Assembly: GCF_029946505.1 (NCBI RefSeq)
Contig: NZ_JARZHG010000009.1
Span: 1-42,926 of the forward strand
Direction of reading: 5' to 3'
Length of the DNA: 42,926 nucleotides
Source of the DNA: Polyangium sp. y55x31
Lineage (GTDB): Bacteria > Myxococcota_A > Polyangia > Polyangiales > Polyangiaceae
The notes under the pieces: model-generated
Told to the model about the DNA's origin: nothing
Seen by the model: only the letters and a program-made list of their open reading frames with translations
Database searches by the model: none
Shown: positions 1-42,926 of the stretch, piece by piece
How positions within the stretch are numbered: the stretch's first letter is position 1
Layout: each line of letters begins with the position of its first letter
Program-made: the position numbers and the translations under genes

Positions 1-2790
1 CTCCGCGGCCGCATCCGCCGCCGGAGCCTCGGGCGCCGCTGCTCCCTCCGCGCCCGCCGCATCCGCGCCGCCCGCATCCGCGCCGCCCGCGTCCGCGCCT
101 GCCGCCGCGCCGTCCGCCCCGCCGGCCTTGGCCTGTGCGCCTGCGCCGGCTTGCGCGCCGTCGCCGCCCTTGCGCACGTCCTGGGCCTCTTTCATCGATT
201 GCATGGCGGTCTTGCCGGCGTCCTTGACGATGTCCTTCGCCTTTTCGAGGCCCTTCGTCAGGTTCTCGGCCGACGCCTTGATCGCTTCGCCCGTCGATTG
301 CGCGGCCTCCACGACCTTCGCCGCCTCGGCCTGCGCCGCCGCCGCCGCCTGCGTGCAGGTGTCCGTCGCCTCCTTGGCGACCGCCGTCATCTTCTCCTTC
401 GCCGCGGCAATGACGTTCTTGGCCTTCTCGCCCTCCGTCCGCACCTCGCCCATCTGCTGGTTGAGGACGTCCGTCAATGCCTTCGCCGCGCCGTCGAATC
501 CGGCCGCGCTCATCGCGGCCGCCGCCTGCTCGGCCGCATTGTTCACGGCCTCGGCCGCATTCACGCCCGCCGTCACCGCGGCCTCGGCCGCATTCGCCGC
601 CGACGCGATCATCCCTTCGAGACCACCCGACACCGCGAAATTGATCGCGCCCGCCGCGTCGAGCCCCGCGCCCGCCGGGACGATGAGCGCGAGCGAGCCC
701 TGCACCGCCCCGAAATCGCCTCGTATGCCGCCGAGGACCCCGTAGGCCGCTTTTTTGATCTCCGACAGCGCCGTCCGCGCCTTCAGGAGGATGTCGTCCT
801 TCGTCGCATTGGCGAGCCCCTGCGCGAGCGTGATTTCGCGCTGAACCGCGACCCGCGCGACCTCCTCCAGCTTGAGGAGCCGCGCCGGGATGTCGTTGAC
901 GAGCGCGTTCGTCTTCTCCTCGAACGCCGCGCCGAGATCCTTGAAGCGCTGGATCGAGGTCTCCACCGTCCTGCGAATGGAGGCCACGAGCTCGAGGACC
1001 TGCGTCTCGATGAGGTCCTTCATCTCCGACGCGAGCTGCTTGAACCGCGCCTCGGCCGCCTTGATCGCCCCCATGATGTCGGCGAGCGTCTTCTCGTAGA
1101 ACGTCTTGCCGGCCTCGACGAGCGCGTCGGCCGCCGCCTTGATCTGCTTCTTGCAGTTCTCGAGGTAATCGGGGATCTTCTTCGTGATCGCGTCGACGAG
1201 CATCTTTTGGAGCTCTTCGAACGTCTTCTTGACCGCCTCGCCCTTGTCCTTGATGGACGCCGCGATGCTCGACGCGATCTGAACCGCCTGCATCGCGAGC
1301 TTCGGCCCGAGCGCGGCGATCTGCGCGACGACCTTGATGCCCTGCGCCTGGATCTTGGGCTTCAGCAGGGTCGCCTGCATCTCGAAGTCCTTGATCAGCT
1401 TCTCCCCTTGGGCCTTCGTCTTGGCCTCGATCTGCTTGATCGCAGCCTCGCCCTTGGCCCGGATCTTGGGGATGACCGAGGTGTCTTCGGAATACCCGGC
1501 GTTGATGAAGTCGGCGAGCGCGTCGTCGTGGCCCTTCGCGCCCTCGGCTACGAGATCCCGGACGATCTTGTCGGCTTCGAGGTTCAGGTCGGCCTGGAGC
1601 GCCTTGATCGAGGCGTTCATCTTGCCGCCGAGCTCCTCGACCGACGCGACGACGGAGTCCTCCATCGTCTTGAGGATCTTCTTGCATTCGGCCTCGAACG
1701 TGCCGAGCAGCTCGTTCGCCGCCTTGCGCACGTCCTCCAGCGTGCCGAGCGTCAGGTCGCGGATCTGCTCGAGCAGTTTGTCGAGGAGACGATCGAGATC
1801 CGCCTTGATCCCTCGCACGAGCGCGAAGCCGTCCGCGAGGAGTTTGTCCACCGTGCTCGTGATCGTGAGGAGCGCCTGGTTGAGCAGCTCCGCCGTGCGC
1901 GCAACGAGCCCGTGCGCGAGGTTCGAGATCTCGTCGATCGTCTTCTGGATCGCGTCATTGACCTTCGCGAGGATGTCCTGCGCGCACTGGTTGATGCGAT
2001 CGGGGACCTCGCCGATCGTACGCCGCACGTCGCCGATCGTCTGCATGATCGTGTCGTCGGTCTGCTTGACCAGCGACTTCAACGTCTCGCGCGCCTGCTC
2101 GATCGAGTCCTTCGTGGCGCTGCGCAGCTCATCGACGACCGCGTCGATGTTCGCCGACATCTCGACCTTGGCGCCGTCGTGATCGGGCACCTTCGCGAGC
2201 GCCGCCTCGAACTTGCCGCGCACATCGTCGCCAATCGCCTGGATCTTGCCGTCGATCTGCCCTTCGAGATCACCGAGCTTCTGATCGACCGTGTCGGCCT
2301 GCGCCTTCACAGTGTCGAGGACCTTCTTCGCCTGATCCTCGCCGAGCTGTCCGATCTCGTCGATCTTGCCCTTCGCCGCGTTCGCCGCGTTTTGAATCTG
2401 ATCCTGGGCTGTCTTGACGAGCGTGTCTTTTTGCGATTCGAGCTTGCCCTCGACCTCGTCGACGAGGCCGTCGAGCTTGCCCTTGGCCGTCTTGATCGCG
2501 TCCTCGCCCATCTTCTTGAGCTCGGGCGTGATCCCTTTGAGCTGGTCCTCGGTCTCCTTGATCGCCTTGTCGATCCCGGACGAGATGCCGTTCTTCGTCT
2601 CGTAGAGCGCCTTGTTGAGCTTGAGGATCTGCTCTTCGGCCTTGCTGATGATCTGGTTCGTCGAGTCCCGGACGGTGGAGACGCCCTTCGTGACCGTGAC
2701 CTCGGCCTTGTCGATCTGCTCCGTGGCGAACTTCCCGAGCTTGCTCGGAATGCTCTCCGTGGCGCCTTGGCTCTGTTCTTCGGTCGTCAT
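1..2790 (-). CDS. Large Lys/Glu/Ala-rich coiled-coil protein, partial (930 codons visible; the C-terminal part runs off the left edge). Function unknown. Visible tail is an Ala/Gly/Asp pentapeptide-type low-complexity region (GADAG-like).
   Basis: Not in the ORF track because no stop lies inside the window. Manual translation of the minus strand from the ATG at 2790 (revcomp of cat at 2788-2790; GGAGAGGA purine-rich box ~14 nt upstream) gives an uninterrupted 930-codon frame with high GC3. It begins MTTEEQSQGATESIPSKLGKFATEQIDKAEVTV... and is rich in heptad-like K/E/A/I/L periodicity. The supplied + strand ORFs over this span are Ala/Ser/Arg-rich antisense artefacts. Confidence 0.6.
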   Translation of the reverse strand, partial: MTTEEQSQGATESIPSKLGKFATEQIDKAEVTVTKGVSTVRDSTNQIISKAEEQILKLNKALYETKNGISSGIDKAIKETEDQLKGITPELKKMGEDAIKTAKGKLDGLVDEVEGKLESQKDTLVKTAQDQIQNAANAAKGKIDEIGQLGEDQAKKVLDTVKAQADTVDQKLGDLEGQIDGKIQAIGDDVRGKFEAALAKVPDHDGAKVEMSANIDAVVDELRSATKDSIEQARETLKSLVKQTDDTIMQTIGDVRRTIGEVPDRINQCAQDILAKVNDAIQKTIDEISNLAHGLVARTAELLNQALLTITSTVDKLLADGFALVRGIKADLDRLLDKLLEQIRDLTLGTLEDVRKAANELLGTFEAECKKILKTMEDSVVASVEELGGKMNASIKALQADLNLEADKIVRDLVAEGAKGHDDALADFINAGYSEDTSVIPKIRAKGEAAIKQIEAKTKAQGEKLIKDFEMQATLLKPKIQAQGIKVVAQIAALGPKLAMQAVQIASSIAASIKDKGEAVKKTFEELQKMLVDAITKKIPDYLENCKKQIKAAADALVEAGKTFYEKTLADIMGAIKAAEARFKQLASEMKDLIETQVLELVASIRRTVETSIQRFKDLGAAFEEKTNALVNDIPARLLKLEEVARVAVQREITLAQGLANATKDDILLKARTALSEIKKAAYGVLGGIRGDFGAVQGSLALIVPAGAGLDAAGAINFAVSGGLEGMIASAANAAEAAVTAGVNAAEAVNNAAEQAAAAMSAAGFDGAAKALTDVLNQQMGEVRTEGEKAKNVIAAAKEKMTAVAKEATDTCTQAAAAAQAEAAKVVEAAQSTGEAIKASAENLTKGLEKAKDIVKDAGKTAMQSMKEAQDVRKGGDGAQAGAGAQAKAGGADGAAAGADAGGADAGGADAAGAEGAAAPEAPAADAAAE

Positions 2791-2903
2791 GTGGCTAGGC
2801 CCCGTCCTCTCCCAATGGCGCGGTCACGGCGAGCGATGCCCACGAATCGGGATGCCACGATACCGCGGCGCGCGCGCAGTTGACAAGCCTTCTCCCCCCT
2901 CTT

Positions 2904-2931
2904 CTCCCCTCTCCCGAGAGGGAGAGGGGTT
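2904..2931 (-). terminator. Perfect inverted repeat CCCCTCTCCC-gaga-GGGAGAGGGG (10-bp stem) between the tssG stop and the coiled-coil gene. Candidate intrinsic terminator or processing hairpin with no U-tract.
   Basis: Read directly in the sequence; flanked by a pyrimidine tract. The minus-strand sequence TTGTCA-N18-TATCGT downstream of it (about 2884..2855) resembles a sigma70-type promoter about 65 nt before the ATG at 2790. Confidence 0.4.
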
Positions 2932-2948
2932 GGGGGTGAGGGAGTCTT

Positions 2949-3998
2949 TCAACCGCCTAGCCCTTTCCGAATGGCCGCACGGGACAAACGCACCTCGCGG
3001 ATCTTCCCGCCGTGCTTGTTCACGTTTCCAAGCCAGGCGATCTGGCCAAGAAGCGCGCGCGTCGCGCTGCCAAGCTCGACCCGCGGCGCCTCGCCCTCGG
3101 CGAGCACGAGGATGAGGCCGAAGTGGAATCGTGCGCCTGCATAAAAACGGACGAGGGAGCAGAGAGGCCGAAGCGCATCGCCGTCCGGAAGGAATCGCAG
3201 GAATTCATCGAGCTTCATGGGCCCGATGCGCAGGTCGAACGTGGACTCCTGATCCCAGAAACGCCCCCCGAGGCAAGCATCGCGGCCGAGCGCGCGGTTC
3301 TGTCCGGACCGGCCGATCGCCGTGCGATCCGTCGCCTCGATCGGATGAAAGGCGCCCGTGAGCGGGATGGGCTCGATGGGAACACCAAAATGCCGTCGGA
3401 GGATGGCGACCAGGCCTTCGAGCGAGCGCGACTCGCTGGAAAAGGTCGCCGCGTGTTCGAGGAGCGCGCGATCCTGGACCGCGAGGCGGCCTTCGAGCGC
3501 CTGAAAGCCGAGGCCGATGAACGCGAAGAGGTGCCGCGCCGCGCCGTCCTTCTCGGGCGAGGAGACGCCGAGGCCGACACGATGGCCCTTGCGGATGCGA
3601 TAAGCGAACGAGACGAGGCGATGGTTGAAGATGTCGAGGAAATCACGCGCCGCGGTGTCGCCGCGGACGGCGCGCATGTAAATCGACTCGACGATGGGCG
3701 GCGGCAGCGGGCCGAGGGCGCCGCCGAGGCCGAGGAAGTTCACGAGCATCGGCGCGGGCTCGCCCTCGCGGTGCGGCGAGCGAATCCGCGCGACGTCGGT
3801 CTCGGGGAAGGCGAGCGCGACGCTGCCCGAAAAGCGCACGGCCTCGCGCGAGGGATCGGAGCCCTCGCCGACGGGGACCGCGTCGCCTTCGCGCCAGCGT
3901 TCGAGGAGGGCCACGGCCTGATAAAAATCGAAGGCGTGCCCCTCGTCGAAGAGCCAGGCCTCTACAGAAGGGCTCTTTCGCCAGCCGTGGGCGGCCAT
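2949..3998 (-). CDS. tssG: Type VI secretion baseplate subunit TssG (ImpH/VasB family), 349 aa.
   Basis: C-terminal 349 aa of track ORF 2949..5993 starting MAAHGWRKSPSVEAWLFDEGHAFDFYQAVALLERW. This is a TssG-like sequence that lies directly after tssF. The start overlaps the tssF stop by 37 nt. Confidence 0.85.
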   Translation of the reverse strand: MAAHGWRKSPSVEAWLFDEGHAFDFYQAVALLERWREGDAVPVGEGSDPSREAVRFSGSVALAFPETDVARIRSPHREGEPAPMLVNFLGLGGALGPLPPPIVESIYMRAVRGDTAARDFLDIFNHRLVSFAYRIRKGHRVGLGVSSPEKDGAARHLFAFIGLGFQALEGRLAVQDRALLEHAATFSSESRSLEGLVAILRRHFGVPIEPIPLTGAFHPIEATDRTAIGRSGQNRALGRDACLGGRFWDQESTFDLRIGPMKLDEFLRFLPDGDALRPLCSLVRFYAGARFHFGLILVLAEGEAPRVELGSATRALLGQIAWLGNVNKHGGKIREVRLSRAAIRKGLGG

Positions 3999-5770
3999 CG
4001 CTTCCAGACCTCCGCGCGCGAGGCGCGCTTGAGCACGAGCTCGGTGAACGCATTGATGTGCGCCTGCAAGGCGAAGAATCGGCTCAAGACCGAGGCGAGG
4101 AGGACCGGGCTCGATCCGGCGAACTGCTCGTCCGCGAGCGTGAGCGTGATCTCGAGGCCCCGGCAATACCCCCGCCACGCGTCGCTGCCGAGGCGGCGCG
4201 TGACGACGCGGCTCGAGATCTCGAGGAGCGCGTCGATCTGGCGCTCGGCGTCGGGCGAATCGCCGAAGACGTAGGCGCGCAGGATCTCGCGGAGCGCGGA
4301 GACGCCGGTCTTGCCGTCGGTGATCGAGAGGTGGTTCTGCGAGAGGTTCGAGACGAGCCGCCAGAGCGCGTCGCCGCCCATCGGCGCGGCGCGCTGGGGC
4401 GTCGGTTTCGTGAGACAAACGATTTTTTTCGCCGGGACGGGGCGCTCGGGCGAGAGCTGCGTGTCCTTGGCGATCTCGTTCGCGAGGTCGCGGTTCGTGC
4501 AGAGGACGCCGGCGTAGACGGTCTCCGACGGGGGACGCGAGAGCTTGAAGTCGGTGTCGACGAACGTGAGCCAGACGTCGGTGCCCGGCAGATCCTTGCG
4601 GCCCGTGGCGACGCGGCGCGCGTGCCAGAACGCGCGGGGTTTTTCGCCCGAGCGGTGGTGCACGAAGGAGAAAAACGGCGCGTAGTCGATCTGCTTGGGC
4701 TCGCCGGGCGCCGTCGCCGCGACGCGGGTGATCGAATGGACCTCGGTGGTCCGCTCGCGGCGCGCGTCCGCGACGAGGCGATATTCGGGCCGCGTGTGAT
4801 CGACACGGATGGGCTCGGCGCTGCGCGGGAAGAGGTTGATGATCGGGGTGCAGCCGAGCTTCAGCGTGGTCGGGCGGACCGCGACGCCGGCCGGCGGCTT
4901 CTGATCGAAGAGGACCAGGATCTTCGCGTTCTTGCGCGGCGGCAGCTTCGGCAGCTCCAGGTCGAAGAAATGGAACTTCTCCGGGAACGCGAAATACTCC
5001 TGCACGAGCCGGTGGCCGCGGTGCGCGTGCGGCGGATACGGCAGCACGTCCTCGTTCGCCTCGAAGCCGATGGGGCGGATCTTGCCGTAGGCCCAGTCCT
5101 GCGAGGGTTTTTCCCCGACCACGAGGACCTGCACGGCGTGCGCCGCGAGCAGATCGTAGAGGCGCGCCGCGCCCATGCCGCCGCCCGTGATGTGGAAGCG
5201 GAGCGAGCGCATGCCGAGTTTGTCGAGCGGAACGCCACCCGTCGAGATCTCGATCTCGAGCGCCGCCGCGGCGTTCGTGAGCAGCCACGAGGGGAGGTCG
5301 AGGTTCTCGGGCGGGACCATGCCCGCATTGATGATGTCGATCGGCCAGAGCGTGACCGGATACGCGGTTCGGAAATGACAAACCGGCCCGGACTGCGAGG
5401 CCGCGAAGAGCGGCGTGTGCTTGTCGACCGTGTACCCGGAGCCGAGCTTGGCCTCCTTCGGGTCGATCTCGAAGCCGGCGATCGCCATCGCCGGCACGGG
5501 ACACGCGAGCTGCGGATAAAGGACGCCGAGCAGCGACGTCGTGTAAATCGGTAGCTCCGCCTCGATGTCGCGCGTGAGGCGCGCCGAGAGGAACGCGAAT
5601 GCCTCGACCAGGCGCTCGACGTGTGGATCGGACGAGGCCTGGTTCGAGGTGCCGAGGCGCGCCGCGATCTTCGGATAGTCCTTCGCGAACTCGGCGCCGC
5701 GCTCGCGCAGATACGCGAGCTCGCGCGCATACAGCTCGAGCATTTCGCGATCGGGATCTCCCTTGCTCAT
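3962..5770 (-). CDS. tssF: Type VI secretion baseplate subunit TssF (ImpG/VasA family), 602 aa.
   Basis: Track ORF. The N-terminus MSKGDPDREMLELYARELAYLRERGAEFAKDYPKIAARLG is the characteristic TssF/ImpG start. Its ATG overlaps the tssE stop (ATGA). Confidence 0.9.
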   Translation of the reverse strand: MSKGDPDREMLELYARELAYLRERGAEFAKDYPKIAARLGTSNQASSDPHVERLVEAFAFLSARLTRDIEAELPIYTTSLLGVLYPQLACPVPAMAIAGFEIDPKEAKLGSGYTVDKHTPLFAASQSGPVCHFRTAYPVTLWPIDIINAGMVPPENLDLPSWLLTNAAAALEIEISTGGVPLDKLGMRSLRFHITGGGMGAARLYDLLAAHAVQVLVVGEKPSQDWAYGKIRPIGFEANEDVLPYPPHAHRGHRLVQEYFAFPEKFHFFDLELPKLPPRKNAKILVLFDQKPPAGVAVRPTTLKLGCTPIINLFPRSAEPIRVDHTRPEYRLVADARRERTTEVHSITRVAATAPGEPKQIDYAPFFSFVHHRSGEKPRAFWHARRVATGRKDLPGTDVWLTFVDTDFKLSRPPSETVYAGVLCTNRDLANEIAKDTQLSPERPVPAKKIVCLTKPTPQRAAPMGGDALWRLVSNLSQNHLSITDGKTGVSALREILRAYVFGDSPDAERQIDALLEISSRVVTRRLGSDAWRGYCRGLEITLTLADEQFAGSSPVLLASVLSRFFALQAHINAFTELVLKRASRAEVWKRWPPTAGERALL

Positions 5771-6243
5771 GCGGCCCCCGGCCCCGCGTCGAGCGGCGCC
5801 TCGAACGAGAGAGGTTCACGCACCTCCTCGGTGACGAGCGTCGCCGAGAGCGCGACCACGAGGCGCGCATGCGGCGCCGCGTCCTCGCGTCGCTTGATCT
5901 CCACGCGTACGTTCTGGAGCCTCGGCTCGTACGCCTCGATCGTCTTCTGCACGAGGCGAACGAGGCGGCGAAGCTCCTCCGGGACGAGCGCACGGCCGCC
6001 GAGCTCGAGGTCGGGCAAACCGTAATCGATGGTCGTGCGCTGCCGGGAGAGAGCCTCGTCGCCGGAGATGGGGCTGCGGGTGCTCAGAATTCGACCGAGC
6101 TCACGGGCCACCGAGGCGCGCAGCCCGTCTCGATCGAAGGTGCAATAAGGAACGGCCTCTTGCTTCTGGGCAGGGTTCTCGTCGATCAGGCGATCGAAGA
6201 GAGGTACCCTGCCGGCGCTCGTGGATCCCCAGGCTTTTGCCAT
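5767..6243 (-). CDS. tssE: Type VI secretion baseplate subunit TssE (gp25-like), 158 aa.
   Basis: Track ORF containing ...GRVPLFDRLIDENP..., a TssE/gp25-like motif. Size and position between hcp and tssF fit. Confidence 0.8.
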   Translation of the reverse strand: MAKAWGSTSAGRVPLFDRLIDENPAQKQEAVPYCTFDRDGLRASVARELGRILSTRSPISGDEALSRQRTTIDYGLPDLELGGRALVPEELRRLVRLVQKTIEAYEPRLQNVRVEIKRREDAAPHARLVVALSATLVTEEVREPLSFEAPLDAGPGAA

Positions 6244-6291
6244 TCAATGTTCCAAAGGACGAACGAGCGCCCCGAGGGCGCCGAGCTGGCT

Positions 6292-6783
6292 TTACTTCGT
6301 GTTGGCTTCGAGGTTCCAGGTGCCTTCGGCCGTACCCTTCTTGCCGGCCGGCGAAGGCTGGCCCTGCTGCGCGTACGACCACTTGATCTTGCGATAGTTG
6401 AACGTGACGGTCTCCACGGGGCGACCGCCGCTGCCGCCGCTCACCGAGACGTTCGTCAGGATCACGTCCTCGAACGTGATCTTGTAATAAAGGACCATGT
6501 CGCCGTCGGCCTTGTCGGCCTGGAAGACGGTGAGCTCAGCCGTCTTGATGTTGTCGCCGCCGCTGCACTTGAGGTTCAGCGTGGGCGAGGAGATGTCGAG
6601 ATACTTGCTGAACGTGAAGTCCGAGTGGACCGTGCGGCCGTGCGCGCGCGCGTTCGCCGAGGCGCCGCTCGTCAACGGCATCGCCACGGCGTGGCTGAAC
6701 GAGAGGATCTCGATCTTGTCCTTGCCCTGCGCCGCCGTGCTCTCGCCCTTGATACCTGCAATCTCCAAAAAACTCGTTTCCAT
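6292..6783 (-). CDS. hcp: Hcp (TssD) inner-tube protein, 163 aa.
   Basis: Internal start METSFLEIAGIKGESTAAQGKDKIEILSFSHAV within track ORF 6292..6852 (M24). GGAGGA lies 7 nt upstream. Hcp family N-terminus and length. Confidence 0.9.
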   Translation of the reverse strand: METSFLEIAGIKGESTAAQGKDKIEILSFSHAVAMPLTSGASANARAHGRTVHSDFTFSKYLDISSPTLNLKCSGGDNIKTAELTVFQADKADGDMVLYYKITFEDVILTNVSVSGGSGGRPVETVTFNYRKIKWSYAQQGQPSPAGKKGTAEGTWNLEANTK

Positions 6784-6814
6784 CGTCCAATCCTCCGCGT
6801 CCCCGTCGACGGTT

Positions 6815-6850
6815 GCCGCCCGCGCGCTCGAGTCTTGAGCGCGGGACGGC
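6815..6850 (-). promoter_or_regulatory. GC-rich imperfect hairpin (CGCGCGCTC-gagtctt-GAGCGCG core) in the tssC-hcp intergenic spacer. Possible intra-operon attenuator or mRNA-processing / stability element that would set the Hcp:sheath ratio.
   Basis: Seen in the sequence between the tssC stop (6889) and the hcp start (6783). Confidence 0.3.
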
Positions 6851-6888
6851 AACTTCCTGATCTACCCTACACCGATTCGCCAGGCCCG

Positions 6889-8391
6889 TCACGCAGCCGG
6901 CGGCGGAAGATCCGCCACGAGGCGCATCGAGACCGTGAGCTCGTTGAGCTGGAAGTGCGGCTTCAAGAAAACGACGGCACGGTACGCGCCGGGCTTGCCG
7001 GGAACGTCCGTCACGTCGATCCGCGCCTCACGCAAAGGCAGCCGCGCCTTCGTCTCCTGCCCCGCGTCGTCGTTCAGGAGCACGTAATCCGCGATCCAGT
7101 TGTTGAGGTACGACGACACGTTGTCCTTCGTCATGAAGCTGCCGATCTTGTCGCGCATCATGACCTTGATGTAATGGGCGAAGCGGCTCGTCGCGAGGAT
7201 GTACGGGAGCTGCGCCGACAGACGCGCGTTCGCCGTCGCCGAGGGCAGGTTGTACACCTTGGGCTTGTTCGCGGTCGAGCCGCCGAAGAACGCGGCCTGG
7301 CCGCTGTTCTTGCGATAGCAGAGCGAGATGAAGCCGAGCTCCGAAAGCTCGTTCTCGCGGCGATCGGTGATCGCCACCTCGGTCGGCGTCTTCACGGCGA
7401 GATCACCCTCGCTCGTCTTGAAGACGTGCACCGGGAGGTTCTCGACGAGGCCGCCGCCCTCGACGCCGCGGATCGCCGCGCACCAGCCATAATGCGCGAA
7501 CGCGTTCGTGATGCGCTGGCCGAGCGCATACGCCGCGTTGCCCCAGAGGAAGTTCTTGTCCTCCGCGCCGACGTTCTCCTCGTAGACGAACCCGTCCACG
7601 GGGACGCCCTTCGGGCCATACGGCAGGCGCATGAGGACGTGCGGAAGGACGAGGCCGACGTAACGGCTGTCCTCGCTCTCGCGGAACTCCTTCCACTTGA
7701 TGAGCTGCGTGCTCTCGAAGAGCTTCGCGAGATCGCCGGGCACGCCGATCTGGCCGAAGTTCTCCATGTCGAAGAGGAACGGGCTCGCCGCCGAGATGAA
7801 CGGCGCGTGCGCCGCCGCCGCGACCTTCGAAAGCTCGGTCAAAAGGCCGACGTCCGGGCTCGATCCGTCGAACTCGTAGTCGCCGAGGAGCAGGCCGTAG
7901 GGCGCGCCGCCGAACGTGCCGTACTCCTCCTCGTAAACCTTCTTGAAGAGCGAGCTGCGATCGAAGTCGGGCGAGGCCTCGAAATCCTTGCGGAGCTCGT
8001 CCTTGCGGACGTTCATCACGCGAATCTTGAGGCGCGTGCTCGTCTCCGAGTTCATGACGAGGTAGTGCAGCCCCCGCCACCGCGCCTCGAGATACTGGAA
8101 CTCGGGCGCGTGCAGGATCGCGTCGAGCTGCTTGCCGATGATCTCGTCGATCTCGTTGATGCGATCCTGAATGGCCGCGACCGCGCCGAGATCGAGGGCG
8201 CGCTGCTTGTCGTTCGGGTCGCGCTCGTCGAGGATCTGCTGGCAGAACTCGCCCACGATGTCGCGGGCGTGTTTCTTCTGGACGGGGTTGTCCCCGCGAA
8301 CCATCGCGCCCTCGGCGAGGATCTGATCGATGATCGCCGCGCCGTCCGCGCTCGTGTCGATGTGTTGTTTCGCGCTGCTCGTTACCGGCAT
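6889..8391 (-). CDS. tssC: Type VI secretion contractile sheath large subunit TssC (VipB/ImpC), 500 aa.
   Basis: Track ORF; full-length VipB/ImpC-like sequence (…PFISAASPFLFDMENF…, …LPYILATSRFAHYIKVMMRDKIGSF…). GGAGGA lies 7 nt upstream of the ATG. Confidence 0.93.
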   Translation of the reverse strand: MPVTSSAKQHIDTSADGAAIIDQILAEGAMVRGDNPVQKKHARDIVGEFCQQILDERDPNDKQRALDLGAVAAIQDRINEIDEIIGKQLDAILHAPEFQYLEARWRGLHYLVMNSETSTRLKIRVMNVRKDELRKDFEASPDFDRSSLFKKVYEEEYGTFGGAPYGLLLGDYEFDGSSPDVGLLTELSKVAAAAHAPFISAASPFLFDMENFGQIGVPGDLAKLFESTQLIKWKEFRESEDSRYVGLVLPHVLMRLPYGPKGVPVDGFVYEENVGAEDKNFLWGNAAYALGQRITNAFAHYGWCAAIRGVEGGGLVENLPVHVFKTSEGDLAVKTPTEVAITDRRENELSELGFISLCYRKNSGQAAFFGGSTANKPKVYNLPSATANARLSAQLPYILATSRFAHYIKVMMRDKIGSFMTKDNVSSYLNNWIADYVLLNDDAGQETKARLPLREARIDVTDVPGKPGAYRAVVFLKPHFQLNELTVSMRLVADLPPPAA

Positions 8392-8411
8392 GTTCGTATC
8401 CTCCGCGCGGC

Positions 8412-8915
8412 CTAGCTCTGTTCGTCCTTCGAAACTTCCGCCTTGATCTTTTCGAGAGCCTCGGTGCTCTCCATGACCTCACGCAGCGCCGCCGAGAGCT
8501 CGTCGTTGCCCTCGAGCTTGGCGAGGAGGTCGTTCAGGCGCTCGCGCGCGCGGAGCAGCTTGCGGAGCTCCGGGATGCGCTCGACGAGGCGCTCGGGCCG
8601 GAAATCGTCGAGGTGCGTGAACGTCAGAGGGATCGCGATCTTCCCCGTGCCCTTGAGGACGTCGTCGACCTTCACCGTGATCTCCGGCTTCGTCGAGGCG
8701 AGGACGTCGTTGAAATTGTCGCGGTCGATCTCGACGAACTTGCGATCCTTCAGCTTGGGCAGCGGATTCGCGGGGTTCTGCCCCAGGTCGCTGAGCACGC
8801 CGACCACGAACGGGATCTCTTTCTTCTCGATTGCGTTGCCCGTCTCGACGTCATACGTGATCTGCACGCGCGGCGGACGGTTCCGGTCCAGCCAGTGCTG
8901 CTTGCTCTCTGCCAT
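8412..8915 (-). CDS. tssB: Type VI secretion contractile sheath small subunit TssB (VipA/ImpB), 167 aa.
   Basis: Track ORF: MAESKQHWLDRNRPPRVQITYDVETGNAIEKKEIPFVVGVLSDL. VipA family; immediately upstream of tssC. Confidence 0.9.
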   Translation of the reverse strand: MAESKQHWLDRNRPPRVQITYDVETGNAIEKKEIPFVVGVLSDLGQNPANPLPKLKDRKFVEIDRDNFNDVLASTKPEITVKVDDVLKGTGKIAIPLTFTHLDDFRPERLVERIPELRKLLRARERLNDLLAKLEGNDELSAALREVMESTEALEKIKAEVSKDEQS

Positions 8916-9073
8916 CGATGGCTCCCTTCCTCGGCTCTCGCGGCGGCGCCGCGGCTTTGCGAACTCTCCGAAAACCGGCCCGCGCTCGGCGTGTAAGGCT
9001 GGCGCATTACCCTTTTACCGTGCCCAGGCTCGTCAACACAACACCCTCGTAGGGGCGCGCGCCTGTCCCCCGT

Positions 9074-10156
9074 TTACTCCTCCCTCCCGCGCATCCCGAG
9101 CAAGCGCTGTATCGCCACGAGATCATCAGGGTTTCCCACGAACTCGTAGAGGAGCTGGGCAAGCGACATGTTGCCCCACTGCACCGCACGTTTGACCAGG
9201 TACGGCACAGGGCTGTGCGGCTCGGTCCGCATGAGGTACTCGGCCGCCTCGGCCAGCCGATAATAAGCGTCGGCGCGGCTCGAGATCGCAAACGAGCCGC
9301 CCCCTCCTCCCCCGGAGGGCGCCGTGAACGCCGCCGCAGCCGCAGCCGCCGCGGCCGATCCGAGCGGCGGCGGGTTTGCCGCGGACAGAGCGGGCTCCGG
9401 CGCGCTCTCGCCGTTGATGCGCGCCGCATCCCGCGCGAGGAGCTCGATCTGCGTGAGGACCTCCCGCACGCGGCGGAGCGTGGGCGGGCGCGGGATCTGC
9501 GCGCCGATCGCCGCCTCGGCCGCCTCGGCCGCCATGACGGCCGTGCCCGCGTCGAGCGCGATGTCGGTCCAGCGCGTGCCCGCGCCGCCGAGCGAGATCT
9601 TGGCGAGCATCGATTCTCGCGTGGGCCGCCCGCCCTCCCCTTCCCCATCGGAAGAGGCCTGTCCGCCGAGCTCCCAATCGAGCAGCGAAAACGAGGCGTC
9701 GCCGTCCGTGAAGGGCGTGCGGCGCAGGCGATCGGAGAGGATGTCGTCCATCCACTCGTAAAGCGCGACGCGCGCGGACGCGTCCGGATCGTCGCCCACC
9801 TCGGGGAAGAGGCCGTCCCAGAACCGCTCGCAGAGCCCTGCGACGAGGGACAAACCATGGCCGAGGCCCTTCACGCGGTAGCGCCGGAGCCAGGCCTCCA
9901 CGAGCCAGGCCGCGATCTGGAGGTCCTTCGATTTCTTGCGCAGCGCTTCCTGGCAAAGTTTGTCCACGAGCGCGAAGTCGGCGACCTTGAGCTTGGTCTC
10001 CCATTCGCCCATCGGCAGCGAGGGATCGTCCTCGCGGCGCGCCTCGCGGACCCGATCGTAGGTGCCTTCGTACCGGAGAGACGAGCCACTCGGCGCCTCC
10101 TCGGAGATGGGCTGGAGCAGCGTCTCCAGATCGATGAGCGGGGCCTTCGTCGACAT
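9074..10156 (-). CDS. tssA: Type VI secretion protein TssA (ImpA_N domain), 360 aa.
   Basis: Track ORF. The ImpA N-terminal signature is present (…PISEEAPSGSSLRYEGTYDRVREARRED…KSKDLQIAAWLVEAWL…). It sits between tssM and tssB. Confidence 0.8.
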   Translation of the reverse strand: MSTKAPLIDLETLLQPISEEAPSGSSLRYEGTYDRVREARREDDPSLPMGEWETKLKVADFALVDKLCQEALRKKSKDLQIAAWLVEAWLRRYRVKGLGHGLSLVAGLCERFWDGLFPEVGDDPDASARVALYEWMDDILSDRLRRTPFTDGDASFSLLDWELGGQASSDGEGEGGRPTRESMLAKISLGGAGTRWTDIALDAGTAVMAAEAAEAAIGAQIPRPPTLRRVREVLTQIELLARDAARINGESAPEPALSAANPPPLGSAAAAAAAAAFTAPSGGGGGGSFAISSRADAYYRLAEAAEYLMRTEPHSPVPYLVKRAVQWGNMSLAQLLYEFVGNPDDLVAIQRLLGMRGREE

Positions 10157-10170
10157 CGAGGCTCTGTCTC

Positions 10171-13100
10171 CTAAAGGTTCGGGGCGGACGCCGGAAACTC
10201 GGGGTATCTGAGGAGCCGGTCCTTCTCGACGCCGGTGATCGCGACGCGGATGAAGACACGGACGGTGTTGGCGTCGGTGCCGACGCGCTCGATGAAGCCC
10301 CCCGTGGGATCGGGCGACGATTGCACGACGAAGCCGAGCACGTGGGATCCGCCCTCGGTCTTCTGCGAGCCGTCACGCGCCGAGGTCTGGTGGAACGCGA
10401 TCATGCGCAAAAGCGCCCAGGGGCCGCGCTCCTCGAACGTGACGGTCCGATCTTCCACGAAGACATTGGGGCCCTGCGTCGGCAGCGGGACGTCGAGGCT
10501 GCTCTTCGCCCAGCGCAGATCGAGGCGGACCGGATCGTTCACGCGCCAGCTCGCCTCGGCCTTGGGGCCGTCGCGATAGAGGCGTTCGTCCGCGAGCCGC
10601 ATGGCCCACTCGGCGATGCGGTTGCCGCCGACCTCGAGGCCGGGATTGACGCGGAACTCGACCTTGACGTCGTAGATGCCGTCCTCGGCCGACTCGACCT
10701 GCGCCCACATGGGCATCATGAAGGCGCGGACGGCCTCGATCTTTTCGAGGAATCGCCCGACCTCGCCGGCCGAGGCCTTCGTGTCCTTGCCGAGGACGTA
10801 CCCAAAATCGGAGCGGAAATCGGCCGCGTCCTGGAGGAAACGACGCACGGTCTCGGGCCGCGCGTCCTCGACGCGGATGCCCGGCTCGATCTTGACGAAG
10901 GGGAACTTGCCCGAGAGCTCGCGGTTGAAGGTGCGGCGGAGCGCGGCATAACGATCACGCATCTCCTCGCCGGCGAGGACGCGGCAACGCTCGCGCAGCT
11001 CCTCGACCATGTATTTCTGTTTGCCCGCGAAGAAGCCGCCCGAGCCGTCGACCCCGGCGCGTTTGTCGAGCTCGGCGATGCAGTTCTTCGCCGTGATGAG
11101 CGGCAGATCGCTGAGCATGAAGGTCTCGAGGTTCGAGACCCCGTTGCCCGCCTTCTTGTTCTCGTAATCCTTGAGCGGCCAGGCGACGTTCTGCCAGAGC
11201 GTGACGTTGGGATCACCGCCCGCGTCGCCCGCGACCTCGGGGCTCTCCATGGCCGCGAGGAGAGGCTCGGCGAGCTCCTTGTGCAGCGTGGCCGCGCGGG
11301 TGCGCTGGGCCGCGGCATACTCGGACAAACGCCCGGCGTCGGGGACGCTGAAGGCCTCGAACGCCGGCGTGGATTTGCCGTCCCACCAGGTGAAGCCGCC
11401 CTTCTTGAGGCCGTAGAGGTTCTCGGCGCGGAGCACCTCGGCGGCGCGGCCGAGGACCTCGGAGCCCTGGCCACGCATGAGCTCGCGGAGGCGATCACGC
11501 GCGTCGTCCATGCGCAGGCGCACGAACGCGCCGATCATCTCGCGGACGGGCGCCATCGCCTGGCCGAGGTTCGCGGCGTCGGCACGGACGGTCTCGAACT
11601 GGCGATTGTTGTTACCAGGGAGCGGCGTCGCGGGACGCGCGGCGCGGGCGACGGCGCCGAGGGTGCTCGCCTTGATCTGGCGGACCGTGAGGTCGGAGAT
11701 GGTGTTGCGGACGCGGGCATCGACCGTCTTCAAGACGCCGCCCTGGAGGAAGGCCTCGTAGTCCTTGGGCAGGCGCGCGGCCTCCTTGAGGACCTCGGCG
11801 TCCCAGTCGACACGCGAGCGATCGAGATCGGGCGTGAGGGTCTTCTCCTCCTCGGCCGTCATGAACGTCTGCTGGCGGAGCGCGTCGATGGGCGGCTTGA
11901 GCCCGAGGATGAAGGGCGAGAGTCGCATGAGCAGCACGCCGCCCTTGCGCTCCAGGATGGGCCCGGAGAGGGGCGAGCCCGCGCTCGCGACGTAGTTCTT
12001 GAGGTCGAGCAGGCGCGCGTCGACGCCGCCGCGCAAGGACGCCTCGACGTCGGGGCCGAGGAGGCGCGAGTTCTTGACGGTCTTCAGGAGGCCCGCGATG
12101 CCCTCGTTCGGCGGGAGCGACTCGCTCGAGACCCACGCGAGCGTGGGCGCGCCGAGGTGCGCTTCGACCCGGGCGATCGCGTCGCGCAAGGTCCAGAGAT
12201 CCTGCGCGGTGTACTCGGTGCCTTTCGTCTCCAGGTCCTTGAGGCTCTGCACGAGCTGCTCGACGTCGGCGCGGACGACGGCGTCGCTGTAGGCTTCGAG
12301 GACACGATCCTGCAGGCCCTTGAACAGGTTCGTCGCTTTTTCGCGGGCCGGATCGCGGCGCGGGGCGAGGTCGATGGGCTGGCGGCGCGCGCCGCGCGCG
12401 AGGGCGTTGCGGTAATACTCGACCGCGATCGTCGGCGAGGTCTTGTAGCCGAGGAGGTAATCCGAGAGGTCGGCGACGCTCTGCATGCGGGCGTCGGGCG
12501 TCGCGTCCTTGGGCAGCTCGCCGAGCAGGCTGTCGTGGCGCGCGACGTGGGCCTCGAACGCGGTGAGCTCGCGCAGCCACGTCTCGAGGTTGATGTACTC
12601 CTGGCTCTTCTCGACGCTGAGCGGGAAAAACGTGTCGGGCGGAGGCTGCGGCGGCAGCGGGCGGAGCAGGTGCGTGGCCTCCTCGTTGAGGCCGGCGCGG
12701 AAGGTGTCGACGAGGACACTCTCGAGCGCGACGACGAACGCCGTGTCGACGCGGCGGTCGAGGCGACCCCACCAGGACGCGGGGTTCAGCGGCGAGCGGA
12801 GGCGGCCCGACTCCTCGATCGTCTCGAGTTTTTCGATGAGGGCCTTCGCGCGGAGCTTTTTCGTGTCGAAGCTCGCCTCGGTGCCCGGGGCCTCGCTCTT
12901 CGCCTGGAGCACGCTGCTCTGGACGTCGCGCAAAAAGGGCATGACCGCTGTGGTGCGTCGTTCGAGGCGCGAGGCGTCGATCCAGAGCGCGGCGAGGAAG
13001 GCGCCGCCGAGGCAACACGCCACGATCTGGAGCGCGAGGTTGATGCGCTGGCGACGGCGGAGCGCGGCGGCCGCGGGCTTGCCGAGGTTCCGCTCGGCGA

Positions 13101-14232
13101 ACACTTTGTGCTCGAAGAGATCCTTCGCGAAGAGGACCTTGCCCGGCGCGGCGGCAGCCGCAGGCAAGGGCTTTTGCGGGGGCGCGAGCGCGGCGGGGGT
13201 GGCGCCGGGGGCCGTGAGCTGCGGAGGGCCGGCGGGCGGATCGGCGAGGCCCGTGAAGTAGATGCCGCGGAGGGTGAGCGTCTCCTGGCCGGCGCCTTCG
13301 AGGAAGACGGGATCGACGTACGTGCGCAGGCCGTCGCCGAGCGACTCGATCTCGCTCGGGAAGAGGAAGAAGTCGTCGGGCGAACGAACGACGGGGGCGC
13401 CGGCGAAGCGCCGCGCCTGGTAACGGAGGAGTGCATCCCGCACGGTGCCGAGCGCCTCGGAGGCCCAGTCCTCCGCGCCGTCGGTGAAGGGCGGATGCGG
13501 GCTCGACCAGCCGAGGATGTCGTCGCGTCCGGTCTGCGTGACCTCGACGCCGAGGCTGCGGAAGCCGGCGAGGCGATCGGTCTGCGTGACGATCACGTAG
13601 ACCGGGACGTTCATGCCGAGGGTCTGCTGCGCGAGGGAGATCGCGGCGCGCAGGACCGTCGCCTTGCGCTTGCGCTCGGCGGGCGTGGAGCGCGCCGTCT
13701 GCATGACCTCGGCGCAAGGGACCGTGAGCAGGATGCCGTCGACGGGGCGATCGGGATAGAGGCGCTTGAGCTCGTGGAGGAGCGCGCGATACGGCGGATC
13801 GGGCGCGGCCGTGCCGCCCTCGCCGAAGAGGAGGCGGCCGGCGACGTCGACGATGAGCGCCTTGCCGAGCATCCAGAGGTTGACGGCCGCGGTGTCGCCG
13901 GGCGCGGGATCGCCGCCCTCGATGAGCTGGACGCTGAGGCCGGAGCCGCCGAGGAGGGTGGTTTTTCCGGACGAGGGTTCGCCGAGGACGAGGTAACGCG
14001 GCATCTCCTCGCGCGCGGTCTTGTCCTGGACCTTCTTGACGAGCGCGGCTTTCGCTTTGTCGAAAGAGGCGCGGATCTCGGCGATGGGATCGGGCGTGCC
14101 GTCGCGCTTGGCGGCCTCCAGGGCCTTCTGCGCTTTTTTCTTTTGCGCGAGGTAAAACGCGTAGATCCCCACGCCGATCACTGCGAGCGCGATCAGGCCG
14201 CCGACGATCTTGAGGAGGGTGCCGACGGTCAC
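10171..14232 (-). CDS. tssM: Type VI secretion membrane-complex protein TssM (IcmF/ImpL family), 1353 aa.
   Basis: Track ORF. N-terminal TM segment followed by the Walker A motif YLVLGEPSSGKTTLL, and an IcmF-like size. GTG start overlapping the tssL stop (GTGA). Confidence 0.88.
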   Translation of the reverse strand: MTVGTLLKIVGGLIALAVIGVGIYAFYLAQKKKAQKALEAAKRDGTPDPIAEIRASFDKAKAALVKKVQDKTAREEMPRYLVLGEPSSGKTTLLGGSGLSVQLIEGGDPAPGDTAAVNLWMLGKALIVDVAGRLLFGEGGTAAPDPPYRALLHELKRLYPDRPVDGILLTVPCAEVMQTARSTPAERKRKATVLRAAISLAQQTLGMNVPVYVIVTQTDRLAGFRSLGVEVTQTGRDDILGWSSPHPPFTDGAEDWASEALGTVRDALLRYQARRFAGAPVVRSPDDFFLFPSEIESLGDGLRTYVDPVFLEGAGQETLTLRGIYFTGLADPPAGPPQLTAPGATPAALAPPQKPLPAAAAAPGKVLFAKDLFEHKVFAERNLGKPAAAALRRRQRINLALQIVACCLGGAFLAALWIDASRLERRTTAVMPFLRDVQSSVLQAKSEAPGTEASFDTKKLRAKALIEKLETIEESGRLRSPLNPASWWGRLDRRVDTAFVVALESVLVDTFRAGLNEEATHLLRPLPPQPPPDTFFPLSVEKSQEYINLETWLRELTAFEAHVARHDSLLGELPKDATPDARMQSVADLSDYLLGYKTSPTIAVEYYRNALARGARRQPIDLAPRRDPAREKATNLFKGLQDRVLEAYSDAVVRADVEQLVQSLKDLETKGTEYTAQDLWTLRDAIARVEAHLGAPTLAWVSSESLPPNEGIAGLLKTVKNSRLLGPDVEASLRGGVDARLLDLKNYVASAGSPLSGPILERKGGVLLMRLSPFILGLKPPIDALRQQTFMTAEEEKTLTPDLDRSRVDWDAEVLKEAARLPKDYEAFLQGGVLKTVDARVRNTISDLTVRQIKASTLGAVARAARPATPLPGNNNRQFETVRADAANLGQAMAPVREMIGAFVRLRMDDARDRLRELMRGQGSEVLGRAAEVLRAENLYGLKKGGFTWWDGKSTPAFEAFSVPDAGRLSEYAAAQRTRAATLHKELAEPLLAAMESPEVAGDAGGDPNVTLWQNVAWPLKDYENKKAGNGVSNLETFMLSDLPLITAKNCIAELDKRAGVDGSGGFFAGKQKYMVEELRERCRVLAGEEMRDRYAALRRTFNRELSGKFPFVKIEPGIRVEDARPETVRRFLQDAADFRSDFGYVLGKDTKASAGEVGRFLEKIEAVRAFMMPMWAQVESAEDGIYDVKVEFRVNPGLEVGGNRIAEWAMRLADERLYRDGPKAEASWRVNDPVRLDLRWAKSSLDVPLPTQGPNVFVEDRTVTFEERGPWALLRMIAFHQTSARDGSQKTEGGSHVLGFVVQSSPDPTGGFIERVGTDANTVRVFIRVAITGVEKDRLLRYPEFPASAPNL

Positions 14233-14984
14233 GTGGCGTCCTCGATGCGGTCGAGCACGTCGTCGAGCTCGGCCGTGCGATAGAGCCAGAGGATCTCACC
14301 GATGACGATCCAGCCGAGGATGACGACGAGGAACGGCAGGATGCCTCGGGAGAGGGAGGGCAAACGCTTCTGGGGGGCGCCTTCCGCGGTGTGCTCGTGC
14401 GCCTGGGGGCAAAGGTCTTCGCCGCGGACGATCTCGGGATCGGTGCGGGCGAGGAAGTCGACGATCCGCGCGCGGTAGGTCTCGGGCTCGCCGGTGCCGA
14501 GGGGCGCATACCTCCCGCGGAAGCCGAGGGCGAGGGCCGTGAGATAAACCGTGAGGAGCTGCGACGACGCGGGCGTGCGGCCGTTGAGGGCGTCGTCGAT
14601 GCGGTTGAAGAAACGGTCTCCGGAGTCGCGCGTCTGAAAGACGATCGATTCGAGCGGTTTGTCGGCCCAGAACTCCTTGCCGGACCAGTCGAGGTGGAGG
14701 AAGACCTCGTCGGCCATGGCGATCATGACGTAGCGGGTCTCCTCGAAGAGGCGGCGCTCGTGCTCGGGGAGCGAGCCCTGGATGTTGTTCGCTTGTTGCT
14801 CGAAGGCGTCGAGGAGGCGCTGCTGGACGGCGTCGTACGGGAGGGCGCCGCCCGAGGCGACGACGAGGCGCTTCTGCGTGACGACGTCCGCGTGGAAGTT
14901 GCAAAACGCGTCGACGAGGACGCGCTGGTCCCGCAGGGCGGCCTGCTTGGGGCCGAGGGCGGATCGTCCCGGAGAAGCAGCCAT
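14229..14984 (-). CDS. tssL: Type VI secretion membrane protein TssL (DotU/ImpK family), 251 aa.
   Basis: Track ORF. DotU-like core (…LLTVYLTALALGFRGRYAPLG…) with a C-terminal TM helix (ILPFLVVILGWIVIG). Confidence 0.8.
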   Translation of the reverse strand: MAASPGRSALGPKQAALRDQRVLVDAFCNFHADVVTQKRLVVASGGALPYDAVQQRLLDAFEQQANNIQGSLPEHERRLFEETRYVMIAMADEVFLHLDWSGKEFWADKPLESIVFQTRDSGDRFFNRIDDALNGRTPASSQLLTVYLTALALGFRGRYAPLGTGEPETYRARIVDFLARTDPEIVRGEDLCPQAHEHTAEGAPQKRLPSLSRGILPFLVVILGWIVIGEILWLYRTAELDDVLDRIEDAT

Positions 14985-14991
14985 CGCGCCC

Positions 14992-16320
14992 CTACCCGCT
15001 CTTCACGTAGAGGACCGCCTCGGAGGGCCCGCTGGCTCCCGTCGGATCGGCCGTGTTGCACAAGGTGAGCGGCTCGCCCGGGTCGAGGTAGACGCTCTGC
15101 TCTTCGAGCTCGAAGAGCAAGGTGCCGGGCGTGGCGACGAGATCGCCGTGGCGCTCGACGCGCTTGCGGCCCGCGCCGAGGATACGGCTCTCTTGCATGG
15201 TGCGCAGGCGGGCCGGGGCGCCGATGAGCGCGCCGTTCATCCAGTTGAGGAGCTGATCCTCGCGCACGCCGCGCGCCGCGCGGACGGCGACGACGAGGGC
15301 GCGCGTGCGGAACTCGCGCTGGAAGAGGACGTTGTACTTGCCGTCCTTGAGGTCGAACGGGTAGGCCGTGAAGGACTCGATGATGCCCTCGTCGACCATG
15401 CGGAAGATGTGATCGCGGGCGTTCTCGAAGGTCGCGCGCAGATCGTCGTGCCGGTACTTGGGCAGGAGCGGCGGCACGGGCGTGCGCGCGAGCGAAGAGA
15501 TCTGTCCGACGAGCCCGGTGAGCGTGACGAAGAGCGAGAAGGGGTGCGGGCGATCGGAGTAGAGGACGGCCTCGAACGGAGGGAGCGCGGAGACGAGGCA
15601 CTGGATCTGGCGACGGACCTCGCCGATGAGCTCGCGATCGGTGGTGCGTGAGAGGAAGTTCGCCTTCTCGGCGAGGCGCATGGCCTTCTCGCGGAGGCGT
15701 CCGGCAAGACGTTGACACATCTCGTCGAGGGGTGATCCCTGTGCGACGCCGAGGGTCGGCGGGATGTAGTCGGTCGCGACGAACGCCTCGCCTTCGAGGC
15801 GGACGCGCGCGATGGGCAAGCAGACGAGGCGCGGCGGCGGCTCGGCCGCGACGAGGAGGCGGACGCTCGGCGCGATGCGCGGGATCTCGAGCGGGTCTTC
15901 GCCCGTGTGCTCGTCCACGACGGGCGCGCCTTCGGCGGAGCAGTTGCGCGCGAGGTCCGCGGCGGAGGCGGAGGTGCCCATCTGCGCGCGCGGGACGGCG
16001 AGGTAGACGGTGGCGGGTGCGTCGCGGACGAGCGCGGCCTGCGGGCGGAGATCGACGGAGAGGTCGAGTTTGCCGCCGGTGTGATGGACGAGGGTGCCAT
16101 CGGGCATGATGGCCTCGACCCTCTGGACACGCAAAAGGCCGCTGCCGAGCGTGCCTTCGGCGAGCTTGAGGTCGATGATGCCGTGGTGATACGGCGAGGC
16201 CTGGCCGAGGTGATAGGCGAGGAGGCGCTCGGATCTGCGATCGGCCTCCTGGAAGTGCTGCGGCGACAGGAGCATCCCGTCGTGCCATTGAATCGCGAGC
16301 GGAATGTCGTCGGCGCGCAT
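14992..16320 (-). CDS. tssK: Type VI secretion baseplate protein TssK (ImpJ/VasE), about 442 aa.
   Basis: Track ORF 14992..16338. The preferred start is M7 (MRADDIPLAIQWHDGMLLSPQHFQ) because a GGAGGA box lies 5 nt upstream of it. The TssK N-terminal WxxGMxLxPQHFQ motif is present. Confidence 0.85.
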   Translation of the reverse strand: MRADDIPLAIQWHDGMLLSPQHFQEADRRSERLLAYHLGQASPYHHGIIDLKLAEGTLGSGLLRVQRVEAIMPDGTLVHHTGGKLDLSVDLRPQAALVRDAPATVYLAVPRAQMGTSASAADLARNCSAEGAPVVDEHTGEDPLEIPRIAPSVRLLVAAEPPPRLVCLPIARVRLEGEAFVATDYIPPTLGVAQGSPLDEMCQRLAGRLREKAMRLAEKANFLSRTTDRELIGEVRRQIQCLVSALPPFEAVLYSDRPHPFSLFVTLTGLVGQISSLARTPVPPLLPKYRHDDLRATFENARDHIFRMVDEGIIESFTAYPFDLKDGKYNVLFQREFRTRALVVAVRAARGVREDQLLNWMNGALIGAPARLRTMQESRILGAGRKRVERHGDLVATPGTLLFELEEQSVYLDPGEPLTLCNTADPTGASGPSEAVLYVKSG

Positions 16321-16321
16321 G

Positions 16322-16786
16322 TCATTCCTCCGGAGCATCGAGGGGGCTCACGACGAGGTCGTCGTCGCCGAGGTCGACCCGCATCCGGCGTTGCGGGCCA
16401 ATCCGAAAGCGATGATCGCCGGGCGAGCGGTAATTGGCAAAGATGACGGCGCCGACGGCCTTGCCAGAGACCTCGACGACCATGGGCGGCGGCGCCTGAC
16501 CGGGGACGAATTCCCAATCCCACTCGGTGAACGCGGTGCCGCTCGGGAAATCCCGGCGCATCTGCTCGCGCTGCTCGTACCACTGCTTGGCGGTGAGCTT
16601 GACGATCTGGTCGAAGAGCTTCGCGTCCTGCACCGCGACGAGGGTCAGGGGGACGGGCGAATTCCGGTTCGCCTTCGCCGTGATTGCGACCTCGACGAGA
16701 AACCTCGTCGGCGGGGGCCCCGAGGAGCAGCCGAGGCCCGACGGCAAGACCAGAGCGAGCGCTACGATCCATCGCGCCCAACCCAT
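16322..16786 (-). CDS. tssJ: Type VI secretion outer-membrane lipoprotein TssJ (SciN/VasD-like), about 154 aa.
   Basis: Track ORF 16322..16819. Preferred start is MGWARWIVALALVLPSGLGC (purine-rich box upstream), which gives a lipoprotein-type signal peptide with Cys. Small size and position upstream of tssK fit TssJ. There is no strong sequence signature beyond the architecture. Confidence 0.6.
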   Translation of the reverse strand: MGWARWIVALALVLPSGLGCSSGPPPTRFLVEVAITAKANRNSPVPLTLVAVQDAKLFDQIVKLTAKQWYEQREQMRRDFPSGTAFTEWDWEFVPGQAPPPMVVEVSGKAVGAVIFANYRSPGDHRFRIGPQRRMRVDLGDDDLVVSPLDAPEE

Positions 16787-16920
16787 CGTCCCGCCCCGAC
16801 GGTGCTTGGAGAAGCCCATGCGTACGTAAGGGTAGAGCGATCGTGCGGGACGGGTCTACAAACTCGCGAAGGCAGGCTACAGAGGAGAGTGGAATCGATG
16901 GGTTAGGGTGGACCGCTGTG

Positions 16921-16988
16921 GGACGGCCGAGGAGGGAGGACGGCGAAAGAGGGGACCGAGCGGGGCGAAGCGGAGGGGAAACACGAGG
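16921..16988. repeat. Homopurine (+ strand) / homopyrimidine tract of ~68 nt (GGACGGCCGAGGAGGGAGGACGGCGAAAGAGGGGACCGAGCGGGGCGAAGCGGAGGGGAAAC...) in the presumed T6SS promoter region between the DUF2085 gene and tssJ.
   Basis: Seen in the sequence: strongly strand-asymmetric R/Y composition. Confidence 0.4.
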
Positions 16989-17435
16989 CTACGCGTCGAG
17001 GCTTGACGTGGGGGCGGCTCGTGGCGGGAGGAGCCCGACGGCCAGCGCGTACCCGAAGGCGAAGCCGGTCGCGAGCCGGGTCGCGTGTCCTCCCGGGTAG
17101 GGGCCCGCGGCCCGCGCGATCACGTCGACGACCATGCAAAGGCCCGCCGAAAGGAGCCACCCGCGCCGCGCGCGTGGTCGGGCGTCCGCCGGCCACCCGA
17201 CGAGCGCGGCTGCGGCGAGGCCGGCGAAGATCCCGGCGCATCGGCTACAAAGGGGCATCACCACGCCCGCGAGCCGGAGCGTGCGCTCCGGGAGGCGATG
17301 ACATATCGCCGAGAAGACCGAATCCAAGGGCCCGGCGTCCTCGCCGAGCAGCCTCCATGCGCGCGCGAGCGTCAGGAGCCACGGGGAGAGCCCCACCACG
17401 ACGAATACGACGCGTGCCGCGGTCCTCGTGTGCAT
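16989..17435 (-). CDS. DUF2085-like small integral membrane protein (148 aa) directly upstream of tssJ on the same strand.
   Basis: C-terminal 148 aa of track ORF 16989..18293: MHTRTAARVVFVVVGLSPWLL…CHRLPERT…MPLCSRCAGIFAGLAAAALVG… This is the CHR...PLC[AS]RC pattern typical of DUF2085 membrane proteins. The remainder of the 434-aa track ORF is an Arg-rich artefact. Confidence 0.5.
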   Translation of the reverse strand: MHTRTAARVVFVVVGLSPWLLTLARAWRLLGEDAGPLDSVFSAICHRLPERTLRLAGVVMPLCSRCAGIFAGLAAAALVGWPADARPRARRGWLLSAGLCMVVDVIARAAGPYPGGHATRLATGFAFGYALAVGLLPPRAAPTSSLDA

Positions 17436-17663
17436 CTCGGCAAAACCTGCCGCGTTCCCTGCCCGCGCGCGCGTCGTGCCTCCCTCGCGATGCGCTACGC
17501 GAGCGTATGGCTTTCGCGGCGGGCGGCGCCGCACCCATTCAGCGATTCCCCGAGGGCAGGCGCGCGGGGGCGAAGGATGGCCGCGCCCCGCTTGCTGCGC
17601 GGTGCGCACGGCTCCACATGCATTCGTGACGGGGTACGGACAGCACACGAGGAGGGGGGCGTC

Positions 17664-18743
17664 ATGAGGAAGATGCAATCGACGACGCCGGCGCGGCTTC
17701 ACGAAGAACGGGAGCATCGGCTGACGGTGGCGTTGAGCGTGGCCTTCGCGGCCCTCGCGTTCCTGGCCTGCAAACAAGGGGAGCGCGCGAGCGCGAAAGG
17801 CCAATGCCCGCCCGGGGAGACGTGCTCGGATCGAACACCGGAGGGCCTGAATTTCATCGGCGCGCATACGGTCAACGACGCGGACACTGCGGACCTCCTG
17901 CCCACGGCGATCGGGGGCACGCAGACGGTGACCCTTTATTACGCGGGCTCGCCCAACGTGCCCTACGTGGCCGGATTCGAGGCGAGGCCCGTCGATTCCA
18001 CGATCGCCACGCTCGAATCGCAGAGCCTCTCCGAGCTGGTCCTTCAAGGCGCCACCGAGGGAAAGACGCTGCTCCGGGTCGTCGAGCCGGGGACGAACGC
18101 GCTGCTCGACCGGGTCGAGATCAAGACCGCCGCGGTCGCGCGGATCTCCGTCATCCCGCGGGAGCTGCGGTACGAGACGGTGACCCCCACGCAGTGGGCG
18201 GTGCTCGCCGGGAACCCGGCGGATCTCGGCGTCTTGCTCTTCGATGCGAACAACGTCCAGGTGATCGACGAGACGCTCGACGTGCGCGCCCACGGAGCCG
18301 AGATCTCACGGCGCACGTGGGATCGTCGCGAGGTCACGGCGCCTTCGGAGGGCTCCCTGACGCTCATGGTGCGGGCGGGGGATCATCGGGAGCCGGTGGA
18401 GGTGCAGGTCGTCTCCTCGGTGAAAGACATCACGCGCAAGCCGCAGGACAGCACCGAGCAGCCGGGCCCGATCGAGATCCAGGTCGGCGCGGCGGCGGAG
18501 ACGTTCTGCTTCCTGGCCAAATCGGACGACAAGACGGTGGTCGGGGCGCCGTGGGGATTCGAGCCGTCGGAGAACCTCTCGATCGCGCGGCCGTCGCCGC
18601 CGTCGGATACCCATCCGTGGGATGCGCCGTTCTGGTCGCCGCCGAGCTGCGTGGCGCTCGCGGGGGCGAAGGTCGGGACGGCGACGCTGAAGGTGAAGGC
18701 AGGCGACTCCGACAAGGTGTTCGAGGTCTCGATCCGGGAATGA
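17664..18743 (+). CDS. Secreted lipoprotein / Ig-like (BIG-type) domain protein, 359 aa.
   Basis: Internal start MRKMQSTTPARL (M194 of track ORF 17085..18743) with GGAGG 8 nt upstream. Signal peptide …LSVAFAALAFLACKQG. Beta-rich Thr/Val-rich body with repeated …KTLLRVVEPG… / …ATLKVKAGDSDKVFEV… strands. Confidence 0.55.
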   Translation: MRKMQSTTPARLHEEREHRLTVALSVAFAALAFLACKQGERASAKGQCPPGETCSDRTPEGLNFIGAHTVNDADTADLLPTAIGGTQTVTLYYAGSPNVPYVAGFEARPVDSTIATLESQSLSELVLQGATEGKTLLRVVEPGTNALLDRVEIKTAAVARISVIPRELRYETVTPTQWAVLAGNPADLGVLLFDANNVQVIDETLDVRAHGAEISRRTWDRREVTAPSEGSLTLMVRAGDHREPVEVQVVSSVKDITRKPQDSTEQPGPIEIQVGAAAETFCFLAKSDDKTVVGAPWGFEPSENLSIARPSPPSDTHPWDAPFWSPPSCVALAGAKVGTATLKVKAGDSDKVFEVSIRE

Positions 18744-18749
18744 CGGCCG

Positions 18750-19259
18750 TCATCCCTCGGAGCGATCGCGGGCGGCGGAGGCCTCGGTCTTCGCCGCCTG
18801 GTTCTTGCGGCGGGTCTTCGCGCCCTTCACGGCGATCTGGGCATTGTAACGGAGGGTCTTCTCGAAGGGCGCGAGGAGGGCCTTGTCGCGGGTGCGCTGG
18901 GCCGTGGACTTCGTGATATCGACGATCCGGGCGATGGTGTTCTCGCGCTGATGGGTCTTCAAGCGGCGCGACTCGCGGGTGACCTCGAGGAGCTTTTCGA
19001 GGAGCATCTCCTTCTGGAGGAGCGCGTCGATGCTCTTCGTTTCGGCGACGAACCGCTCGTAGAGCTTGGGGGAGATGCCGGCGGACTCGCCGAGCAGAGG
19101 GAAACTCGCGGCGAGCTCGTGGACGACGTCCTCGATTCCCGGCTGCACGCCGCGGAAGCCTTTCGCGCCGCCCGGGGGGAGGTCGAAGAGGTCGTCCTTC
19201 ACGTCGGCGAGGGAGACGTCGAGGGGGCCTGCATACGGGAGCATCGGACCGGTCGTCAT
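18750..19259 (-). CDS. Hypothetical protein, 169 aa (MTTGPMLPYAGPLDVSLADVKDDLFDLPPGG…), with a basic and possibly helix-turn-helix-like C-terminus.
   Basis: M69 of track ORF 18750..19463, with GGAGG 6 nt upstream. The N-terminal 68 aa of the track ORF lie in the hairpin-repeat array and are not coding. The stop is convergent with the upstream lipoprotein gene inside an ATGACGGCCGTCAT palindrome. Confidence 0.45.
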   Translation of the reverse strand: MTTGPMLPYAGPLDVSLADVKDDLFDLPPGGAKGFRGVQPGIEDVVHELAASFPLLGESAGISPKLYERFVAETKSIDALLQKEMLLEKLLEVTRESRRLKTHQRENTIARIVDITKSTAQRTRDKALLAPFEKTLRYNAQIAVKGAKTRRKNQAAKTEASAARDRSEG

Positions 19260-19320
19260 GGAGCACCTCCGGGTAGGGGTGCGCGATCGACGGTCGAGAG
19301 GGCGAGGTCGTGAAGGGGGA

Positions 19321-19630
19321 GCACGAAGTCGTCTCCTGGGAAGGAGGAGGGCACGGCGGGTGGGGGTGATGTGGTGGGGTGGTGAGGATGAGATCGTCCT
19401 CTGGGGAGGATGAGATCGTCCTCTGGGGAGGATGAGGAGAGCCTCCTGCGATGAGGATGGCATCGTCGTGCAGGACCCATGAGGCTTTGGAGGAAGATGC
19501 CTTCATCCTCGGGGGAGGATGACGAGGGGAGGCGGGGAGGATGAGGAAGTCCTCGTCCAGGAGGACCTCCTCTTCCTATGTAGAGGAGGGCAGCTTCGGG
19601 GAGGATGAAGGCGTGTTCGGCGCAGGCTCG
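19321..19630. repeat. Intergenic array of about 9 degenerate tandem ~23-nt units (consensus GGGGAGGATGAGATCGTCCTCTG). Each unit is a GAGGA-N7-9-TCCTC mini-hairpin.
   Basis: Seen in the sequence: two perfect tandem copies (gaggatgagatcgtcctctgg x2) followed by diverged copies (ggaggatgaggagagcctcct, gaggaagatgccttcatcctc, ggaggatgaggaagtcctc, ggaggacctcctc, ggaggatgaaggcg...). The units are contiguous with no unique spacers, so this is not CRISPR-like. Confidence 0.7.
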
Positions 19631-19632
19631 AA

Positions 19633-22600
19633 TCAGCCTCGCGAAGGGGGGACTTCGCGGCGCGAGGTCACGCGTCGACGAGCGAGGAGCCCGGCGGCGA
19701 GCACCAAGGCGGCGATCGGAGCGCCCGACGCGGGCCCGCCCGAGGCCTGGCAGCCGGCGTTGACGGCCGAGCCCTTGGCCTGGTCGGCGCCGCCGCCCGG
19801 AACCAGGTCCTCGCCGCCGCCCGCACCCGAGGAGTTGGATCCGCCGCTTCCGCCGCTTCCGCCGCTTCCGCCCGTGCCGGCGCCGCTGCTCTCGCAAACG
19901 CCGCCCATGCAGGTGCCACCCGCGCAGGATTCGCCGTCCGGCTTCGTCGGGTCGTCGCAGGTGCCCGTCGCCGGATCACAGGTGCCGGCCTCGTGGCATT
20001 CGTCCTCGGCCGTGCAGACGACTGGATCGGCGCCGACGCACGCGCCCACGTCGCAGGTGTCGCTTTGCGTGCAGGCATTGCCGTCGTCGCAGACAGCGCC
20101 CGTGAGCGGCGTGCAGGTGCCGTCGGCGGAGGCGCCGAGCGCGACAGCGCAAGCCTGGCAATCGGGTGCGGAGTTGCCGCAGCTCGAGTTGCAGCAGACG
20201 CCGTCCGCGCAGAAGCCGCTCGCGCAATCGGTCGACGCGGAGCAGGCGGCGCCGAGGGATTGCGAGGTCGTGAGGAGGCGGGCGCGGATGCGGTTGCTGC
20301 CGTAGGGCGGCGCGGTCTCTCCCTTCATGTACGCGAGGAGCAGGTGGCCGGCGCCGTCGCTCGCGAGCGCGGGCTTGTCGTGGTGCGCGGCGCCGAGGCC
20401 GGCGAAGGGCTGGCCGCCGGGGGTGAGGACGTCGCCGGCTTCGGTCACCCAGCTCCCGTAGATGGCTCCATTGACGCCATGCCGCCCGTCACGCCAGACG
20501 ACGAGGCAATCGGTCCCGTCGAAGGCAATGGCCGGATTGCCGCTCTGATAATTGGAAGTCAGCTCGACGTCGAGGGTATCGATGACGACGCCGGCGCCCG
20601 TGACGCGGGCCAGGAACACACGGCTGTTGGTGTAGGCGACGGTGAAGTTCAGCCCATCGAACGCCACCGCGGGGGAGCCGGTCGCATTGGGGCGGATGAT
20701 GATCCCCGGCGGCGCGTCGAGGAGCACACCCGCGGTCGTGATCCTCGTGCCCCGCAGGGTTCCGTACGTCGAGACCACGAAGTATCGGTTGCCGTCGAAC
20801 GCAATGCCGGGGCCCGATCCGCTCAAGGCAGCACTGCTGATCAGAAAGCCAGTCGGCTGAAGGAGGACGCCGGCCTGCGTCATCAGGGCGCCGTAGACAC
20901 CCGATGTCGAACGGCCGTCTTGCCAGGCGACGAGGTAATTCGTGCCGTCGAATGCGATCGCCGGGGCTTGCTCGTGCCGGTTCGCCACCGCGACGAGGGG
21001 GATCCCGGCAGGATCGGCGACGACGCCGGCCGCGCTCACGCGCGCCGCATAGATGTCGTAATAGGTCCCCGAGCGCTTGTCTTGCCAGACGATCATGTAC
21101 TGGGTGCCGCCCCAGACGACCTTCGGGGAGGATTGCTCGCCGGTCGCGGCCGAGATCACGATGCCCGAGGGATCGAGCACGTCGCCGGTAGGCGAGATCC
21201 GCGTGGCGTAGAGGTCCACGGTCGCGTTGTCTCGCATGTCCTGCCAGACGACGAGGTAGTTCGTGCCGTCGTAGGCGATGGAAGGCGCGTCCTGCTGGTT
21301 GGCCGCCGAGAGGAGCCTCAAGCCTTGCGAATCGTGGACGGTGCTCCCCGTGAAGCGCGCGCCGTACGCGATCGGAGTACTACCGCCCGCGCGCAGGTCC
21401 TCCCATGTAGCAAAACAAGCACCACCGCCGCACGCGACCTCCGGCCCGGATTGCTGGTTCGCAGCGACCGCGAGGGGCGTGCCGGTCCCGTCGAGCGCGA
21501 CGCCGTCGACCGAGACCCGTCCCTGCCAGATGTCCTGATCACCCGTGCGATTGTCGGTCCAGGTGACGACGTACTGGGTGCCGTCGAACGCGACAGAGGG
21601 CGTCGACTGCGTCCCCGCGCTCTTGCAGACCTCCACGCCGATCGGATCCAGCACGGTCCCCGAGGGCGAGACCCGCGCGCCGAAGATGTCCGGGTTTCCC
21701 CACTTGCCGTCGTTCCATACGACGAAGTAGTTCGTCCCGTCGAAGGCGACCGAAGGAGCCCCTTGGCTCTGGGCCGAGAGCGAGATGGCGAAGCCATTGG
21801 GTTCGAGTACGGCCCCGGTCCCGGTCACGCGGGCGCCGTAGATATCCGCGATGCTGTTGTTACGCGTGTCCGTCCAGACGACCAGGTAATCGGTACCATT
21901 AGACGCAACCGAGACATCGCTCTGGATGGTGCTAGTCGGGGTCGAAATGCCGAACTGGCTCCCGATGGCCGTACCCGTGGCGTCGACGAGAGCGCCGTAC
22001 ACGTCCCCAACGACTTCCCAGGCGACGAGGTGATTCGTACCGGCGGCGGCCACGTCGAGCGAGTTGATGTTCTGATTGGGGTAGCTCCCGTACTTCTTCG
22101 GCGTCGGGTCCAGCACGACGCCGGCCGGCGAGACCCGCGCACCAACCACGAGGCCGTTGCTGCCGACGAAGGCCCCCCATGCGACGAGGTAGTGGGCGTT
22201 GGCGAAGGTCACCGCGAGCTTGTTGGAGCTGGCGCTAGGGCCGGGCCCGGCTCCGATCTCGAAGCCCCCCGGGTCCAGGATCACGCCCGCGGGTGTGACC
22301 CGCGTGCCCACGACTGTGAGTGAGCTGAGCTTGTTGAGCTGCCGCGCGTCGATCCAGGCGACGAGCCAATTCGTCCCGTCGAAGGCGACCTGCGGGGACG
22401 ACTGCGCCGTGGTCACCTGGAAATAAATGGGCGTATCACTGCCGAACTCGGGGCCAATCGTCGGGTCGAGCACCGCAGGGTAAGCGGAGCCCTCCACGAC
22501 GGCCTCGGGTACGGTCAAGACGAGCTCGCCCTCGGCCTTCGTATACCGGACCGGGACCGCCGTTCGTTCGCCCCGCCCGTCGATCCACGTCGCCAGGCCA

Positions 22601-23256
22601 TACCGAAGCCCGAGGCCCGTCGCCGGATCGACGAAATGGTGCCCCGCCGCGGTCTCGCCCGCGTACGCCTGGCCCGTGACCCGGACGCGGATTTCGAGGT
22701 CGCCGCGTCCTTTCGGCTGCGTATCGAACGAGAAGCTCTGCTCGACGCCCTCGTCGTCGTTCCGTAGGTGCTCGGTGACGTCGCCCCGCGTGATGGCGAG
22801 GTGGCCGTCCTGCTCGACGCGGCCTTCGACGCCGCGAAGATCGCGGGCCGCGCCGCGGGTCAAAGAGACGGTTTCGAAGGTGGCCTCCGCCCCCTCGCCC
22901 GCGGCGGACGCGGGTCGAACGGAGAATGCCGAGGTCGAGGCGCGCACCCCGTACGTCGAATGCCCGCCCGCCCAGCGTTCGCCGTCCTTCCGGAAGGCGA
23001 AATGGACCTGCCGCATGACGCCGTCGAGATCAAACGGAGCGGACGCCTGCGTGCGTTTCCCCGGCGAGCGCAGAGCTGCCGGCTCCGGAGGCGTGGTCTC
23101 GCGCGGCGAGAGCTCCCCATCACGGGCGGAGCACGACGCGAGGAGCGCGACGACCCAGACGACGAGCGCGGCCCCGATGCCGCGCCGAATACGCTCACGA
23201 GCCGCGACGCGGGACGCGGCTCCCTTTCTCGGACACGAAGATACGAGTCCAGACAT
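19633..23256 (-). CDS. Large repeat lipoprotein (1207 aa). It has a lipobox signal (…VVALLASC), about 17 tandem ~48-aa repeats (…Q.sP.VAFDGTNYLVVWxDxRxGxxDIYGARVSxxGxVLDPxGIxIS…), then a Myxococcus cysteine-rich repeat module and a C-terminal MYXO-CTERM sorting domain.
   Basis: Track ORF; visible internal periodicity. The Cys-rich segment VCDDGNACTQSDTCDVGACVGADPVVCTAEDECHEAGTCDPATGTCDD matches the Myxococcus cysteine-rich repeat. The tail …NAGCQASGGPASGAPIAALVLAAGLLARRR matches the MYXO-CTERM (GC + hydrophobic + RRR) pattern. Confidence 0.7.
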   Translation of the reverse strand: MSGLVSSCPRKGAASRVAARERIRRGIGAALVVWVVALLASCSARDGELSPRETTPPEPAALRSPGKRTQASAPFDLDGVMRQVHFAFRKDGERWAGGHSTYGVRASTSAFSVRPASAAGEGAEATFETVSLTRGAARDLRGVEGRVEQDGHLAITRGDVTEHLRNDDEGVEQSFSFDTQPKGRGDLEIRVRVTGQAYAGETAAGHHFVDPATGLGLRYGLATWIDGRGERTAVPVRYTKAEGELVLTVPEAVVEGSAYPAVLDPTIGPEFGSDTPIYFQVTTAQSSPQVAFDGTNWLVAWIDARQLNKLSSLTVVGTRVTPAGVILDPGGFEIGAGPGPSASSNKLAVTFANAHYLVAWGAFVGSNGLVVGARVSPAGVVLDPTPKKYGSYPNQNINSLDVAAAGTNHLVAWEVVGDVYGALVDATGTAIGSQFGISTPTSTIQSDVSVASNGTDYLVVWTDTRNNSIADIYGARVTGTGAVLEPNGFAISLSAQSQGAPSVAFDGTNYFVVWNDGKWGNPDIFGARVSPSGTVLDPIGVEVCKSAGTQSTPSVAFDGTQYVVTWTDNRTGDQDIWQGRVSVDGVALDGTGTPLAVAANQQSGPEVACGGGACFATWEDLRAGGSTPIAYGARFTGSTVHDSQGLRLLSAANQQDAPSIAYDGTNYLVVWQDMRDNATVDLYATRISPTGDVLDPSGIVISAATGEQSSPKVVWGGTQYMIVWQDKRSGTYYDIYAARVSAAGVVADPAGIPLVAVANRHEQAPAIAFDGTNYLVAWQDGRSTSGVYGALMTQAGVLLQPTGFLISSAALSGSGPGIAFDGNRYFVVSTYGTLRGTRITTAGVLLDAPPGIIIRPNATGSPAVAFDGLNFTVAYTNSRVFLARVTGAGVVIDTLDVELTSNYQSGNPAIAFDGTDCLVVWRDGRHGVNGAIYGSWVTEAGDVLTPGGQPFAGLGAAHHDKPALASDGAGHLLLAYMKGETAPPYGSNRIRARLLTTSQSLGAACSASTDCASGFCADGVCCNSSCGNSAPDCQACAVALGASADGTCTPLTGAVCDDGNACTQSDTCDVGACVGADPVVCTAEDECHEAGTCDPATGTCDDPTKPDGESCAGGTCMGGVCESSGAGTGGSGGSGGSGGSNSSGAGGGEDLVPGGGADQAKGSAVNAGCQASGGPASGAPIAALVLAAGLLARRRVTSRREVPPSRG

Positions 23257-23374
23257 AACCCCTCATCCACTGTAGCAGTACACACTGCTCAATCGTGGAA
23301 GGGGACCTCTACCACGCGCCAGCGGATGGAAGAAGGGCTTTCTGGGGTCCAGCTCCGCGAGGAAGGAAACCCGA

Positions 23375-26300
23375 TCAAGGGTTGGGGCGAGGGGGAGCTC
23401 CACCCTGCCCCTGCCCCAGCGACACGAGCGCCCGCTCCACGTCGGTGCGGTACGCATTGTCCATCGCCGCGACCTCCTTGAAGCGGAGATAACTCTTCAC
23501 GGCCTTGTCCTTTTGCCCCGTGGCGCGCATCGCCTCGCCGTGGAGGAAATACGCGTCGGCGTGCCAGCTCTCCGCGGGGCCGTTCTTCTGCAAGAGCAGC
23601 TCCACGGCCTTGTCGAGCTCCGGCGTGGCCGCGAGCTTGTTGCCGTTCGATTCGAAGATCTTGCCGAGCCGATAATGCCACTCGGCGACCGAGCCATTGC
23701 CCGCGATCGCCTTTTGCCACGCCGTCTGCGCCTCCGGCCAGCGGCCGAGCTCCTGATAACAAAGCGCCATCGTGGCGTGCGCCTCGTGCCGGGAGGGGCG
23801 CTTTTGCAAGGCAATTTCGAGGTCCGCGAGGGCGTCGAGCGTGCGGCCCTGCTTGTGGAGCAAGACGCCGCGTTGCCAGTAGGCGTCCGCGAGCTCGCGG
23901 TCGAGCTCGAGGGCGCGCTTCAAGGCCGCCTCGGCCTTCGGGAACTGACCGAGGACGTTCGCCGCCCAGCCGACATAGAGGAAATACTCGGCGCGATTGC
24001 CGTCGATCTCCGTGGCCCGTTCGAGGAATCGAATGGCCTCGCCCGCTGCCGACGAGCCGCCCTTCAAGAGGAGGGCGCGGCCGAGGAAATGGTTCGCGTC
24101 CGCGGAGCCGGCGCGCTCTTTCAAGACCTCGCGCAGGATCGGCTCGGCCTGCGCCGCGTGGCCCGCCATGACCTGCGCGGAGCCGACCCGCATTTTGAGG
24201 TCGATGTCCGTCGGCGCCTTTTCGAGCGCCGCCGCATACATCTCGAGCGCGCGCTCGCTCTGGCCCGTCTCCTCGTAAAGGAGGCCGCGCTCCAGCGAGA
24301 GGCCGGGGAATTCCTTGTCGACGGTCGCAATCTGGTCGAAGACCTTCTGCGATTCCTCGAACGCGCCCATGCGGCGGAGCGTGACGCCGAGGCGGAAGCG
24401 CGTGCCGAGGTCGTCCTCTTTGGCGAGCGCGGCCTCGAATTCGGTGCGCGCCTCGGGATAACGGCCGGCCTGCGAGAAGACCTCGCCCTTGGCGCGGTGG
24501 AGCGCCGGGAGGTCGGGGAACTTGGCGCTGGCCTCGGCGAGCTTGGCCTGCGCCTCGTCATTGCGGCCGGCGGCCGAGAGGAGCGAGGCGAGCGCGACGT
24601 AGGCCTCGACGGCCTCGGTCTGCGTGCCGCCGAGCTTGATGGCCTGGAGGTAAAGGGCCTCGGCTTCCTTCTTGTTGCCGAGCGCATCCTCGACGCGGCC
24701 GAGCCAGTAGGCGGACGCGGCGGCGTCGGGTTTGTCGGCGCGGAGTTTTTCGGCGAGGGCCTTGGCGTCCTTGAGGCGTTCGAGCGCGAGGAGGGTCTTC
24801 GTCGCGCCGATGCGGGCCGGGAAGCTGGTCTCGTCGACACGCATGGCCTCCTCGAAACGGAGGAGGGACTGGGAGAAGCGGCTCGATCGATAAAAGAGCT
24901 CGCCGTCGCCGATGAGCGCGGCGCCGCTGCGCGGGTCGATCTTGAGCGCAGCGGCGAAGGCCTGTTCAGCCGCGGTGATGCGGGAGCGGGCGAGGTGGAT
25001 GCGGCCGGTTTCGAGGTAGGCCTCGACGAGCTCGCGTTCGCTGGCAGAGGCGCGGATGTCGCCCTCGGCGGTGACCTTGCCGAGGAGGTCGAGGGCGTCG
25101 GTTTCCTTGGCGGGGTCGCGGCCGAGGATCGAGGCGAGCAAGGTGCGCGCGCCGGCGTGCTTGGGAGAAGCTTCGAGCGCGGCGCGGGCGCTCTTCTCGG
25201 CAGAAGCGGCGTCGCCCTTGGCAAGCTCGGCGCGGGCGAGGCCGTAGAGGGAGCGGGCGCCCTTGCGGATGGAGACGGCGCGTTTCCACGCGACGAGCGC
25301 GTCGGCGGTGGCGCCGGAGGCAAGCTCGATCTCGCCGATCAGGACAGCGGCGTCGATGTCGTTCGCGTCGGCGTCGAGCGCGTCCTTGGCCATGCGGCGC
25401 GCCGGATCGAGGCGGCCCGCGAGCGCGTGTTGCGCGGCGACCGCGAGGGTGCGCTCGCGGCTCGGGCTCTCGGTCTGTCCGAGGAGCTGCTTGCCGAGGG
25501 TCTCGTCGTCGCCGCGGCGGCCATGGCGGACGCTTCGGGAGAAGGCGACATACGCGGCATACGCGGCCGTCGCGCGGTGGCGCGGGCGCGAGAGTTGCGC
25601 AGCCTTGGCAGCTGCGAGCGCGCGCGCGGCGGCCGCGGCGGTGTCCTCGTCGAGCGTGGCCTGCGTGTTCTTTTCGAGCCCGCTGAGCGCCTCGGCATGC
25701 GCGGAGGCGTTCACGAGATCACTCACGGCGTGCGCGCCGAACGGGCCGATGTCGGGAAGGAGCGCGAGCGCGCCGCCGCCGATCGCGATAAGGACGGCCG
25801 CGCCGATGCCGTACACACGGCCGCGGCCACGGGGCCGCTTTTCACCGGCGGGCCGCGCGAGGCTCTTCGGGGATCTGTCGCGTTTGGCGAGGGCCGTGTC
25901 GAGCCCCTCGGACTCGCCCGGCGCGAGGTCGACCTCGTCGCCGATGCCCGCGTCGTCCTCCGGAGGAGGCGCGGGCGCGCGGGGCGCGGCGGCCGCGGGG
26001 ACGTCGGCGCGCTGGGTCGCCGCGCCCGTGCTGATCGGCGCGCCCGTCGAGAGGTCCATGTCCGGTTCGCCGAGGGAAAACTCTTCGCCCGGCTTGGAGA
26101 CGGGGGCCGCAGCGCGTGTGCTCGCCGGCGGCGCCGGCGTGGCCGGCTTGGGCGCGGCGGCGGCCTTGTTCGGCGGGGGATCGGCGAACGCGGCGTCGAA
26201 GGCCGCGTCGTCGAGCTCGAAGCCGGCCGTCGCGGACGCGGCGGCGCGCGGCCGCGACGCGGGAGATGCCGCAGGCGCAGGCGGCGGCTCACTCGCGAGG

Positions 26301-27736
26301 GGAAACTCGAGCTCGCCGAAGTCGCCGCCCGAATCGAAGGCCGCGATCGAGGCGGCCGGGACGGTCGCGCCGGGATCGAGCTTGCGGTTCGCGTCGCCCC
26401 GGGACGCGGCCCCCGCAGGCGGCGGCAGCTCTTCGGGCGCGGGCAGGTCGAGCTCGCCGAAGGCGCCGAGATCGGGCGCCGGGAGATCGATCTCGCCGAA
26501 GTTGCCGAGGTCGGAGTCGGCGGAGACGGCGGGCAGGTCGAAGCTGCTGAGCGGTTTTCCGCGCAGCGCCGTCATCGCGCCGGAGGAGCGGTGCCGCGGG
26601 CCGGGCGCGGCCGGCGCGGGGAGATCGGCAGGCTCGTTCTTCGCGGGAGCGCGCGCGGGCGCGGGGAGATCGATCTCGCCAAACCCCTTCGCCGCAGGCG
26701 GCGCGGGGCGCGCAGCGGCGGGGCGCGCCGGCGCGGGGAGATCGATCTCGCCGAACCCCTTGGCCGCGGGCGCGGGGCGCGCGGGGGCGGGCAAATCGAG
26801 CTCGGGCGTGCTCTTCTTCGCGGGGCGCGCGGGGCTCGGCAGATCGATCTCCGGCGCGGGCGCGTTCTTCGCCGCGGGACGAGCGGGCGCGGCGAGGTTC
26901 TCTTCCGGCTTCGGCGGCGGCGGCTTCGGCGCGGCGGGGCGCGCGGGCGAGGGCAGATCGATCTCGCCGAACCCCTTCGCCGCGGGGCGCGCGGGCGCGG
27001 TCGGTTTGTCGTCCGGCTTCGGAGGACCAGGCTTCGCCGCGGCCGCGCGCGTGGGCGACGGCGACGGCGACGGTAGATCGACTTCGAGCGAGGCCGTCAC
27101 CGGGGTCGCCATCTGCCGGACCGTCGGCTTGTTCGAGGGTACGCCGGGGGGCAGCTCGATCGCCGCGAGCGCCGCGTCCTCCTCCTCTTCATCATCGAGG
27201 GGGAATTCGTTCACGACCGCGGCCATCTGCCGCACGGTCGGCTTCGCGGGCATGGGCAGGTCGACGAGCTCTTCCTCTTCGGCCGCGGGCAAGGCGGCCG
27301 GCATCTGCCGCACCGTCGCCTTCGCGGGCGAAGGAAGATCGATCTCGCCGAACCCCGGATCGTCATCACCGCCCCACAGATCGAGCTCCGTGGCTTCCGC
27401 GGGCTTCGGCGCGGGCGCAGCGGGCTTCGGGGCGGGCGCGGGCGCAGCAGGCTTGGGCTTCGCAGGGAGCACGGGCGGCTTCGGCGCGACCGGAGCGGCC
27501 GGCGCTTTGCCCAGCGCAGGGCGCGGCAGGAGCGGCTCGGTGCCACCTTTCGCGCGCGGCGCGACCGGCGAGGGGAGATCGATCTCCTCGGCCTCCGCCG
27601 GCTCCGCAGGTTTGCGGACCAAGAGGCTCGTGCCGCACTTCGAGCAGCGCATCTTGAGCCCCGTCGCCGGGATCCGTCGTTCCTCCACCTGGTACGGCGA
27701 CCTACAGGAGTCGCACTCGACCTTGACCATGCTCAT
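23375..27736 (-). CDS. MJ0042-type zinc-ribbon / Pro-Ala-rich repeat linker / single-TM / large TPR-repeat protein (~1453 aa). Its architecture resembles the myxobacterial GltJ(AgmX) class.
   Basis: Track ORF 23375..27781. Preferred start is MSMVKVECDSCRSPYQVEERRIPATGLKMRCSKCGTSL (CxxC…CxxC zinc ribbon at the extreme N-terminus). The ~600-aa linker carries 8 or more copies of GFGEIDLP[AS]PARPA and 3 copies of KPTVRQM. A TM helix follows (VYGIGAAVLIAIGGGALALLP), then ~800 aa of TPR-like repeats. Confidence 0.75.
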   Translation of the reverse strand: MSMVKVECDSCRSPYQVEERRIPATGLKMRCSKCGTSLLVRKPAEPAEAEEIDLPSPVAPRAKGGTEPLLPRPALGKAPAAPVAPKPPVLPAKPKPAAPAPAPKPAAPAPKPAEATELDLWGGDDDPGFGEIDLPSPAKATVRQMPAALPAAEEEELVDLPMPAKPTVRQMAAVVNEFPLDDEEEEDAALAAIELPPGVPSNKPTVRQMATPVTASLEVDLPSPSPSPTRAAAAKPGPPKPDDKPTAPARPAAKGFGEIDLPSPARPAAPKPPPPKPEENLAAPARPAAKNAPAPEIDLPSPARPAKKSTPELDLPAPARPAPAAKGFGEIDLPAPARPAAARPAPPAAKGFGEIDLPAPARAPAKNEPADLPAPAAPGPRHRSSGAMTALRGKPLSSFDLPAVSADSDLGNFGEIDLPAPDLGAFGELDLPAPEELPPPAGAASRGDANRKLDPGATVPAASIAAFDSGGDFGELEFPLASEPPPAPAASPASRPRAAASATAGFELDDAAFDAAFADPPPNKAAAAPKPATPAPPASTRAAAPVSKPGEEFSLGEPDMDLSTGAPISTGAATQRADVPAAAAPRAPAPPPEDDAGIGDEVDLAPGESEGLDTALAKRDRSPKSLARPAGEKRPRGRGRVYGIGAAVLIAIGGGALALLPDIGPFGAHAVSDLVNASAHAEALSGLEKNTQATLDEDTAAAAARALAAAKAAQLSRPRHRATAAYAAYVAFSRSVRHGRRGDDETLGKQLLGQTESPSRERTLAVAAQHALAGRLDPARRMAKDALDADANDIDAAVLIGEIELASGATADALVAWKRAVSIRKGARSLYGLARAELAKGDAASAEKSARAALEASPKHAGARTLLASILGRDPAKETDALDLLGKVTAEGDIRASASERELVEAYLETGRIHLARSRITAAEQAFAAALKIDPRSGAALIGDGELFYRSSRFSQSLLRFEEAMRVDETSFPARIGATKTLLALERLKDAKALAEKLRADKPDAAASAYWLGRVEDALGNKKEAEALYLQAIKLGGTQTEAVEAYVALASLLSAAGRNDEAQAKLAEASAKFPDLPALHRAKGEVFSQAGRYPEARTEFEAALAKEDDLGTRFRLGVTLRRMGAFEESQKVFDQIATVDKEFPGLSLERGLLYEETGQSERALEMYAAALEKAPTDIDLKMRVGSAQVMAGHAAQAEPILREVLKERAGSADANHFLGRALLLKGGSSAAGEAIRFLERATEIDGNRAEYFLYVGWAANVLGQFPKAEAALKRALELDRELADAYWQRGVLLHKQGRTLDALADLEIALQKRPSRHEAHATMALCYQELGRWPEAQTAWQKAIAGNGSVAEWHYRLGKIFESNGNKLAATPELDKAVELLLQKNGPAESWHADAYFLHGEAMRATGQKDKAVKSYLRFKEVAAMDNAYRTDVERALVSLGQGQGGAPPRPNP

Positions 27737-27920
27737 GCCTTCGAGGGGCCCTGGGGCGCGCGATCGTTCCGCGTTGCTCACTTCTACCAGGGTTTGAGGC
27801 TTCGCGGCTCTTTTGCGACACGAGGGGGGCGGCGAACGCGGGCCGAGCAGGCAGCCGAGCAGCGCGGATTCGTCCTCTCGCTTCCGCTGGGCCGGGGAAA
27901 TGTGCTAACGCGCTCGCCCC

Positions 27921-28511
27921 ATGCAGAAAGCGACCGCCTTCCTCTTCGCTGCGTTGGTCCTCGGGGCCATCGCGCTCGTCGTCGTTCCGCGCGGTCGCAG
28001 CGGAAGTTCGTCCACGGAGACGGCGGCAGCAGACGCAGGCACGCCGAGCGACGCAGGCGCAGCGACGACGGCGGACGCAGGCGCGGAGCCCTCGGACGCA
28101 GGCGCGAGCGGCGAGCCCGGCAGTGAACCGGAGCCCGGAGGTCCGGTCGACGCGGGCGGGACGTTGCTCCTCACGGGCGAGGCGCCGCCGCCACTCGCGG
28201 GCGAGGCGCCGAAGTCGGTCGTGTTCGGGGTGATCCTCGTGCAGTACAAGGGCGCGCAGGGCGCTCTGCCGAACGCGCGGCCCCGCGAGGAGGCGCTGAC
28301 GCTGGCGAAGCAGCTCGCCGAGGAGGCGAAGACGGACTTCAAGGCGGCGGTGGCGAAGGGCGACAAGGGCTCGATGGAGAACGCGGGGCGACTGCCGCGC
28401 GGAATTTTGGAGCCTGCGCCGGAGTATGTTCTCTTCAGCCTGGCCAAGGGCGCGGTGAGCGAGGTCGTCGACACGCCGCGCGGCTACTGGATCGTGCAGC
28501 GTATCGAGTAG
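27921..28511 (+). CDS. Parvulin-type (PpiC) peptidyl-prolyl cis-trans isomerase domain protein with an N-terminal signal/TM anchor, 196 aa.
   Basis: Track ORF with an ATG start. The C-terminal half (GVILVQYKGAQGA…EEALTLAKQL…SMENAGRLPRG…PEYVLFSLAKGAVSEVVDTPRGYWIVQRIE) follows the parvulin rotamase motif order (HILV … GG.LG.F.RG.M…F…GE.S.PV.T.FGYHII). Confidence 0.6.
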   Translation: MQKATAFLFAALVLGAIALVVVPRGRSGSSSTETAAADAGTPSDAGAATTADAGAEPSDAGASGEPGSEPEPGGPVDAGGTLLLTGEAPPPLAGEAPKSVVFGVILVQYKGAQGALPNARPREEALTLAKQLAEEAKTDFKAAVAKGDKGSMENAGRLPRGILEPAPEYVLFSLAKGAVSEVVDTPRGYWIVQRIE

Positions 28512-28536
28512 GCACGAAGCGAAGGGGACGGACGCG

Positions 28537-28833
28537 ATGGCGCAGATCGACATCCAGAGGCCCCACGGCATGAGCGAGGACGCAGCGCGGCGTCGCGCCG
28601 AGGATCTGGCGAGGCGCCTGGAACAACGCCGCGGGGTGCGCTGGCGCTGGGAAGGCGACGAGCTGCGTCTCGACGCACCGAGCGGTCCGGCAAAAGGGAC
28701 GCGGGGGTCGGTGCGCGTGACCGCAGAGGCCGTACGGATCCGGGTGGAGCTGCCGCTCTTGCTGCGCGCGATGCGCCCCGTGGTCGAGTCGAAGCTGCAC
28801 GAGAAGCTCGACGCGATGCTCGGCAAGGCCTGA
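28537..28833 (+). CDS. Polyhydroxyalkanoic-acid-system family small protein (PHA_gran_rgn-like DUF), 98 aa.
   Basis: Track ORF; MAQIDIQRPHGMSEDAARRRAEDLARRLEQRRGVRWRWEGDELRLDAPSGPAKGTRGSVRVTAEAVRIRVELP resembles that family. GAAGGGGA lies 8 nt upstream. Confidence 0.5.
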   Translation: MAQIDIQRPHGMSEDAARRRAEDLARRLEQRRGVRWRWEGDELRLDAPSGPAKGTRGSVRVTAEAVRIRVELPLLLRAMRPVVESKLHEKLDAMLGKA

Positions 28834-28843
28834 GGGCGTCGCG

Positions 28844-28860
28844 CCGGGGTTTCACCCCGG
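28844..28860 (+). terminator. Stem-loop CCGGGGT-ttc-ACCCCGG 10 nt after the stop of the PPIase/PHA gene pair. Candidate intrinsic terminator (GC stem, no U-tract).
   Basis: Seen in the sequence. Confidence 0.4.
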
Positions 28861-28867
28861 ACCCCGA

Positions 28868-29330
28868 CCAGGGGTTGTCCACCCCTGGACCCGGACCAGC
28901 GCAAGCGCTGGACTCGGGGTTGATGAACTGCGCGGTGCGCAGTTCATCAAACAGCCGGTGGCAAGACCGGCGACGACCCTGCCAGCCACGACGGCAGCGC
29001 GGCTCGACAGGCCACACCCCGTCGCCGCGTGAGACGAACCCTCGCGGTCTTGCCACGGGCCCGTCGGAGAAACTGCGCATCGCGCAGTTTCTCCGCCTTC
29101 GGTCCAGGCCGTGCCTGGTCCGGGGTGCAGGGGGCGGACAGCCCCCTGCTGGGGTACGGGGCAAAGCCCCGCTCCGCGCCTCCCTGTGGAACCCCTGAGC
29201 GAGCGAGCAGGCGAAGCTGGGGCATGGGGGCGCGGGCGGGGCCCTTGCCCACGATCGGGGTGGCCGTGGCGAACGCGTGCCGCGGGGGAATGGCCGCGCG
29301 TCGCGGCATGGTGTGGGATCGTCGCGATCC
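28868..29330. repeat. Cluster of 8-10 perfect GC-rich palindromes/hairpins in the ~550-nt leader upstream of the giant TPR gene pair. It includes two covarying long palindromes: TTGATGAACTGCGC-ggt-GCGCAGTTCATCAA (28920..28950) and GAGAAACTGCGC-atc-GCGCAGTTTCTC (29067..29093).
   Basis: Seen in the sequence. Further hairpins: CCAGGGG-N7-CCCCTGG (28868..28888), CCAGCGC-aa-GCGCTGG (28896..28911), CCAGGC-cgt-GCCTGG (29104..29118), CAGGGGGC-ggaca-GCCCCCTG (29128..29148), GGGGC-aaa-GCCCC (29157..29170), GCCGCG-cgt-CGCGGC (29293..29307), GGATCG-tcg-CGATCC (29316..29330). Confidence 0.6.
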
Positions 29331-29389
29331 GTCGCGAGCACGCTTTACTCCCGACGCACCGTTTGGCTAGTCTCCCCACGCAGCATGCA

Positions 29390-32300
29390 ATGGACCAGAA
29401 ACCCGTCTCCGCGGGAGGCGCGTCGAGCCCAATGACGGTAGAGACACCCATGCCCACGGGGCAGGCCGAGGATGCGGCGGCCTTCCTCAATCGTTTACGG
29501 TCCGAGCACGCCGCGCAGGAGGACAACGCGCTCCAAGCGCTGCTCCTGCACGAGTGCGGCGTCCTCGAAGAGAAGCACGGGGAGGAGCCGTCCGCCGCGC
29601 GGGACTACCTCGCCGCCTTCAACGCGGATCCGCAGAACCGCGAGTCGCTCGAGGCCCTCGTCCGGATCTTGACCCGACGCAAGTCCATCAAGAACCTCGG
29701 AAAACTGCTCGAAGCGCTGACACGCGCCTCCGTGACCCCGGAGGAGCGCGCTCGCGCGTTCTGGGAGCGCGCTGCGTTCCTGCAGGACTACGAGCAGAAT
29801 CTTCCGGGCGCAAAAGAAGCGCTCGAAGAGGCTGTCGGCGCGAGCCCCGAGGACCCGACGCCGTGGCTCGAGCTCGAGCTCATCGCGGCGAAGGACGGTG
29901 ATCTGCCTGGCCGCATGCGCGCCATCGAAGCGCGCGCCGAGCTCGCCTCCGATCCGACGTGGAAGGCGTTCCTGTTCATCGAGCTTGCGGAGCTGTCGGC
30001 CAAGGCTGGCGACACGCAGCGCGCGTACGATCTGATCGACGCCGCCGCCGCGCTGGATGGTCAGGGCCGTTTCCGGTCGCAGGTGACGCTCGAAGCGATC
30101 GCGGCGCGGGAGGACAACACGACGGCGCTCGCGCGGGCCCTCGAAGGTCAAGCGCAGCTCATCGAGGACGCCCTCGAGGACGCAGAGCGCGGCGACGCGA
30201 GCGGCGTGCCTCGCTACGCGCGGCGCCCCGAGTACGCGGCCGACGCGTGGCTGCGCGCGGCAGAGCTGAAGCGGCGCGCGGGTGATCAAGAAGGCTGGGT
30301 GAAGCTCCTCGCGCGGGCTGCCGAGCAGCTCCCGCAATCGTCGCTCATCGCGCGGTCGCGGCTCGCCTCGCTGGAGACGAACGGCGACGCGAAGGGCGCG
30401 GCCGATCTCGCGCGGGCCGAGCTTGCGCGCGGCACGCCGGGCCCGGCTGCGGCGGCGCTCTGGCTGCGCATCGCCGAGGCGGCGATGCTCGACAACGATC
30501 GGGACGGCGCGCTCGCCGCGCTGCGCAGCGCGCTCGAAGCGGACCCGGCGTCGATCATGGCGCGTGCGCTCGAGCTCGATCTGCTGAGCGACGCGCAGGA
30601 TCCGGCGGCGCTCGCGCGATCGCTCGAAGCCTCCGGCGCGTCGTGCCCGACGAACGAGGCGAGGGCGCGCGCGGAGATCATCGCGGCCTACGTGTGGGCT
30701 TGCCAGGCCGGTGAGTCGGACGCCGCGAAGGCGGCGCTCGGCCGGGCCGCGGCGCTCGGCACGCCGGCGCCGCTCCTCGCGCGGATCGCCCGCACCCTCG
30801 CCTCCGTCCGCGGCGACGCGGCGTGGTACGAGCAGGTGACGGCGGAGCTCGTGGGCAGCGGCGCGGAGCCGGGCGAAGAGGCGAGCCTCTGGTTCGAGCT
30901 CGGCCGGAGCCGCGCGCTCCGGGGCGACGCGGATGGCGCGGCCGAGGCGTTCGCGAAGCTCGCGACGCTCGAAGGCGACGCTTCGACGTGGCTCGGCCGC
31001 GTGCTCGCGGCGTATGCGCTCGGCGCGAAGAAGCCGGCGGACGGCGAGGTGATCACGTTCCGCCCGATCGCGGCGACGATCGAGGAGCTCGCGAAGGTCG
31101 AGACGGACCCGAGCCTCGCGCGTGGCCTCTGGGTGGTCGCTGCGCTGCGCAGCACGCGCGCGGGCAACCTCGATGCGGCGCGCGCGCGGCTGCGCGAGCT
31201 GCACGAGGCGCAGCCGTCGGACGAGGTGGTGGCGCTCTTCCTCGCGGACCTCGAGCGTCGCGCAGGGGACCTCGCGGCCGCGTCGAACATCCTGTCGGCG
31301 TGCGCGACGGCGACCGAGGACATCGACCTCGGCGCCGCGCTCTACCTGGAAGCTGCGCTTCTCACGTGGCGGATCGGCGATCGGCAGAAGACGATCGAGC
31401 TCATCGAGCAGGCGCGCGGCAGCGCGTCGAAGGCGGCTGCGGCGCTGCTCGCGTGGGCGCTGCGCGGGGCTGATCCCGACAGCCTCGACGGTCGTCGCCG
31501 CGCGCTGCTCACGGCGGCGGAGGCGGGCGCGGATCCGGCGAGCATCGCGATCGAGCGCTTCGGCCTGGAGGTGGGTCAGGGCGAGGCGGGCGATCGCGCC
31601 GAGGCGCTCACGGCGCTGGAGACGGCCGAGGCCGAGGGCTCGGGCGACATCACGGTCGCTGCGGGGCTCGCGCGCTTGACGTGGCCCGACGCGCAGAGTG
31701 ATCGGGCGGCGATCGATCGCGCGCTCGATCGTCTGGAAGACCAGGGCGACGAGGCGACGGCGATCGCCCGCGCCGAGGCGTACCGGCTCGCGCGCGTGGT
31801 CGATCAGGACCCGGGCGCGGCGGTGACACGCGCGGCGGCCTGGGCGGACGCGGAGCCGAAGCTCTACGCCGCGCTCGAGTGGCTCGGGTCGGCGCTCGCC
31901 GCGAAGGATCGCGAGGCCGAGGTGGCCGCGCGACAGGCGGTGGGTTCGTTCCTCGACGACGAGCCGTGGTCGGCGATGGATGCGTCGGCCGCGCTCGTGG
32001 CGATGCTGGATCAGCCGAGCACGCCGCAGCCCTTGCTCGCGGGGACGTCGGATGCGACGCGCCTCGCGAACCTGGAGCTCGCGATGCCCGGCTGCGATCC
32101 GCGCCGCCGCGCCTTCGCCCTGCAGAACGTGGGCGGGGCGCTCGGCGAGGAGGCGGGCAGCGACGCGTCGGCGCTCTCCGGCTGGTCGGAGCTCGCGGCG
32201 GGCAACGTGGAGGCGGCGCTCGCCACCTTCCGCGCGGCCGTCGAGCGTCGCCAGGACGACATCGTGTCGTGGGAGGGCGTGCGCGCGGCGAGTGAGGCGC

Positions 32301-34192
32301 TCGGCGACCACGTCTCCACGGCGCTCGCGCTCGCGCAGCTCGGCGCCCTCAGCAAGGACGACGCGCGCGGCGCGGCGTTCTGGGAGTCCGCGGGCATCAT
32401 CCTGCTCGATCACACCGACGCGCACGACGACGCGGAGATCGCGTTCGCGCGGGCGTTCGATCGGGATCCGAGCCGGTCGGTCGCCTTCGACAAACTCTTC
32501 CGCCGCGTACGTTCGCGCAACGAGGACGACAAGCTGCTCGACATCATCGGGCGCCGCCTCGACGTGGCCGACGACGAGGCGGAGATCGGCAAGCTCTTCT
32601 GGGAGCGCGCGCGCGTGCTCCGCAAGAAGGGTGATCGCGAGGGCGCGCTCTCGGCGCTCGAGAACGTCACGATGCTCGAGCCCGATCACGTCGGCGCGCT
32701 CGCGCTCGCCGGCGAGATCTCGATCACGATGGGCAAGTTCGCCGAGGCGGCGGACCTCCTCGGCCGGCTCTCGGGCATCGGCGAGGCGCCGGCGCAGCAG
32801 CGGCTGATGTCCGGCGTCGCGGCGGTGGACATCTACGAGAACAAGCTGAACGCCCCGGAGAAGGCGCTCAAGGTGCTCGTGGGTCTCCACGAGGCCGGCC
32901 TGTCCACGCCGCCCGTGCGCGAGCGCCTCGCGCGCGTCGCGGCGAAGACGGGCGCGTGGTCGCGCGCGACGGGGATCCTCGAGCAGCTCATGCAGGAGCG
33001 TGACAAGCGCGAGGGTCGCATGGAGGCCGCGCGGCTCGCGATGGCCATCTGGCGCGACAAGCTGAACGATCCGCTCAAGGCCGAGAGCTCGGTCGTGAAG
33101 CTGCTCGACGAGTCGCCGGACGACGGCGAGGCGCTCGATCTCGTGCTGACCACGAGCTACGACGCGGCGCTCCGGCAGCGCTTGCTCGGGCGCGCGAAGA
33201 GCGTGCTCGTGCAGAAGCTCTCCGAGGATCCGTGCGACGCCGACCGCGTCGAGCGGCTCGCGAAGATCGCGCAGGCAGGGCAGGACGCGGCGCTCCGGCA
33301 GGCGACGCTCGGCTGCCTCGTCTCGCTCGGTCGCGACGACGACGCGATCTCGACGGAGCTCAAACGGATCGACGGTCGCGTCGCGACGCGGCCGCAGATC
33401 GTGCTCGACGCGAAGGCCATGGCCGAGATCGCCGATCCGGAGGACAACGGCCCGATCGCGGAGCTCTTCGTGCTCATGGCCGAGACGGTGACGCTCGCGC
33501 TCGGCCCGACGCTCGGCTCGCTGAACGTCGGCAAGAAGGAGCGCATCGACTCGCGCGGCGGCCACCCGCTGCGCGTAGCGGTCGCCGAGTGGATGGGCGC
33601 GGTGGGCTTCGAGGGCGACTTCGAGCTCTACGTGGGCGGCCCCGAGCCGAAGGGCGTGCACGGCGTCGCCGGCGAGGTGCCCGCGATCGTCGTCGGGTCC
33701 GGGATCACGACGCCGCTCGACGCGGCGGCGCGCTCGGCCATCGCGCGCACGGTCTTCGCCCTGCGGCGCGGGATCACCTCGCTCCGCACGCGCGACGAGG
33801 CCACGGTCGCGTCCGTGGTCATCGCGGCGTGCAACGAGGTCGACATCAAGGTCGCGAACCCCGGCTACGCGGTCTACGGCGAGATCCAGCGCGCGGTGCA
33901 CAAGGAGATCTCGCGCAAGATCCGCAAGAGCATCGGCGAGGTTTGCCAGAAGGTCGTTTCGAGCAAGCAGGACGCGCGCGCGTGGACGAACGCGGCGCGT
34001 CGCAGCCTGGATCGCATGTCGGTGATCGCCGCCGGCGACGTCTCGATCGTACTGAGCGACATCCTGAGCGTGCCGCGAGATCAGCTCGGCTCGGTGGTCA
34101 CCGAGAGCGAGCGCTCGCGCCGCCTTCTCTCGTTCGTGCTTTCCCCCAGCTACCTCGAGCTGCGCAAGAAGCTCGGCATGGGTGTCCGGTGA
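29390..34192 (+). CDS. Giant TPR-like / alpha-helical repeat protein A (1600 aa) with a conserved C-terminal globular domain. Function unknown.
   Basis: M94 (MDQKPVSAGGASSPMTVETPMPTGQAEDAAAFLNRL) of track ORF 29111..34192. The upstream 93 codons lie in the palindrome leader and are not coding. Long TPR-like helical hairpins (…LFWERARVLRKKGDREGALSALENVTMLEPDHVGALALAGEISITMGKFAEA…). Confidence 0.7.
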   Translation: MDQKPVSAGGASSPMTVETPMPTGQAEDAAAFLNRLRSEHAAQEDNALQALLLHECGVLEEKHGEEPSAARDYLAAFNADPQNRESLEALVRILTRRKSIKNLGKLLEALTRASVTPEERARAFWERAAFLQDYEQNLPGAKEALEEAVGASPEDPTPWLELELIAAKDGDLPGRMRAIEARAELASDPTWKAFLFIELAELSAKAGDTQRAYDLIDAAAALDGQGRFRSQVTLEAIAAREDNTTALARALEGQAQLIEDALEDAERGDASGVPRYARRPEYAADAWLRAAELKRRAGDQEGWVKLLARAAEQLPQSSLIARSRLASLETNGDAKGAADLARAELARGTPGPAAAALWLRIAEAAMLDNDRDGALAALRSALEADPASIMARALELDLLSDAQDPAALARSLEASGASCPTNEARARAEIIAAYVWACQAGESDAAKAALGRAAALGTPAPLLARIARTLASVRGDAAWYEQVTAELVGSGAEPGEEASLWFELGRSRALRGDADGAAEAFAKLATLEGDASTWLGRVLAAYALGAKKPADGEVITFRPIAATIEELAKVETDPSLARGLWVVAALRSTRAGNLDAARARLRELHEAQPSDEVVALFLADLERRAGDLAAASNILSACATATEDIDLGAALYLEAALLTWRIGDRQKTIELIEQARGSASKAAAALLAWALRGADPDSLDGRRRALLTAAEAGADPASIAIERFGLEVGQGEAGDRAEALTALETAEAEGSGDITVAAGLARLTWPDAQSDRAAIDRALDRLEDQGDEATAIARAEAYRLARVVDQDPGAAVTRAAAWADAEPKLYAALEWLGSALAAKDREAEVAARQAVGSFLDDEPWSAMDASAALVAMLDQPSTPQPLLAGTSDATRLANLELAMPGCDPRRRAFALQNVGGALGEEAGSDASALSGWSELAAGNVEAALATFRAAVERRQDDIVSWEGVRAASEALGDHVSTALALAQLGALSKDDARGAAFWESAGIILLDHTDAHDDAEIAFARAFDRDPSRSVAFDKLFRRVRSRNEDDKLLDIIGRRLDVADDEAEIGKLFWERARVLRKKGDREGALSALENVTMLEPDHVGALALAGEISITMGKFAEAADLLGRLSGIGEAPAQQRLMSGVAAVDIYENKLNAPEKALKVLVGLHEAGLSTPPVRERLARVAAKTGAWSRATGILEQLMQERDKREGRMEAARLAMAIWRDKLNDPLKAESSVVKLLDESPDDGEALDLVLTTSYDAALRQRLLGRAKSVLVQKLSEDPCDADRVERLAKIAQAGQDAALRQATLGCLVSLGRDDDAISTELKRIDGRVATRPQIVLDAKAMAEIADPEDNGPIAELFVLMAETVTLALGPTLGSLNVGKKERIDSRGGHPLRVAVAEWMGAVGFEGDFELYVGGPEPKGVHGVAGEVPAIVVGSGITTPLDAAARSAIARTVFALRRGITSLRTRDEATVASVVIAACNEVDIKVANPGYAVYGEIQRAVHKEISRKIRKSIGEVCQKVVSSKQDARAWTNAARRSLDRMSVIAAGDVSIVLSDILSVPRDQLGSVVTESERSRRLLSFVLSPSYLELRKKLGMGVR

Positions 34193-34224
34193 GCCACGAC
34201 TCTGGAGCAAAGGATCAAGGTCCC

Positions 34225-37200
34225 GTGAGCGAGCCCCAAGACGAGATCGACCTCGCAGAGGACGCGATCGAAGACGACGACGACGACGCTGCGACCATCA
34301 TGGCGCACGTGCCCGACGAGCTGATGGCGTCGCTGCGCAACTCCCGCAGCGAGCCCGAGATCGGCGAGGTGACCGCGCGCATGAAGGAGGACGTGCGGCA
34401 CGAGATGCCCACGAGGCCCGAGGATGACGGGCTCGTGGAGGCCCTCGTCGACGAGACGAAGACGCCGCCGGCCGCGGACACGAGCGCCCACGACGCGGTG
34501 ACGCCCGCAGGGCCTGCCGTCGTCGAGACGCCAGTCGCCGCGGCCGTGGAAGAGCTGGAAGTCGAGCCCGAGGACGACGTCCCGGCCGCGCCGTCGCGTC
34601 GCGAGCGCGCGCCCGTCGCGGGAGCGCCGAAGTTCGACGACGAGCAGGACGCGAGCGCGCACCTCGTGCGCACGCAGCAGCGTGACGCGTGGGCCGAGCG
34701 GGCCGCATGGCTCCGCGCGGAAGCGGAGGCGATGGAGGACAAGGCTGCGCGCGCGAGAGCGCTCGTGGCCGTGTCCGAGATCTACGCGATGGCGGGCGAG
34801 GAGCAGACGGCGCGCGCGATCGCGGCAGAGGCGCGCGATCTCGCGCCGAGCTCTCCGCTCGCGCATCGCCAGATCCGCGGCTTGCTCGCGCGTGATCAGG
34901 ACTGGCAAGGCACGATCGAGGTGCTCGACACCGAGGCGCGCATCGCGCCGACGCCGGCCGCGCGCGCCCACGCAGCCGTGCTCGGCGCCGAGGTCCTGCG
35001 CATCCGCCAGGAGGACGAGGAAGGCGCGCAGAAACGCATGGACCTCGCGCAGCGCGCGCTGCCCACGGATCCGCGCCCGCACGTGCAGCGCTTCTGCGAG
35101 GCGCTCGGCGGCGAAGGCGACGCCTTCACGAAGGTGCGCGCGCCCGAGACGAGCGAGCTTTCGGCGCTGCGCGACGCGTTCACCCAGGTCGCGATCCATC
35201 GCGGCGTGGTGCCGCGTGGCCTCCGCGGTGTCGTCTCCGCGTACGACGCGCTCCTCCGTGCGCGCGCGGCGCTCGAAGCGGGCGACGTGTCCCTCGCGGT
35301 GTCGAGCCTCGGCCGCCTGCGCAGCACCGCCTCCCTCAAGGGCGGCGCGGGCTGGCTCGCGGGCATGCTCGCGGCCGCGAGCAAGGACACGCGGCCGGGC
35401 TCGATCGAGGCCCTGCGCGGCGCGCTCGACGGCACGCACGACGCCGACGCACGGCGCGCCCTCGCGGCCCGCGCGATCGAGCTCGGCGACGCCGCCGCGG
35501 CGCGCGCGGCCGTCGAGGGCAGCGACACGATCGCGTTCTCGGCTGCCGATCGCCTGTCGTTGACGGCGCTCATCGGAGGCTCGCGTGAGCTCTTCGAGCA
35601 GGCCGTCGACGCGGCCGCGGGCGACGACGAGCTCGCGCCGCTGCTCGCTGCGGCGAGCGCGGCCTCCCGCGAGGCCGACACGGCTTCGAGCAGCGTCGTC
35701 GGCACGGGCAGCCCGAGCGCGCGTGCTTCCGCGGCGCTCGGCCGCGCCCTCGCCGACGCGCGCACCGACGGCAAGCCCCTCGGCGAGAACGACGCGCTCG
35801 CCGCGGCGATCCTCGGCTACACCGAACACGCCGCCGATGGCGGCACGGGCCGCGCGCTCAAGCTGGAGCTCGACCTCGAGTCGAAGGCCGGCGCGAGCGT
35901 CGCTCGCGCCGTCGCCGCGTGGCGCGGCGCCGAGGACGGGGATCGCGACAGCGCGCTCGCGGGCGCGCTCCTCGCCGAGCTCGCGGGCGACGCGGAGCTC
36001 GCGGCCGAGGGGTACGATCGCGCGCGCCAGGCCGATCCGGCCCACGAAGGCGCCACGCGCGCTCGCGCGACGGGCGCCGACGCCACCACCGCGTCGAGCG
36101 TCCTCGCCGGCCTCGCGCAGTCGATCGAGCCGGGCACGCGCGCCGCGCTCTTGCTCACGGAGGCGGCGATCCGCTTGCTCGAGGTCGAGGTCCCCGACAC
36201 CTCGATCGACGACGAGCGCGACAAACTCCTCCGCGGCGCGGCCGAGATCGACGCGCGCCTCCCGCTCTCCGTGCACCTCGGCGAGCGCACGGCGCGCGGC
36301 GTGGGTGATCGCGACGGCCTCATCGAGTGGCTCCACCTCCGCCGCCAGGCGAGCGAGGATCCGATCGAGCAGGCCCGCGACTTCGTGCGCGAAGCGCTCA
36401 TCACGCCGGAAGGCGCCGCGCACGCGGCAGGCCTGCTCGCGCAGGCGCTCACGGCGCGACCGGACGACATCGGCCTGCGAGAGCTCTACGAGCGCCTCTC
36501 GCCGGAGCGCCCCGCGGATCGCGCGGCCTGGCGCGCCGAGCGTGCGGCGGCCTCTGCGGGCTCCGACGCCGCGCGCTTCTCGCTCGAAGCCGCGCTCGAG
36601 TACGAGCGCGACGGCGACCTCGAGAAGGCCGCGGCCCTCGCGCGGCAAGCCATCGCTGCGGGCGAGACGCTCCTCGCGCCGCTCTGCGCGTACCGCGCCG
36701 CGCTCGCGGGCCACGGCACGAGTGATCTCGTCGACGGCCTCTTGCAGTACGCCCGCGCGACGGAGGACTCCGTCGAGCGGCTCCAAGCGTACGAGCGCCT
36801 CGCCGAGCTCGACGAGATCGGCCGCGGCGACGCGGCGAGCGGCCTGCTCTGGCGCCGCACGATCCTCGAAGAGACGGAGGCGCACCTGCCGACGCTCCGC
36901 CGCGTCGCGAGCGCCCTCATCGCGGGCGGCCGCGACGAGGAGCTCGAACCGGTCGTCTTCACGCTCGCGAGGACGCTCGAAGGCCCCGAGGCCATCGCGC
37001 ACGCGCACCTCTCCGCGCGCCTTCGCCTCCGCATCCACGGCTGGGACGAGGCGCGCGAGCCGGTCGAGATCGCCTACCGCAACGAGCCTCGTGGGCTCTG
37101 GGCGCTCCGCCAGATGGCGGCGCACGCCCGCGCGCGCGGCGACGAGGCGACGGCGCTCGAAGCCGACCTCGAGCTCGCGAACCGCACCGAGCGCGCCTCC

Positions 37201-39228
37201 GAGATCGCGACGCTCTCGCTGCGCGCCGCCGAGTCCGCGACGCGCGCGGGGCAACCCGAGAAGGCCCGCGAGCTGCTCGAAAAGGCGATCGAGCTCGTGC
37301 CTGGTCACCTCGTGGTGCACCTCGAACGTGCCCGCGCCCTCGAACAGAGCGGCGACTTCGTCGGGGCCGCGACCGCGCTCGAAGCTGCCGCGCAGACCAG
37401 CGCGACGGCCGAGGAGCGCGTGCGCAACCTCTACCTCGCCGCGGTCCTCTGGGCCGACAAGACGAGCGAGACCGAGCGCGCGCGCAGCGCCTTCGAGAGC
37501 GTCTTCGCGGTCGATCCCTCGTACCTCGACGTCTTCCAGCGCTTGCAGGCGATCTACGTCGCGAGCGGCGCGCGGGCCGAGCTCGCTGCGCTCCTCGAAC
37601 GTCGCCTCGACGCCGTCACCGATCCGGCCGAGCGTGTCGAGATGGAGGTCCTGCGTGGCCGCGCGCTCGCCGACGTCGGCGATGCGGCGGCGGCGAAGCA
37701 GGCCCTCGCGGCGGCGCTCGATCAGAACCCCGACCACGTCGAGGCTCTGACGACGTTCGCCGACGTCTGCGCGAAGGAAGACGACTGGGGCGGCGCGGAG
37801 CAGGCCTGGATCCGGCTCGCGCGCCTCGTCGCGGAGCCCGAGCGCCAGGCCGAGCTCTACATGCGCCTCGGCGACCTCTACAACGGCCCGTTGCCGAACG
37901 CCGAGCGCGCCGAGCTCTCCTACCAGGAGGTCTTGAAGCGTTTCGCGAACAACGAGGCTGCGCGTGAGCGCCTCGTCGACCTCTACAAGAATCTCGGCGA
38001 CACGGCGAAGGCCCTCGAGCAGCAGACGATCCTCATCAACAACGTCGAGGAGCCCGAGGCGAAGTGCCGTCGCACGACGCAGCTCGCCGAGATCTACGAG
38101 GCGATGGGCGACCTCAAGAAGGCCGAGCAGACCTTGCTCCAGGCGCGCAAGACCTGGCCCAAGGACGACGTCGCGCTCGGCGCGCTCGCGAGCTTCTACC
38201 AGCGCACCGATCAGGCGCAGGCTGCGAACGTCCTGCTCGATCGTGCCGTCGCCGACGCGCGCCGCGCGCTCGGCACCGGCCGCTTCGAGCCGTACCTCTT
38301 CAGCACCGTCGCCACCGTCGCCGATCTGCGCGGTCGGCCCGAGGTCGCGCGCATCGCGCGTGGCAGCGTGTCGGCCCTCGACGGCGGCGCGGTCGATCTC
38401 CCGGGTGCGGGCGCCGCGGCCGGCGACCTCGCGCTCGACGAGCTCCTCGCGCCCGACGTGATGACGCCTGCGTTCCGCGACCTCCTGCAGCGCACGGGGC
38501 CGATGCTCGACACCGCCGTGCCGTTCGACGTCACGTCGGTCCGCGCGACGCCCTTCCCGCCGCCGCAGGCGCACCTCGCCGAGGAGATCAAGGCCCTCGC
38601 CCACGCCTACGGGATCGAGGATCTGAAGGTGCTCCAGTCGTCGACGCTCGGCTCGGTCTGCATCGCGGCGAGCGCGCATCCCCCGACGATCGTGCTCGGC
38701 GCGCCGCTCGTTTCTGCGACGAACGAGGCCGTTCGCACGTTCCTCGTTCACCGCGCGCTCAAGGTCGTCCAGGCGAACGCCACGGCCTTCGCGCGCACTG
38801 CGCCGATCGACCTCTGGCCGCTGCTCGCCGCGTACCTCAAGGCGCTGAGCCCCGGGTTTGCCCCGCAAGGTGTCGACCCGGCCAAGCTCAACGATGCTTC
38901 GACGCGCGTCGCCAAGGCGCTGCCGGCGAGCCTCGATCCGCAGGTGCGCACGCTCGCGACCGACGTCATCGCCAACATCGGCAACCGCGCCTCGACCCTC
39001 AACACTGCGGTGAACGGCTGGGGTGCGCGCGCGGGCTTGCTCGCGGTCGGCGATCCCAACATCGCGCTCACGGGCATTGCCTGGGCCGGCGGCCACACGA
39101 ACCAGCCTCCGGCCTCGGGCAAGGAGCGCCTCACCTGGATCGGCCGCAACGCCGAGGCCCGCGAGCTCATCGTCTTCTCGGTGAGCGACGCCTACGCCGA
39201 CGCCCGCGCGCGCCTCGGCCTCGACTGA
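34225..39228 (+). CDS. Giant TPR-like / alpha-helical repeat protein B (~1667 aa). It is a paralogue of protein A and has an acidic N-terminal segment.
   Basis: In-frame part of track ORF 33232..39228. Candidate starts are GTG 34189 (GTGA overlap with the stop of A), GTG 34225 (preferred: AAGGA 11 nt upstream, GC3 rises after it) and ATG 34300. The C-terminal domain aligns with that of protein A (A: …EWMGAVGFEGDFELYVGG…AIVVGSGITTP… versus B: …LAHAYGIEDLKVLQSS…TIVLGAPLVSATN…). Confidence 0.7.
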   Translation: MSEPQDEIDLAEDAIEDDDDDAATIMAHVPDELMASLRNSRSEPEIGEVTARMKEDVRHEMPTRPEDDGLVEALVDETKTPPAADTSAHDAVTPAGPAVVETPVAAAVEELEVEPEDDVPAAPSRRERAPVAGAPKFDDEQDASAHLVRTQQRDAWAERAAWLRAEAEAMEDKAARARALVAVSEIYAMAGEEQTARAIAAEARDLAPSSPLAHRQIRGLLARDQDWQGTIEVLDTEARIAPTPAARAHAAVLGAEVLRIRQEDEEGAQKRMDLAQRALPTDPRPHVQRFCEALGGEGDAFTKVRAPETSELSALRDAFTQVAIHRGVVPRGLRGVVSAYDALLRARAALEAGDVSLAVSSLGRLRSTASLKGGAGWLAGMLAAASKDTRPGSIEALRGALDGTHDADARRALAARAIELGDAAAARAAVEGSDTIAFSAADRLSLTALIGGSRELFEQAVDAAAGDDELAPLLAAASAASREADTASSSVVGTGSPSARASAALGRALADARTDGKPLGENDALAAAILGYTEHAADGGTGRALKLELDLESKAGASVARAVAAWRGAEDGDRDSALAGALLAELAGDAELAAEGYDRARQADPAHEGATRARATGADATTASSVLAGLAQSIEPGTRAALLLTEAAIRLLEVEVPDTSIDDERDKLLRGAAEIDARLPLSVHLGERTARGVGDRDGLIEWLHLRRQASEDPIEQARDFVREALITPEGAAHAAGLLAQALTARPDDIGLRELYERLSPERPADRAAWRAERAAASAGSDAARFSLEAALEYERDGDLEKAAALARQAIAAGETLLAPLCAYRAALAGHGTSDLVDGLLQYARATEDSVERLQAYERLAELDEIGRGDAASGLLWRRTILEETEAHLPTLRRVASALIAGGRDEELEPVVFTLARTLEGPEAIAHAHLSARLRLRIHGWDEAREPVEIAYRNEPRGLWALRQMAAHARARGDEATALEADLELANRTERASEIATLSLRAAESATRAGQPEKARELLEKAIELVPGHLVVHLERARALEQSGDFVGAATALEAAAQTSATAEERVRNLYLAAVLWADKTSETERARSAFESVFAVDPSYLDVFQRLQAIYVASGARAELAALLERRLDAVTDPAERVEMEVLRGRALADVGDAAAAKQALAAALDQNPDHVEALTTFADVCAKEDDWGGAEQAWIRLARLVAEPERQAELYMRLGDLYNGPLPNAERAELSYQEVLKRFANNEAARERLVDLYKNLGDTAKALEQQTILINNVEEPEAKCRRTTQLAEIYEAMGDLKKAEQTLLQARKTWPKDDVALGALASFYQRTDQAQAANVLLDRAVADARRALGTGRFEPYLFSTVATVADLRGRPEVARIARGSVSALDGGAVDLPGAGAAAGDLALDELLAPDVMTPAFRDLLQRTGPMLDTAVPFDVTSVRATPFPPPQAHLAEEIKALAHAYGIEDLKVLQSSTLGSVCIAASAHPPTIVLGAPLVSATNEAVRTFLVHRALKVVQANATAFARTAPIDLWPLLAAYLKALSPGFAPQGVDPAKLNDASTRVAKALPASLDPQVRTLATDVIANIGNRASTLNTAVNGWGARAGLLAVGDPNIALTGIAWAGGHTNQPPASGKERLTWIGRNAEARELIVFSVSDAYADARARLGLD

Positions 39229-39244
39229 TCCCTCCCGCCCGCGC

Positions 39245-40243
39245 TTGCCCTCGCGCCTCTTCCCCTCCGCGGCGGCCCTCCTCTTCGGGGCCGCCGCCTG
39301 CTCCTCCCCGGACGCCTCGCCTGCGCCCACCCCGCCTGCGTCTGCGGCTGCTGCGCCGCCTGCGCCCGCTCCCCTCCCCTCGGCTGCGCCTCCGCCCGAA
39401 CCTTCCCGCTGCGCCGCCGTCGCCTGCGCCTCCATCGAGCGCTGCGACGAGGCCACGGGCGCGTGCGTCCCGCATTGCCCTGCGGGCGAGGTTTACATCC
39501 CGAAAACCGGCCCCGATGGGTTCGTCATGGGCAAAGGTTTTACCTTGAACGGCGGCGCGCGCCGCCTCCGCAAGGGACACCAGCCCGACTCCGATCGCCC
39601 CCACCGCGTCGTCCTCACCCGCCCGTTTTGCATGGACGAGACCGAGGTCACCGTCGCCGCCATGAAACAATGCGTCGACGCGAAGGCCTGCGACCCGCCG
39701 AAGACCCTCGAAGTCTGGGCGAACTATCCCCGCCGCCCCGATCACCCCGCCAACGAAGTCTCCTGGGACAAAGCCAAGAAGTATTGCAAGGCCCAAGGAA
39801 AGGACCTCCCCACCGAAGCGCAATGGGAATGGGCGGCGACCGGCGGCGACGGACGCAAATGGCCCTGGGGCAATGACGAACCCACCTGCGAGCACGCCGA
39901 TTTCACGATCGGCGTCCTCGTCTCGCCCGGCGGCGACTCCGGCTGCCACGGCGGCGGCACCTCGCCCGTGCGTTCGCATCCGAAGGGCGACCGCGCCTGG
40001 CCCACGGGCACCCTCCACGACCTCGCGGGCAACGTCTGGGAATGGTGCGACGACACCTACGCCAAATATGGCGCGGACCCGGTCACGGATCCCCATGTGC
40101 AAAAGCCCGGCGTCCTCGTGCACGTCGTGCGCGGGGGCGGCTGGAATCGCTCGAACCTCGGCATCCAGACGGCCTTCCGCGGCGCCGCCATTCACACCTA
40201 CGAGGTCCCCGGGCTCGGCTTTCGTTGCGTCCGGAACCCGTGA
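39245..40243 (+). CDS. Formylglycine-generating-enzyme (FGE)-sulfatase / SUMF1-family domain lipoprotein, 332 aa.
   Basis: Track ORF (TTG start, so the start is uncertain). Signal with …LLFGAAAC lipobox. Family motifs: …VSWDKAKKYC…, …GNVWEWCDD…, …VVRGGGWN…, …GFRCVRNP. Confidence 0.8.
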   Translation: MPSRLFPSAAALLFGAAACSSPDASPAPTPPASAAAAPPAPAPLPSAAPPPEPSRCAAVACASIERCDEATGACVPHCPAGEVYIPKTGPDGFVMGKGFTLNGGARRLRKGHQPDSDRPHRVVLTRPFCMDETEVTVAAMKQCVDAKACDPPKTLEVWANYPRRPDHPANEVSWDKAKKYCKAQGKDLPTEAQWEWAATGGDGRKWPWGNDEPTCEHADFTIGVLVSPGGDSGCHGGGTSPVRSHPKGDRAWPTGTLHDLAGNVWEWCDDTYAKYGADPVTDPHVQKPGVLVHVVRGGGWNRSNLGIQTAFRGAAIHTYEVPGLGFRCVRNP

Positions 40244-40249
40244 ACGGCC

Positions 40250-40277
40250 GGGGAGGGCCCCGCGTGGAGCCCTCCCC
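40250..40277. terminator. Bidirectional terminator-like hairpin GGGGAGGGC-N10-GCCCTCCCC followed by a T-rich ATTCGTTTCC, between the convergent FGE and HAD genes.
   Basis: Seen in the sequence. Confidence 0.5.
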
Positions 40278-40291
40278 ATTCGTTTCCTCGA

Positions 40292-41764
40292 TCAGAACAC
40301 CGTATCCATCTGATCCGGGATCACCTCTCCCACCTCGTTCGCACACGCAATGCCTGCGCCCGACGCGTCCTTGCACCCCGTCAACGAACACGGGTACGGC
40401 GCGGCCTTCTGCGGGTTTGGCAGGATGAACATCGGATTGACGATCCACTTGTTCATGTAGTTCGCGTACGCGTTGCACATGAGCTCGTTCTTGTTGCGGT
40501 TGATCGCGAGCTTCAGCACCGTCGCGTCGTGCAGGAACGAGATGTCCGTATCCGAATCGCCTGCGCCGAACACCGGCCGCTTCTTCATGTCCGCGTTCGG
40601 CATCTCCGCCTCGGCCCCGGCCACCCCGTAGATCACCTTGTTCATCCAGCAGCGCTTGCCCTCGATGTACGTGATCATCGTATTGCCGACCGGGTTCCCA
40701 CCGTTGCCCGATCCATCCACGACCGACCCGCAGCCTTCGAAGTCGTACGTCAGCTTTCCGCCCCCGTCGAGCAGGTTCCGGATCGCAATCACGTGATCCG
40801 CGCCCACGCTCACGCGCTCCGCGAACGCCTCCACGTTGGGCTGCGGCGACGCTGAAATCACCCACACGTCGAGCCCGTTCTTCTGCATCACGTCGATCAG
40901 ATCCTTGATCTGCTCGTAGATCCGCACGTATGCATTGACCGACGTCGTCCCGATCGTCTGCTTCGACCCCTCCGCCGCGGCGAGCCCCTCTTCGATCGCC
41001 GTGTTCGCGAATGCCTTCATCTCGGCCGGCGTGTATCCCGCCTGGATCTGCGCGGCCCATGCATACGCGGGCTCCATCGTCCGGTAATCCCACCCTGCGA
41101 ACGCCGCCTTCGCGCCCACGGTCTTCGCCGTCGTATACACCGCGAGGATCTCGTCCGCGCATTCCGCGTTCGTGCTCGTCGGCAGCGGCATCCCCGCTTC
41201 GGCCAGGCTCCCGCACGCCTGGTTCAGCGCGTTGCGCGCGTCATTCGTCAGGAAACGGCTCGTCGCGCGCCAGTCCTTGTTCGGCGGCTGCATGATCTTG
41301 TCGTTCTTCACGAGCCAGAAGAACACGAGGTCTCCCACGTCGTTCTTGATGACCGTGTTGTCCCAGTCGAAAATCGCGACCGGCTTCTCCGTGGGATCGT
41401 ACGACGGGCTGTTCACCCCGACATCGTCGATCATCTTGTCGAGCGCATCGCGGTTCTGCCCGTACCACGGCAGATTCGTATTCAGGTCGGGCGCGGCCAT
41501 CGAGCCGCCCGCGCCGCCCATCCCGCCGGCCCCGCCCATTCCACCGGCGCCCCCCATTCCACCCGTGCCCCCCATTCCGCCCGTACCGCCCATTCCACCA
41601 ATGCCGCCGGTGCCCCCCGTACCGCCCGTGCCACCGGTCGCGCCAGCTCCCCCGTTGCCTCCGGAGCCGTTCTCGCCCTCGTCCGTGCAAGCCGCCGAGA
41701 GCGTCGCCATCCCCACAACGAGCGCGACGGGAAGAAAAGATCGAATCTTGATCATGACAAGCAT
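40292..41764 (-). CDS. HAD-superfamily (HAD-IB-like) hydrolase lipoprotein, 490 aa, with a Gly/Thr/Met-rich flexible linker after the lipobox.
   Basis: Track ORF. Signal …MIKIRSFLPVALVVGMATLSAAC; linker GGTGGTGGTGGIGGMGGTGGMGG… HAD motif I (VAIFDWDNTVIKNDVGD) and later motifs (…VWVISASPQ…, …GAGDSDTDISFL…). The start may be M4 (an AAGGGG box fits M4 better). Confidence 0.7.
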   Translation of the reverse strand: MLVMIKIRSFLPVALVVGMATLSAACTDEGENGSGGNGGAGATGGTGGTGGTGGIGGMGGTGGMGGTGGMGGAGGMGGAGGMGGAGGSMAAPDLNTNLPWYGQNRDALDKMIDDVGVNSPSYDPTEKPVAIFDWDNTVIKNDVGDLVFFWLVKNDKIMQPPNKDWRATSRFLTNDARNALNQACGSLAEAGMPLPTSTNAECADEILAVYTTAKTVGAKAAFAGWDYRTMEPAYAWAAQIQAGYTPAEMKAFANTAIEEGLAAAEGSKQTIGTTSVNAYVRIYEQIKDLIDVMQKNGLDVWVISASPQPNVEAFAERVSVGADHVIAIRNLLDGGGKLTYDFEGCGSVVDGSGNGGNPVGNTMITYIEGKRCWMNKVIYGVAGAEAEMPNADMKKRPVFGAGDSDTDISFLHDATVLKLAINRNKNELMCNAYANYMNKWIVNPMFILPNPQKAAPYPCSLTGCKDASGAGIACANEVGEVIPDQMDTVF

Positions 41765-41922
41765 CCCCTTTCCGAGATCACCCTACCACGGAAAGCACGA
41801 ATCCCGTGAACACCATTTTCACGACATCATGGTAACACGGTGAGCCATTCGCTATTTCCACACGCAAAAGCCGCTCCAAGGCGCGAGCGCGCCTGCTCGA
41901 TTCGATCCACGCTCACGGCCAC

Positions 41923-42926
41923 ATGGCCTTCCCCCCGGCCCCTCGATTCGCGCCCAGGTCCCTCGCCCGCTTCGCGCTCCTCGGCTTCGCCGCGTGCTCA
42001 CCCTCGCCGAAGCCCGATTCGCAAGCGAGCGCCCCGCCCATCGAGCCCGAGCGGCCCGCCGCCGCCACGACGCCCGCGCCCCCCCAAAACCCCTCGTTCG
42101 AGCGTGAAGCCCGCGGCACGAAGCTCCGCCTCGTCTTTCACGCCGATCCCCTCCCGAACCTCGTCTACCAGCTCGATTGCATGGCCGGCCGGCACCCCTG
42201 CTCCCGCGCCGCATACGAGGCCCTCTGGCAAAACGAGCTCGGCTGGGACGACGAGGATCGCCGCACCCTCGAAGCCTTCCGCAAGATCCGCGAAGCCTGG
42301 AACGGCCGCATCGAGCTACGCCCCCCCGCCCCCGCCGCGCCCCTCCCCTTGCCGCACGCCGATCGCACCGTCGCCGCGCGCCTCTCCATCGCCGGCCTCG
42401 TCGCGCGGACGCCCGACGAGCACGTCCGTTACCTCGGCCTCGTCACCACGCCCGTCGACGCGCAGCGCGCCCAGGCCCTCGTCGACCATTTCCGCCCTCG
42501 ATTCGATCGATACTGGGAGCGCGAGGGCCGCGCCCATTGCGAGGCGTCCGCCGAGAAGCTCGCCGCCCTCTTCCAGCGCGAGGGCCTCACGGGCCACGTC
42601 GAGGCGCTCGTCGGGTTTTACCAGGCAGACCTCCCCGAGGGCGCGCCGCTCCATTTCCACCTCATGGCCCGCCCGGCCCACCGCTCCGTCGACGCCGCCC
42701 GCCAGATCGGCGGCCACGCCGTCATCGAAATGCCGACCGGCGAACCCCCCGAGGACCGCGCCCCCGTCGTCGTCCACGAAATGCTCCACCACCTGCACGC
42801 CGCCGCGACCGACGAGCGCCTCGCCGCCCTCTCGCGATCGTTCGTCGAGACGAACGACCCCCTCGCCGCGGCCTCGTATGCGGTCCTCGACGAGGCCCTC
42901 GCCACGGCGCTCGGCACCGCGAAGGC
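41923..42926 (+). CDS. Putative lipoprotein with an HExxH motif (VVVHEMLHHL), partial: it runs off the right edge. Possible zinc metallopeptidase-like protein.
   Basis: Not in the track because there is no stop in the window. Manual translation from the ATG at 41923 gives MAFPPAPRFAPRSLARFALLGFAACSPSPKPDSQ… with high GC3 through to the window end. Overlapping minus-strand track ORFs are Arg/Gly-rich artefacts. Confidence 0.5.
   Translation, partial: MAFPPAPRFAPRSLARFALLGFAACSPSPKPDSQASAPPIEPERPAAATTPAPPQNPSFEREARGTKLRLVFHADPLPNLVYQLDCMAGRHPCSRAAYEALWQNELGWDDEDRRTLEAFRKIREAWNGRIELRPPAPAAPLPLPHADRTVAARLSIAGLVARTPDEHVRYLGLVTTPVDAQRAQALVDHFRPRFDRYWEREGRAHCEASAEKLAALFQREGLTGHVEALVGFYQADLPEGAPLHFHLMARPAHRSVDAARQIGGHAVIEMPTGEPPEDRAPVVVHEMLHHLHAAATDERLAALSRSFVETNDPLAAASYAVLDEALATALGTAK

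Follow-up and report, generated by a model that had tools for sequence, protein, structure and literature searches.

A type VI secretion core operon at the start of a Polyangium contig, and a rare helical protein encoded beside it

The stretch of DNA analysed here (42,926 nucleotides of Polyangium sp. y55x31, which we refer to as the window) carries an ordinary type VI secretion system (T6SS) core operon of Polyangium at the start of a contig. We consider it probable that this core is served by an inverted trio of spike genes situated just beyond the left edge of the window and by a clpV at an unlinked site, and that the long helical protein encoded next to tssG is a neighbour whose function is independent of the T6SS.

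The core operon

Eleven co-directional T6SS genes (tssJ-like, tssKLM, tssA, tssBC, hcp and tssEFG) occupy positions 2949–16819 of the minus strand (Table 1). They are contiguous and tightly spaced, as the preliminary description had stated: by their open-reading frame coordinates, neighbours overlap by 4–37 nt or are separated by 7–158 nt, and 10 of the 11 have strong Pfam matches, all on the minus strand. With respect to the components that define a T6SS-i, the sheath (TssB, TssC), tube (Hcp) and baseplate (TssE, TssF, TssG, TssK) proteins score far above the Pfam cut-offs. In the membrane complex TssL matches its model, whilst TssM is matched in its N-terminal part only (known models cover the N-terminal ~450 aa, and its score of 205.8 bits against TIGR03348 is under the cut-off of 388) and the TssJ candidate matches no model in Pfam or NCBIfam and no PDB entry. 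The TssA product scores 264 bits against TIGR03363 (cut-off 161). Assignment of the last gene as tssJ is supported by its position, its overlap with tssK, its lipobox and the JGI name of its homologues, ‘type VI secretion system protein’.

Table 1. Features of the T6SS locus in the window, by position
Feature	Position	Strand	Evidence or description
Helical-protein gene, 5′ 930 codons	1-2790	-	ATG at 2790, frame open to base 1
Sigma-70-like promoter candidate	2857-2886	-	TTGTCA-N18-TATCGT, upstream of helical gene
Hairpin	2906-2929	-	CCCCUCUCCC-UCUC-GGGAGAGGGG; perfect 10-bp stem, 4-nt loop, no U tract
tssG	2949-3998	-	PF06996, 7.7e-86
tssF	3962-5770	-	PF05947, 1e-195
tssE	5767-6243	-	gp25, PF04965, 8.6e-15; named TssE in NCBI
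hcp	6292-6783	-	PF05638, 6.9e-38
tssC	6889-8391	-	PF05943 (8.5e-131) and PF18945; N-terminal ClpV-docking-type motif 20-IIDQIL-25
tssB	8412-8915	-	PF05591, 9.8e-54
tssA, short form	9074-10156	-	PF06812, 1.3e-34; TIGR03363, 2.2e-78
tssM	10171-14232	-	PF14331 (IcmF-related_N), 8e-46
tssL (DotU)	14229-14984	-	PF09850, 1.6e-29
tssK	14992-16338	-	PF05936, 1.1e-49
tssJ-like lipoprotein, putative	16322-16819	-	position; lipobox LGC; 17-nt overlap with tssK

The spike genes and clpV

Searches of the window with tblastn found no similarity to ClpV, VgrG or DUF4280, there is no double Walker A motif in it, and its sole in-frame P-loop is that of TssM, which bears out the earlier statement that neither ClpV nor VgrG is encoded here. 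The absence of vgrG and PAAR is probably explained by the position of the spike genes in three relatives with intact sequence, where they lie beyond the helical gene and would be cut off by an edge such as this one. In P. jinanense (L010), P. mundeleinium (L092) and P. spumosum (L093), whose proteins at the locus are ~86–98% identical to those of the window, tssG and the helical gene are followed by convergent genes for DUF4280 (PF14107, 1.1e-35), MORN_2 and VgrG (TIGR03361, 3.8e-183); in P. jinanense the end of the helical gene is only 7 nt from the stop codon of the DUF4280 gene, with no small open-reading frame between them. From this arrangement we infer that vgrG and the PAAR-like DUF4280 gene of y55x31 lie just left of base 1. 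The edge itself probably marks a place where the assembly broke within the helical gene's tandem-repeat tail: the window and four draft assemblies of related strains all stop at the start of this tail, the L001, L002 and L003 assemblies end within the helical gene, and the DUF4280 gene and tssG or tssF are on separate contigs in P. fumosum, sp. 15x6 and sp. 6x1.

The trio of vgrG, MORN-repeat and DUF4280 genes is the conserved spike module of the T6SS type found in Polyangium, and about 29 loci besides Minicystis have a co-directional tssG-vgrG-(MORN)-DUF4280 order. Clusters of this kind (Minicystis rosea, L016; many Acidobacteriota, for example L012, L014, L019 and L025) share the trio with Polyangium (in Minicystis at 60% identity for VgrG, 48% for MORN and 81% for DUF4280), agree in the core order tssM-A-B-C-hcp-E-F-G over the part that the loci cover, and have no clpV between tssG and vgrG. 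In these nearest outgroups the trio directly follows tssG on the same strand. In Polyangium it is inverted and convergent with the core operon, and between it and tssG lie the ~3.7-kb helical gene and sometimes further genes. A second, more distant set of clusters with the order tssG-clpV-vgrG (14 fetched loci, e.g. L034, L045, L068) and the Myxococcus xanthus T6SS (MXAN_4800-4813, with MXAN_4813 as ClpV) have the same core genes as Polyangium, but with clpV inside the cluster. The proposal that the helical gene sits in a clpV/vgrG slot therefore holds for vgrG, which follows tssG in the nearest outgroups (29 loci), but clpV takes this place only in the distant set (14 loci). The expectation that the missing genes lie further left or elsewhere, with a look to the left suggested as the check, was borne out by the three relatives for vgrG and the PAAR-like gene, but no clpV was found at the locus in any Polyangiaceae relative.

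Across the family Polyangiaceae clpV is not part of this T6SS locus: none of about 11 loci examined carries it within 10 kb of tssG, where, as in the window, neither similarity to ClpV nor ClpV-type Walker motifs were found. The ClpV-docking motif of the N-terminal helix of TssC has been defined previously (PMC4239648), and the IIDQIL motif of Polyangium TssC is conserved as it is in clusters that carry clpV, an LLDxI[ILV]-type motif being common to Polyangium, the clpV-containing clusters and M. xanthus (PMC4239648). Because TssC keeps this motif, an unlinked ClpV is likely, and the contracted sheath most likely depends on it for recycling. Displacement of clpV is also common in this subtype, as clpV lies 6.8–8.9 kb downstream in three outgroup loci that share the tssG-vgrG order. 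A rather unlikely alternative is that Polyangiaceae have no ClpV at all and that ClpB, a different unfoldase or slow turnover removes the contracted sheath, as has been proposed for further T6SSs that lack clpV. The ~11 loci without a clpV in reach are consistent with this, as is the case of Campylobacter jejuni, an unrelated lineage whose T6SS operons hold the full structural set and also lack TssH/ClpV (PMC8285248), yet it would leave both the displaced clpV of the outgroup loci and a docking-type motif as conserved as in clpV-encoding clusters to be accounted for.

The helical protein and its family

The reading frame of at least 930 codons next to tssG was correctly described as ending in GADAG-type low complexity, and ~300–340 more codons past the edge of the window, encoding the Ala/Pro-rich tandem-repeat tail, would complete a protein of roughly 1225–1270 aa; the full-length orthologues measure 1225, 1268 and 1237 aa. 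The gene has a GC3 of 0.913 and is under purifying selection (dN/dS 0.13–0.29). Its product consists of ~870 residues that are nearly 100% alpha-helix (Ala 13%, Lys 11%, Leu 10% and Glu 8% over residues 1-700), followed by a disordered Ala/Pro-rich repeat tail of ~350 residues, the C-terminal end of which is a conserved KWPGxGxKP motif. It has no signal peptide, and neither an ATPase nor a known T6SS domain was found in it with Pfam and NCBIfam.

This protein had been called a coiled coil, which in the heptad sense it is not. Its hydrophobic residues recur with a period of 3.64–3.67 residues (hendecad, 11/3), with a periodicity power of 7.08 at 3.64 and 3.7 at 3.67 (shuffle maximum 1.91) and just 0.28 at the heptad period of 3.5 (7/2); autocorrelation peaks at lags 11, 22 and 33, and the hydrophobic moment is 0.373 vs. 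0.193 for shuffles. The 11-residue amphipathic repeat gives the helical part a continuous hydrophobic stripe. Structure prediction, also suggested beforehand, returned all-helix models of low confidence (pLDDT 57–66) with predicted helices of up to ~219 residues, and no fold match to them was better than TM 0.17. The only weak profile similarities are to apolipoprotein-type families (similarity to PDB entries, E ~0.2). The helical protein has the 11-residue hydrophobic periodicity and long amphipathic helices of apolipoproteins A-I, A-IV and E (PF01442), and its autocorrelation corresponds to the 11/22-residue amphipathic repeats of that family. However, it is 4–5 times longer, prokaryotic, cytoplasmic by sequence and equipped with a disordered Ala/Pro tail, and its charged residues lack the sorting of class A helices. 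Membership of PF01442 was rejected by score (56.8 bits, or 61.7 for a full-length orthologue, gathering cut-off 90). Other proteins with 11-mer amphipathic repeats are apolipophorin III, perilipins, alpha-synuclein and group 3 LEA proteins.

Homologues are scarce, only 32 being found in 1.84 billion proteins. Family members are collinear over ~620–860 residues at 22–28% identity and share the motif F[VI]NAGYxEDTSVIPxIRxKGE; the distant homologues of the P series are of similar size, at 1054–1171 aa apart from two longer ones, and have C-terminal tails of low complexity, which are acidic whereas the tail in Polyangium is rich in Ala, Pro and Lys. Four of them (P0001, P0003, P0004, P0007) are in archaeal-type contexts and four (P0006, P0008, P0009, P0010) in bacterial ones. 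No T6SS genes lie near the homologue in any of the nine non-Polyangium contexts (L080-L084, L087, L089-L091), two of which look archaeal (L089 and L091, with archaellins and a TFIIS-type zinc ribbon), and what precedes a 71%-identical orthologue (L088) is the start of a divergent gene rather than tssG. Three bacterial homologues carry an inserted OmpA peptidoglycan-binding domain without a signal peptide, which hints at Sec-independent export. One homologue has at its end a small beta-sandwich with weak similarity to domains of vgrG-adjacent Polyangium proteins (pairwise E 2e-5).

Within Polyangium the gene is restricted to one subclade. It is absent from a closer Polyangium MAG (L004) and from Polyangiaceae L006, both of which have the same T6SS. 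Besides the OmpA-containing homologues, two observations bear against its independence of the T6SS: it adjoins tssG in all seven Polyangium genomes that carry it, and the corresponding stretch of L004 holds effector-like genes (amidase/M23, LysM).

The proposed T6SS role of the helical protein

The promoter candidate upstream of the helical gene is invariant in the seven orthologous Polyangium spacers, which otherwise vary by indels, and is the single match to TTGTCA-N18-TATCGT in the window and in 93 loci. The gene is best explained as a separate transcription unit with its own predicted promoter. The hairpin between it and tssG, noted in the preliminary description, is real; having no U tract, it gives no terminator-like site in this spacer. 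It was found only in the window, L002 and L092, sits within an indel and is absent in L001 (where the spacer to tssG is ~400 nt), L003, L010 and L093. In the sister species L092 and L093 the same junction holds unrelated genes (ArsR and glyoxalase, or a 353-aa open-reading frame).

The preliminary description had put the protein forward as a new T6SS component, cargo or effector. Such a role is unsupported, because the gene is confined to one subclade whilst the closer MAG has the same T6SS without it, because it has its own conserved promoter-like site, because unrelated genes have been inserted at the same junction, because distant homologues occur in archaeal and bacterial contexts without T6SS genes and because the hairpin is not conserved. 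Its function is most likely independent of the T6SS, and the gene was probably inserted at a junction where other unrelated genes collect as well. From its repeat and predicted models we propose that it may form an elongated bundle of straight helices or, as a scaffold, may coat a membrane or lipid surface, and that the disordered tail could tether it flexibly to a partner.

It is unlikely that the protein is a T6SS cargo or effector carried on the VgrG/DUF4280 spike, where it would coat or disturb target membranes. The location of its gene between tssG and the spike module, in the stretch used for effector-like genes in L004, would fit, as would a strong amphipathic repeat without a signal peptide, the OmpA-containing homologues and, weakly, the beta-sandwich. 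However, the gene is opposite in strand to the vgrG operon and has a promoter-like site of its own, the predicted ~219-residue helices would make an awkward spike cargo, and the homologues, some of them in archaeal contexts, are never beside T6SS genes. Neither a delivery marker or adaptor domain (PAAR, Rhs, DUF4123, DUF1795, DUF2169) in the protein nor an adjoining PAAR, Rhs element, adaptor or gene of immunity size was found, and co-occurrence of the family with T6SS loci is 0 of 9 outside Polyangium. We likewise give little credence to a recruitment of this rare-family hendecad protein into the T6SS locus by Polyangium, either as spike-delivered, membrane-coating cargo or as a scaffold tethered through KWPGxGxKP. 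It is very unlikely that the protein is a lineage-specific structural or regulatory accessory of the T6SS (an anchor, an assembly scaffold or a compensation for the unlinked ClpV): in seven Polyangium genomes the gene lies next to the core operon and points the same way, and it is under purifying selection similar to that on core genes, but the same clpV-less T6SS occurs without the gene in Polyangium MAG L004, Polyangiaceae L006, Sorangium and Minicystis, family members occur without a T6SS, the protein lacks an ATPase or known T6SS domain, and the gene has its own promoter-like site and in L001 stands apart from tssG by the ~400-nt spacer.

The helical family, with its ~1100–1270-aa proteins of 11-residue repeats, is very rare, uncharacterised and common to myxobacteria-like bacteria and archaea; its interest would be moderate should it prove to be a lipid-surface coat or a cytoskeletal element, with no tie to secretion found here, whilst recruitment by the T6SS, if true, would make it a substrate or accessory class without known relatives. 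For the T6SS itself, the apparent lack of vgrG and PAAR would be a product of the end of the window, probably that of the contig, and it illustrates that repeat-rich genes break short-read assemblies, so that gene clusters can look incomplete. The trio is a spike module with wide conservation in this T6SS type, and throughout the family Polyangiaceae the T6SS locus lacks clpV, yet TssC retains the ClpV-docking-type motif.

The core T6SS operon and clpV

The T6SS genes, the reading frame open at the left edge and the spacer hairpin of the preliminary description are, like its other features, all present in the window. Ten minus-strand genes within 2949-16338 scored well over the thresholds of the TssG, F, E, Hcp, TssC, B, A, M, L and K families, spaced by overlaps of 4-37 nt or gaps of 7-158 nt; NCBI annotation already labels the window's T6SS genes as such; as a cluster they belong to a known subtype, of which they are an ordinary example. 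Their proteins are identical to those of Polyangium sp. y55x31. The eleventh gene had no match in Pfam, NCBIfam or PDB sequences and is presumed to be tssJ from its position, its 17-nt overlap with tssK, a lipobox and the names of its homologues (n=64), many of them labelled 'type VI secretion system protein' by JGI. None of these homologues carries a Pfam domain. The presumed TssJ may be an outer-membrane lipoprotein of this type of T6SS, either divergent or non-homologous. The IcmF-model match of TssM is limited to the first ~450 residues (PF14331), with 205.8 bits against TIGR03348 (cut-off 388), and no IcmF C-terminal domain was detected, so its periplasmic part is highly divergent.

Searching the window by tblastn with ClpV, VgrG and DUF4280 (PAAR-like) proteins from related loci returned nothing, and its sole in-frame P-loop is that of TssM, which bears out the earlier statement that ClpV and VgrG are not encoded here. 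No clpV lies within 10 kb in any Polyangiaceae locus compared (window, L001-L010, L016, L092 and L093). The window's TssC carries 20-IIDQIL-25, corresponding to the ClpV-binding motif 19-LLDEIM-24 of V. cholerae VipB and LLDEII of HsiC3 (PMC4239648), and the motif is equally conserved among relatives, whether their clpV is linked or not; ClpV is probably encoded at an unlinked site in the genome. T6SS operons lacking clpV have precedents such as that of C. jejuni (PMC8285248); we found nothing specific in the literature on myxobacterial T6SS without TssH.

Upstream of the core, a 1207-aa protein has no Pfam match and a weak MYXO-CTERM sorting signal, and just past the end of its gene lies an intergenic array in which a 22-nt unit (GGGGAGGATGAGATCGTCCTCT) recurs ~8 times in degenerate form, every copy with a short palindrome GAGGA...TCCTC. 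Three very large TPR-rich proteins follow, in a region where GC reaches 76%; the first combines a zinc ribbon at its N-terminus with a long Pro/Ala-rich region in which 'GEIDLPSP/APARPA' motifs recur.

Coordinates and properties of features in the window and in comparison loci
Feature	Position	Strand	Size	Remarks
Presumed tssJ	16322-16819	-
TssM	10171-14232	-	1353 aa
22-nt unit array	19316-19626
1207-aa protein	19633-23256	-	1207 aa	many ~50-aa 'FDGTNYLVVW'-type repeats, Cys-rich region
TPR-rich protein 1	23375-27781	-	~1470-1690 aa (range of the three)
TPR-rich protein 2	29111-34192	+	~1470-1690 aa (range of the three)
TPR-rich protein 3	~34200-39228	+	~1470-1690 aa (range of the three)
DUF4280, PAAR-like		opposite to helical gene		1.1e-35
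MORN_2 repeat protein		opposite to helical gene	250 aa
VgrG		opposite to helical gene	666 aa	TIGR03361 3.8e-183
Spike trio, examples	L010:14801-17956	-		also L016, L012, L014, L019, L025 and others
Extended TssG ORF	L004:2499-3989
Gene preceding family member	L080:7027-8634; L089:8427-9917; L091:8215-9930	same as family member	496-571 aa	no Pfam match

Gene order downstream of tssG

The genes following tssG were compared in 79 loci fetched with TssG. In 29 of these, including the nearest outgroup Minicystis, vgrG begins 0.06-0.64 kb past tssG, usually followed by a MORN-repeat gene and DUF4280, and in 3 loci of this tssG-vgrG type clpV lies 6.8-8.9 kb downstream; 14 others have clpV within 0.23 kb of tssG. 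The place of the helical gene had been called a clpV/vgrG slot, of which the vgrG half stands and the clpV half belongs to those 14 other loci. Since vgrG occupies it in 29 loci including the nearest outgroup, the ancestral gene after tssG in this T6SS type is, by comparison of gene orders, vgrG. Directly past tssG, some 20-30 loci of Acidobacteriota, Polyangia and other phyla carry a strongly conserved trio of vgrG, a MORN_2 gene and DUF4280, with DUF4280 59-92% identical between phyla; the MORN protein seems to belong to the spike of this T6SS type as a fixed accessory. Polyangium and Sorangium have the spike module in inverted orientation.

Left of tssG, the relatives with intact sequence, P. 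jinanense (L010), P. mundeleinium (L092, a 13.2-Mb chromosome) and P. spumosum (L093), share one architecture, and their proteins at this locus are ~86-98% identical to those of the window: tssG is followed by the helical gene (1225, 1268 or 1237 aa), then by a variable interval, which is empty or holds a 353-aa ORF or an ArsR-type regulator with a glyoxalase, and beyond it, on the opposite strand, by DUF4280, MORN_2 and VgrG. Only 7 nt separate the converging stop codons in P. jinanense. The draft assemblies L001, L002 and L003 stop within the helical gene, DUF4280 and tssG or tssF fall on separate contigs in P. fumosum, sp. 15x6 and sp. 6x1, and the window itself ends (...AAPEAPAADAAAE) at the exact onset of (PDAKAAV)n-type tandem repeats in the orthologues. 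From the intact relatives, where the missing genes are observed, and from drafts breaking at the repeats, we infer for y55x31 that vgrG and PAAR are absent because of where the window or contig stops. The P. jinanense TssG and DUF4280 have consecutive accessions (MDC3956753.1 and MDC3956754.1) around the intact 1225-aa ORF, which that annotation thus seems to have left without a protein record; nor did the protein collection searched contain an exact match to any of the three full-length orthologues.

From an ATG at 2790 the helical ORF runs without a stop through 930 codons to base 1. It qualifies as a real gene by its GC3 (0.913), similar to that of the core genes, and by a dN/dS against four orthologues (0.13-0.29) within the tssA-tssG range. 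The spacer between it and tssG is indel-rich and 53-410 nt long, yet a promoter-like TTGTCA-N18-TATCGT within it is invariant in all seven Polyangium loci and occurs nowhere else in the window or the 93 loci. The window's spacer (2791-2948) also contains a hairpin, its perfect 10-bp stem closed by a 4-nt loop, found elsewhere only in L002 and L092; we rejected it as a terminator or conserved regulatory element, as it lacks a U tract, its z-score is -1.57 and only 3 of 8 orthologous spacers have it. The core and spike operons would converge, and the helical gene may be an independently transcribed insertion at their junction, the same junction having apparently taken up ArsR with glyoxalase, or the 353-aa ORF, in sister species.

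A predicted 11/3 amphipathic helical protein with a disordered tail

Both structure models of the protein are helical throughout to about residue 872; AlphaFold pLDDT was 56.9 from one sequence and rose to 66.0 with an alignment of 17, the latter model having single helices of up to ~219 residues. The earlier coiled-coil label does not fit, as hydrophobic residues recur with a period of 3.64-3.67 residues (11/3) rather than 3.5; the periodicity has a power of 7.1 against a shuffle maximum of 1.9 and is found in every 120-residue window to about residue 660. Autocorrelation peaks at lags 11, 22 and 33, the mean hydrophobic moment is 0.373 (shuffles 0.193 +/- 0.013), and a hydrophobic arc of ~120-160 degrees faces a polar side of mixed charges. 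In this the protein can be likened to 11-mer amphipathic repeat proteins of the apolipoprotein type. It scored 56.8 bits against PF01442, under the cut-off of 90, the PDB sequence search gave apoA-IV alone (E ~0.2), and no structural relative was found. NCBIfam gave only coiled-coil families, all sub-threshold, and Foldseek against PDB gave generic long-helix matches (MukB, SMC, designed repeats; TM <= 0.17) that we judged meaningless. Neither a signal peptide nor a convincing transmembrane segment was found in the sequence, a transmembrane or pore-forming hairpin at residues ~690-720 being rejected on a hydropathy maximum of only ~1.5. The tail of ~350 aa (Ala 33%, Pro 21%, Lys 10%, net charge ~0) differs in repeat number from species to species and ends in a conserved KWPGxGxKP; at 35 K+R against 36 D+E it is too near neutral for a histone-H1/AAKP-like DNA-binding tail.

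Distribution of the helical family and relation to the T6SS

Two word-indexed searches found no homologues; the family was revealed solely by an exhaustive HMMER scan of 1.84 billion representatives, which gave 32 matches. Eight are long collinear homologues (22-28% identity across ~620-860 residues) sharing a motif F[VI]NAGYxEDTSVIPxIRxKGE and low-complexity tails, and a degenerate DNA pattern for GYxED...IPxIR..G gave four metagenome matches, two of them true. Two archaellin genes in L089 and a TFIIS-type zinc ribbon in L091 mark those members as archaeal. In the archaeal-type loci L080, L089 and L091 the family member is preceded by a gene that may be a conserved partner; in L081 and L084 the bacterial P0008 and P0009 each adjoin a molybdate/sulfate-type periplasmic binding protein gene (SBP_bac_11), which could be a shared neighbourhood or merely common ancestry of both genomes.

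The preliminary description had proposed the protein as a T6SS component, cargo or effector, a view the comparisons do not favour. The nine family contexts (L080-L084, L087, L089-L091) contain no T6SS gene, and among the Polyangiaceae L004, L006, Sorangium and Minicystis lack the helical gene. L004, a Polyangium MAG, has a 75%-identical TssG, and its corresponding interval is filled on the vgrG strand by several genes, amidase/M23 and LysM among them; its TssG-containing ORF runs on into a ~90-aa Pro/Ala-rich C-terminal extension, unlike other TssG. Instead of tssG, an AT-richer spacer and the start of a divergent gene come before an orthologue of 71% identity (L088). The only hints of an envelope or T6SS connection are OmpA domains in the distant homologues P0006, P0009 and P0010 and a small C-terminal beta-sandwich of P0009 weakly resembling (pairwise E 2e-5) domains of vgrG-adjacent Polyangium proteins. 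Neither role has positive comparative support: that the protein is T6SS cargo is unlikely, and that it is a T6SS accessory is very improbable.

The helical gene is an uncharacterised neighbour of the T6SS. Its product would form long straight amphipathic helices, which may associate without supercoiling into a bundle or filament, or may instead lie along the surface of a membrane or lipid, while the disordered tail may offer its short conserved C-terminal motif to a partner.

Follow-up and report, generated by a model that had tools for sequence, protein, structure and literature searches.

A lectin-related double beta-propeller protein of Polyangium with predicted surface-sorting signals

A single open reading frame on the minus strand (19633..23256) of a 42,926-nt stretch of Polyangium DNA, here called the window, encodes a protein of 1207 amino acids. 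Its 14 repeat blades are strongly supported as forming two tandem seven-bladed beta-propellers, for which we infer a 7+7 split. By profile comparison, the blades are with strong support predicted to be remote homologs of those of the fucose/mannose lectins BP39L and CV39L (PropLec7C). The propeller protein is most likely a surface adhesin. It adds a member to a family of lectin-like surface proteins that is widespread but has no name; the gene product is an ordinary, uncharacterised myxobacterial cell-surface protein, and its fold is not new.

Gene and domain organization

The reading frame begins with ATG, ahead of which is the sequence GAGGGG. All blade repeats are confined to this frame and none is found elsewhere in the window. 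A 9-bp tandem repeat at 19840-19872, detected with TRF, encodes part of the Gly/Ser-rich linker. The features of the protein are collected in Table 1.

Table 1. Domains and motifs of the 1207-amino-acid protein and their positions in the window
Feature	Residues	Positions	Strand	Remarks
Lipoprotein-type signal peptide (predicted)	1-42	23131..23256	-	Arg/Lys-rich n-region, hydrophobic h-region, lipobox LLAS/C42 read from sequence
Pro-rich low-confidence linker	43-72	23041..23130	-	pLDDT <50 for model residues 1-29
N-terminal beta-supersandwich, conserved, galactose-mutarotase-like fold	73-281	22414..23040	-	
Beta-propeller 1, blades 1-7	282-651	21304..22413	-	Predicted 7+7 split
Beta-propeller 2, blades 8-14	652-1000	20257..21303	-	Blade 14 degenerate; predicted 7+7 split
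Cys-rich module, 20 Cys	1001-1122	19891..20256	-	Presumed disulfide-bonded stalk
Gly/Ser-rich flexible linker	1123-1167	19756..19890	-	From sequence
MYXO-CTERM sorting tag: G-C1169, TM helix, RRR (predicted)	1168-1195	19672..19755	-	TIGR03901 and TIGR03382 HMM scores
12-residue basic extension past RRR (VTSRREVPPSRG) and stop codon		19633..19671	-	Sequence

Blade repeats and their lectin relatives

The initial annotation described about 17 tandem repeats of about 48 amino acids. The motif it quoted does occur within the reading frame, and repeat domain scores of 13-89 bits stand well above the maximum of 6.2 bits found across 200 shuffles. The count comes down, however, to 14 repeats (13 clear and one degenerate), and the mean length is 51 amino acids (range 46-59). 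Mean pairwise identity among the repeats is 33% and they are detectable at the protein level only. TRF found no tandem DNA repeat of blade period in the sequence, and a recent duplication of blades is therefore ruled out.

Pfam and NCBIfam scans with the whole protein and with its four parts yielded no model for the repeat, the N-terminal domain or the Cys-rich module, in agreement with the initial annotation, which could put no family name to the repeat. Between the two structures proposed for it, a propeller or a sandwich blade, the first is borne out. Of the solved structures, the seven-bladed lectins BP39L and CV39L (PDB 6gxr, 6gxs), which are among the closest known systems, come nearest in fold as well as in profile. 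The suggestion of a possibly undescribed fold falls away, as the blades are distantly related to these known bacterial sugar-binding lectins. Matches to DUF3659, Peptidase_M23_N and CTXL_C, precomputed on homologs, are sums of faint repeat matches with no stretch that passes alone, and are meaningless.

A profile hmmsearch links the repeats to a PropLec7C lectin at E 1.7e-4 and hhalign at 96.2% (E 2.1e-9), values that denote remote similarity only. The protein displays the seven-bladed beta-propeller with tandem repeats of roughly 50 amino acids by which PropLec7C is recognized. The relation to this class (IPR016285) is read from the profiles as homology at the superfamily level and not as family membership. 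A single-sequence phmmer search of the PDB found no lectin match; the only matches, scFv linkers, reflect linker composition alone and were rejected.

Two other groups of propeller proteins invite comparison. The PLL and PHL lectins of Photorhabdus (PropLec7A; PDB 5c9o), which are soluble tetramers, represent a different lectin class of single propellers, and no sequence-profile link to them was found. Tandem double-propeller proteins are the top Foldseek matches, with TMq up to 0.43 over about 890 columns. Elp2, the LRP5/6 YWTD pairs and the UTP proteins have, like the Polyangium protein, two consecutive closed propellers per chain, but they are eukaryotic, consist of WD40 or YWTD repeats, bind proteins and show no sequence kinship to it.

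Flanking domains and sorting signals

The assignment of the N-terminal domain as a conserved galactose-mutarotase-like beta-supersandwich is strongly supported. Identity to the supersandwich domains of GH38, GH15, GH65 and GH97 enzymes, PL lyases and aldose 1-epimerase is 5-14%, and the domain matched no family model of these groups. In the known enzymes the supersandwich is joined to a catalytic (alpha/alpha)6 or TIM barrel, whereas here it is joined to propellers. A word-index homolog search with this domain alone returned just nine fragments and was uninformative.

The amino terminus is, with strong support, predicted to be a lipoprotein-type signal peptide. The long n-region and LLASC lipobox noted in the initial annotation are present: an Arg-rich n-region of 25 residues precedes L38-L39-A40-S41-C42, and L39-A40-S41-C42, following a hydrophobic h-region and the basic n-region, satisfies the pattern [LVI][ASTVI][GAS]C (a pattern match only). 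The Polyangium jinanense ortholog keeps the amino terminus and the lipobox, the latter as LVAS-C, and most homologs have a Cys in the column equivalent to C42.

Of the "Myxococcus Cys-rich module" proposed earlier, the Cys richness stands but the name does not: residues 998-1133 matched no Pfam and no NCBIfam family at E<=10, nor did they match the HMMs of the Myxococcus Cys-rich repeats TIGR04201 (TraA) and TIGR02232. A profile of the module had no match in the PDB. Across 22 family members, 19 Cys columns are invariant. Pfam Disintegrin (PF00200) has no match to the present module at E<=10; it is matched by two of the 22 family modules scanned, both from the more distant members. Among more distant homologs with a match, P0019 reaches 78.7 bits.

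A MYXO-CTERM tag following the 20-Cys module and the Gly/Ser tether is likewise strongly supported as a sequence-level prediction. The tag has been defined by an invariant-Cys signature, a TM helix and an Arg-rich cluster, together with an N-terminal signal peptide (PMC11980579). All of these are present, as G-C1169, APIAALVLAAGLLA and RRR1193-1195, with the signal peptide at the other end. Scanned alone, the tail passes both models (TIGR03901, 23.3 against a cutoff of 20; TIGR03382, 23.6 against 15.85), but in the full-length scan TIGR03901 falls under its cutoff (17.1) and TIGR03382 is just over (16.5), so that the tag passes narrowly. The basic 12-residue tail past RRR has a similar counterpart in the P. 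jinanense ortholog. The surface sorting of the Myxococcota type first suggested agrees with these features, which are those of a sorted surface protein with a lipid anchor. Among the window ORFs scanned, none was recognised as a CPBP protease.

Family, divergence and possible functions

The family is very large: at 50% identity it falls into about 19,800 clusters, in which the 14-blade unit is constant and the flanking modules vary. It spans Myxococcota and, with T9SS tails, other phyla, beyond the social myxobacteria. Family members currently carry only tail-derived names or misnomers, among them 'MYXO-CTERM sorting domain-containing protein', 'TolB family protein' and even 'FliK'. Literature searches for MstC and for myxobacterial propeller lectins turned up nothing on this double-propeller family.

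The adhesin or lectin role put forward in the initial annotation has the best support of the functions considered, given that no solved structure comes closer in fold and profile than BP39L and CV39L. That the protein is in full an exported, doubly lipid-anchored double-propeller adhesin or lectin of TraA-like plan is given a roughly even chance. It would be exported via Sec and acylated at Cys42; Cys1169 would be lipidated and the tag cut by a myxosortase of the MrtX/MrtC type. The surface-exposed disulfide-rich module and the linker would serve as a stalk, displaying a multivalent head of two propellers and the supersandwich that may bind glycans. Exopolysaccharide, sugars on prey or neighbour cell surfaces, and plant and fungal polymers are candidate ligands. 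The lectin link offers a concrete, testable hypothesis of multivalent glycan binding at the cell surface, and it would be reason enough to construct a family model. The practical value lies in annotation. The double-propeller finding overturns nothing and opens no long-standing question; myxobacterial biology gains a candidate adhesin or recognition protein on a TraA-like plan.

TraA (MXAN_6895) and its paralog MXAN_4924 are prototype MYXO-CTERM surface receptors. TraA shares with the Polyangium protein a signal peptide, a lectin-like head, a Cys-rich region proposed as a stalk and the MYXO-CTERM tag, which in TraA is processed by myxosortase MrtX, and TraA is surface-localised via T2SS. The head of TraA is, however, a PA14 domain instead of propellers, its Cys repeats are of the TIGR04201 type, its signal peptide is type I and has its counterpart here in one with a lipobox, and beyond the tag the two proteins are not homologous in sequence.

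Among other readings, a surface-anchored CAZyme is considered fairly unlikely. Such a polysaccharide lyase or glycosidase would have its active site in one propeller, with the supersandwich as the usual accessory domain. No CAZyme family model was matched in Pfam or NCBIfam, no conserved catalytic constellation was seen at the centre, and the blades differ unusually little from one another in sequence, as is typical for binding propellers. In addition, enzyme matches score below lectin matches and the sequence profile reaches the lectin only.

A protein-binding scaffold or receptor of the TolB/integrin-alpha/LRP type, with propellers that dock proteins and not glycans, is judged unlikely. Integrin-alpha and LRP6 propellers do appear among the fold matches, some homologs are named 'TolB family protein' by NCBI and disintegrin-like Cys modules occur in part of the family, but the fold likeness to TolB, integrin and LRP proteins is generic for propellers. 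The weak matches to TolB (18.1) and to a Methanosarcina propeller repeat (TIGR04275 beta_prop_Msarc, 20.1-21.6), which could point the same way, lie at 18-22 bits, far under the respective cutoffs of 405 and 85. The sole profile-level sequence link is to the lectin.

The TraA-like plan also fits a polymorphic receptor for kin or cell-cell recognition, with homotypic binding and fast-evolving blades that set specificity. The closest ortholog, in P. jinanense, lies in a fully syntenic locus and is 74% identical, most flanking genes being 87-97% identical, and the divergence is located in the propellers, which are far more diverged than the flanks. Identity drops below 50% in blades 2, 3 and 11, where dS is raised, which suggests a mosaic or recombination history for them. 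The comparison covers two genomes only, however; dN/dS is below 1 nearly everywhere, and per column, change in loops exceeds that in strands, as expected of any propeller, and discriminates no hypotheses. No TraB-like partner gene adjoins, and the family extends outside the social myxobacteria with T9SS tails. Homotypic recognition is thus held to be improbable. Similarly doubtful is the broader proposal that the 14-blade double propeller represents a model-less family of ~20,000 clusters, an expanded tandem branch of PropLec7C, in which the mosaic blades of Polyangium would form a polymorphic TraA-like receptor for cell-surface recognition, held in the outer membrane by a lipid at either end.

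A functional tie to the neighbouring T6SS, for instance in target-cell recognition or as an accessory factor, is highly improbable: a complete T6SS core cluster does lie 3 kb downstream on the same strand, an adjacency also present in P. jinanense, and VgrG and DUF2169 lie 6 kb from the Minicystis rosea homolog, but an opposite-strand gene and a variable spot separate the gene from the cluster, the Chondromyces homolog is without a T6SS neighbour and the two Polyangium genomes are so closely related that their synteny is uninformative. The Sec and MYXO-CTERM sorting signals indicate a T2SS route and not T6SS.

The repeat region and its fold

The open reading frame of 1207 aa has GAGGGG ahead of its ATG start, and its GC3 of 0.85, from codon-position GC, is consistent with a real gene in sequence of 65–75% GC. 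An HMM trained on nine obvious repeats picks up 13 strong copies at residues 283–953 (13.5–89.5 bits) and a degenerate 14th. One made from all 14 repeats detects every copy (34–78 bits) and none outside this frame in a six-frame translation of the whole window; the maximum in 200 composition-preserving shuffles is 6.2 bits. The repeats are 46–59 aa long (mean 51), with a mean mutual identity of 33%, and are ancient, as the DNA of the gene shows no tandem repeat of the blade period. What the initial annotation described is largely real and its quoted motif is correct, but its count of ~17 was too high, its period of ~48 aa was off and one domain was missed.

An AlphaFold2 model of residues 44–1005, based on an alignment of 62 homologs, has a mean pLDDT of 89.4 and a pTM of 0.79. 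The model is all-beta, each repeat contributing four strands, and the top Foldseek ranks are tandem-propeller proteins, including Elp2, LRP6 pairs and UTP proteins. The early guess of a beta-propeller is thus borne out, and the suggestion of an undescribed fold gives way, in the model, to a classical propeller blade. Because there are 14 blades and alignments of ~300 residues to 7-bladed rings, the region is assigned to two consecutive 7-bladed propellers; we infer a 7+7 division at about residue 651/652.

Homologs and remote similarity to PropLec7C lectins

More than 2,100 homologs were found by a word-indexed search, the best (~49% identical) in Minicystis, Chondromyces and related metagenomes. 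A phmmer search of 1.84 billion cluster representatives with the propeller region gave 19,808 matches at E<=1e-3 and 4,387 at E<=1e-30. The homologs from the word-indexed search go by names such as 'MYXO-CTERM sorting domain-containing protein', 'TolB family protein', 'Ig-like domain-containing protein' and the erroneous 'FliK'. In 120 homologs the repeat count is nearly always 13 plus a degenerate 14th (~680 aa), regardless of flanks; this constancy is a requirement of a closed double propeller. Four architectures were seen: the propellers stand with the N-domain, Cys module and MYXO-CTERM; they lack the N-domain and carry a T9SS Por_Secre_tail; they stand with the N-domain, cadherin/PKD modules and MYXO-CTERM; or they have the N-domain alone. 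A regular expression also picks up a lipobox-like N-terminus in about half of the homologs with a MYXO tail.

The initial annotation could not put a name to the repeat family. Pfam gives no match to the whole protein or to a three-repeat fragment, and NCBIfam only far-sub-threshold hints (beta_prop_Msarc, ~20 bits where the cutoff is 85; TolB, 18 against 405). DUF3659, Peptidase_M23_N and CTXL_C, precomputed on homologs, were rejected: they sum faint repeat matches, and no single stretch passes. The single solved protein reached by sequence with the family-alignment profile is the Chromobacterium violaceum lectin CV39L (E 1.7e-4), with a common core 'DG-x-x-YLV-x-W-Q-D' recurring in register. 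With hhalign, the family alignment matches a CV39L fragment, itself likewise without a Pfam model, over 191 columns (probability 96.2%, E 2.1e-9). CV39L and BP39L form the PropLec7C class, whose ligands are L-fucose and mannose (PMC11186620). The candidate lectin or adhesin reading holds. The protein belongs, as a new member, to a very large family of lectin-like surface proteins with double propellers, unnamed yet recognisable; it is useful for annotation and a reasonable experimental target, though not surprising.

Termini and the proposed route to the surface

A basic n-region and a hydrophobic h-region precede the lipobox L-A-S-C42, a region kept in the Polyangium jinanense ortholog; Cys is the majority state at this column across the family. 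The Cys module (residues 1001–1122) contains 20 Cys; across 22 family members, 19 Cys columns never vary. No match to it came from Pfam, NCBIfam or PDB profiles, so that TIGR04201 (TraA repeats) and TIGR02232 were rejected; Pfam Disintegrin is reached by only 2 of the 22 modules. A Gly/Ser linker follows, encoded in part by a perfect 9-bp tandem repeat. Given this repeat and the unequal linker length between orthologs (1207 and 1235 aa in total), linker length may change through slippage. Scanned alone, the MYXO-CTERM tail recognised in the initial annotation exceeds both NCBIfam cutoffs (23.3 against 20; 23.6 against 15.85), whereas the full-length scan is borderline, passing one (16.5 against 15.85) and missing the other (17.1 against 20).

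For the prototype TraA it is established that MYXO-CTERM proteins are exported by Sec, with predicted lipidation on the invariant Cys; the tag is cleaved by the myxosortase MrtX, and the T2SS is needed for surface localisation (PMC11980579). By analogy, the present protein would follow the same route of Sec export, Cys lipidation, MrtX-type cleavage and T2SS-dependent localisation, with a putative additional N-terminal acyl anchor at C42. A stalk role has been proposed for the TraA Cys repeats (PMC3325183), and here we infer one for the Cys-rich module and Gly/Ser tether, which would hold out a head of supersandwich and two lectin-like propellers with predicted ligand binding. That the protein is instead a surface CAZyme is unlikely, and a protein-binding scaffold slightly less likely still; a polymorphic recognition receptor of the TraA kind would be a long shot.

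Divergence and gene neighbourhood

Among GTDB species genomes, the closest ortholog of the lectin-like protein is in P. jinanense SDU13 (74% identity over the full length, locus fully syntenic). Most flanking genes are 87–97% identical, and the small downstream ORF 70%. By Nei-Gojobori, dN/dS is 0.47 and dS 0.33 for the propeller gene, 0.37 and 0.51 for the small ORF, and 0.12–0.25 and ~0.2 for the other flanking genes. Identity is 91% in the N-domain, 87% in the Cys module, 65% in propeller 1 and 75% in propeller 2. Blades 2, 3 and 11 are only 41–48% identical, versus 67–87% in the other blades, and their dS rises to 0.88 versus ~0.2 in flanking genes; low identity with raised dS suggests a mosaic or recombination history rather than relaxed constraint alone. 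Intra-blade changes fall mostly in loops.

Features of the window and of two related loci
Feature	Position	Strand	Remark
941-aa ORF	1-2823	-	continues past window edge
T6SS core cluster	3962-16855	-	complete
TssF	3962-5815	-	
TssE/gp25	5767-6243	-	
Hcp	6292-6861	-	
TssC	6889-8478	-	
TssB	8412-9014	-	
TssA/ImpA_N	9074-10372	-	
TssM/IcmF	10171-14295	-	
TssL/DotU	14229-15002	-	
TssK	14992-16347	-	
Small ORF	16322-16855	-	unassigned, in T6SS stretch
578-aa ORF	17007-18743	+	variable spot
Small downstream ORF	18750-19463	-	170 bp downstream of propeller gene
Intergenic stretch	19464-19632		odd low complexity, CT-rich, 'TCCTC'
Propeller gene	19633-23256	-	1207 aa
9-bp tandem repeat	19840-19872		TCCGCCGCT x3.7, perfect; encodes GGS part of linker before MYXO-CTERM tag
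MYXO-CTERM tag	residues 1168-1195		G-C1169, TM helix, RRR
Blade 11	20695-20826	-	
Blades 3 and 2	21937-22233	-	
1468-aa protein	23375-27781	-	immediately upstream of propeller gene
Long open frame	29033-34192	+	1719 aa
Long open frame	33004-39228	+	
Minicystis rosea CP016211 (L001) homolog	20143-24254		49% identical
P. jinanense locus (L004), 526-aa ORF	13799-15379		immediately after ortholog

A T6SS core cluster lies downstream, and a role as T6SS accessory factor is barely credible: an opposite-strand gene and a variable spot set the propeller gene apart from the cluster, and T6SS genes are missing beside the Chondromyces homolog, for which reason the adjacency is treated as incidental. The Minicystis homolog has VgrG (Phage_GPD/Phage_base_V) and a DUF2169/pentapeptide protein ~6 kb downstream, a second, independent T6SS-related setting.

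The 578-aa ORF of the variable spot has no Pfam or NCBIfam match and is absent from the P. jinanense locus, which is otherwise syntenic and instead holds an unrelated 526-aa ORF. The small downstream ORF has no family match; only its C-terminal ~170 aa are conserved in P. jinanense (70%), and its true start is therefore probably the internal 'MTTGPML' Met. Adjoining the T6SS cluster, the 941-aa ORF matches apolipoprotein-like helical repeats, but only below threshold (56.9 bits; cutoff 90). The 1468-aa protein (88% identity in P. jinanense) carries a zinc ribbon (Zn_ribbon_4) at its N-terminus and a large TPR array at its C-terminus, as well as a long Pro/Ala-rich stretch in which 'GFGEIDLPxPARPA' motifs are reiterated. 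Of two very long open frames with high GC3, which lie in different frames and share ~1.2 kb, the first has weak TPR/ARM-like matches and shows 96% identity in P. jinanense.

Follow-up and report, generated by a model that had tools for sequence, protein, structure and literature searches.

REPs are imperfect palindromes of ~20–40 nt that lie outside genes in many copies, and the gene for the RAYT, a Y1 transposase, is flanked by two inverted REPs. Hairpin-forming doublets of REPs, the REPINs, were reportedly described in Pseudomonas fluorescens by Bertels and Rainey in 2011; REPINs measure ~70–110 nt, use a single REP type and have a cognate RAYT. The ERIC/IRU elements of enterobacteria and the Correia/NEMIS elements of Neisseria combine one long stem with short terminal repeats and a TA duplication, and effects of ERIC/IRU and Correia elements on mRNA stability or termination have been reported. 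In REPs, palindromicity is preserved by complementary mutations and a GT(A/G)G head lies 5′ of the palindrome; no RAYT homologues were reported from other major bacterial lineages (PMC2817692).

The window analyzed here is a stretch of 42,926 nt, and a cluster of palindromes ahead of a giant TPR gene led us to examine positions 28834–29389. These 556 nt contain 12 perfect hairpins (stem of at least 6, loop of at most 8), against a mean of 2.5 ± 1.6 and a maximum of 10 in 1000 dinucleotide shuffles, in agreement with the at least nine perfect inverted repeats in ~550 nt claimed in a preliminary description. The two longest perfect hairpins of the 43-kb window are found here (28920–28950 and 29065–29095) and share the core AACTGCGC-N3-GCGCAGTT, which occurs twice in the window compared to 0.01 times by chance. 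Their distal stems are unlike each other and each is still self-complementary. The shared core and the differing distal arms had both been described before, and the length given for the second stem needs correcting, from 12 to 14 bp (29065–29095). Both 14-bp hairpins turned out to belong to a larger inverted repeat, each forming the inner portion of one of its arms; in this repeat 28926–28969 matches the reverse complement of 29045–29089. Nine of the 12 hairpins are parts of a single ~350-nt element (~28835–29193), and the other three (29293–29337) lie outside it in native DNA upstream of the promoter. Pattern, nhmmer and covariance-model searches found no further copy of the element within the 43-kb window.

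We conclude that 28835–29193 is very probably one copy of a non-coding, Polyangium-specific interspersed repeat of ~320–350 nt. The copy is supported by its absence at orthologous loci and by two arm matches, found by both nhmmer and the covariance model, and it is 86% and 85% identical over its full length to copies at two unrelated loci (L097 and L023). Eight orthologous loci were without the element and kept the gene order; the set comprised P. jinanense, P. fumosum, three metagenome or read-assembly contigs, Sorangium and Chondromyces. The window was aligned with L001, P. jinanense, P. fumosum and L005, and also with L105, Chondromyces and Sorangium. At this locus the window has the element, P. 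jinanense, P. fumosum and L005 lack it, and L001 retains a collapsed shell. Relative to P. jinanense, the element is extra DNA, and the insert spans 28835–29199 if one copy of the flanking repeat CCTGAG is included.

All features of the window copy are given on the + strand, where the A arm comes first. The element directly adjoins the stop codon of the upstream gene PHA_gran_rgn (28537–28833, 98 aa, Pfam PF09650, E = 3.5e-24), which is outside the element, and the left CCTGAG (28829–28834) holds the TGA stop of that gene. The A arm begins with an outer segment, GGCGTCGCG (28835–28843), with a family consensus of GSCGYYGCG that is kept in the sets of 73 and 111 arms that we compared. It is followed by hp1, CCGGGGT-TTC-ACCCCGG (28844–28860), which is helix 1 of alignment A3 and is 99.8% paired with three pairs changed on both sides; by hp2, CCAGGGGT-TGTCC-ACCCCTGG (28868–28888), as helix 2 98.7% paired with five such pairs; and by hp3, CCAGCGC-AA-GCGCTGG (28896–28911), taken from the hairpin list and corresponding to helix 3 of the alignment. 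The last hairpin of the arm is hp4A, TTGATGAACTGCGC-GGT-GCGCAGTTCATCAA (28920–28950, 14-bp stem), which differs from the family consensus TCGATGAACTGCGC-GAT-GCGCAGTTCATCGA by a compensated change of C:G to T:A. The left half of an inner long-range stem, GCCGGTGGCAAGACCG (28954–28969), pairs with the right half, CGGTCTTGCCACGGGC (29045–29060), as inverted repeat I5 with 94% complementarity, and the family conserves this stem as GGCAAGACC and GGTCTTGCC. The central variable domain between the two halves (28970–29044) has an imperfect hairpin of its own, and family-wide the two cores are 70–219 nt apart across it.

The B arm mirrors this order, starting with hp4B, CGGAGAAACTGCGC-ATC-GCGCAGTTTCTCCG (29065–29095, 14-bp stem). 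Three stem pairs of hp4B depart from the family consensus TGGAAGAACTGCGC-NNN-GCGCAGTTCTTCCA, and all three are compensated. The hairpin list and comparison of the arms then place hp3′, CCAGGC-CGT-GCCTGG, at 29104–29118; hp2′, GCAGGGGGC-GGACA-GCCCCCTGC, at 29127–29149; and hp1′, CGGGGC-AAA-GCCCCG, at 29157–29171. The right outer segment, CTCCGCGCC-TCCCTGTGGAACC (29172–29193), is a degenerate copy of the family outer segment, for which the consensus on this side is the reverse complement of GCATGGGTCTCATCTGGGAG-GSCGYYGCG, and the right CCTGAG (29194–29199) was placed from the sequence and from comparison with P. jinanense. The only ORF listed in the hairpin region is an upstream extension of the giant gene's own frame, and the codon-position GC test found no coding-like ORF confined to the region or inside the element. 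Together with the absence of this non-coding repeat from the orthologues, this is consistent with the earlier view that the ORFs here are artefacts.

A scan for the exact core returned at least 99 stretches, at least 65 of them in five Polyangium genomes, where the sites are mostly paired at 70–219 nt among the matches listed; at least 34 further matches are single sites in unrelated taxa. Since the core was itself the scan pattern, its invariance is by construction. The element occupies at least 12–17 loci in each of four Polyangium genomes and at least five in a fifth, a MAG, and another P. jinanense scaffold carries a copy with 86% identity to the window copy along its entire length. A second probe, a different 21-mer of the element, matched 34 metagenome contigs. 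Each copy has two inverted arms of ~145 nt with four different hairpins per arm, C-rich linkers and a variable center, and across 73 arms the order hp1-hp2-hp3-hp4 ... hp4′-hp3′-hp2′-hp1′ is fixed and the linkers are conserved. Hairpin units measure 15–31 nt and uninterrupted copies 268–490 nt in total. The outer segment is variably present, which blurs the ends of the element, and all copies lie outside ORFs of coding-like composition. No match to the element was found in plasmid and phage collections, and our literature search found no paper on REP, MITE or REPIN elements in Polyangium or other myxobacteria. The family is apparently an undescribed, genus-specific Polyangium repeat. A family of myxobacterial palindromic repeat elements had been among the candidates of the preliminary description, and with the element at no fewer than 65 unrelated loci this candidate proved correct. 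By the same token, what we found is the generic REP family unlinked to the operon that the preliminary description had named as the outcome that would count against its own headline.

Pairing within the local hairpins is nearly complete across the 73 arms (98.5% of cells), and 14 of 36 pairs have changes on both sides. None of 500 shuffles reached this level, and slid controls were 34–46% paired. The covariation noted earlier is therefore real, but belongs to the repeat family as a whole; the claim that compensatory changes reflect constraint on hairpin structure holds at that level. Over stem columns the Watson-Crick share is 97.2% for the local hairpins compared to 82.4% for arm-to-arm pairing, and the folding stability of the element has z-scores of −9.6 to −11.7. 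Mismatches comprised 34 G·U and 10 A·C, with 32 of the 34 G·U deriving from one ancestral position. The two strands differ in folding energy by ~2.5 of ~90 kcal/mol, favouring the strand antisense to inward transcription; its direction is wrong for inward transcripts, we ascribe it to linker composition, and we discarded it as a test of RNA versus DNA.

Copies usually sit 0–60 nt from stop codons, beside unrelated housekeeping genes. Gene calls in the fetched loci were crude (ORFs and codon-position GC), and with these the inward-reading gene stops 3–104 nt (mostly 5–40 nt) before hp1 in 63 of 99 testable arms. Nineteen of 49 elements sit between two gene ends, and an element is found in 23 of 43 convergent intergenic regions compared to 19 of 122 others (odds ratio 6.2, p = 3e-6). 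The element's terminal TGA was considered as the stop codon of its neighbours and rejected, because stops are found 3–104 nt ahead of hp1, with 18 TAG and 4 TAA among them. In many convergent pairs the stop-to-stop spacer is essentially all element, so transcription of both genes must end within it.

Template switching during replication can keep perfect palindromes without selection. The element could be a selfish or neutral repeat that does nothing for its host, its hairpins kept by template switching or gene conversion between copies and its 3′-end placement marking no more than where insertions are tolerated. Close relatives manage without the element at this locus, copies collapse, invert and take nested insertions, and there is neither a U-tract nor an RNA-specific strand asymmetry, all of which suits such a repeat. 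However, pairing of 97–98% despite 15–25% divergence among copies indicates strong constraint, and the element makes up nearly the whole spacer of many convergent pairs in which both transcripts must end; on balance we consider a repeat without host function possible but somewhat unlikely.

A terminator or insulator role is possible, and we put it forward as a candidate only. The hairpins lack a downstream T-run on the + strand and so are not canonical intrinsic terminators, and a terminator scan gave one weak minus-strand site, no more than in shuffles, and none on the + strand. If the element does act at this level, transcripts of the upstream gene may run on into it, and its very stable stem-loops, then at the 3′ end of that mRNA, would stop transcription or block exonuclease, and at this locus the giant-operon promoter might thereby be insulated from read-through. 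A bolder proposal is that of a mobile 3′-end cassette, in which eight hairpins selected in the transcript would give convergent genes across Polyangium bidirectional termination or mRNA-end protection, or else of a REPIN-like replicator with a hairpin-recognizing partner enzyme of a kind so far not known outside Gammaproteobacteria; we hold this to be unlikely, and offer it tentatively.

The distribution of copies suggests that this interspersed repeat moves around the genome, or did so in the past, as a non-autonomous element of the MITE or REP/BIME type, with copies probably surviving at gene 3′ ends, where harm would be small. One site is occupied in two species in opposite orientations, a copy carries a nested insertion of a second family, and modules are also duplicated. 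The P. jinanense empty site has a single CTGAG where the insert of the window is bounded by the CCTGAG direct repeat, and in this one filled/empty comparison CCTGAG is possibly a target-site duplication; inspection of the flanks of other copies by eye showed no consistent duplication beyond this case. All-against-all clustering of 396 neighbouring ORFs found no recurring linked transposase, the only large cluster being Ser/Thr kinases. When the 150 ORFs closest to copies were searched against Pfam, the families matched by at least two were unrelated housekeeping families, with no transposase. Nor did ~0.6 Mb of sampled Polyangium DNA yield a parent insertion sequence that shares the terminal repeats. 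With neither a transposase nor a parent insertion sequence near the sampled copies, we infer mobility from distribution only.

One way of moving such an element would be as single-stranded DNA, by a RAYT-like HUH tyrosine transposase that recognizes hp4. The replicating unit would then be the inverted hp4A and hp4B with the intervening stem, and the needs of the enzyme would keep the hairpins intact. Two inverted palindromic units able to form one long hairpin, high copy number, extragenic copies, and palindromes that complementary mutations keep intact, as in REPs (Nunvar 2010, PMC2817692), all fit a REP/REPIN-type element. We nevertheless find it quite unlikely: a GT(A/G)G head is not consistently present (the sequence in A arms is GGGGTCGATG, and GTAG precedes hp1 in only 9 of 111 arms), the ORFs surrounding 65 loci include no recurrent Y1 transposase, and the element is three to four times the length of a REPIN, with six extra hairpins for which this mechanism has no use. 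An IS200/IS605-derived element, with same-strand subterminal hairpins and no inverted terminal repeats, was rejected because the ends are inverted copies of each other over ~145 nt.

Alternatively, a dimeric protein (a regulator, or a nucleoid-associated or chromosome-organizing protein) could bind the palindromes as duplex, with the repeat scattering its sites. With 19 bp in perfect dyad symmetry, the core has about the size of an operator and occurs twice per element, but its invariance is a product of the scan pattern, and self-complementarity runs 6 bp past it in A and B arms of different sequence. Three other hairpins per arm are equally compensated, which a half-site consensus does not predict, and the sites lie at gene 3′ ends and not at promoters, making binding of this kind very unlikely.

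Judging by sequence conservation, the real control region of the giant gene is a conserved promoter-like motif with a short leader at 29344–29431. The motif consists of TTTACT (29344–29349), an 18-nt spacer and TAGTCT (29368–29373), all on the + strand and outside the element, and is invariant or nearly so at seven loci from Polyangium to Sorangium and Chondromyces. A simple sigma-70 consensus scan gave no + strand site and did not call TTTACT-N18-TAGTCT, so we infer the promoter function of the motif. The leader (~50 nt, 29374–29431, + strand), also outside the element, has GGGAGG at 29413–29418 and is conserved to Sorangium, and the giant TPR gene itself (29432–34192, + strand) starts at ATG 29432, with ATGACGGT invariant across loci; L005 has ATC in place of the window's ATG at 29390. 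The element ends ~150 nt from the motif on its upstream side, and therefore lies upstream of the probable transcription start. An Rfam 15 search of 28400–29800 (E ≤10) gave two chance microRNA matches only, far below threshold. HMM searches and the covariance-model search that the preliminary description had proposed found no match to the element upstream of the orthologous giant genes at any locus.

The headline of the preliminary description, a structured 5′-UTR or riboregulator whose hairpins would sit in the transcript of the giant TPR operon and control its expression, is thus rejected as extremely unlikely: the block does lie upstream of the giant genes on the same strand with a very stable fold and covarying hairpins, but it is missing upstream of every orthologue examined (98%, 96%, 86%, 80% and ~65% identical in protein sequence), precedes a promoter-like motif that Sorangium and Chondromyces still share, has no Rfam match, and recurs at dozens of other loci, beside unrelated genes and for the most part at the 3′ ends of these.

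This removes a false lead, in that the giant TPR genes have no structured leader of 550 nt, and defines a Polyangium repeat family liable to be taken for regulatory RNA. As many metagenome copies are found at contig ends, the family also breaks short-read assemblies. With its unusually clean hairpin covariation and its bias towards convergent gene ends, it is well suited to studying whether such repeats serve as terminators in GC-rich bacteria, and what mobilizes them.

Among known systems, intrinsic bidirectional terminators are likewise GC-rich stem-loops just after stop codons, typically between convergent genes, whereas the Polyangium element has eight hairpins and no + strand T-run, and is a repeated, movable unit that did not evolve locally. 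ERIC and Correia elements are also non-coding imperfect palindromes of at least 100–150 nt that lie in intergenic transcribed regions, vary in presence between relatives and adjoin no transposase. In contrast to these, the Polyangium element has ~145-nt arms of four local hairpins each, conserves those hairpins and not arm-to-arm pairing, and has the putative CCTGAG duplication of one case in place of TA. Like REPINs, it has an inverted palindromic pair with a spacer, foldable as a whole into one long hairpin, and behaves as a population of replicating non-coding units; unlike them, its hp4A and hp4B are set in a unit three times longer with no known partner gene.

The REP/BIME elements of enterobacteria and pseudomonads differ from the Polyangium element in having one or two alternating REP types, compared to eight hairpins in one fixed symmetric unit of ~335 nt, and in their GT(A/G)G head, in place of which we see GSCGYYGCG before hp1 and GGGGTCG before hp4A (only the B-arm variant has GTGG). 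The host is also a myxobacterium, and no RAYT was found at the sampled loci. The similarities are extensive: both are short GC-rich extragenic palindromes in many copies, often after stops or between convergent genes, both use fixed linkers to build composite mosaics, and complementary mutations keep the palindromes in both (PMC2817692 for REPs). With 15–31-nt extragenic units at many loci per genome, the element also has the size and copy number of REPs. It further resembles MITEs in its inverted ~145-nt arms (82% Watson-Crick complementary), small size, lack of coding capacity and presence/absence polymorphism between related genomes, and it is best filed as a REP/BIME- or MITE-like repeat.

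The gene layout of the window, taken from Pfam matches and codon-position GC content, has a PPIase-like gene (27921-28511, + strand), a 98-aa PHA_gran_rgn gene (28537-28833, +) and two giant TPR genes (~29.4 kb to 34192 and 34189-39228, both +) in succession. With a zinc-ribbon TPR gene on the minus strand at its head, this order is kept across Polyangiaceae (window 23375-40243; also loci L002, L004 and L105-L107), the distant relative L105 being without PHA_gran_rgn. An FGE-sulfatase gene follows the two giant genes in Polyangium, and P. jinanense has ~1.5 kb extra past it, including a second FGE-sulfatase fragment. The hairpin cluster reported in the preliminary description between PHA_gran_rgn and the first giant gene is real: 28834-29389 holds 12 perfect hairpins (stem ≥6, loop ≤8) against a mean of 2.5 ± 1.6 in 1000 dinucleotide-preserving shuffles, none of which reached 12. 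The two long hairpins at 28920-28950 and 29065-29095, the longest perfect ones of the window, do have the core AACTGCGC-N3-GCGCAGTT in common, with no further site in 43 kb (0.01 expected by chance); the second stem is two pairs longer than originally given, making both 14 bp. Three other long perfect palindromes of the window are unrelated to these, namely one at 2906-2929 (CCCCTCTCCC-GAGA-GGGAGAGGGG), one of 22 nt at 15098-15119 (TGCTCTTCGAGCTCGAAGAGCA) and one with an 11-bp stem at 35889-35911.

An exact scan for the core in one genome per species returned at least 99 stretches. Among the matches listed, at least 65 stretches fall in five Polyangium genomes (P. fumosum, P. jinanense, sp. 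15x6, sp. 6x1 and a MAG), where the sites are mostly paired at a spacing of 70-219 nt, and the other 34 or more are single sites in at least 34 unrelated taxa. This bears out the second proposal of the preliminary description, that of a palindromic repeat family. Extended outwards from the core, homology spans the entire insert of the window. A single element therefore accounts for 9 of the 12 hairpins, and the "covarying" pair is hp4 of the element's two inverted arms. From the outside in, the A-arm consensus reads GSCGYYGCG, hp1 (CYGGGGC-KTT-GCCCCRG), hp2 (CCAGGGGY-TGTCC-RCCCCTGG), hp3 (CCAGCGC-AA-GCGCTGG), hp4A (TCGATGAACTGCGC-GAT-GCGCAGTTCATCGA) and GCCGGGTCAAGACC; a variable centre follows, then GGTCTTGCCACCGGC, hp4B (TGGAAGAACTGCGC-NNN-GCGCAGTTCTTCCA), hp3', hp2', hp1' and CGCRRCGSC. 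An extra outer segment, GCATGGGTCTCATCTGGGAG, is present on about a quarter of the arms and was found next to arms only. Full-length alignment gives the window copy 86% identity with one from a different P. jinanense scaffold and 85% with one from P. fumosum. A second probe, a different 21-mer of the element, found 34 metagenome contigs (L108-L141) with the element often at the contig end. Of the 34, 29 come from a single sample (Ga0247823), and many end inside the element, suggesting that it breaks short-read assemblies. There was no match in plasmid and phage collections or in Rfam.

The block is not a conserved part of the giant-gene locus. A read-assembly contig (L001) has an identical PHA_gran_rgn protein and the same giant-gene start but lacks ~330 nt with the hairpins. 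The block is likewise absent from the spacers of P. jinanense (two assemblies) and P. fumosum, whose giant proteins are 98% and 96% identical to that of the window, respectively, and of a metagenome contig with 86% protein identity; these spacers measure 207-267 nt versus ~600 nt in the window. The 98% and 96% identities assign the window to a Polyangium species. The extra DNA relative to P. jinanense is 28835-29199, with a CCTGAG direct repeat at both sides. The same gene order without the hairpin block is found in a contig at greater distance (80%) and in Chondromyces crocatus and a Sorangium strain. As neither alignments nor an HMM and a covariance model of the element placed it upstream of any orthologous giant gene, its reading as a structured leader of the giant TPR operon is not supported. 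In L005, a relative at 86% identity, a divergent single arm (79 bits; 10143-10349, - strand) is placed between the giant gene 2 stop and a convergently oriented Ser_hydrolase gene, downstream of the pair and not upstream.

All seven aligned loci have in common TTTACT-N18-TA(G/C)TCT, a GGAGG motif and ATGACGGT. In the window these comprise a -35-like TTTACT (29344-49), a -10-like TAGTCT (29368-73), GGGAGG (29413-18) and the ATG of the giant gene (29432), with ~150 nt separating the promoter-like motif from the end of the hairpin block upstream. From this conservation we infer that TTTACT-N18-TAGTCT is the promoter of the giant gene, which probably has a leader of ~50 nt; a simple sigma-70 scan did not call the motif. 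An ATG at 29390 was rejected as the start, since L005 has ATC at that site. The motif and short leader (29342-29434) hardly vary from Polyangium out to Sorangium and Chondromyces and are more conserved than the adjacent coding sequence. Within them lies a small hairpin (CGTCTCC-GCG-GGAGGCG, 29404-29420), the loop of which is not the same in L005. Two perfect palindromes that overlap each other, GGATCGTCGCGATCC and TCGCGATCCGTCGCGA (29316-29337), closely precede the -35-like hexamer and are kept in four Polyangium loci and not in L005, Sorangium or Chondromyces; these could be an operator. The window carries one copy of a genus-wide, non-coding multi-hairpin repeat, inserted immediately behind a stop codon and ahead of the conserved promoter-like motif that belongs to the next gene.

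Constraint on the hairpin structure itself held up in an alignment of 73 arms (40 A, and 33 B as reverse complements). The 36 pairs of the four local hairpins are 98.5% paired, 14 of them have changed on both sides (177 cells), and none of 500 shuffles was as high for pairing or changes; sliding the 3' partners by 1-3 columns lowers pairing to 34-46%. That the hp4 core never varies follows from its use as the search pattern. When both kinds of pairing are compared in the same elements, the local hairpins reach 97.2% Watson-Crick versus 82.4% for A-to-B arm pairing, so that it is the local hairpins that are conserved as structure, rather than a single long palindrome. In the window copy, one pair of hp4A and three of hp4B depart from the consensus, all four compensated, and the orthologous copies L014 and L103 differ by two compensated pairs in hp2. 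Palindromes can also be kept perfect without selection, by template switching in quasi-palindromes or by gene conversion.

Several loci capture turnover of the element. The window copy is present without its left outer segment, and the close relative L001 has a collapsed shell (1494-1556) in which both outer segments remain with only GGCGTCGCG-AGC-CGCGCAGC between them, as if the ~330-nt interior had been deleted across the palindrome; in P. jinanense the site is cleanly empty, with a single CTGAG. In one convergent spacer the element lies in opposite orientations relative to orthologous flanking genes (L033 4750-5074 in sp. 6x1, L045 1685-2012 in P. jinanense), by either independent insertion at a preferred site or inversion in place. 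Copies in sp. 6x1 have a second, related repeat nested inside them, with a hairpin ATCGACTGCGC-TTY-GCGCAGTCGAT (L103 ~2340-2430, empty in L014; also L027, L053, L061, L075, L089 and L091). It has an A/T-rich patch, CTTTAAAAA, and lies within the main element, flanked by hp4B and hp3' and accompanied by a duplicated hp3'. In P. fumosum, 600-700 nt of other repeats interrupt two copies (L008 2171-2887; L059 276-826), with head-to-tail units of ~57 nt (…CCTCCAAGGCACGGCCTCGTACCCCCGGAGGCTCGAC…) among them and no coding-like composition. Shell, empty site, opposite orientations and nested repeats together point to a modular element that is or was mobile. No transposase was found near sampled copies, and a candidate target duplication was seen in one case only (CCTGAG).

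With gene calls in the compared loci made crudely from ORFs and codon-position GC, 63 of 99 testable arms have a gene reading towards the element whose stop lies 3-104 nt (mostly 5-40 nt) ahead of hp1, and in none does its ORF read into hp1. Complete elements number 49: two gene ends flank 19 of them, which often take up the stop-to-stop spacer; 17 have a gene end at one side with the other neighbour not called; four are located between genes in tandem and three between diverging ones. The element occupies 23 of 43 convergent spacers; among spacers with tandem or divergent genes it is in 19 of 122 (odds ratio 6.2, p = 3e-6). In all four tandem cases and the window the A arm is towards the upstream gene's stop, an orientation (5/5) that is suggestive only. 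The adjoining genes are unrelated housekeeping genes. A generic repeat without a link to the operon is what the preliminary description itself named as refuting an operon-specific role. The element probably spread non-autonomously, with copies surviving at gene 3' ends. Where the stop codons of convergent genes have nothing but the element between them, as with many copies, transcripts would have to end inside it, and such very stable stem-loops (folding z about -10) might act as transcription stops or exonuclease barriers, the window copy insulating the giant-operon promoter. We hold this reading tentatively, at somewhat under even confidence; the lack of U-runs after the hairpins on the + strand and of strand asymmetry of use counts against it. 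A canonical intrinsic terminator is excluded by the missing U-run.

The nearest known kinds of element are REP/BIME elements, REPINs and MITE-like palindromes such as ERIC and Correia. We found no literature on such repeats in Polyangium or other myxobacteria, and as coverage was incomplete, the element is considered undescribed provisionally. A GT(A/G)G head and a RAYT are defining features of REPs (PMC2817692); the element has no consistent head of this kind, and the surroundings of sampled copies yielded no RAYT. Its inverted ends exclude an IS200/IS605-type origin. It resembles MITEs in having inverted repeats, a small size, no coding capacity and presence/absence polymorphism, and is apparently a new family of a known kind of element, one that warns against taking repeats for riboregulators and offers a clean test case for terminator activity of such repeats in GC-rich bacteria.

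Follow-up and report, generated by a model that had tools for sequence, protein, structure and literature searches.

The locus examined here raises the question of what two giant, adjacent genes of Polyangium sp. y55x31 encode, and whether their products work together. In the window (the whole stretch of 42,926 nucleotides that was analysed), two long plus-strand reading frames were found at the coordinates given by the first-pass annotation, as seen from both the ORFs and their translations:

29390..34192, plus strand: gene A, encoding a cytoplasmic protein in which a TPR/ARM-like alpha-solenoid precedes an M48-like pseudo-peptidase domain at the C-terminus (ORF, translation, Pfam, orthologues)
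34189..39228, plus strand: gene B, encoding a cytoplasmic paralogue of A with 1679 amino acids (translation, Pfam, orthologues, hhalign)
34189..34192, plus strand: GTGA, in which GTG starts B and TGA ends A (sequence)

Both proteins are found at full length with 44 to 98% identity in 80 genomes (the best 80 of 178 matches), and on this sequence evidence A and B are real genes and not a chance pattern of reading frames. Counted from the first ATG (29390), A comprises 1600 amino acids. A length of 1586 amino acids is likelier, since the orthologues share a conserved start ('MTxxTP') that corresponds to the ATG at 29432; a GGAGG is located at 29414-29418. For B, both the overlap start at 34189 and a GTG at 34225 preceded by a ribosome-binding site had been considered. 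An [AG]TGA overlap start in the frame of B was flagged by a script at 56 of 68 related loci, and most of the other 12 have the same GTGA/ATGA junction sequence, which escaped the script solely because their match to B has its first position at the overlap start. The overlap is kept at nearly all of the 68 loci, reads ATGA in the more divergent clades and was likewise seen in Sandaracinus amylolyticus and at one further locus (L085). The start of B is therefore at 34189 and not at 34225.

The order A then B was observed in all 71 evaluable loci of the Polyangiaceae and in Sandaracinus as well, while pairs of deeper lineages consist of a first protein of the A type and a second one of the B type. 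Throughout one bacterial order the two genes have stayed together, which bears out the joint conservation that the first-pass annotation had named as a test of its proposal. No study of the pair was found in the literature searched. Natural A-B fusions (P0458-P0460 and P0465) comprise a complete A, an in-frame acidic linker and the B solenoid, and lack the second pseudo-peptidase domain. The 465-aa gene following the fused protein, considered as a detached C-terminus of B, encodes an unrelated polytopic membrane protein. In the Myxococcia, single-gene relatives of approximately 1686 amino acids are found, which show that the partner paralogue is not always needed. Neither the fusions nor these single-gene relatives appeared in the first-pass annotation.

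Several repeat families were found above the Pfam cut-offs in parts of both proteins, namely TPR_19, ANAPC3 and ARM_TT21_5th in A and TPR_8, TPR_19, TPR_17 and TPR_14 in B, where several TPR families match residues 1011-1335. The description of A and B as almost wholly TPR-like holds directly for the parts with TPR or ARM_TT21 matches; for the rest it is inferred from profile alignment. In an hhalign comparison, the A family aligned with B collinearly over approximately 1320 columns (99.7%, E 7e-26); scores of this kind are open to inflation by Ala/Leu/Arg-rich TPR sequence, against which the collinearity argues here. The TPR part alone gave an E-value of 1.1e-23 and the C-terminal domain alone one of 6.7e-5. 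The alignment of the two C-terminal domains, on which the earlier proposal had likewise been made to depend, is thereby confirmed under profile methods. Judged by these profiles, the paralogy is not restricted to the C-terminus, as had been assumed, but extends over almost the whole length of A and B.

Neither a transmembrane segment nor a signal peptide was detected in A or B, in agreement with a cytoplasmic location. The strongly acidic N-terminus ascribed to B was also recovered, its first 160 residues comprising 43 D/E and 12 K/R:

34189-34683, plus strand: acidic disordered N-terminus of B (about residues 1-165)

This segment contains an EIDL, resembling a repeated motif (FGEIDLP) of a neighbouring protein described below.

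The domain shared by both C-termini is an M48-like pseudo-peptidase, which was overlooked in the first-pass annotation. Four features are relevant here:

33515..34189, plus strand: M48-like pseudo-peptidase domain of A (about residues 1376-1600)
33722-33772, plus strand: helix of A in the HExxH position, which reads AAARSAIARTVFALRRG and contains no His
38506..39225, plus strand: M48-like pseudo-peptidase domain of B (about residues 1440-1679)
about 38725-38772, plus strand: helix of B in the HExxH position, which contains ...VRTFLVHRALKVVQ... with a single, non-conserved His

Both domains have the fold of the zincin/M48 catalytic domain, and BepA, itself composed of M48 and TPR parts, was among the top structural matches. 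An Arg/Phe-rich helix takes the place of the zinc-binding HExxH in both, the register of HExxH being derived from the topology and the absence of His and not from residue-level superposition. The helix of A (residues 1445-1461) contains no His; its invariant positions are R1453, F1456, L1458, R1460 and G1461. In B, the invariant residues are R1522 and K1525, whereas the sole His of the helix varies among orthologues. The consensus helices are A-R-E/T-V-F-A-L-R-R-G for A and F-L-x-x-R-A-L-K for B; distant relatives have Q[RK]F[LI]IGRA in this position, again with no conserved His. Sequence libraries did not recognise the domain. Whole A and B gave no match to Peptidase_M48 in Pfam, a search of Pfam with 26 C-terminal domains at E-values up to 10 gave scattered single matches and no M48, and a search of the PDB sequences with the domain profile gave zero matches. 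Neither Pfam, NCBIfam, the PDB sequences nor the literature searched contained a description of a pseudo-M48 family built in this way, and the same literature yielded nothing specific on a TPR/pseudo-M48 family or on the C-terminal domain of GltI.

The fold and the structural match to BepA would also suit active quality-control metalloproteases similar to BepA or HtpX, with the TPR repeats recruiting substrates. Some orthologues carry automatic JGI names such as 'predicted Zn-dependent protease', and a Glu follows the invariant Arg in 62 of 71 A orthologues. However, this reading is very improbable and was rejected because HExxH is absent: the helix of A has no His, the single His of B is variable and the distant relatives are likewise devoid of the motif. 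With HExxH replaced, the domains of A and B cannot be canonical metalloproteases. Peptidase_M48 of Pfam, moreover, did not match even at an E-value of 10, and A and B are cytoplasmic with a domain order that is the reverse of that of BepA. BepA/YfgC of E. coli (COG4783) is a periplasmic protein of approximately 490 amino acids with an active HExxH, in which the M48 domain is N-terminal to a short TPR domain. A and B, in contrast, are cytoplasmic proteins of approximately 1600 amino acids in which the solenoid comes first, have no HExxH and form a coupled paralogue pair. The signal peptide and N-terminal M48 domain of BepA were found in neither of them; both are devoid of a hydrophobic segment and carry the M48-like domain at the extreme C-terminus. 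HtpX and the minigluzincins (projannalysin, proabylysin, selecase) are small, active zinc proteases, whereas the domains of A and B have an additional C-terminal helical bundle of approximately 120 amino acids and the Arg/Phe-rich helix instead of the metal site. Enzyme-derived binding modules typically retain the fold, lose the catalytic residues and show strong conservation of other surface residues. In this respect A and B are like pseudo-protease scaffolds in general, with the protease fold kept, the catalytic residues gone and other surface residues strongly conserved.

The genes next to the pair were compared among the related loci. Three of them, located upstream of A, recur in the Polyangiaceae:

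23375..27781, minus strand: ZnR-TM-TPR protein, divergently transcribed (Pfam Zn_ribbon_4, many TPR families, TIGR02098, transmembrane helix)
27921..28511, plus strand: membrane-anchored parvulin-type PPIase-like protein (Pfam Rotamase, Rotamase_2, Rotamase_3; N-terminal hydrophobic helix)
28537..28833, plus strand: small PHA_gran_rgn (PF09650) protein, encoded between the PPIase gene and A (Pfam E 7e-24)

The ZnR-TM-TPR gene was found upstream of A on the minus strand, as annotated before. Its product consists of a zinc ribbon of the MJ0042 type, a cytoplasmic linker that is rich in Pro and carries 10 copies of [DE][ILVF]DLP (mostly FGEIDLP), one transmembrane helix and a canonical TPR part of approximately 750 amino acids, which is presumably periplasmic. 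The motif occurs 2 to 10 times in the orthologues. The expected co-occurrence of this gene with A and B holds across the Polyangiaceae, where an HSP of at least 250 amino acids was obtained in 50 of 61 loci and several more loci matched with the zinc ribbon only. It does not hold in Sandaracinus, in which the pair persists without the ZnR-TPR gene, and the gene is also absent at the deep-pair loci; the core function can therefore do without it. No upstream gene accompanies A more constantly than the parvulin gene (70 of 72 loci), which had been overlooked. The PHA_gran_rgn gene was found in 48 of 72 loci, and most loci of the clade with approximately 47% identity gave no match to it. When the ORFs of three reference loci were searched with BLAST against all loci, no conserved neighbour was obtained beyond the ZnR-TPR, PPIase and PHA_gran_rgn genes, A and B. 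A defence system was also considered and rejected, as PADLOC recognised neither A and B nor the ZnR-TPR protein and two uncharacterised neighbours.

Downstream of B, an FGE-sulfatase gene (Pfam E 1.7e-39) follows as noted before, starting 16 nt after B; the N-terminus of its product, read by eye, resembles a lipobox. Together with a type VI secretion (T6SS) cluster at positions 1-16855 of the window, this close spacing would be compatible with A and B serving the T6SS as an accessory or effector module, or being partners of the FGE-sulfatase lipoprotein. We give hardly any credence to this explanation, and a linkage of the pair to either was rejected on synteny. The FGE gene is located downstream in only 4 of 63 loci, all from close Polyangium relatives, so that its earlier inclusion in the module does not stand. 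The stretch between the T6SS cluster and the ZnR-TPR gene is not conserved, even among Polyangium genomes: P. jinanense alone gave a match to its 1209-aa ORF, one other locus a weak match to the 578-aa ORF, and no locus a match to the 250-aa ORF. No T6SS gene was found within the 10-kb flanks of the related loci, a weak test of co-localisation because such flanks cannot reach a cluster that is 12.5 kb away, as it is here. Furthermore, A and B do not contain T6SS-related Pfam domains (PAAR, VgrG, Rhs, MIX).

A closer parallel is offered by the gliding machinery of myxobacteria. GltI (AgmK, MXAN_4863) of Myxococcus is a giant cytoplasmic TPR protein of 3822 amino acids with a large helical C-terminal domain, and its gene adjoins that of GltJ (AgmX), a bitopic membrane protein with an MJ0042 zinc ribbon (PMC11761067; PMC3169522). 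The GltI homologues listed for Sorangium cellulosum are two TPR proteins encoded side by side, sce2920 with 1774 aa and sce2921 with 2081 aa (PMC3169522 supplement). A and B might thus be paralogues of GltI/AgmK and the ZnR-TM-TPR protein an analogue of GltJ, the whole forming the cytoplasmic platform of a second envelope machine similar to Agl-Glt. Besides the features of GltI itself, the adjacency of a zinc-ribbon protein and a giant TPR protein is common to the glt cluster and the A/B locus, the split-pair layout of sce2920/sce2921 is the same, and fused A-B forms exist here. In addition, a single-gene relative in Hyalangium is named 'Adventurous gliding motility protein K' in UniProt, although that name is automatic. 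The A/B locus belongs neither to the G1 glt cluster (gltD-J) nor to any other glt cluster, and A and B have no glt or agl neighbours: none of these genes is present in the window or within 10 kb at the loci inspected for gene content, and no glt genes were found next to the deep pairs or the single-gene relatives. The A/B locus of So ce56, at about 0.87 Mb, encodes proteins of approximately 1600 and 2000 amino acids; as these sizes differ from those of sce2920 and sce2921 in the glt cluster, it is apparently a different locus. A and B match no gliding-motility model in NCBIfam. Against the GltJ model, the ZnR protein scored 31.6 bits (cut-off 450) with its zinc ribbon only; in contrast to GltJ, it is twice as long, bears FGEIDLP repeats and lacks the GYF domain, in place of which it has a large, presumably periplasmic TPR part. 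A paralogy to GltI is rather unlikely, and it would refine the idea of a scaffold rather than exclude it. The likeness of A and B to AgmK/GltI remains an analogy.

The common ancestor of A and B, duplicated in ancient times, was a giant protein with a TPR/ARM-like solenoid of approximately 1250 amino acids and a C-terminal M48-type metallopeptidase fold. With moderate confidence, we consider them most likely to be two subunits of one cytoplasmic 1:1 heteromeric scaffold with non-catalytic, peptide-binding ends. The stop/start overlap would couple translation by termination and reinitiation, leading to a roughly equimolar synthesis of A and B, which may then assemble into the heteromer. The dead-protease domains may have kept the peptide-binding groove and serve as docking or dimerisation modules, while the solenoids would bind further clients. 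In the Polyangiaceae, the scaffold might be tethered to the inner membrane via the zinc-ribbon/TM/TPR protein, candidate ligands being the 2 to 10 FGEIDLP motifs of its linker and the similar EIDL of the acidic N-terminus of B. Such a tether could join the scaffold to the periplasmic TPR domain and the membrane-anchored parvulin. Of the envelope-spanning module suggested by the first-pass annotation, the coupled, cytoplasmic paralogue pair and the co-occurring ZnR-TPR gene in the Polyangiaceae are retained, whereas the FGE gene is not conserved. In its most far-reaching form, the A/B heteromer, the FGEIDLP-containing ZnR/TM/TPR protein and the parvulin would constitute an undescribed envelope-spanning machine of the Polyangiaceae in which the dead M48 domains read the acidic FGEIDLP/EIDL motifs, and GltI/AgmK would be a fused member of the A-B-type superfamily; this combination is speculative and, taken as a whole, doubtful.

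Myxobacterial giant TPR proteins usually receive no more attention than the label 'TPR repeat protein'. In this case, two such proteins make up a strictly conserved, coupled and sometimes fused pair, both members of which end in a protease-fold domain recognised by no sequence library and with the catalytic site lost. The superfamily extends across the Myxococcota, with pairs in the Polyangia and single genes in the Myxococcia, and is not described in the libraries and literature searched. Several testable hypotheses follow: A and B would form a 1:1 heteromer, the pseudo-protease domain would read motifs and the FGEIDLP repeats would be its ligands. Should the function prove to be an ordinary one, the analysis nevertheless yields a new domain model and corrects names such as 'Exonuclease SbcC' and 'predicted Zn-dependent protease'. 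The finding also raises the question of whether the gliding scaffold GltI is a fused member of the A/B family; if GltI/AgmK belongs to it, the construction of the cytoplasmic platform in myxobacterial gliding could for the first time be approached at the level of domains.

Gene prediction from third-position GC content, Pfam and NCBIfam (GC content of the window: 65–75%) resulted in the following map:

1–16855, minus strand: near-complete type VI secretion (T6SS) cluster (Pfam/NCBIfam)
1–2823, minus strand: protein of at least 941 aa with apolipoprotein-like helical repeats, extending past the window start
3965–5815, minus strand: TssF
6295–6861, minus strand: Hcp
6892–8478, minus strand: TssC
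8415–9014, minus strand: TssB
9077–10372, minus strand: TssA
10174–14295, minus strand: TssM
14232–15002, minus strand: TssL
14995–16347, minus strand: TssK
17007–18740, plus strand: 578-aa ORF, no Pfam or NCBIfam family
18753–19502, minus strand: 250-aa ORF, no Pfam or NCBIfam family
19636–23262, minus strand: 1209-aa ORF, lipoprotein-like N-terminus GIGAALVVWVVALLASCSA, no Pfam or NCBIfam family
23375–27781, minus strand: ZnR-TPR (zinc ribbon, transmembrane helix, TPR)
27921–28511, plus strand: parvulin-type PPIase
28537–28833, plus strand: small PHA_gran_rgn gene
spacer of 557 nt between PHA_gran_rgn and A
29390–34192, plus strand: A
34189–39228, plus strand: B
39245–40243, plus strand: FGE-sulfatase-family gene
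following the FGE-sulfatase-family gene, minus strand: HAD hydrolase

A shares 98% identity with a P. jinanense protein, and scaffold 12 of P. jinanense is collinear with the entire window region. Two perfect palindromes AACTGCGCnnnGCGCAGTT (28926–28944 and 29071–29089), each within a longer hairpin, are located in the 557-nt spacer; zero copies are expected by chance and the window contains no further ones. Paired terminators, an operator or a REP-like element are possible interpretations. The FGE-sulfatase-family ORF starts with TTG and has a lipobox-like N-terminus (LLFGAAAC); its scores against the GldK, EgtB and PvdO models fell well short of the respective cut-offs.

A genome scan with A revealed relatives in 178 species, the best 80 of which, all Polyangiaceae or Polyangia, were studied (44–98% identity, full length). 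Neighbors were counted by tblastn of the window proteins against the loci of these 80, with loci of sufficient flank as denominator. B is located immediately 3' of A in 71 of 71 loci, confirming that the pair is conserved together. Upstream of A, the parvulin gene was found in 70 of 72 loci and PHA_gran_rgn in 48 of 72. The proposed co-occurrence with ZnR-TPR applies to 50 of 61 loci (gene on the minus strand, HSP ≥ 250 aa), while several more show a match to the zinc ribbon only at the corresponding position; it does not extend to Sandaracinus amylolyticus, which keeps A and B. The suggested linkage of the FGE gene was not borne out, as this gene lies downstream in only 4 of 63 loci, all from the closest Polyangium genomes. 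The genes that separate ZnR-TPR from the T6SS cluster show next to no conservation: tblastn against the related loci gave no match for the 250-aa ORF, a weak one in a single additional locus for the 578-aa ORF, and for the 1209-aa ORF a match in P. jinanense alone. No further conserved neighbors besides ZnR-TPR, PPIase, PHA_gran_rgn, A and B were found, the flanks of 10 kb allowing only a weak test of co-localization with the T6SS.

The likelier start of A is the ATG at 29432, where orthologues open with a conserved MTxxTP and which is preceded by GGAGG at 29414–29418; NCBI models of A in close relatives comprise 1580 aa. The exact start appears slightly uncertain. As the first-pass annotation had claimed, a GTG at 34189 shares bases with the stop codon TGA of A (34190–34192). 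A script flagged an [AG]TGA overlap start in the frame of B at 56 of the 68 loci evaluated; of the 12 remaining, most have the same junction sequence, missed for a technical reason, and in more divergent clades the junction reads ATGA. Because this overlap recurs across related loci, 34189 is assigned as the start of B, and the recurrence argues for selection on translational coupling. The final residues of A (...FVLSPSYLELRKKLGMGVR; window 34141–34192) rank among its most conserved; since the same nucleotides must carry the re-initiation signals for B, they may be under dual constraint, for protein and translation.

The description of both proteins as almost entirely TPR-helical holds for those parts of A and B with Pfam TPR and ARM_TT21 repeats; Pfam matched nothing in the last ~300 residues of either. 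No hydrophobic segment that could serve as signal peptide or transmembrane helix is present in A or B. In BLASTP, A and B showed weak, collinear similarity (A1001–1249 versus B1084–1330, E 6e-6; C-termini, E 0.11). Alignments of 20 A and 18 B orthologues compared with hhalign matched over about 1320 columns (probability 99.7%, E 7e-26) in one collinear path without rearrangement (A174–A1598 versus B170–B1679). The solenoid part by itself gave an E of 1.1e-23; the C-terminal domains alone (~230 residues) aligned over 179 columns (E 6.7e-5), in agreement with the shared domain proposed previously, and an HMM built from the C-terminal domain of B matched A-family C-termini in 20 proteins (best E 1.5e-14). 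Given the collinear whole-protein match and the C-terminal HMM matches, A and B are paralogues over their full length. They diverge mainly at the N-terminus, where A has ~170 structured, highly conserved residues, while B is disordered and, as noted before, acidic (43 acidic versus 12 basic among the first 160 residues).

The C-terminal domain matched neither Pfam families nor PDB sequences. Confident AlphaFold2 models from shallow alignments (26 A-family and 23 B-family sequences) reached a pLDDT of 85.9 and pTM of 0.79 for A and 94.7 and 0.93 for B, with a common order of helix, three-stranded sheet, long central helix and helical bundle. The best structural matches of the B model were HtpX (10.3), 3c37 (8.7), BepA (8.5), ZMPSTE24 (7.2) and Ste24 (7.0). 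In zincins, HExxH sits on the helix following the sheet. The corresponding helix of A, AAARSAIAR(E/T)VFALRRG, has no histidine, and R1453, F1456, L1458, R1460 and G1461 are invariant across 71 orthologues. In B, this helix is VRTFLVHRALKVVQ, with R1522 and K1525 invariant and the histidine substituted in divergent orthologues. The M48 fold together with a catalytic helix devoid of HExxH identifies both domains as M48-fold pseudo-peptidases. The helix register relative to zincins was deduced from topology, not from residue-level superposition; the lack of any HExxH in the domain sequences holds whatever the register.

Searching exhaustively with an HMM for the C-terminal domain of A yielded 721 cluster representatives (E ≤ 1e-3); among the best 150 listed, all full-length proteins (>1400 aa) are A-like, down to about 29% identity, with divergent ones stemming from Sandaracinaceae. 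S. amylolyticus encodes a 1635-aa A-type protein followed, with a 4-nt overlap, by a 2210-aa B-type protein; upstream are other genes, neither ZnR-TPR nor parvulin. Two deeper pairs (1970 + 2269 aa and 1869 + 2284 aa, the latter with a 4-nt overlap) have the A-type gene first and the B-type second, both proteins ending in an M48-like domain. A further lineage has A–B fusions (P0458, P0459 and P0460, 2699–2744 aa; P0465, 2613 aa; P0460 at 10001–18235 of locus L087). These fusions contain a full A with internal pseudo-peptidase domain, whose conserved tail (...LSPEHRFIRAELGM...) leads via an in-frame acidic linker into a B-type solenoid; they end ahead of a second such domain, and the gene that follows encodes an unrelated membrane protein. 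Myxococcia have single-gene relatives of about 1686 aa without HExxH, nearly equidistant to A and B, as in Hyalangium minutum (WP_044185552.1, TPR plus pseudo-M48; L086, 10001–15061) and a Myxococcaceae MAG; their gene contexts are uninformative. The H. minutum gene stands alone amid unrelated housekeeping genes, and its automatic UniProt name is 'Adventurous gliding motility protein K'.

Ancient duplication, fixed order, stop/start overlap, occasional fusion, cytoplasmic location and an M48 fold without catalytic motif suggest that A and B form a cytoplasmic heteromeric scaffold, roughly 1:1, in which the dead protease domains would be docking or dimerization modules. Proteins fused elsewhere tend to interact (the Rosetta-stone argument), and the natural A–B fusions thus support physical association. 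ZnR-TPR combines a zinc ribbon of the MJ0042 type with a Pro-rich cytoplasmic linker of ~600 residues, a single transmembrane helix and about 750 residues of canonical TPRs that should be periplasmic by topology; the parvulin has a hydrophobic anchor at its N-terminus. The linker carries ten [DE][ILVF]DLP motifs, mostly FGEIDLP(S/A)P (window 25800–27600, minus strand, residues ~60–460), and orthologues in divergent Polyangiaceae carry 2–10. This repeat is a candidate ligand of TPR or pseudo-peptidase domains. The sequence DEIDLAED lies within the N-terminus of B; comparable acidic stretches (D-x-D-[WL]) occur in B-type proteins from other lineages. Speculatively, the Arg-rich former active-site groove might bind acidic linear motifs, putatively the FGEIDLP repeats and B's own N-terminus, and such binding might couple the scaffold to the periplasmic TPR/parvulin unit. 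Since the Sandaracinus and deeper pairs lack those partners, this coupling would be a lineage-specific elaboration at most.

Judging from the models, HtpX, minigluzincins and BepA are the nearest structural relatives of the domain. BepA likewise joins M48 to TPR repeats, whereas A and B lack the catalytic motif and a Pfam model match, carry their domains in the opposite order and do not reside in the periplasm; at most, they would act as a binding-only BepA. In architecture, the nearest analogue is GltI/AgmK of the Myxococcus gliding machinery, a cytoplasmic TPR scaffold of 3822 aa that has a large C-terminal domain of helices and whose gene adjoins that of GltJ, an MJ0042 zinc-ribbon protein (PMC11761067; PMC3169522). 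Sorangium GltI homologues are listed as two adjacent genes (1774 + 2081 aa; PMC11761067; PMC3169522 supplement), which echoes the pair-versus-fusion pattern of A and B. Two findings argue against membership of A and B in that system: their locus is not part of a glt cluster, and ZnR-TPR matched the GltJ model in the ribbon only (31.6 versus 450 bits), without GYF domain. Databases list the family under unspecific or incorrect names ('tetratricopeptide repeat protein', 'hypothetical', 'Exonuclease SbcC', 'predicted Zn-dependent protease'), and the literature search found no paper describing it. M. xanthus probably has an orthologue of the single-gene relatives, which, if present, would be genetically tractable. 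A and B are a real conserved two-gene module with a new family of pseudo-peptidase domains, assembled from known parts, a finding that would gain in interest if a link to GltI or the proposed motif reading were confirmed.
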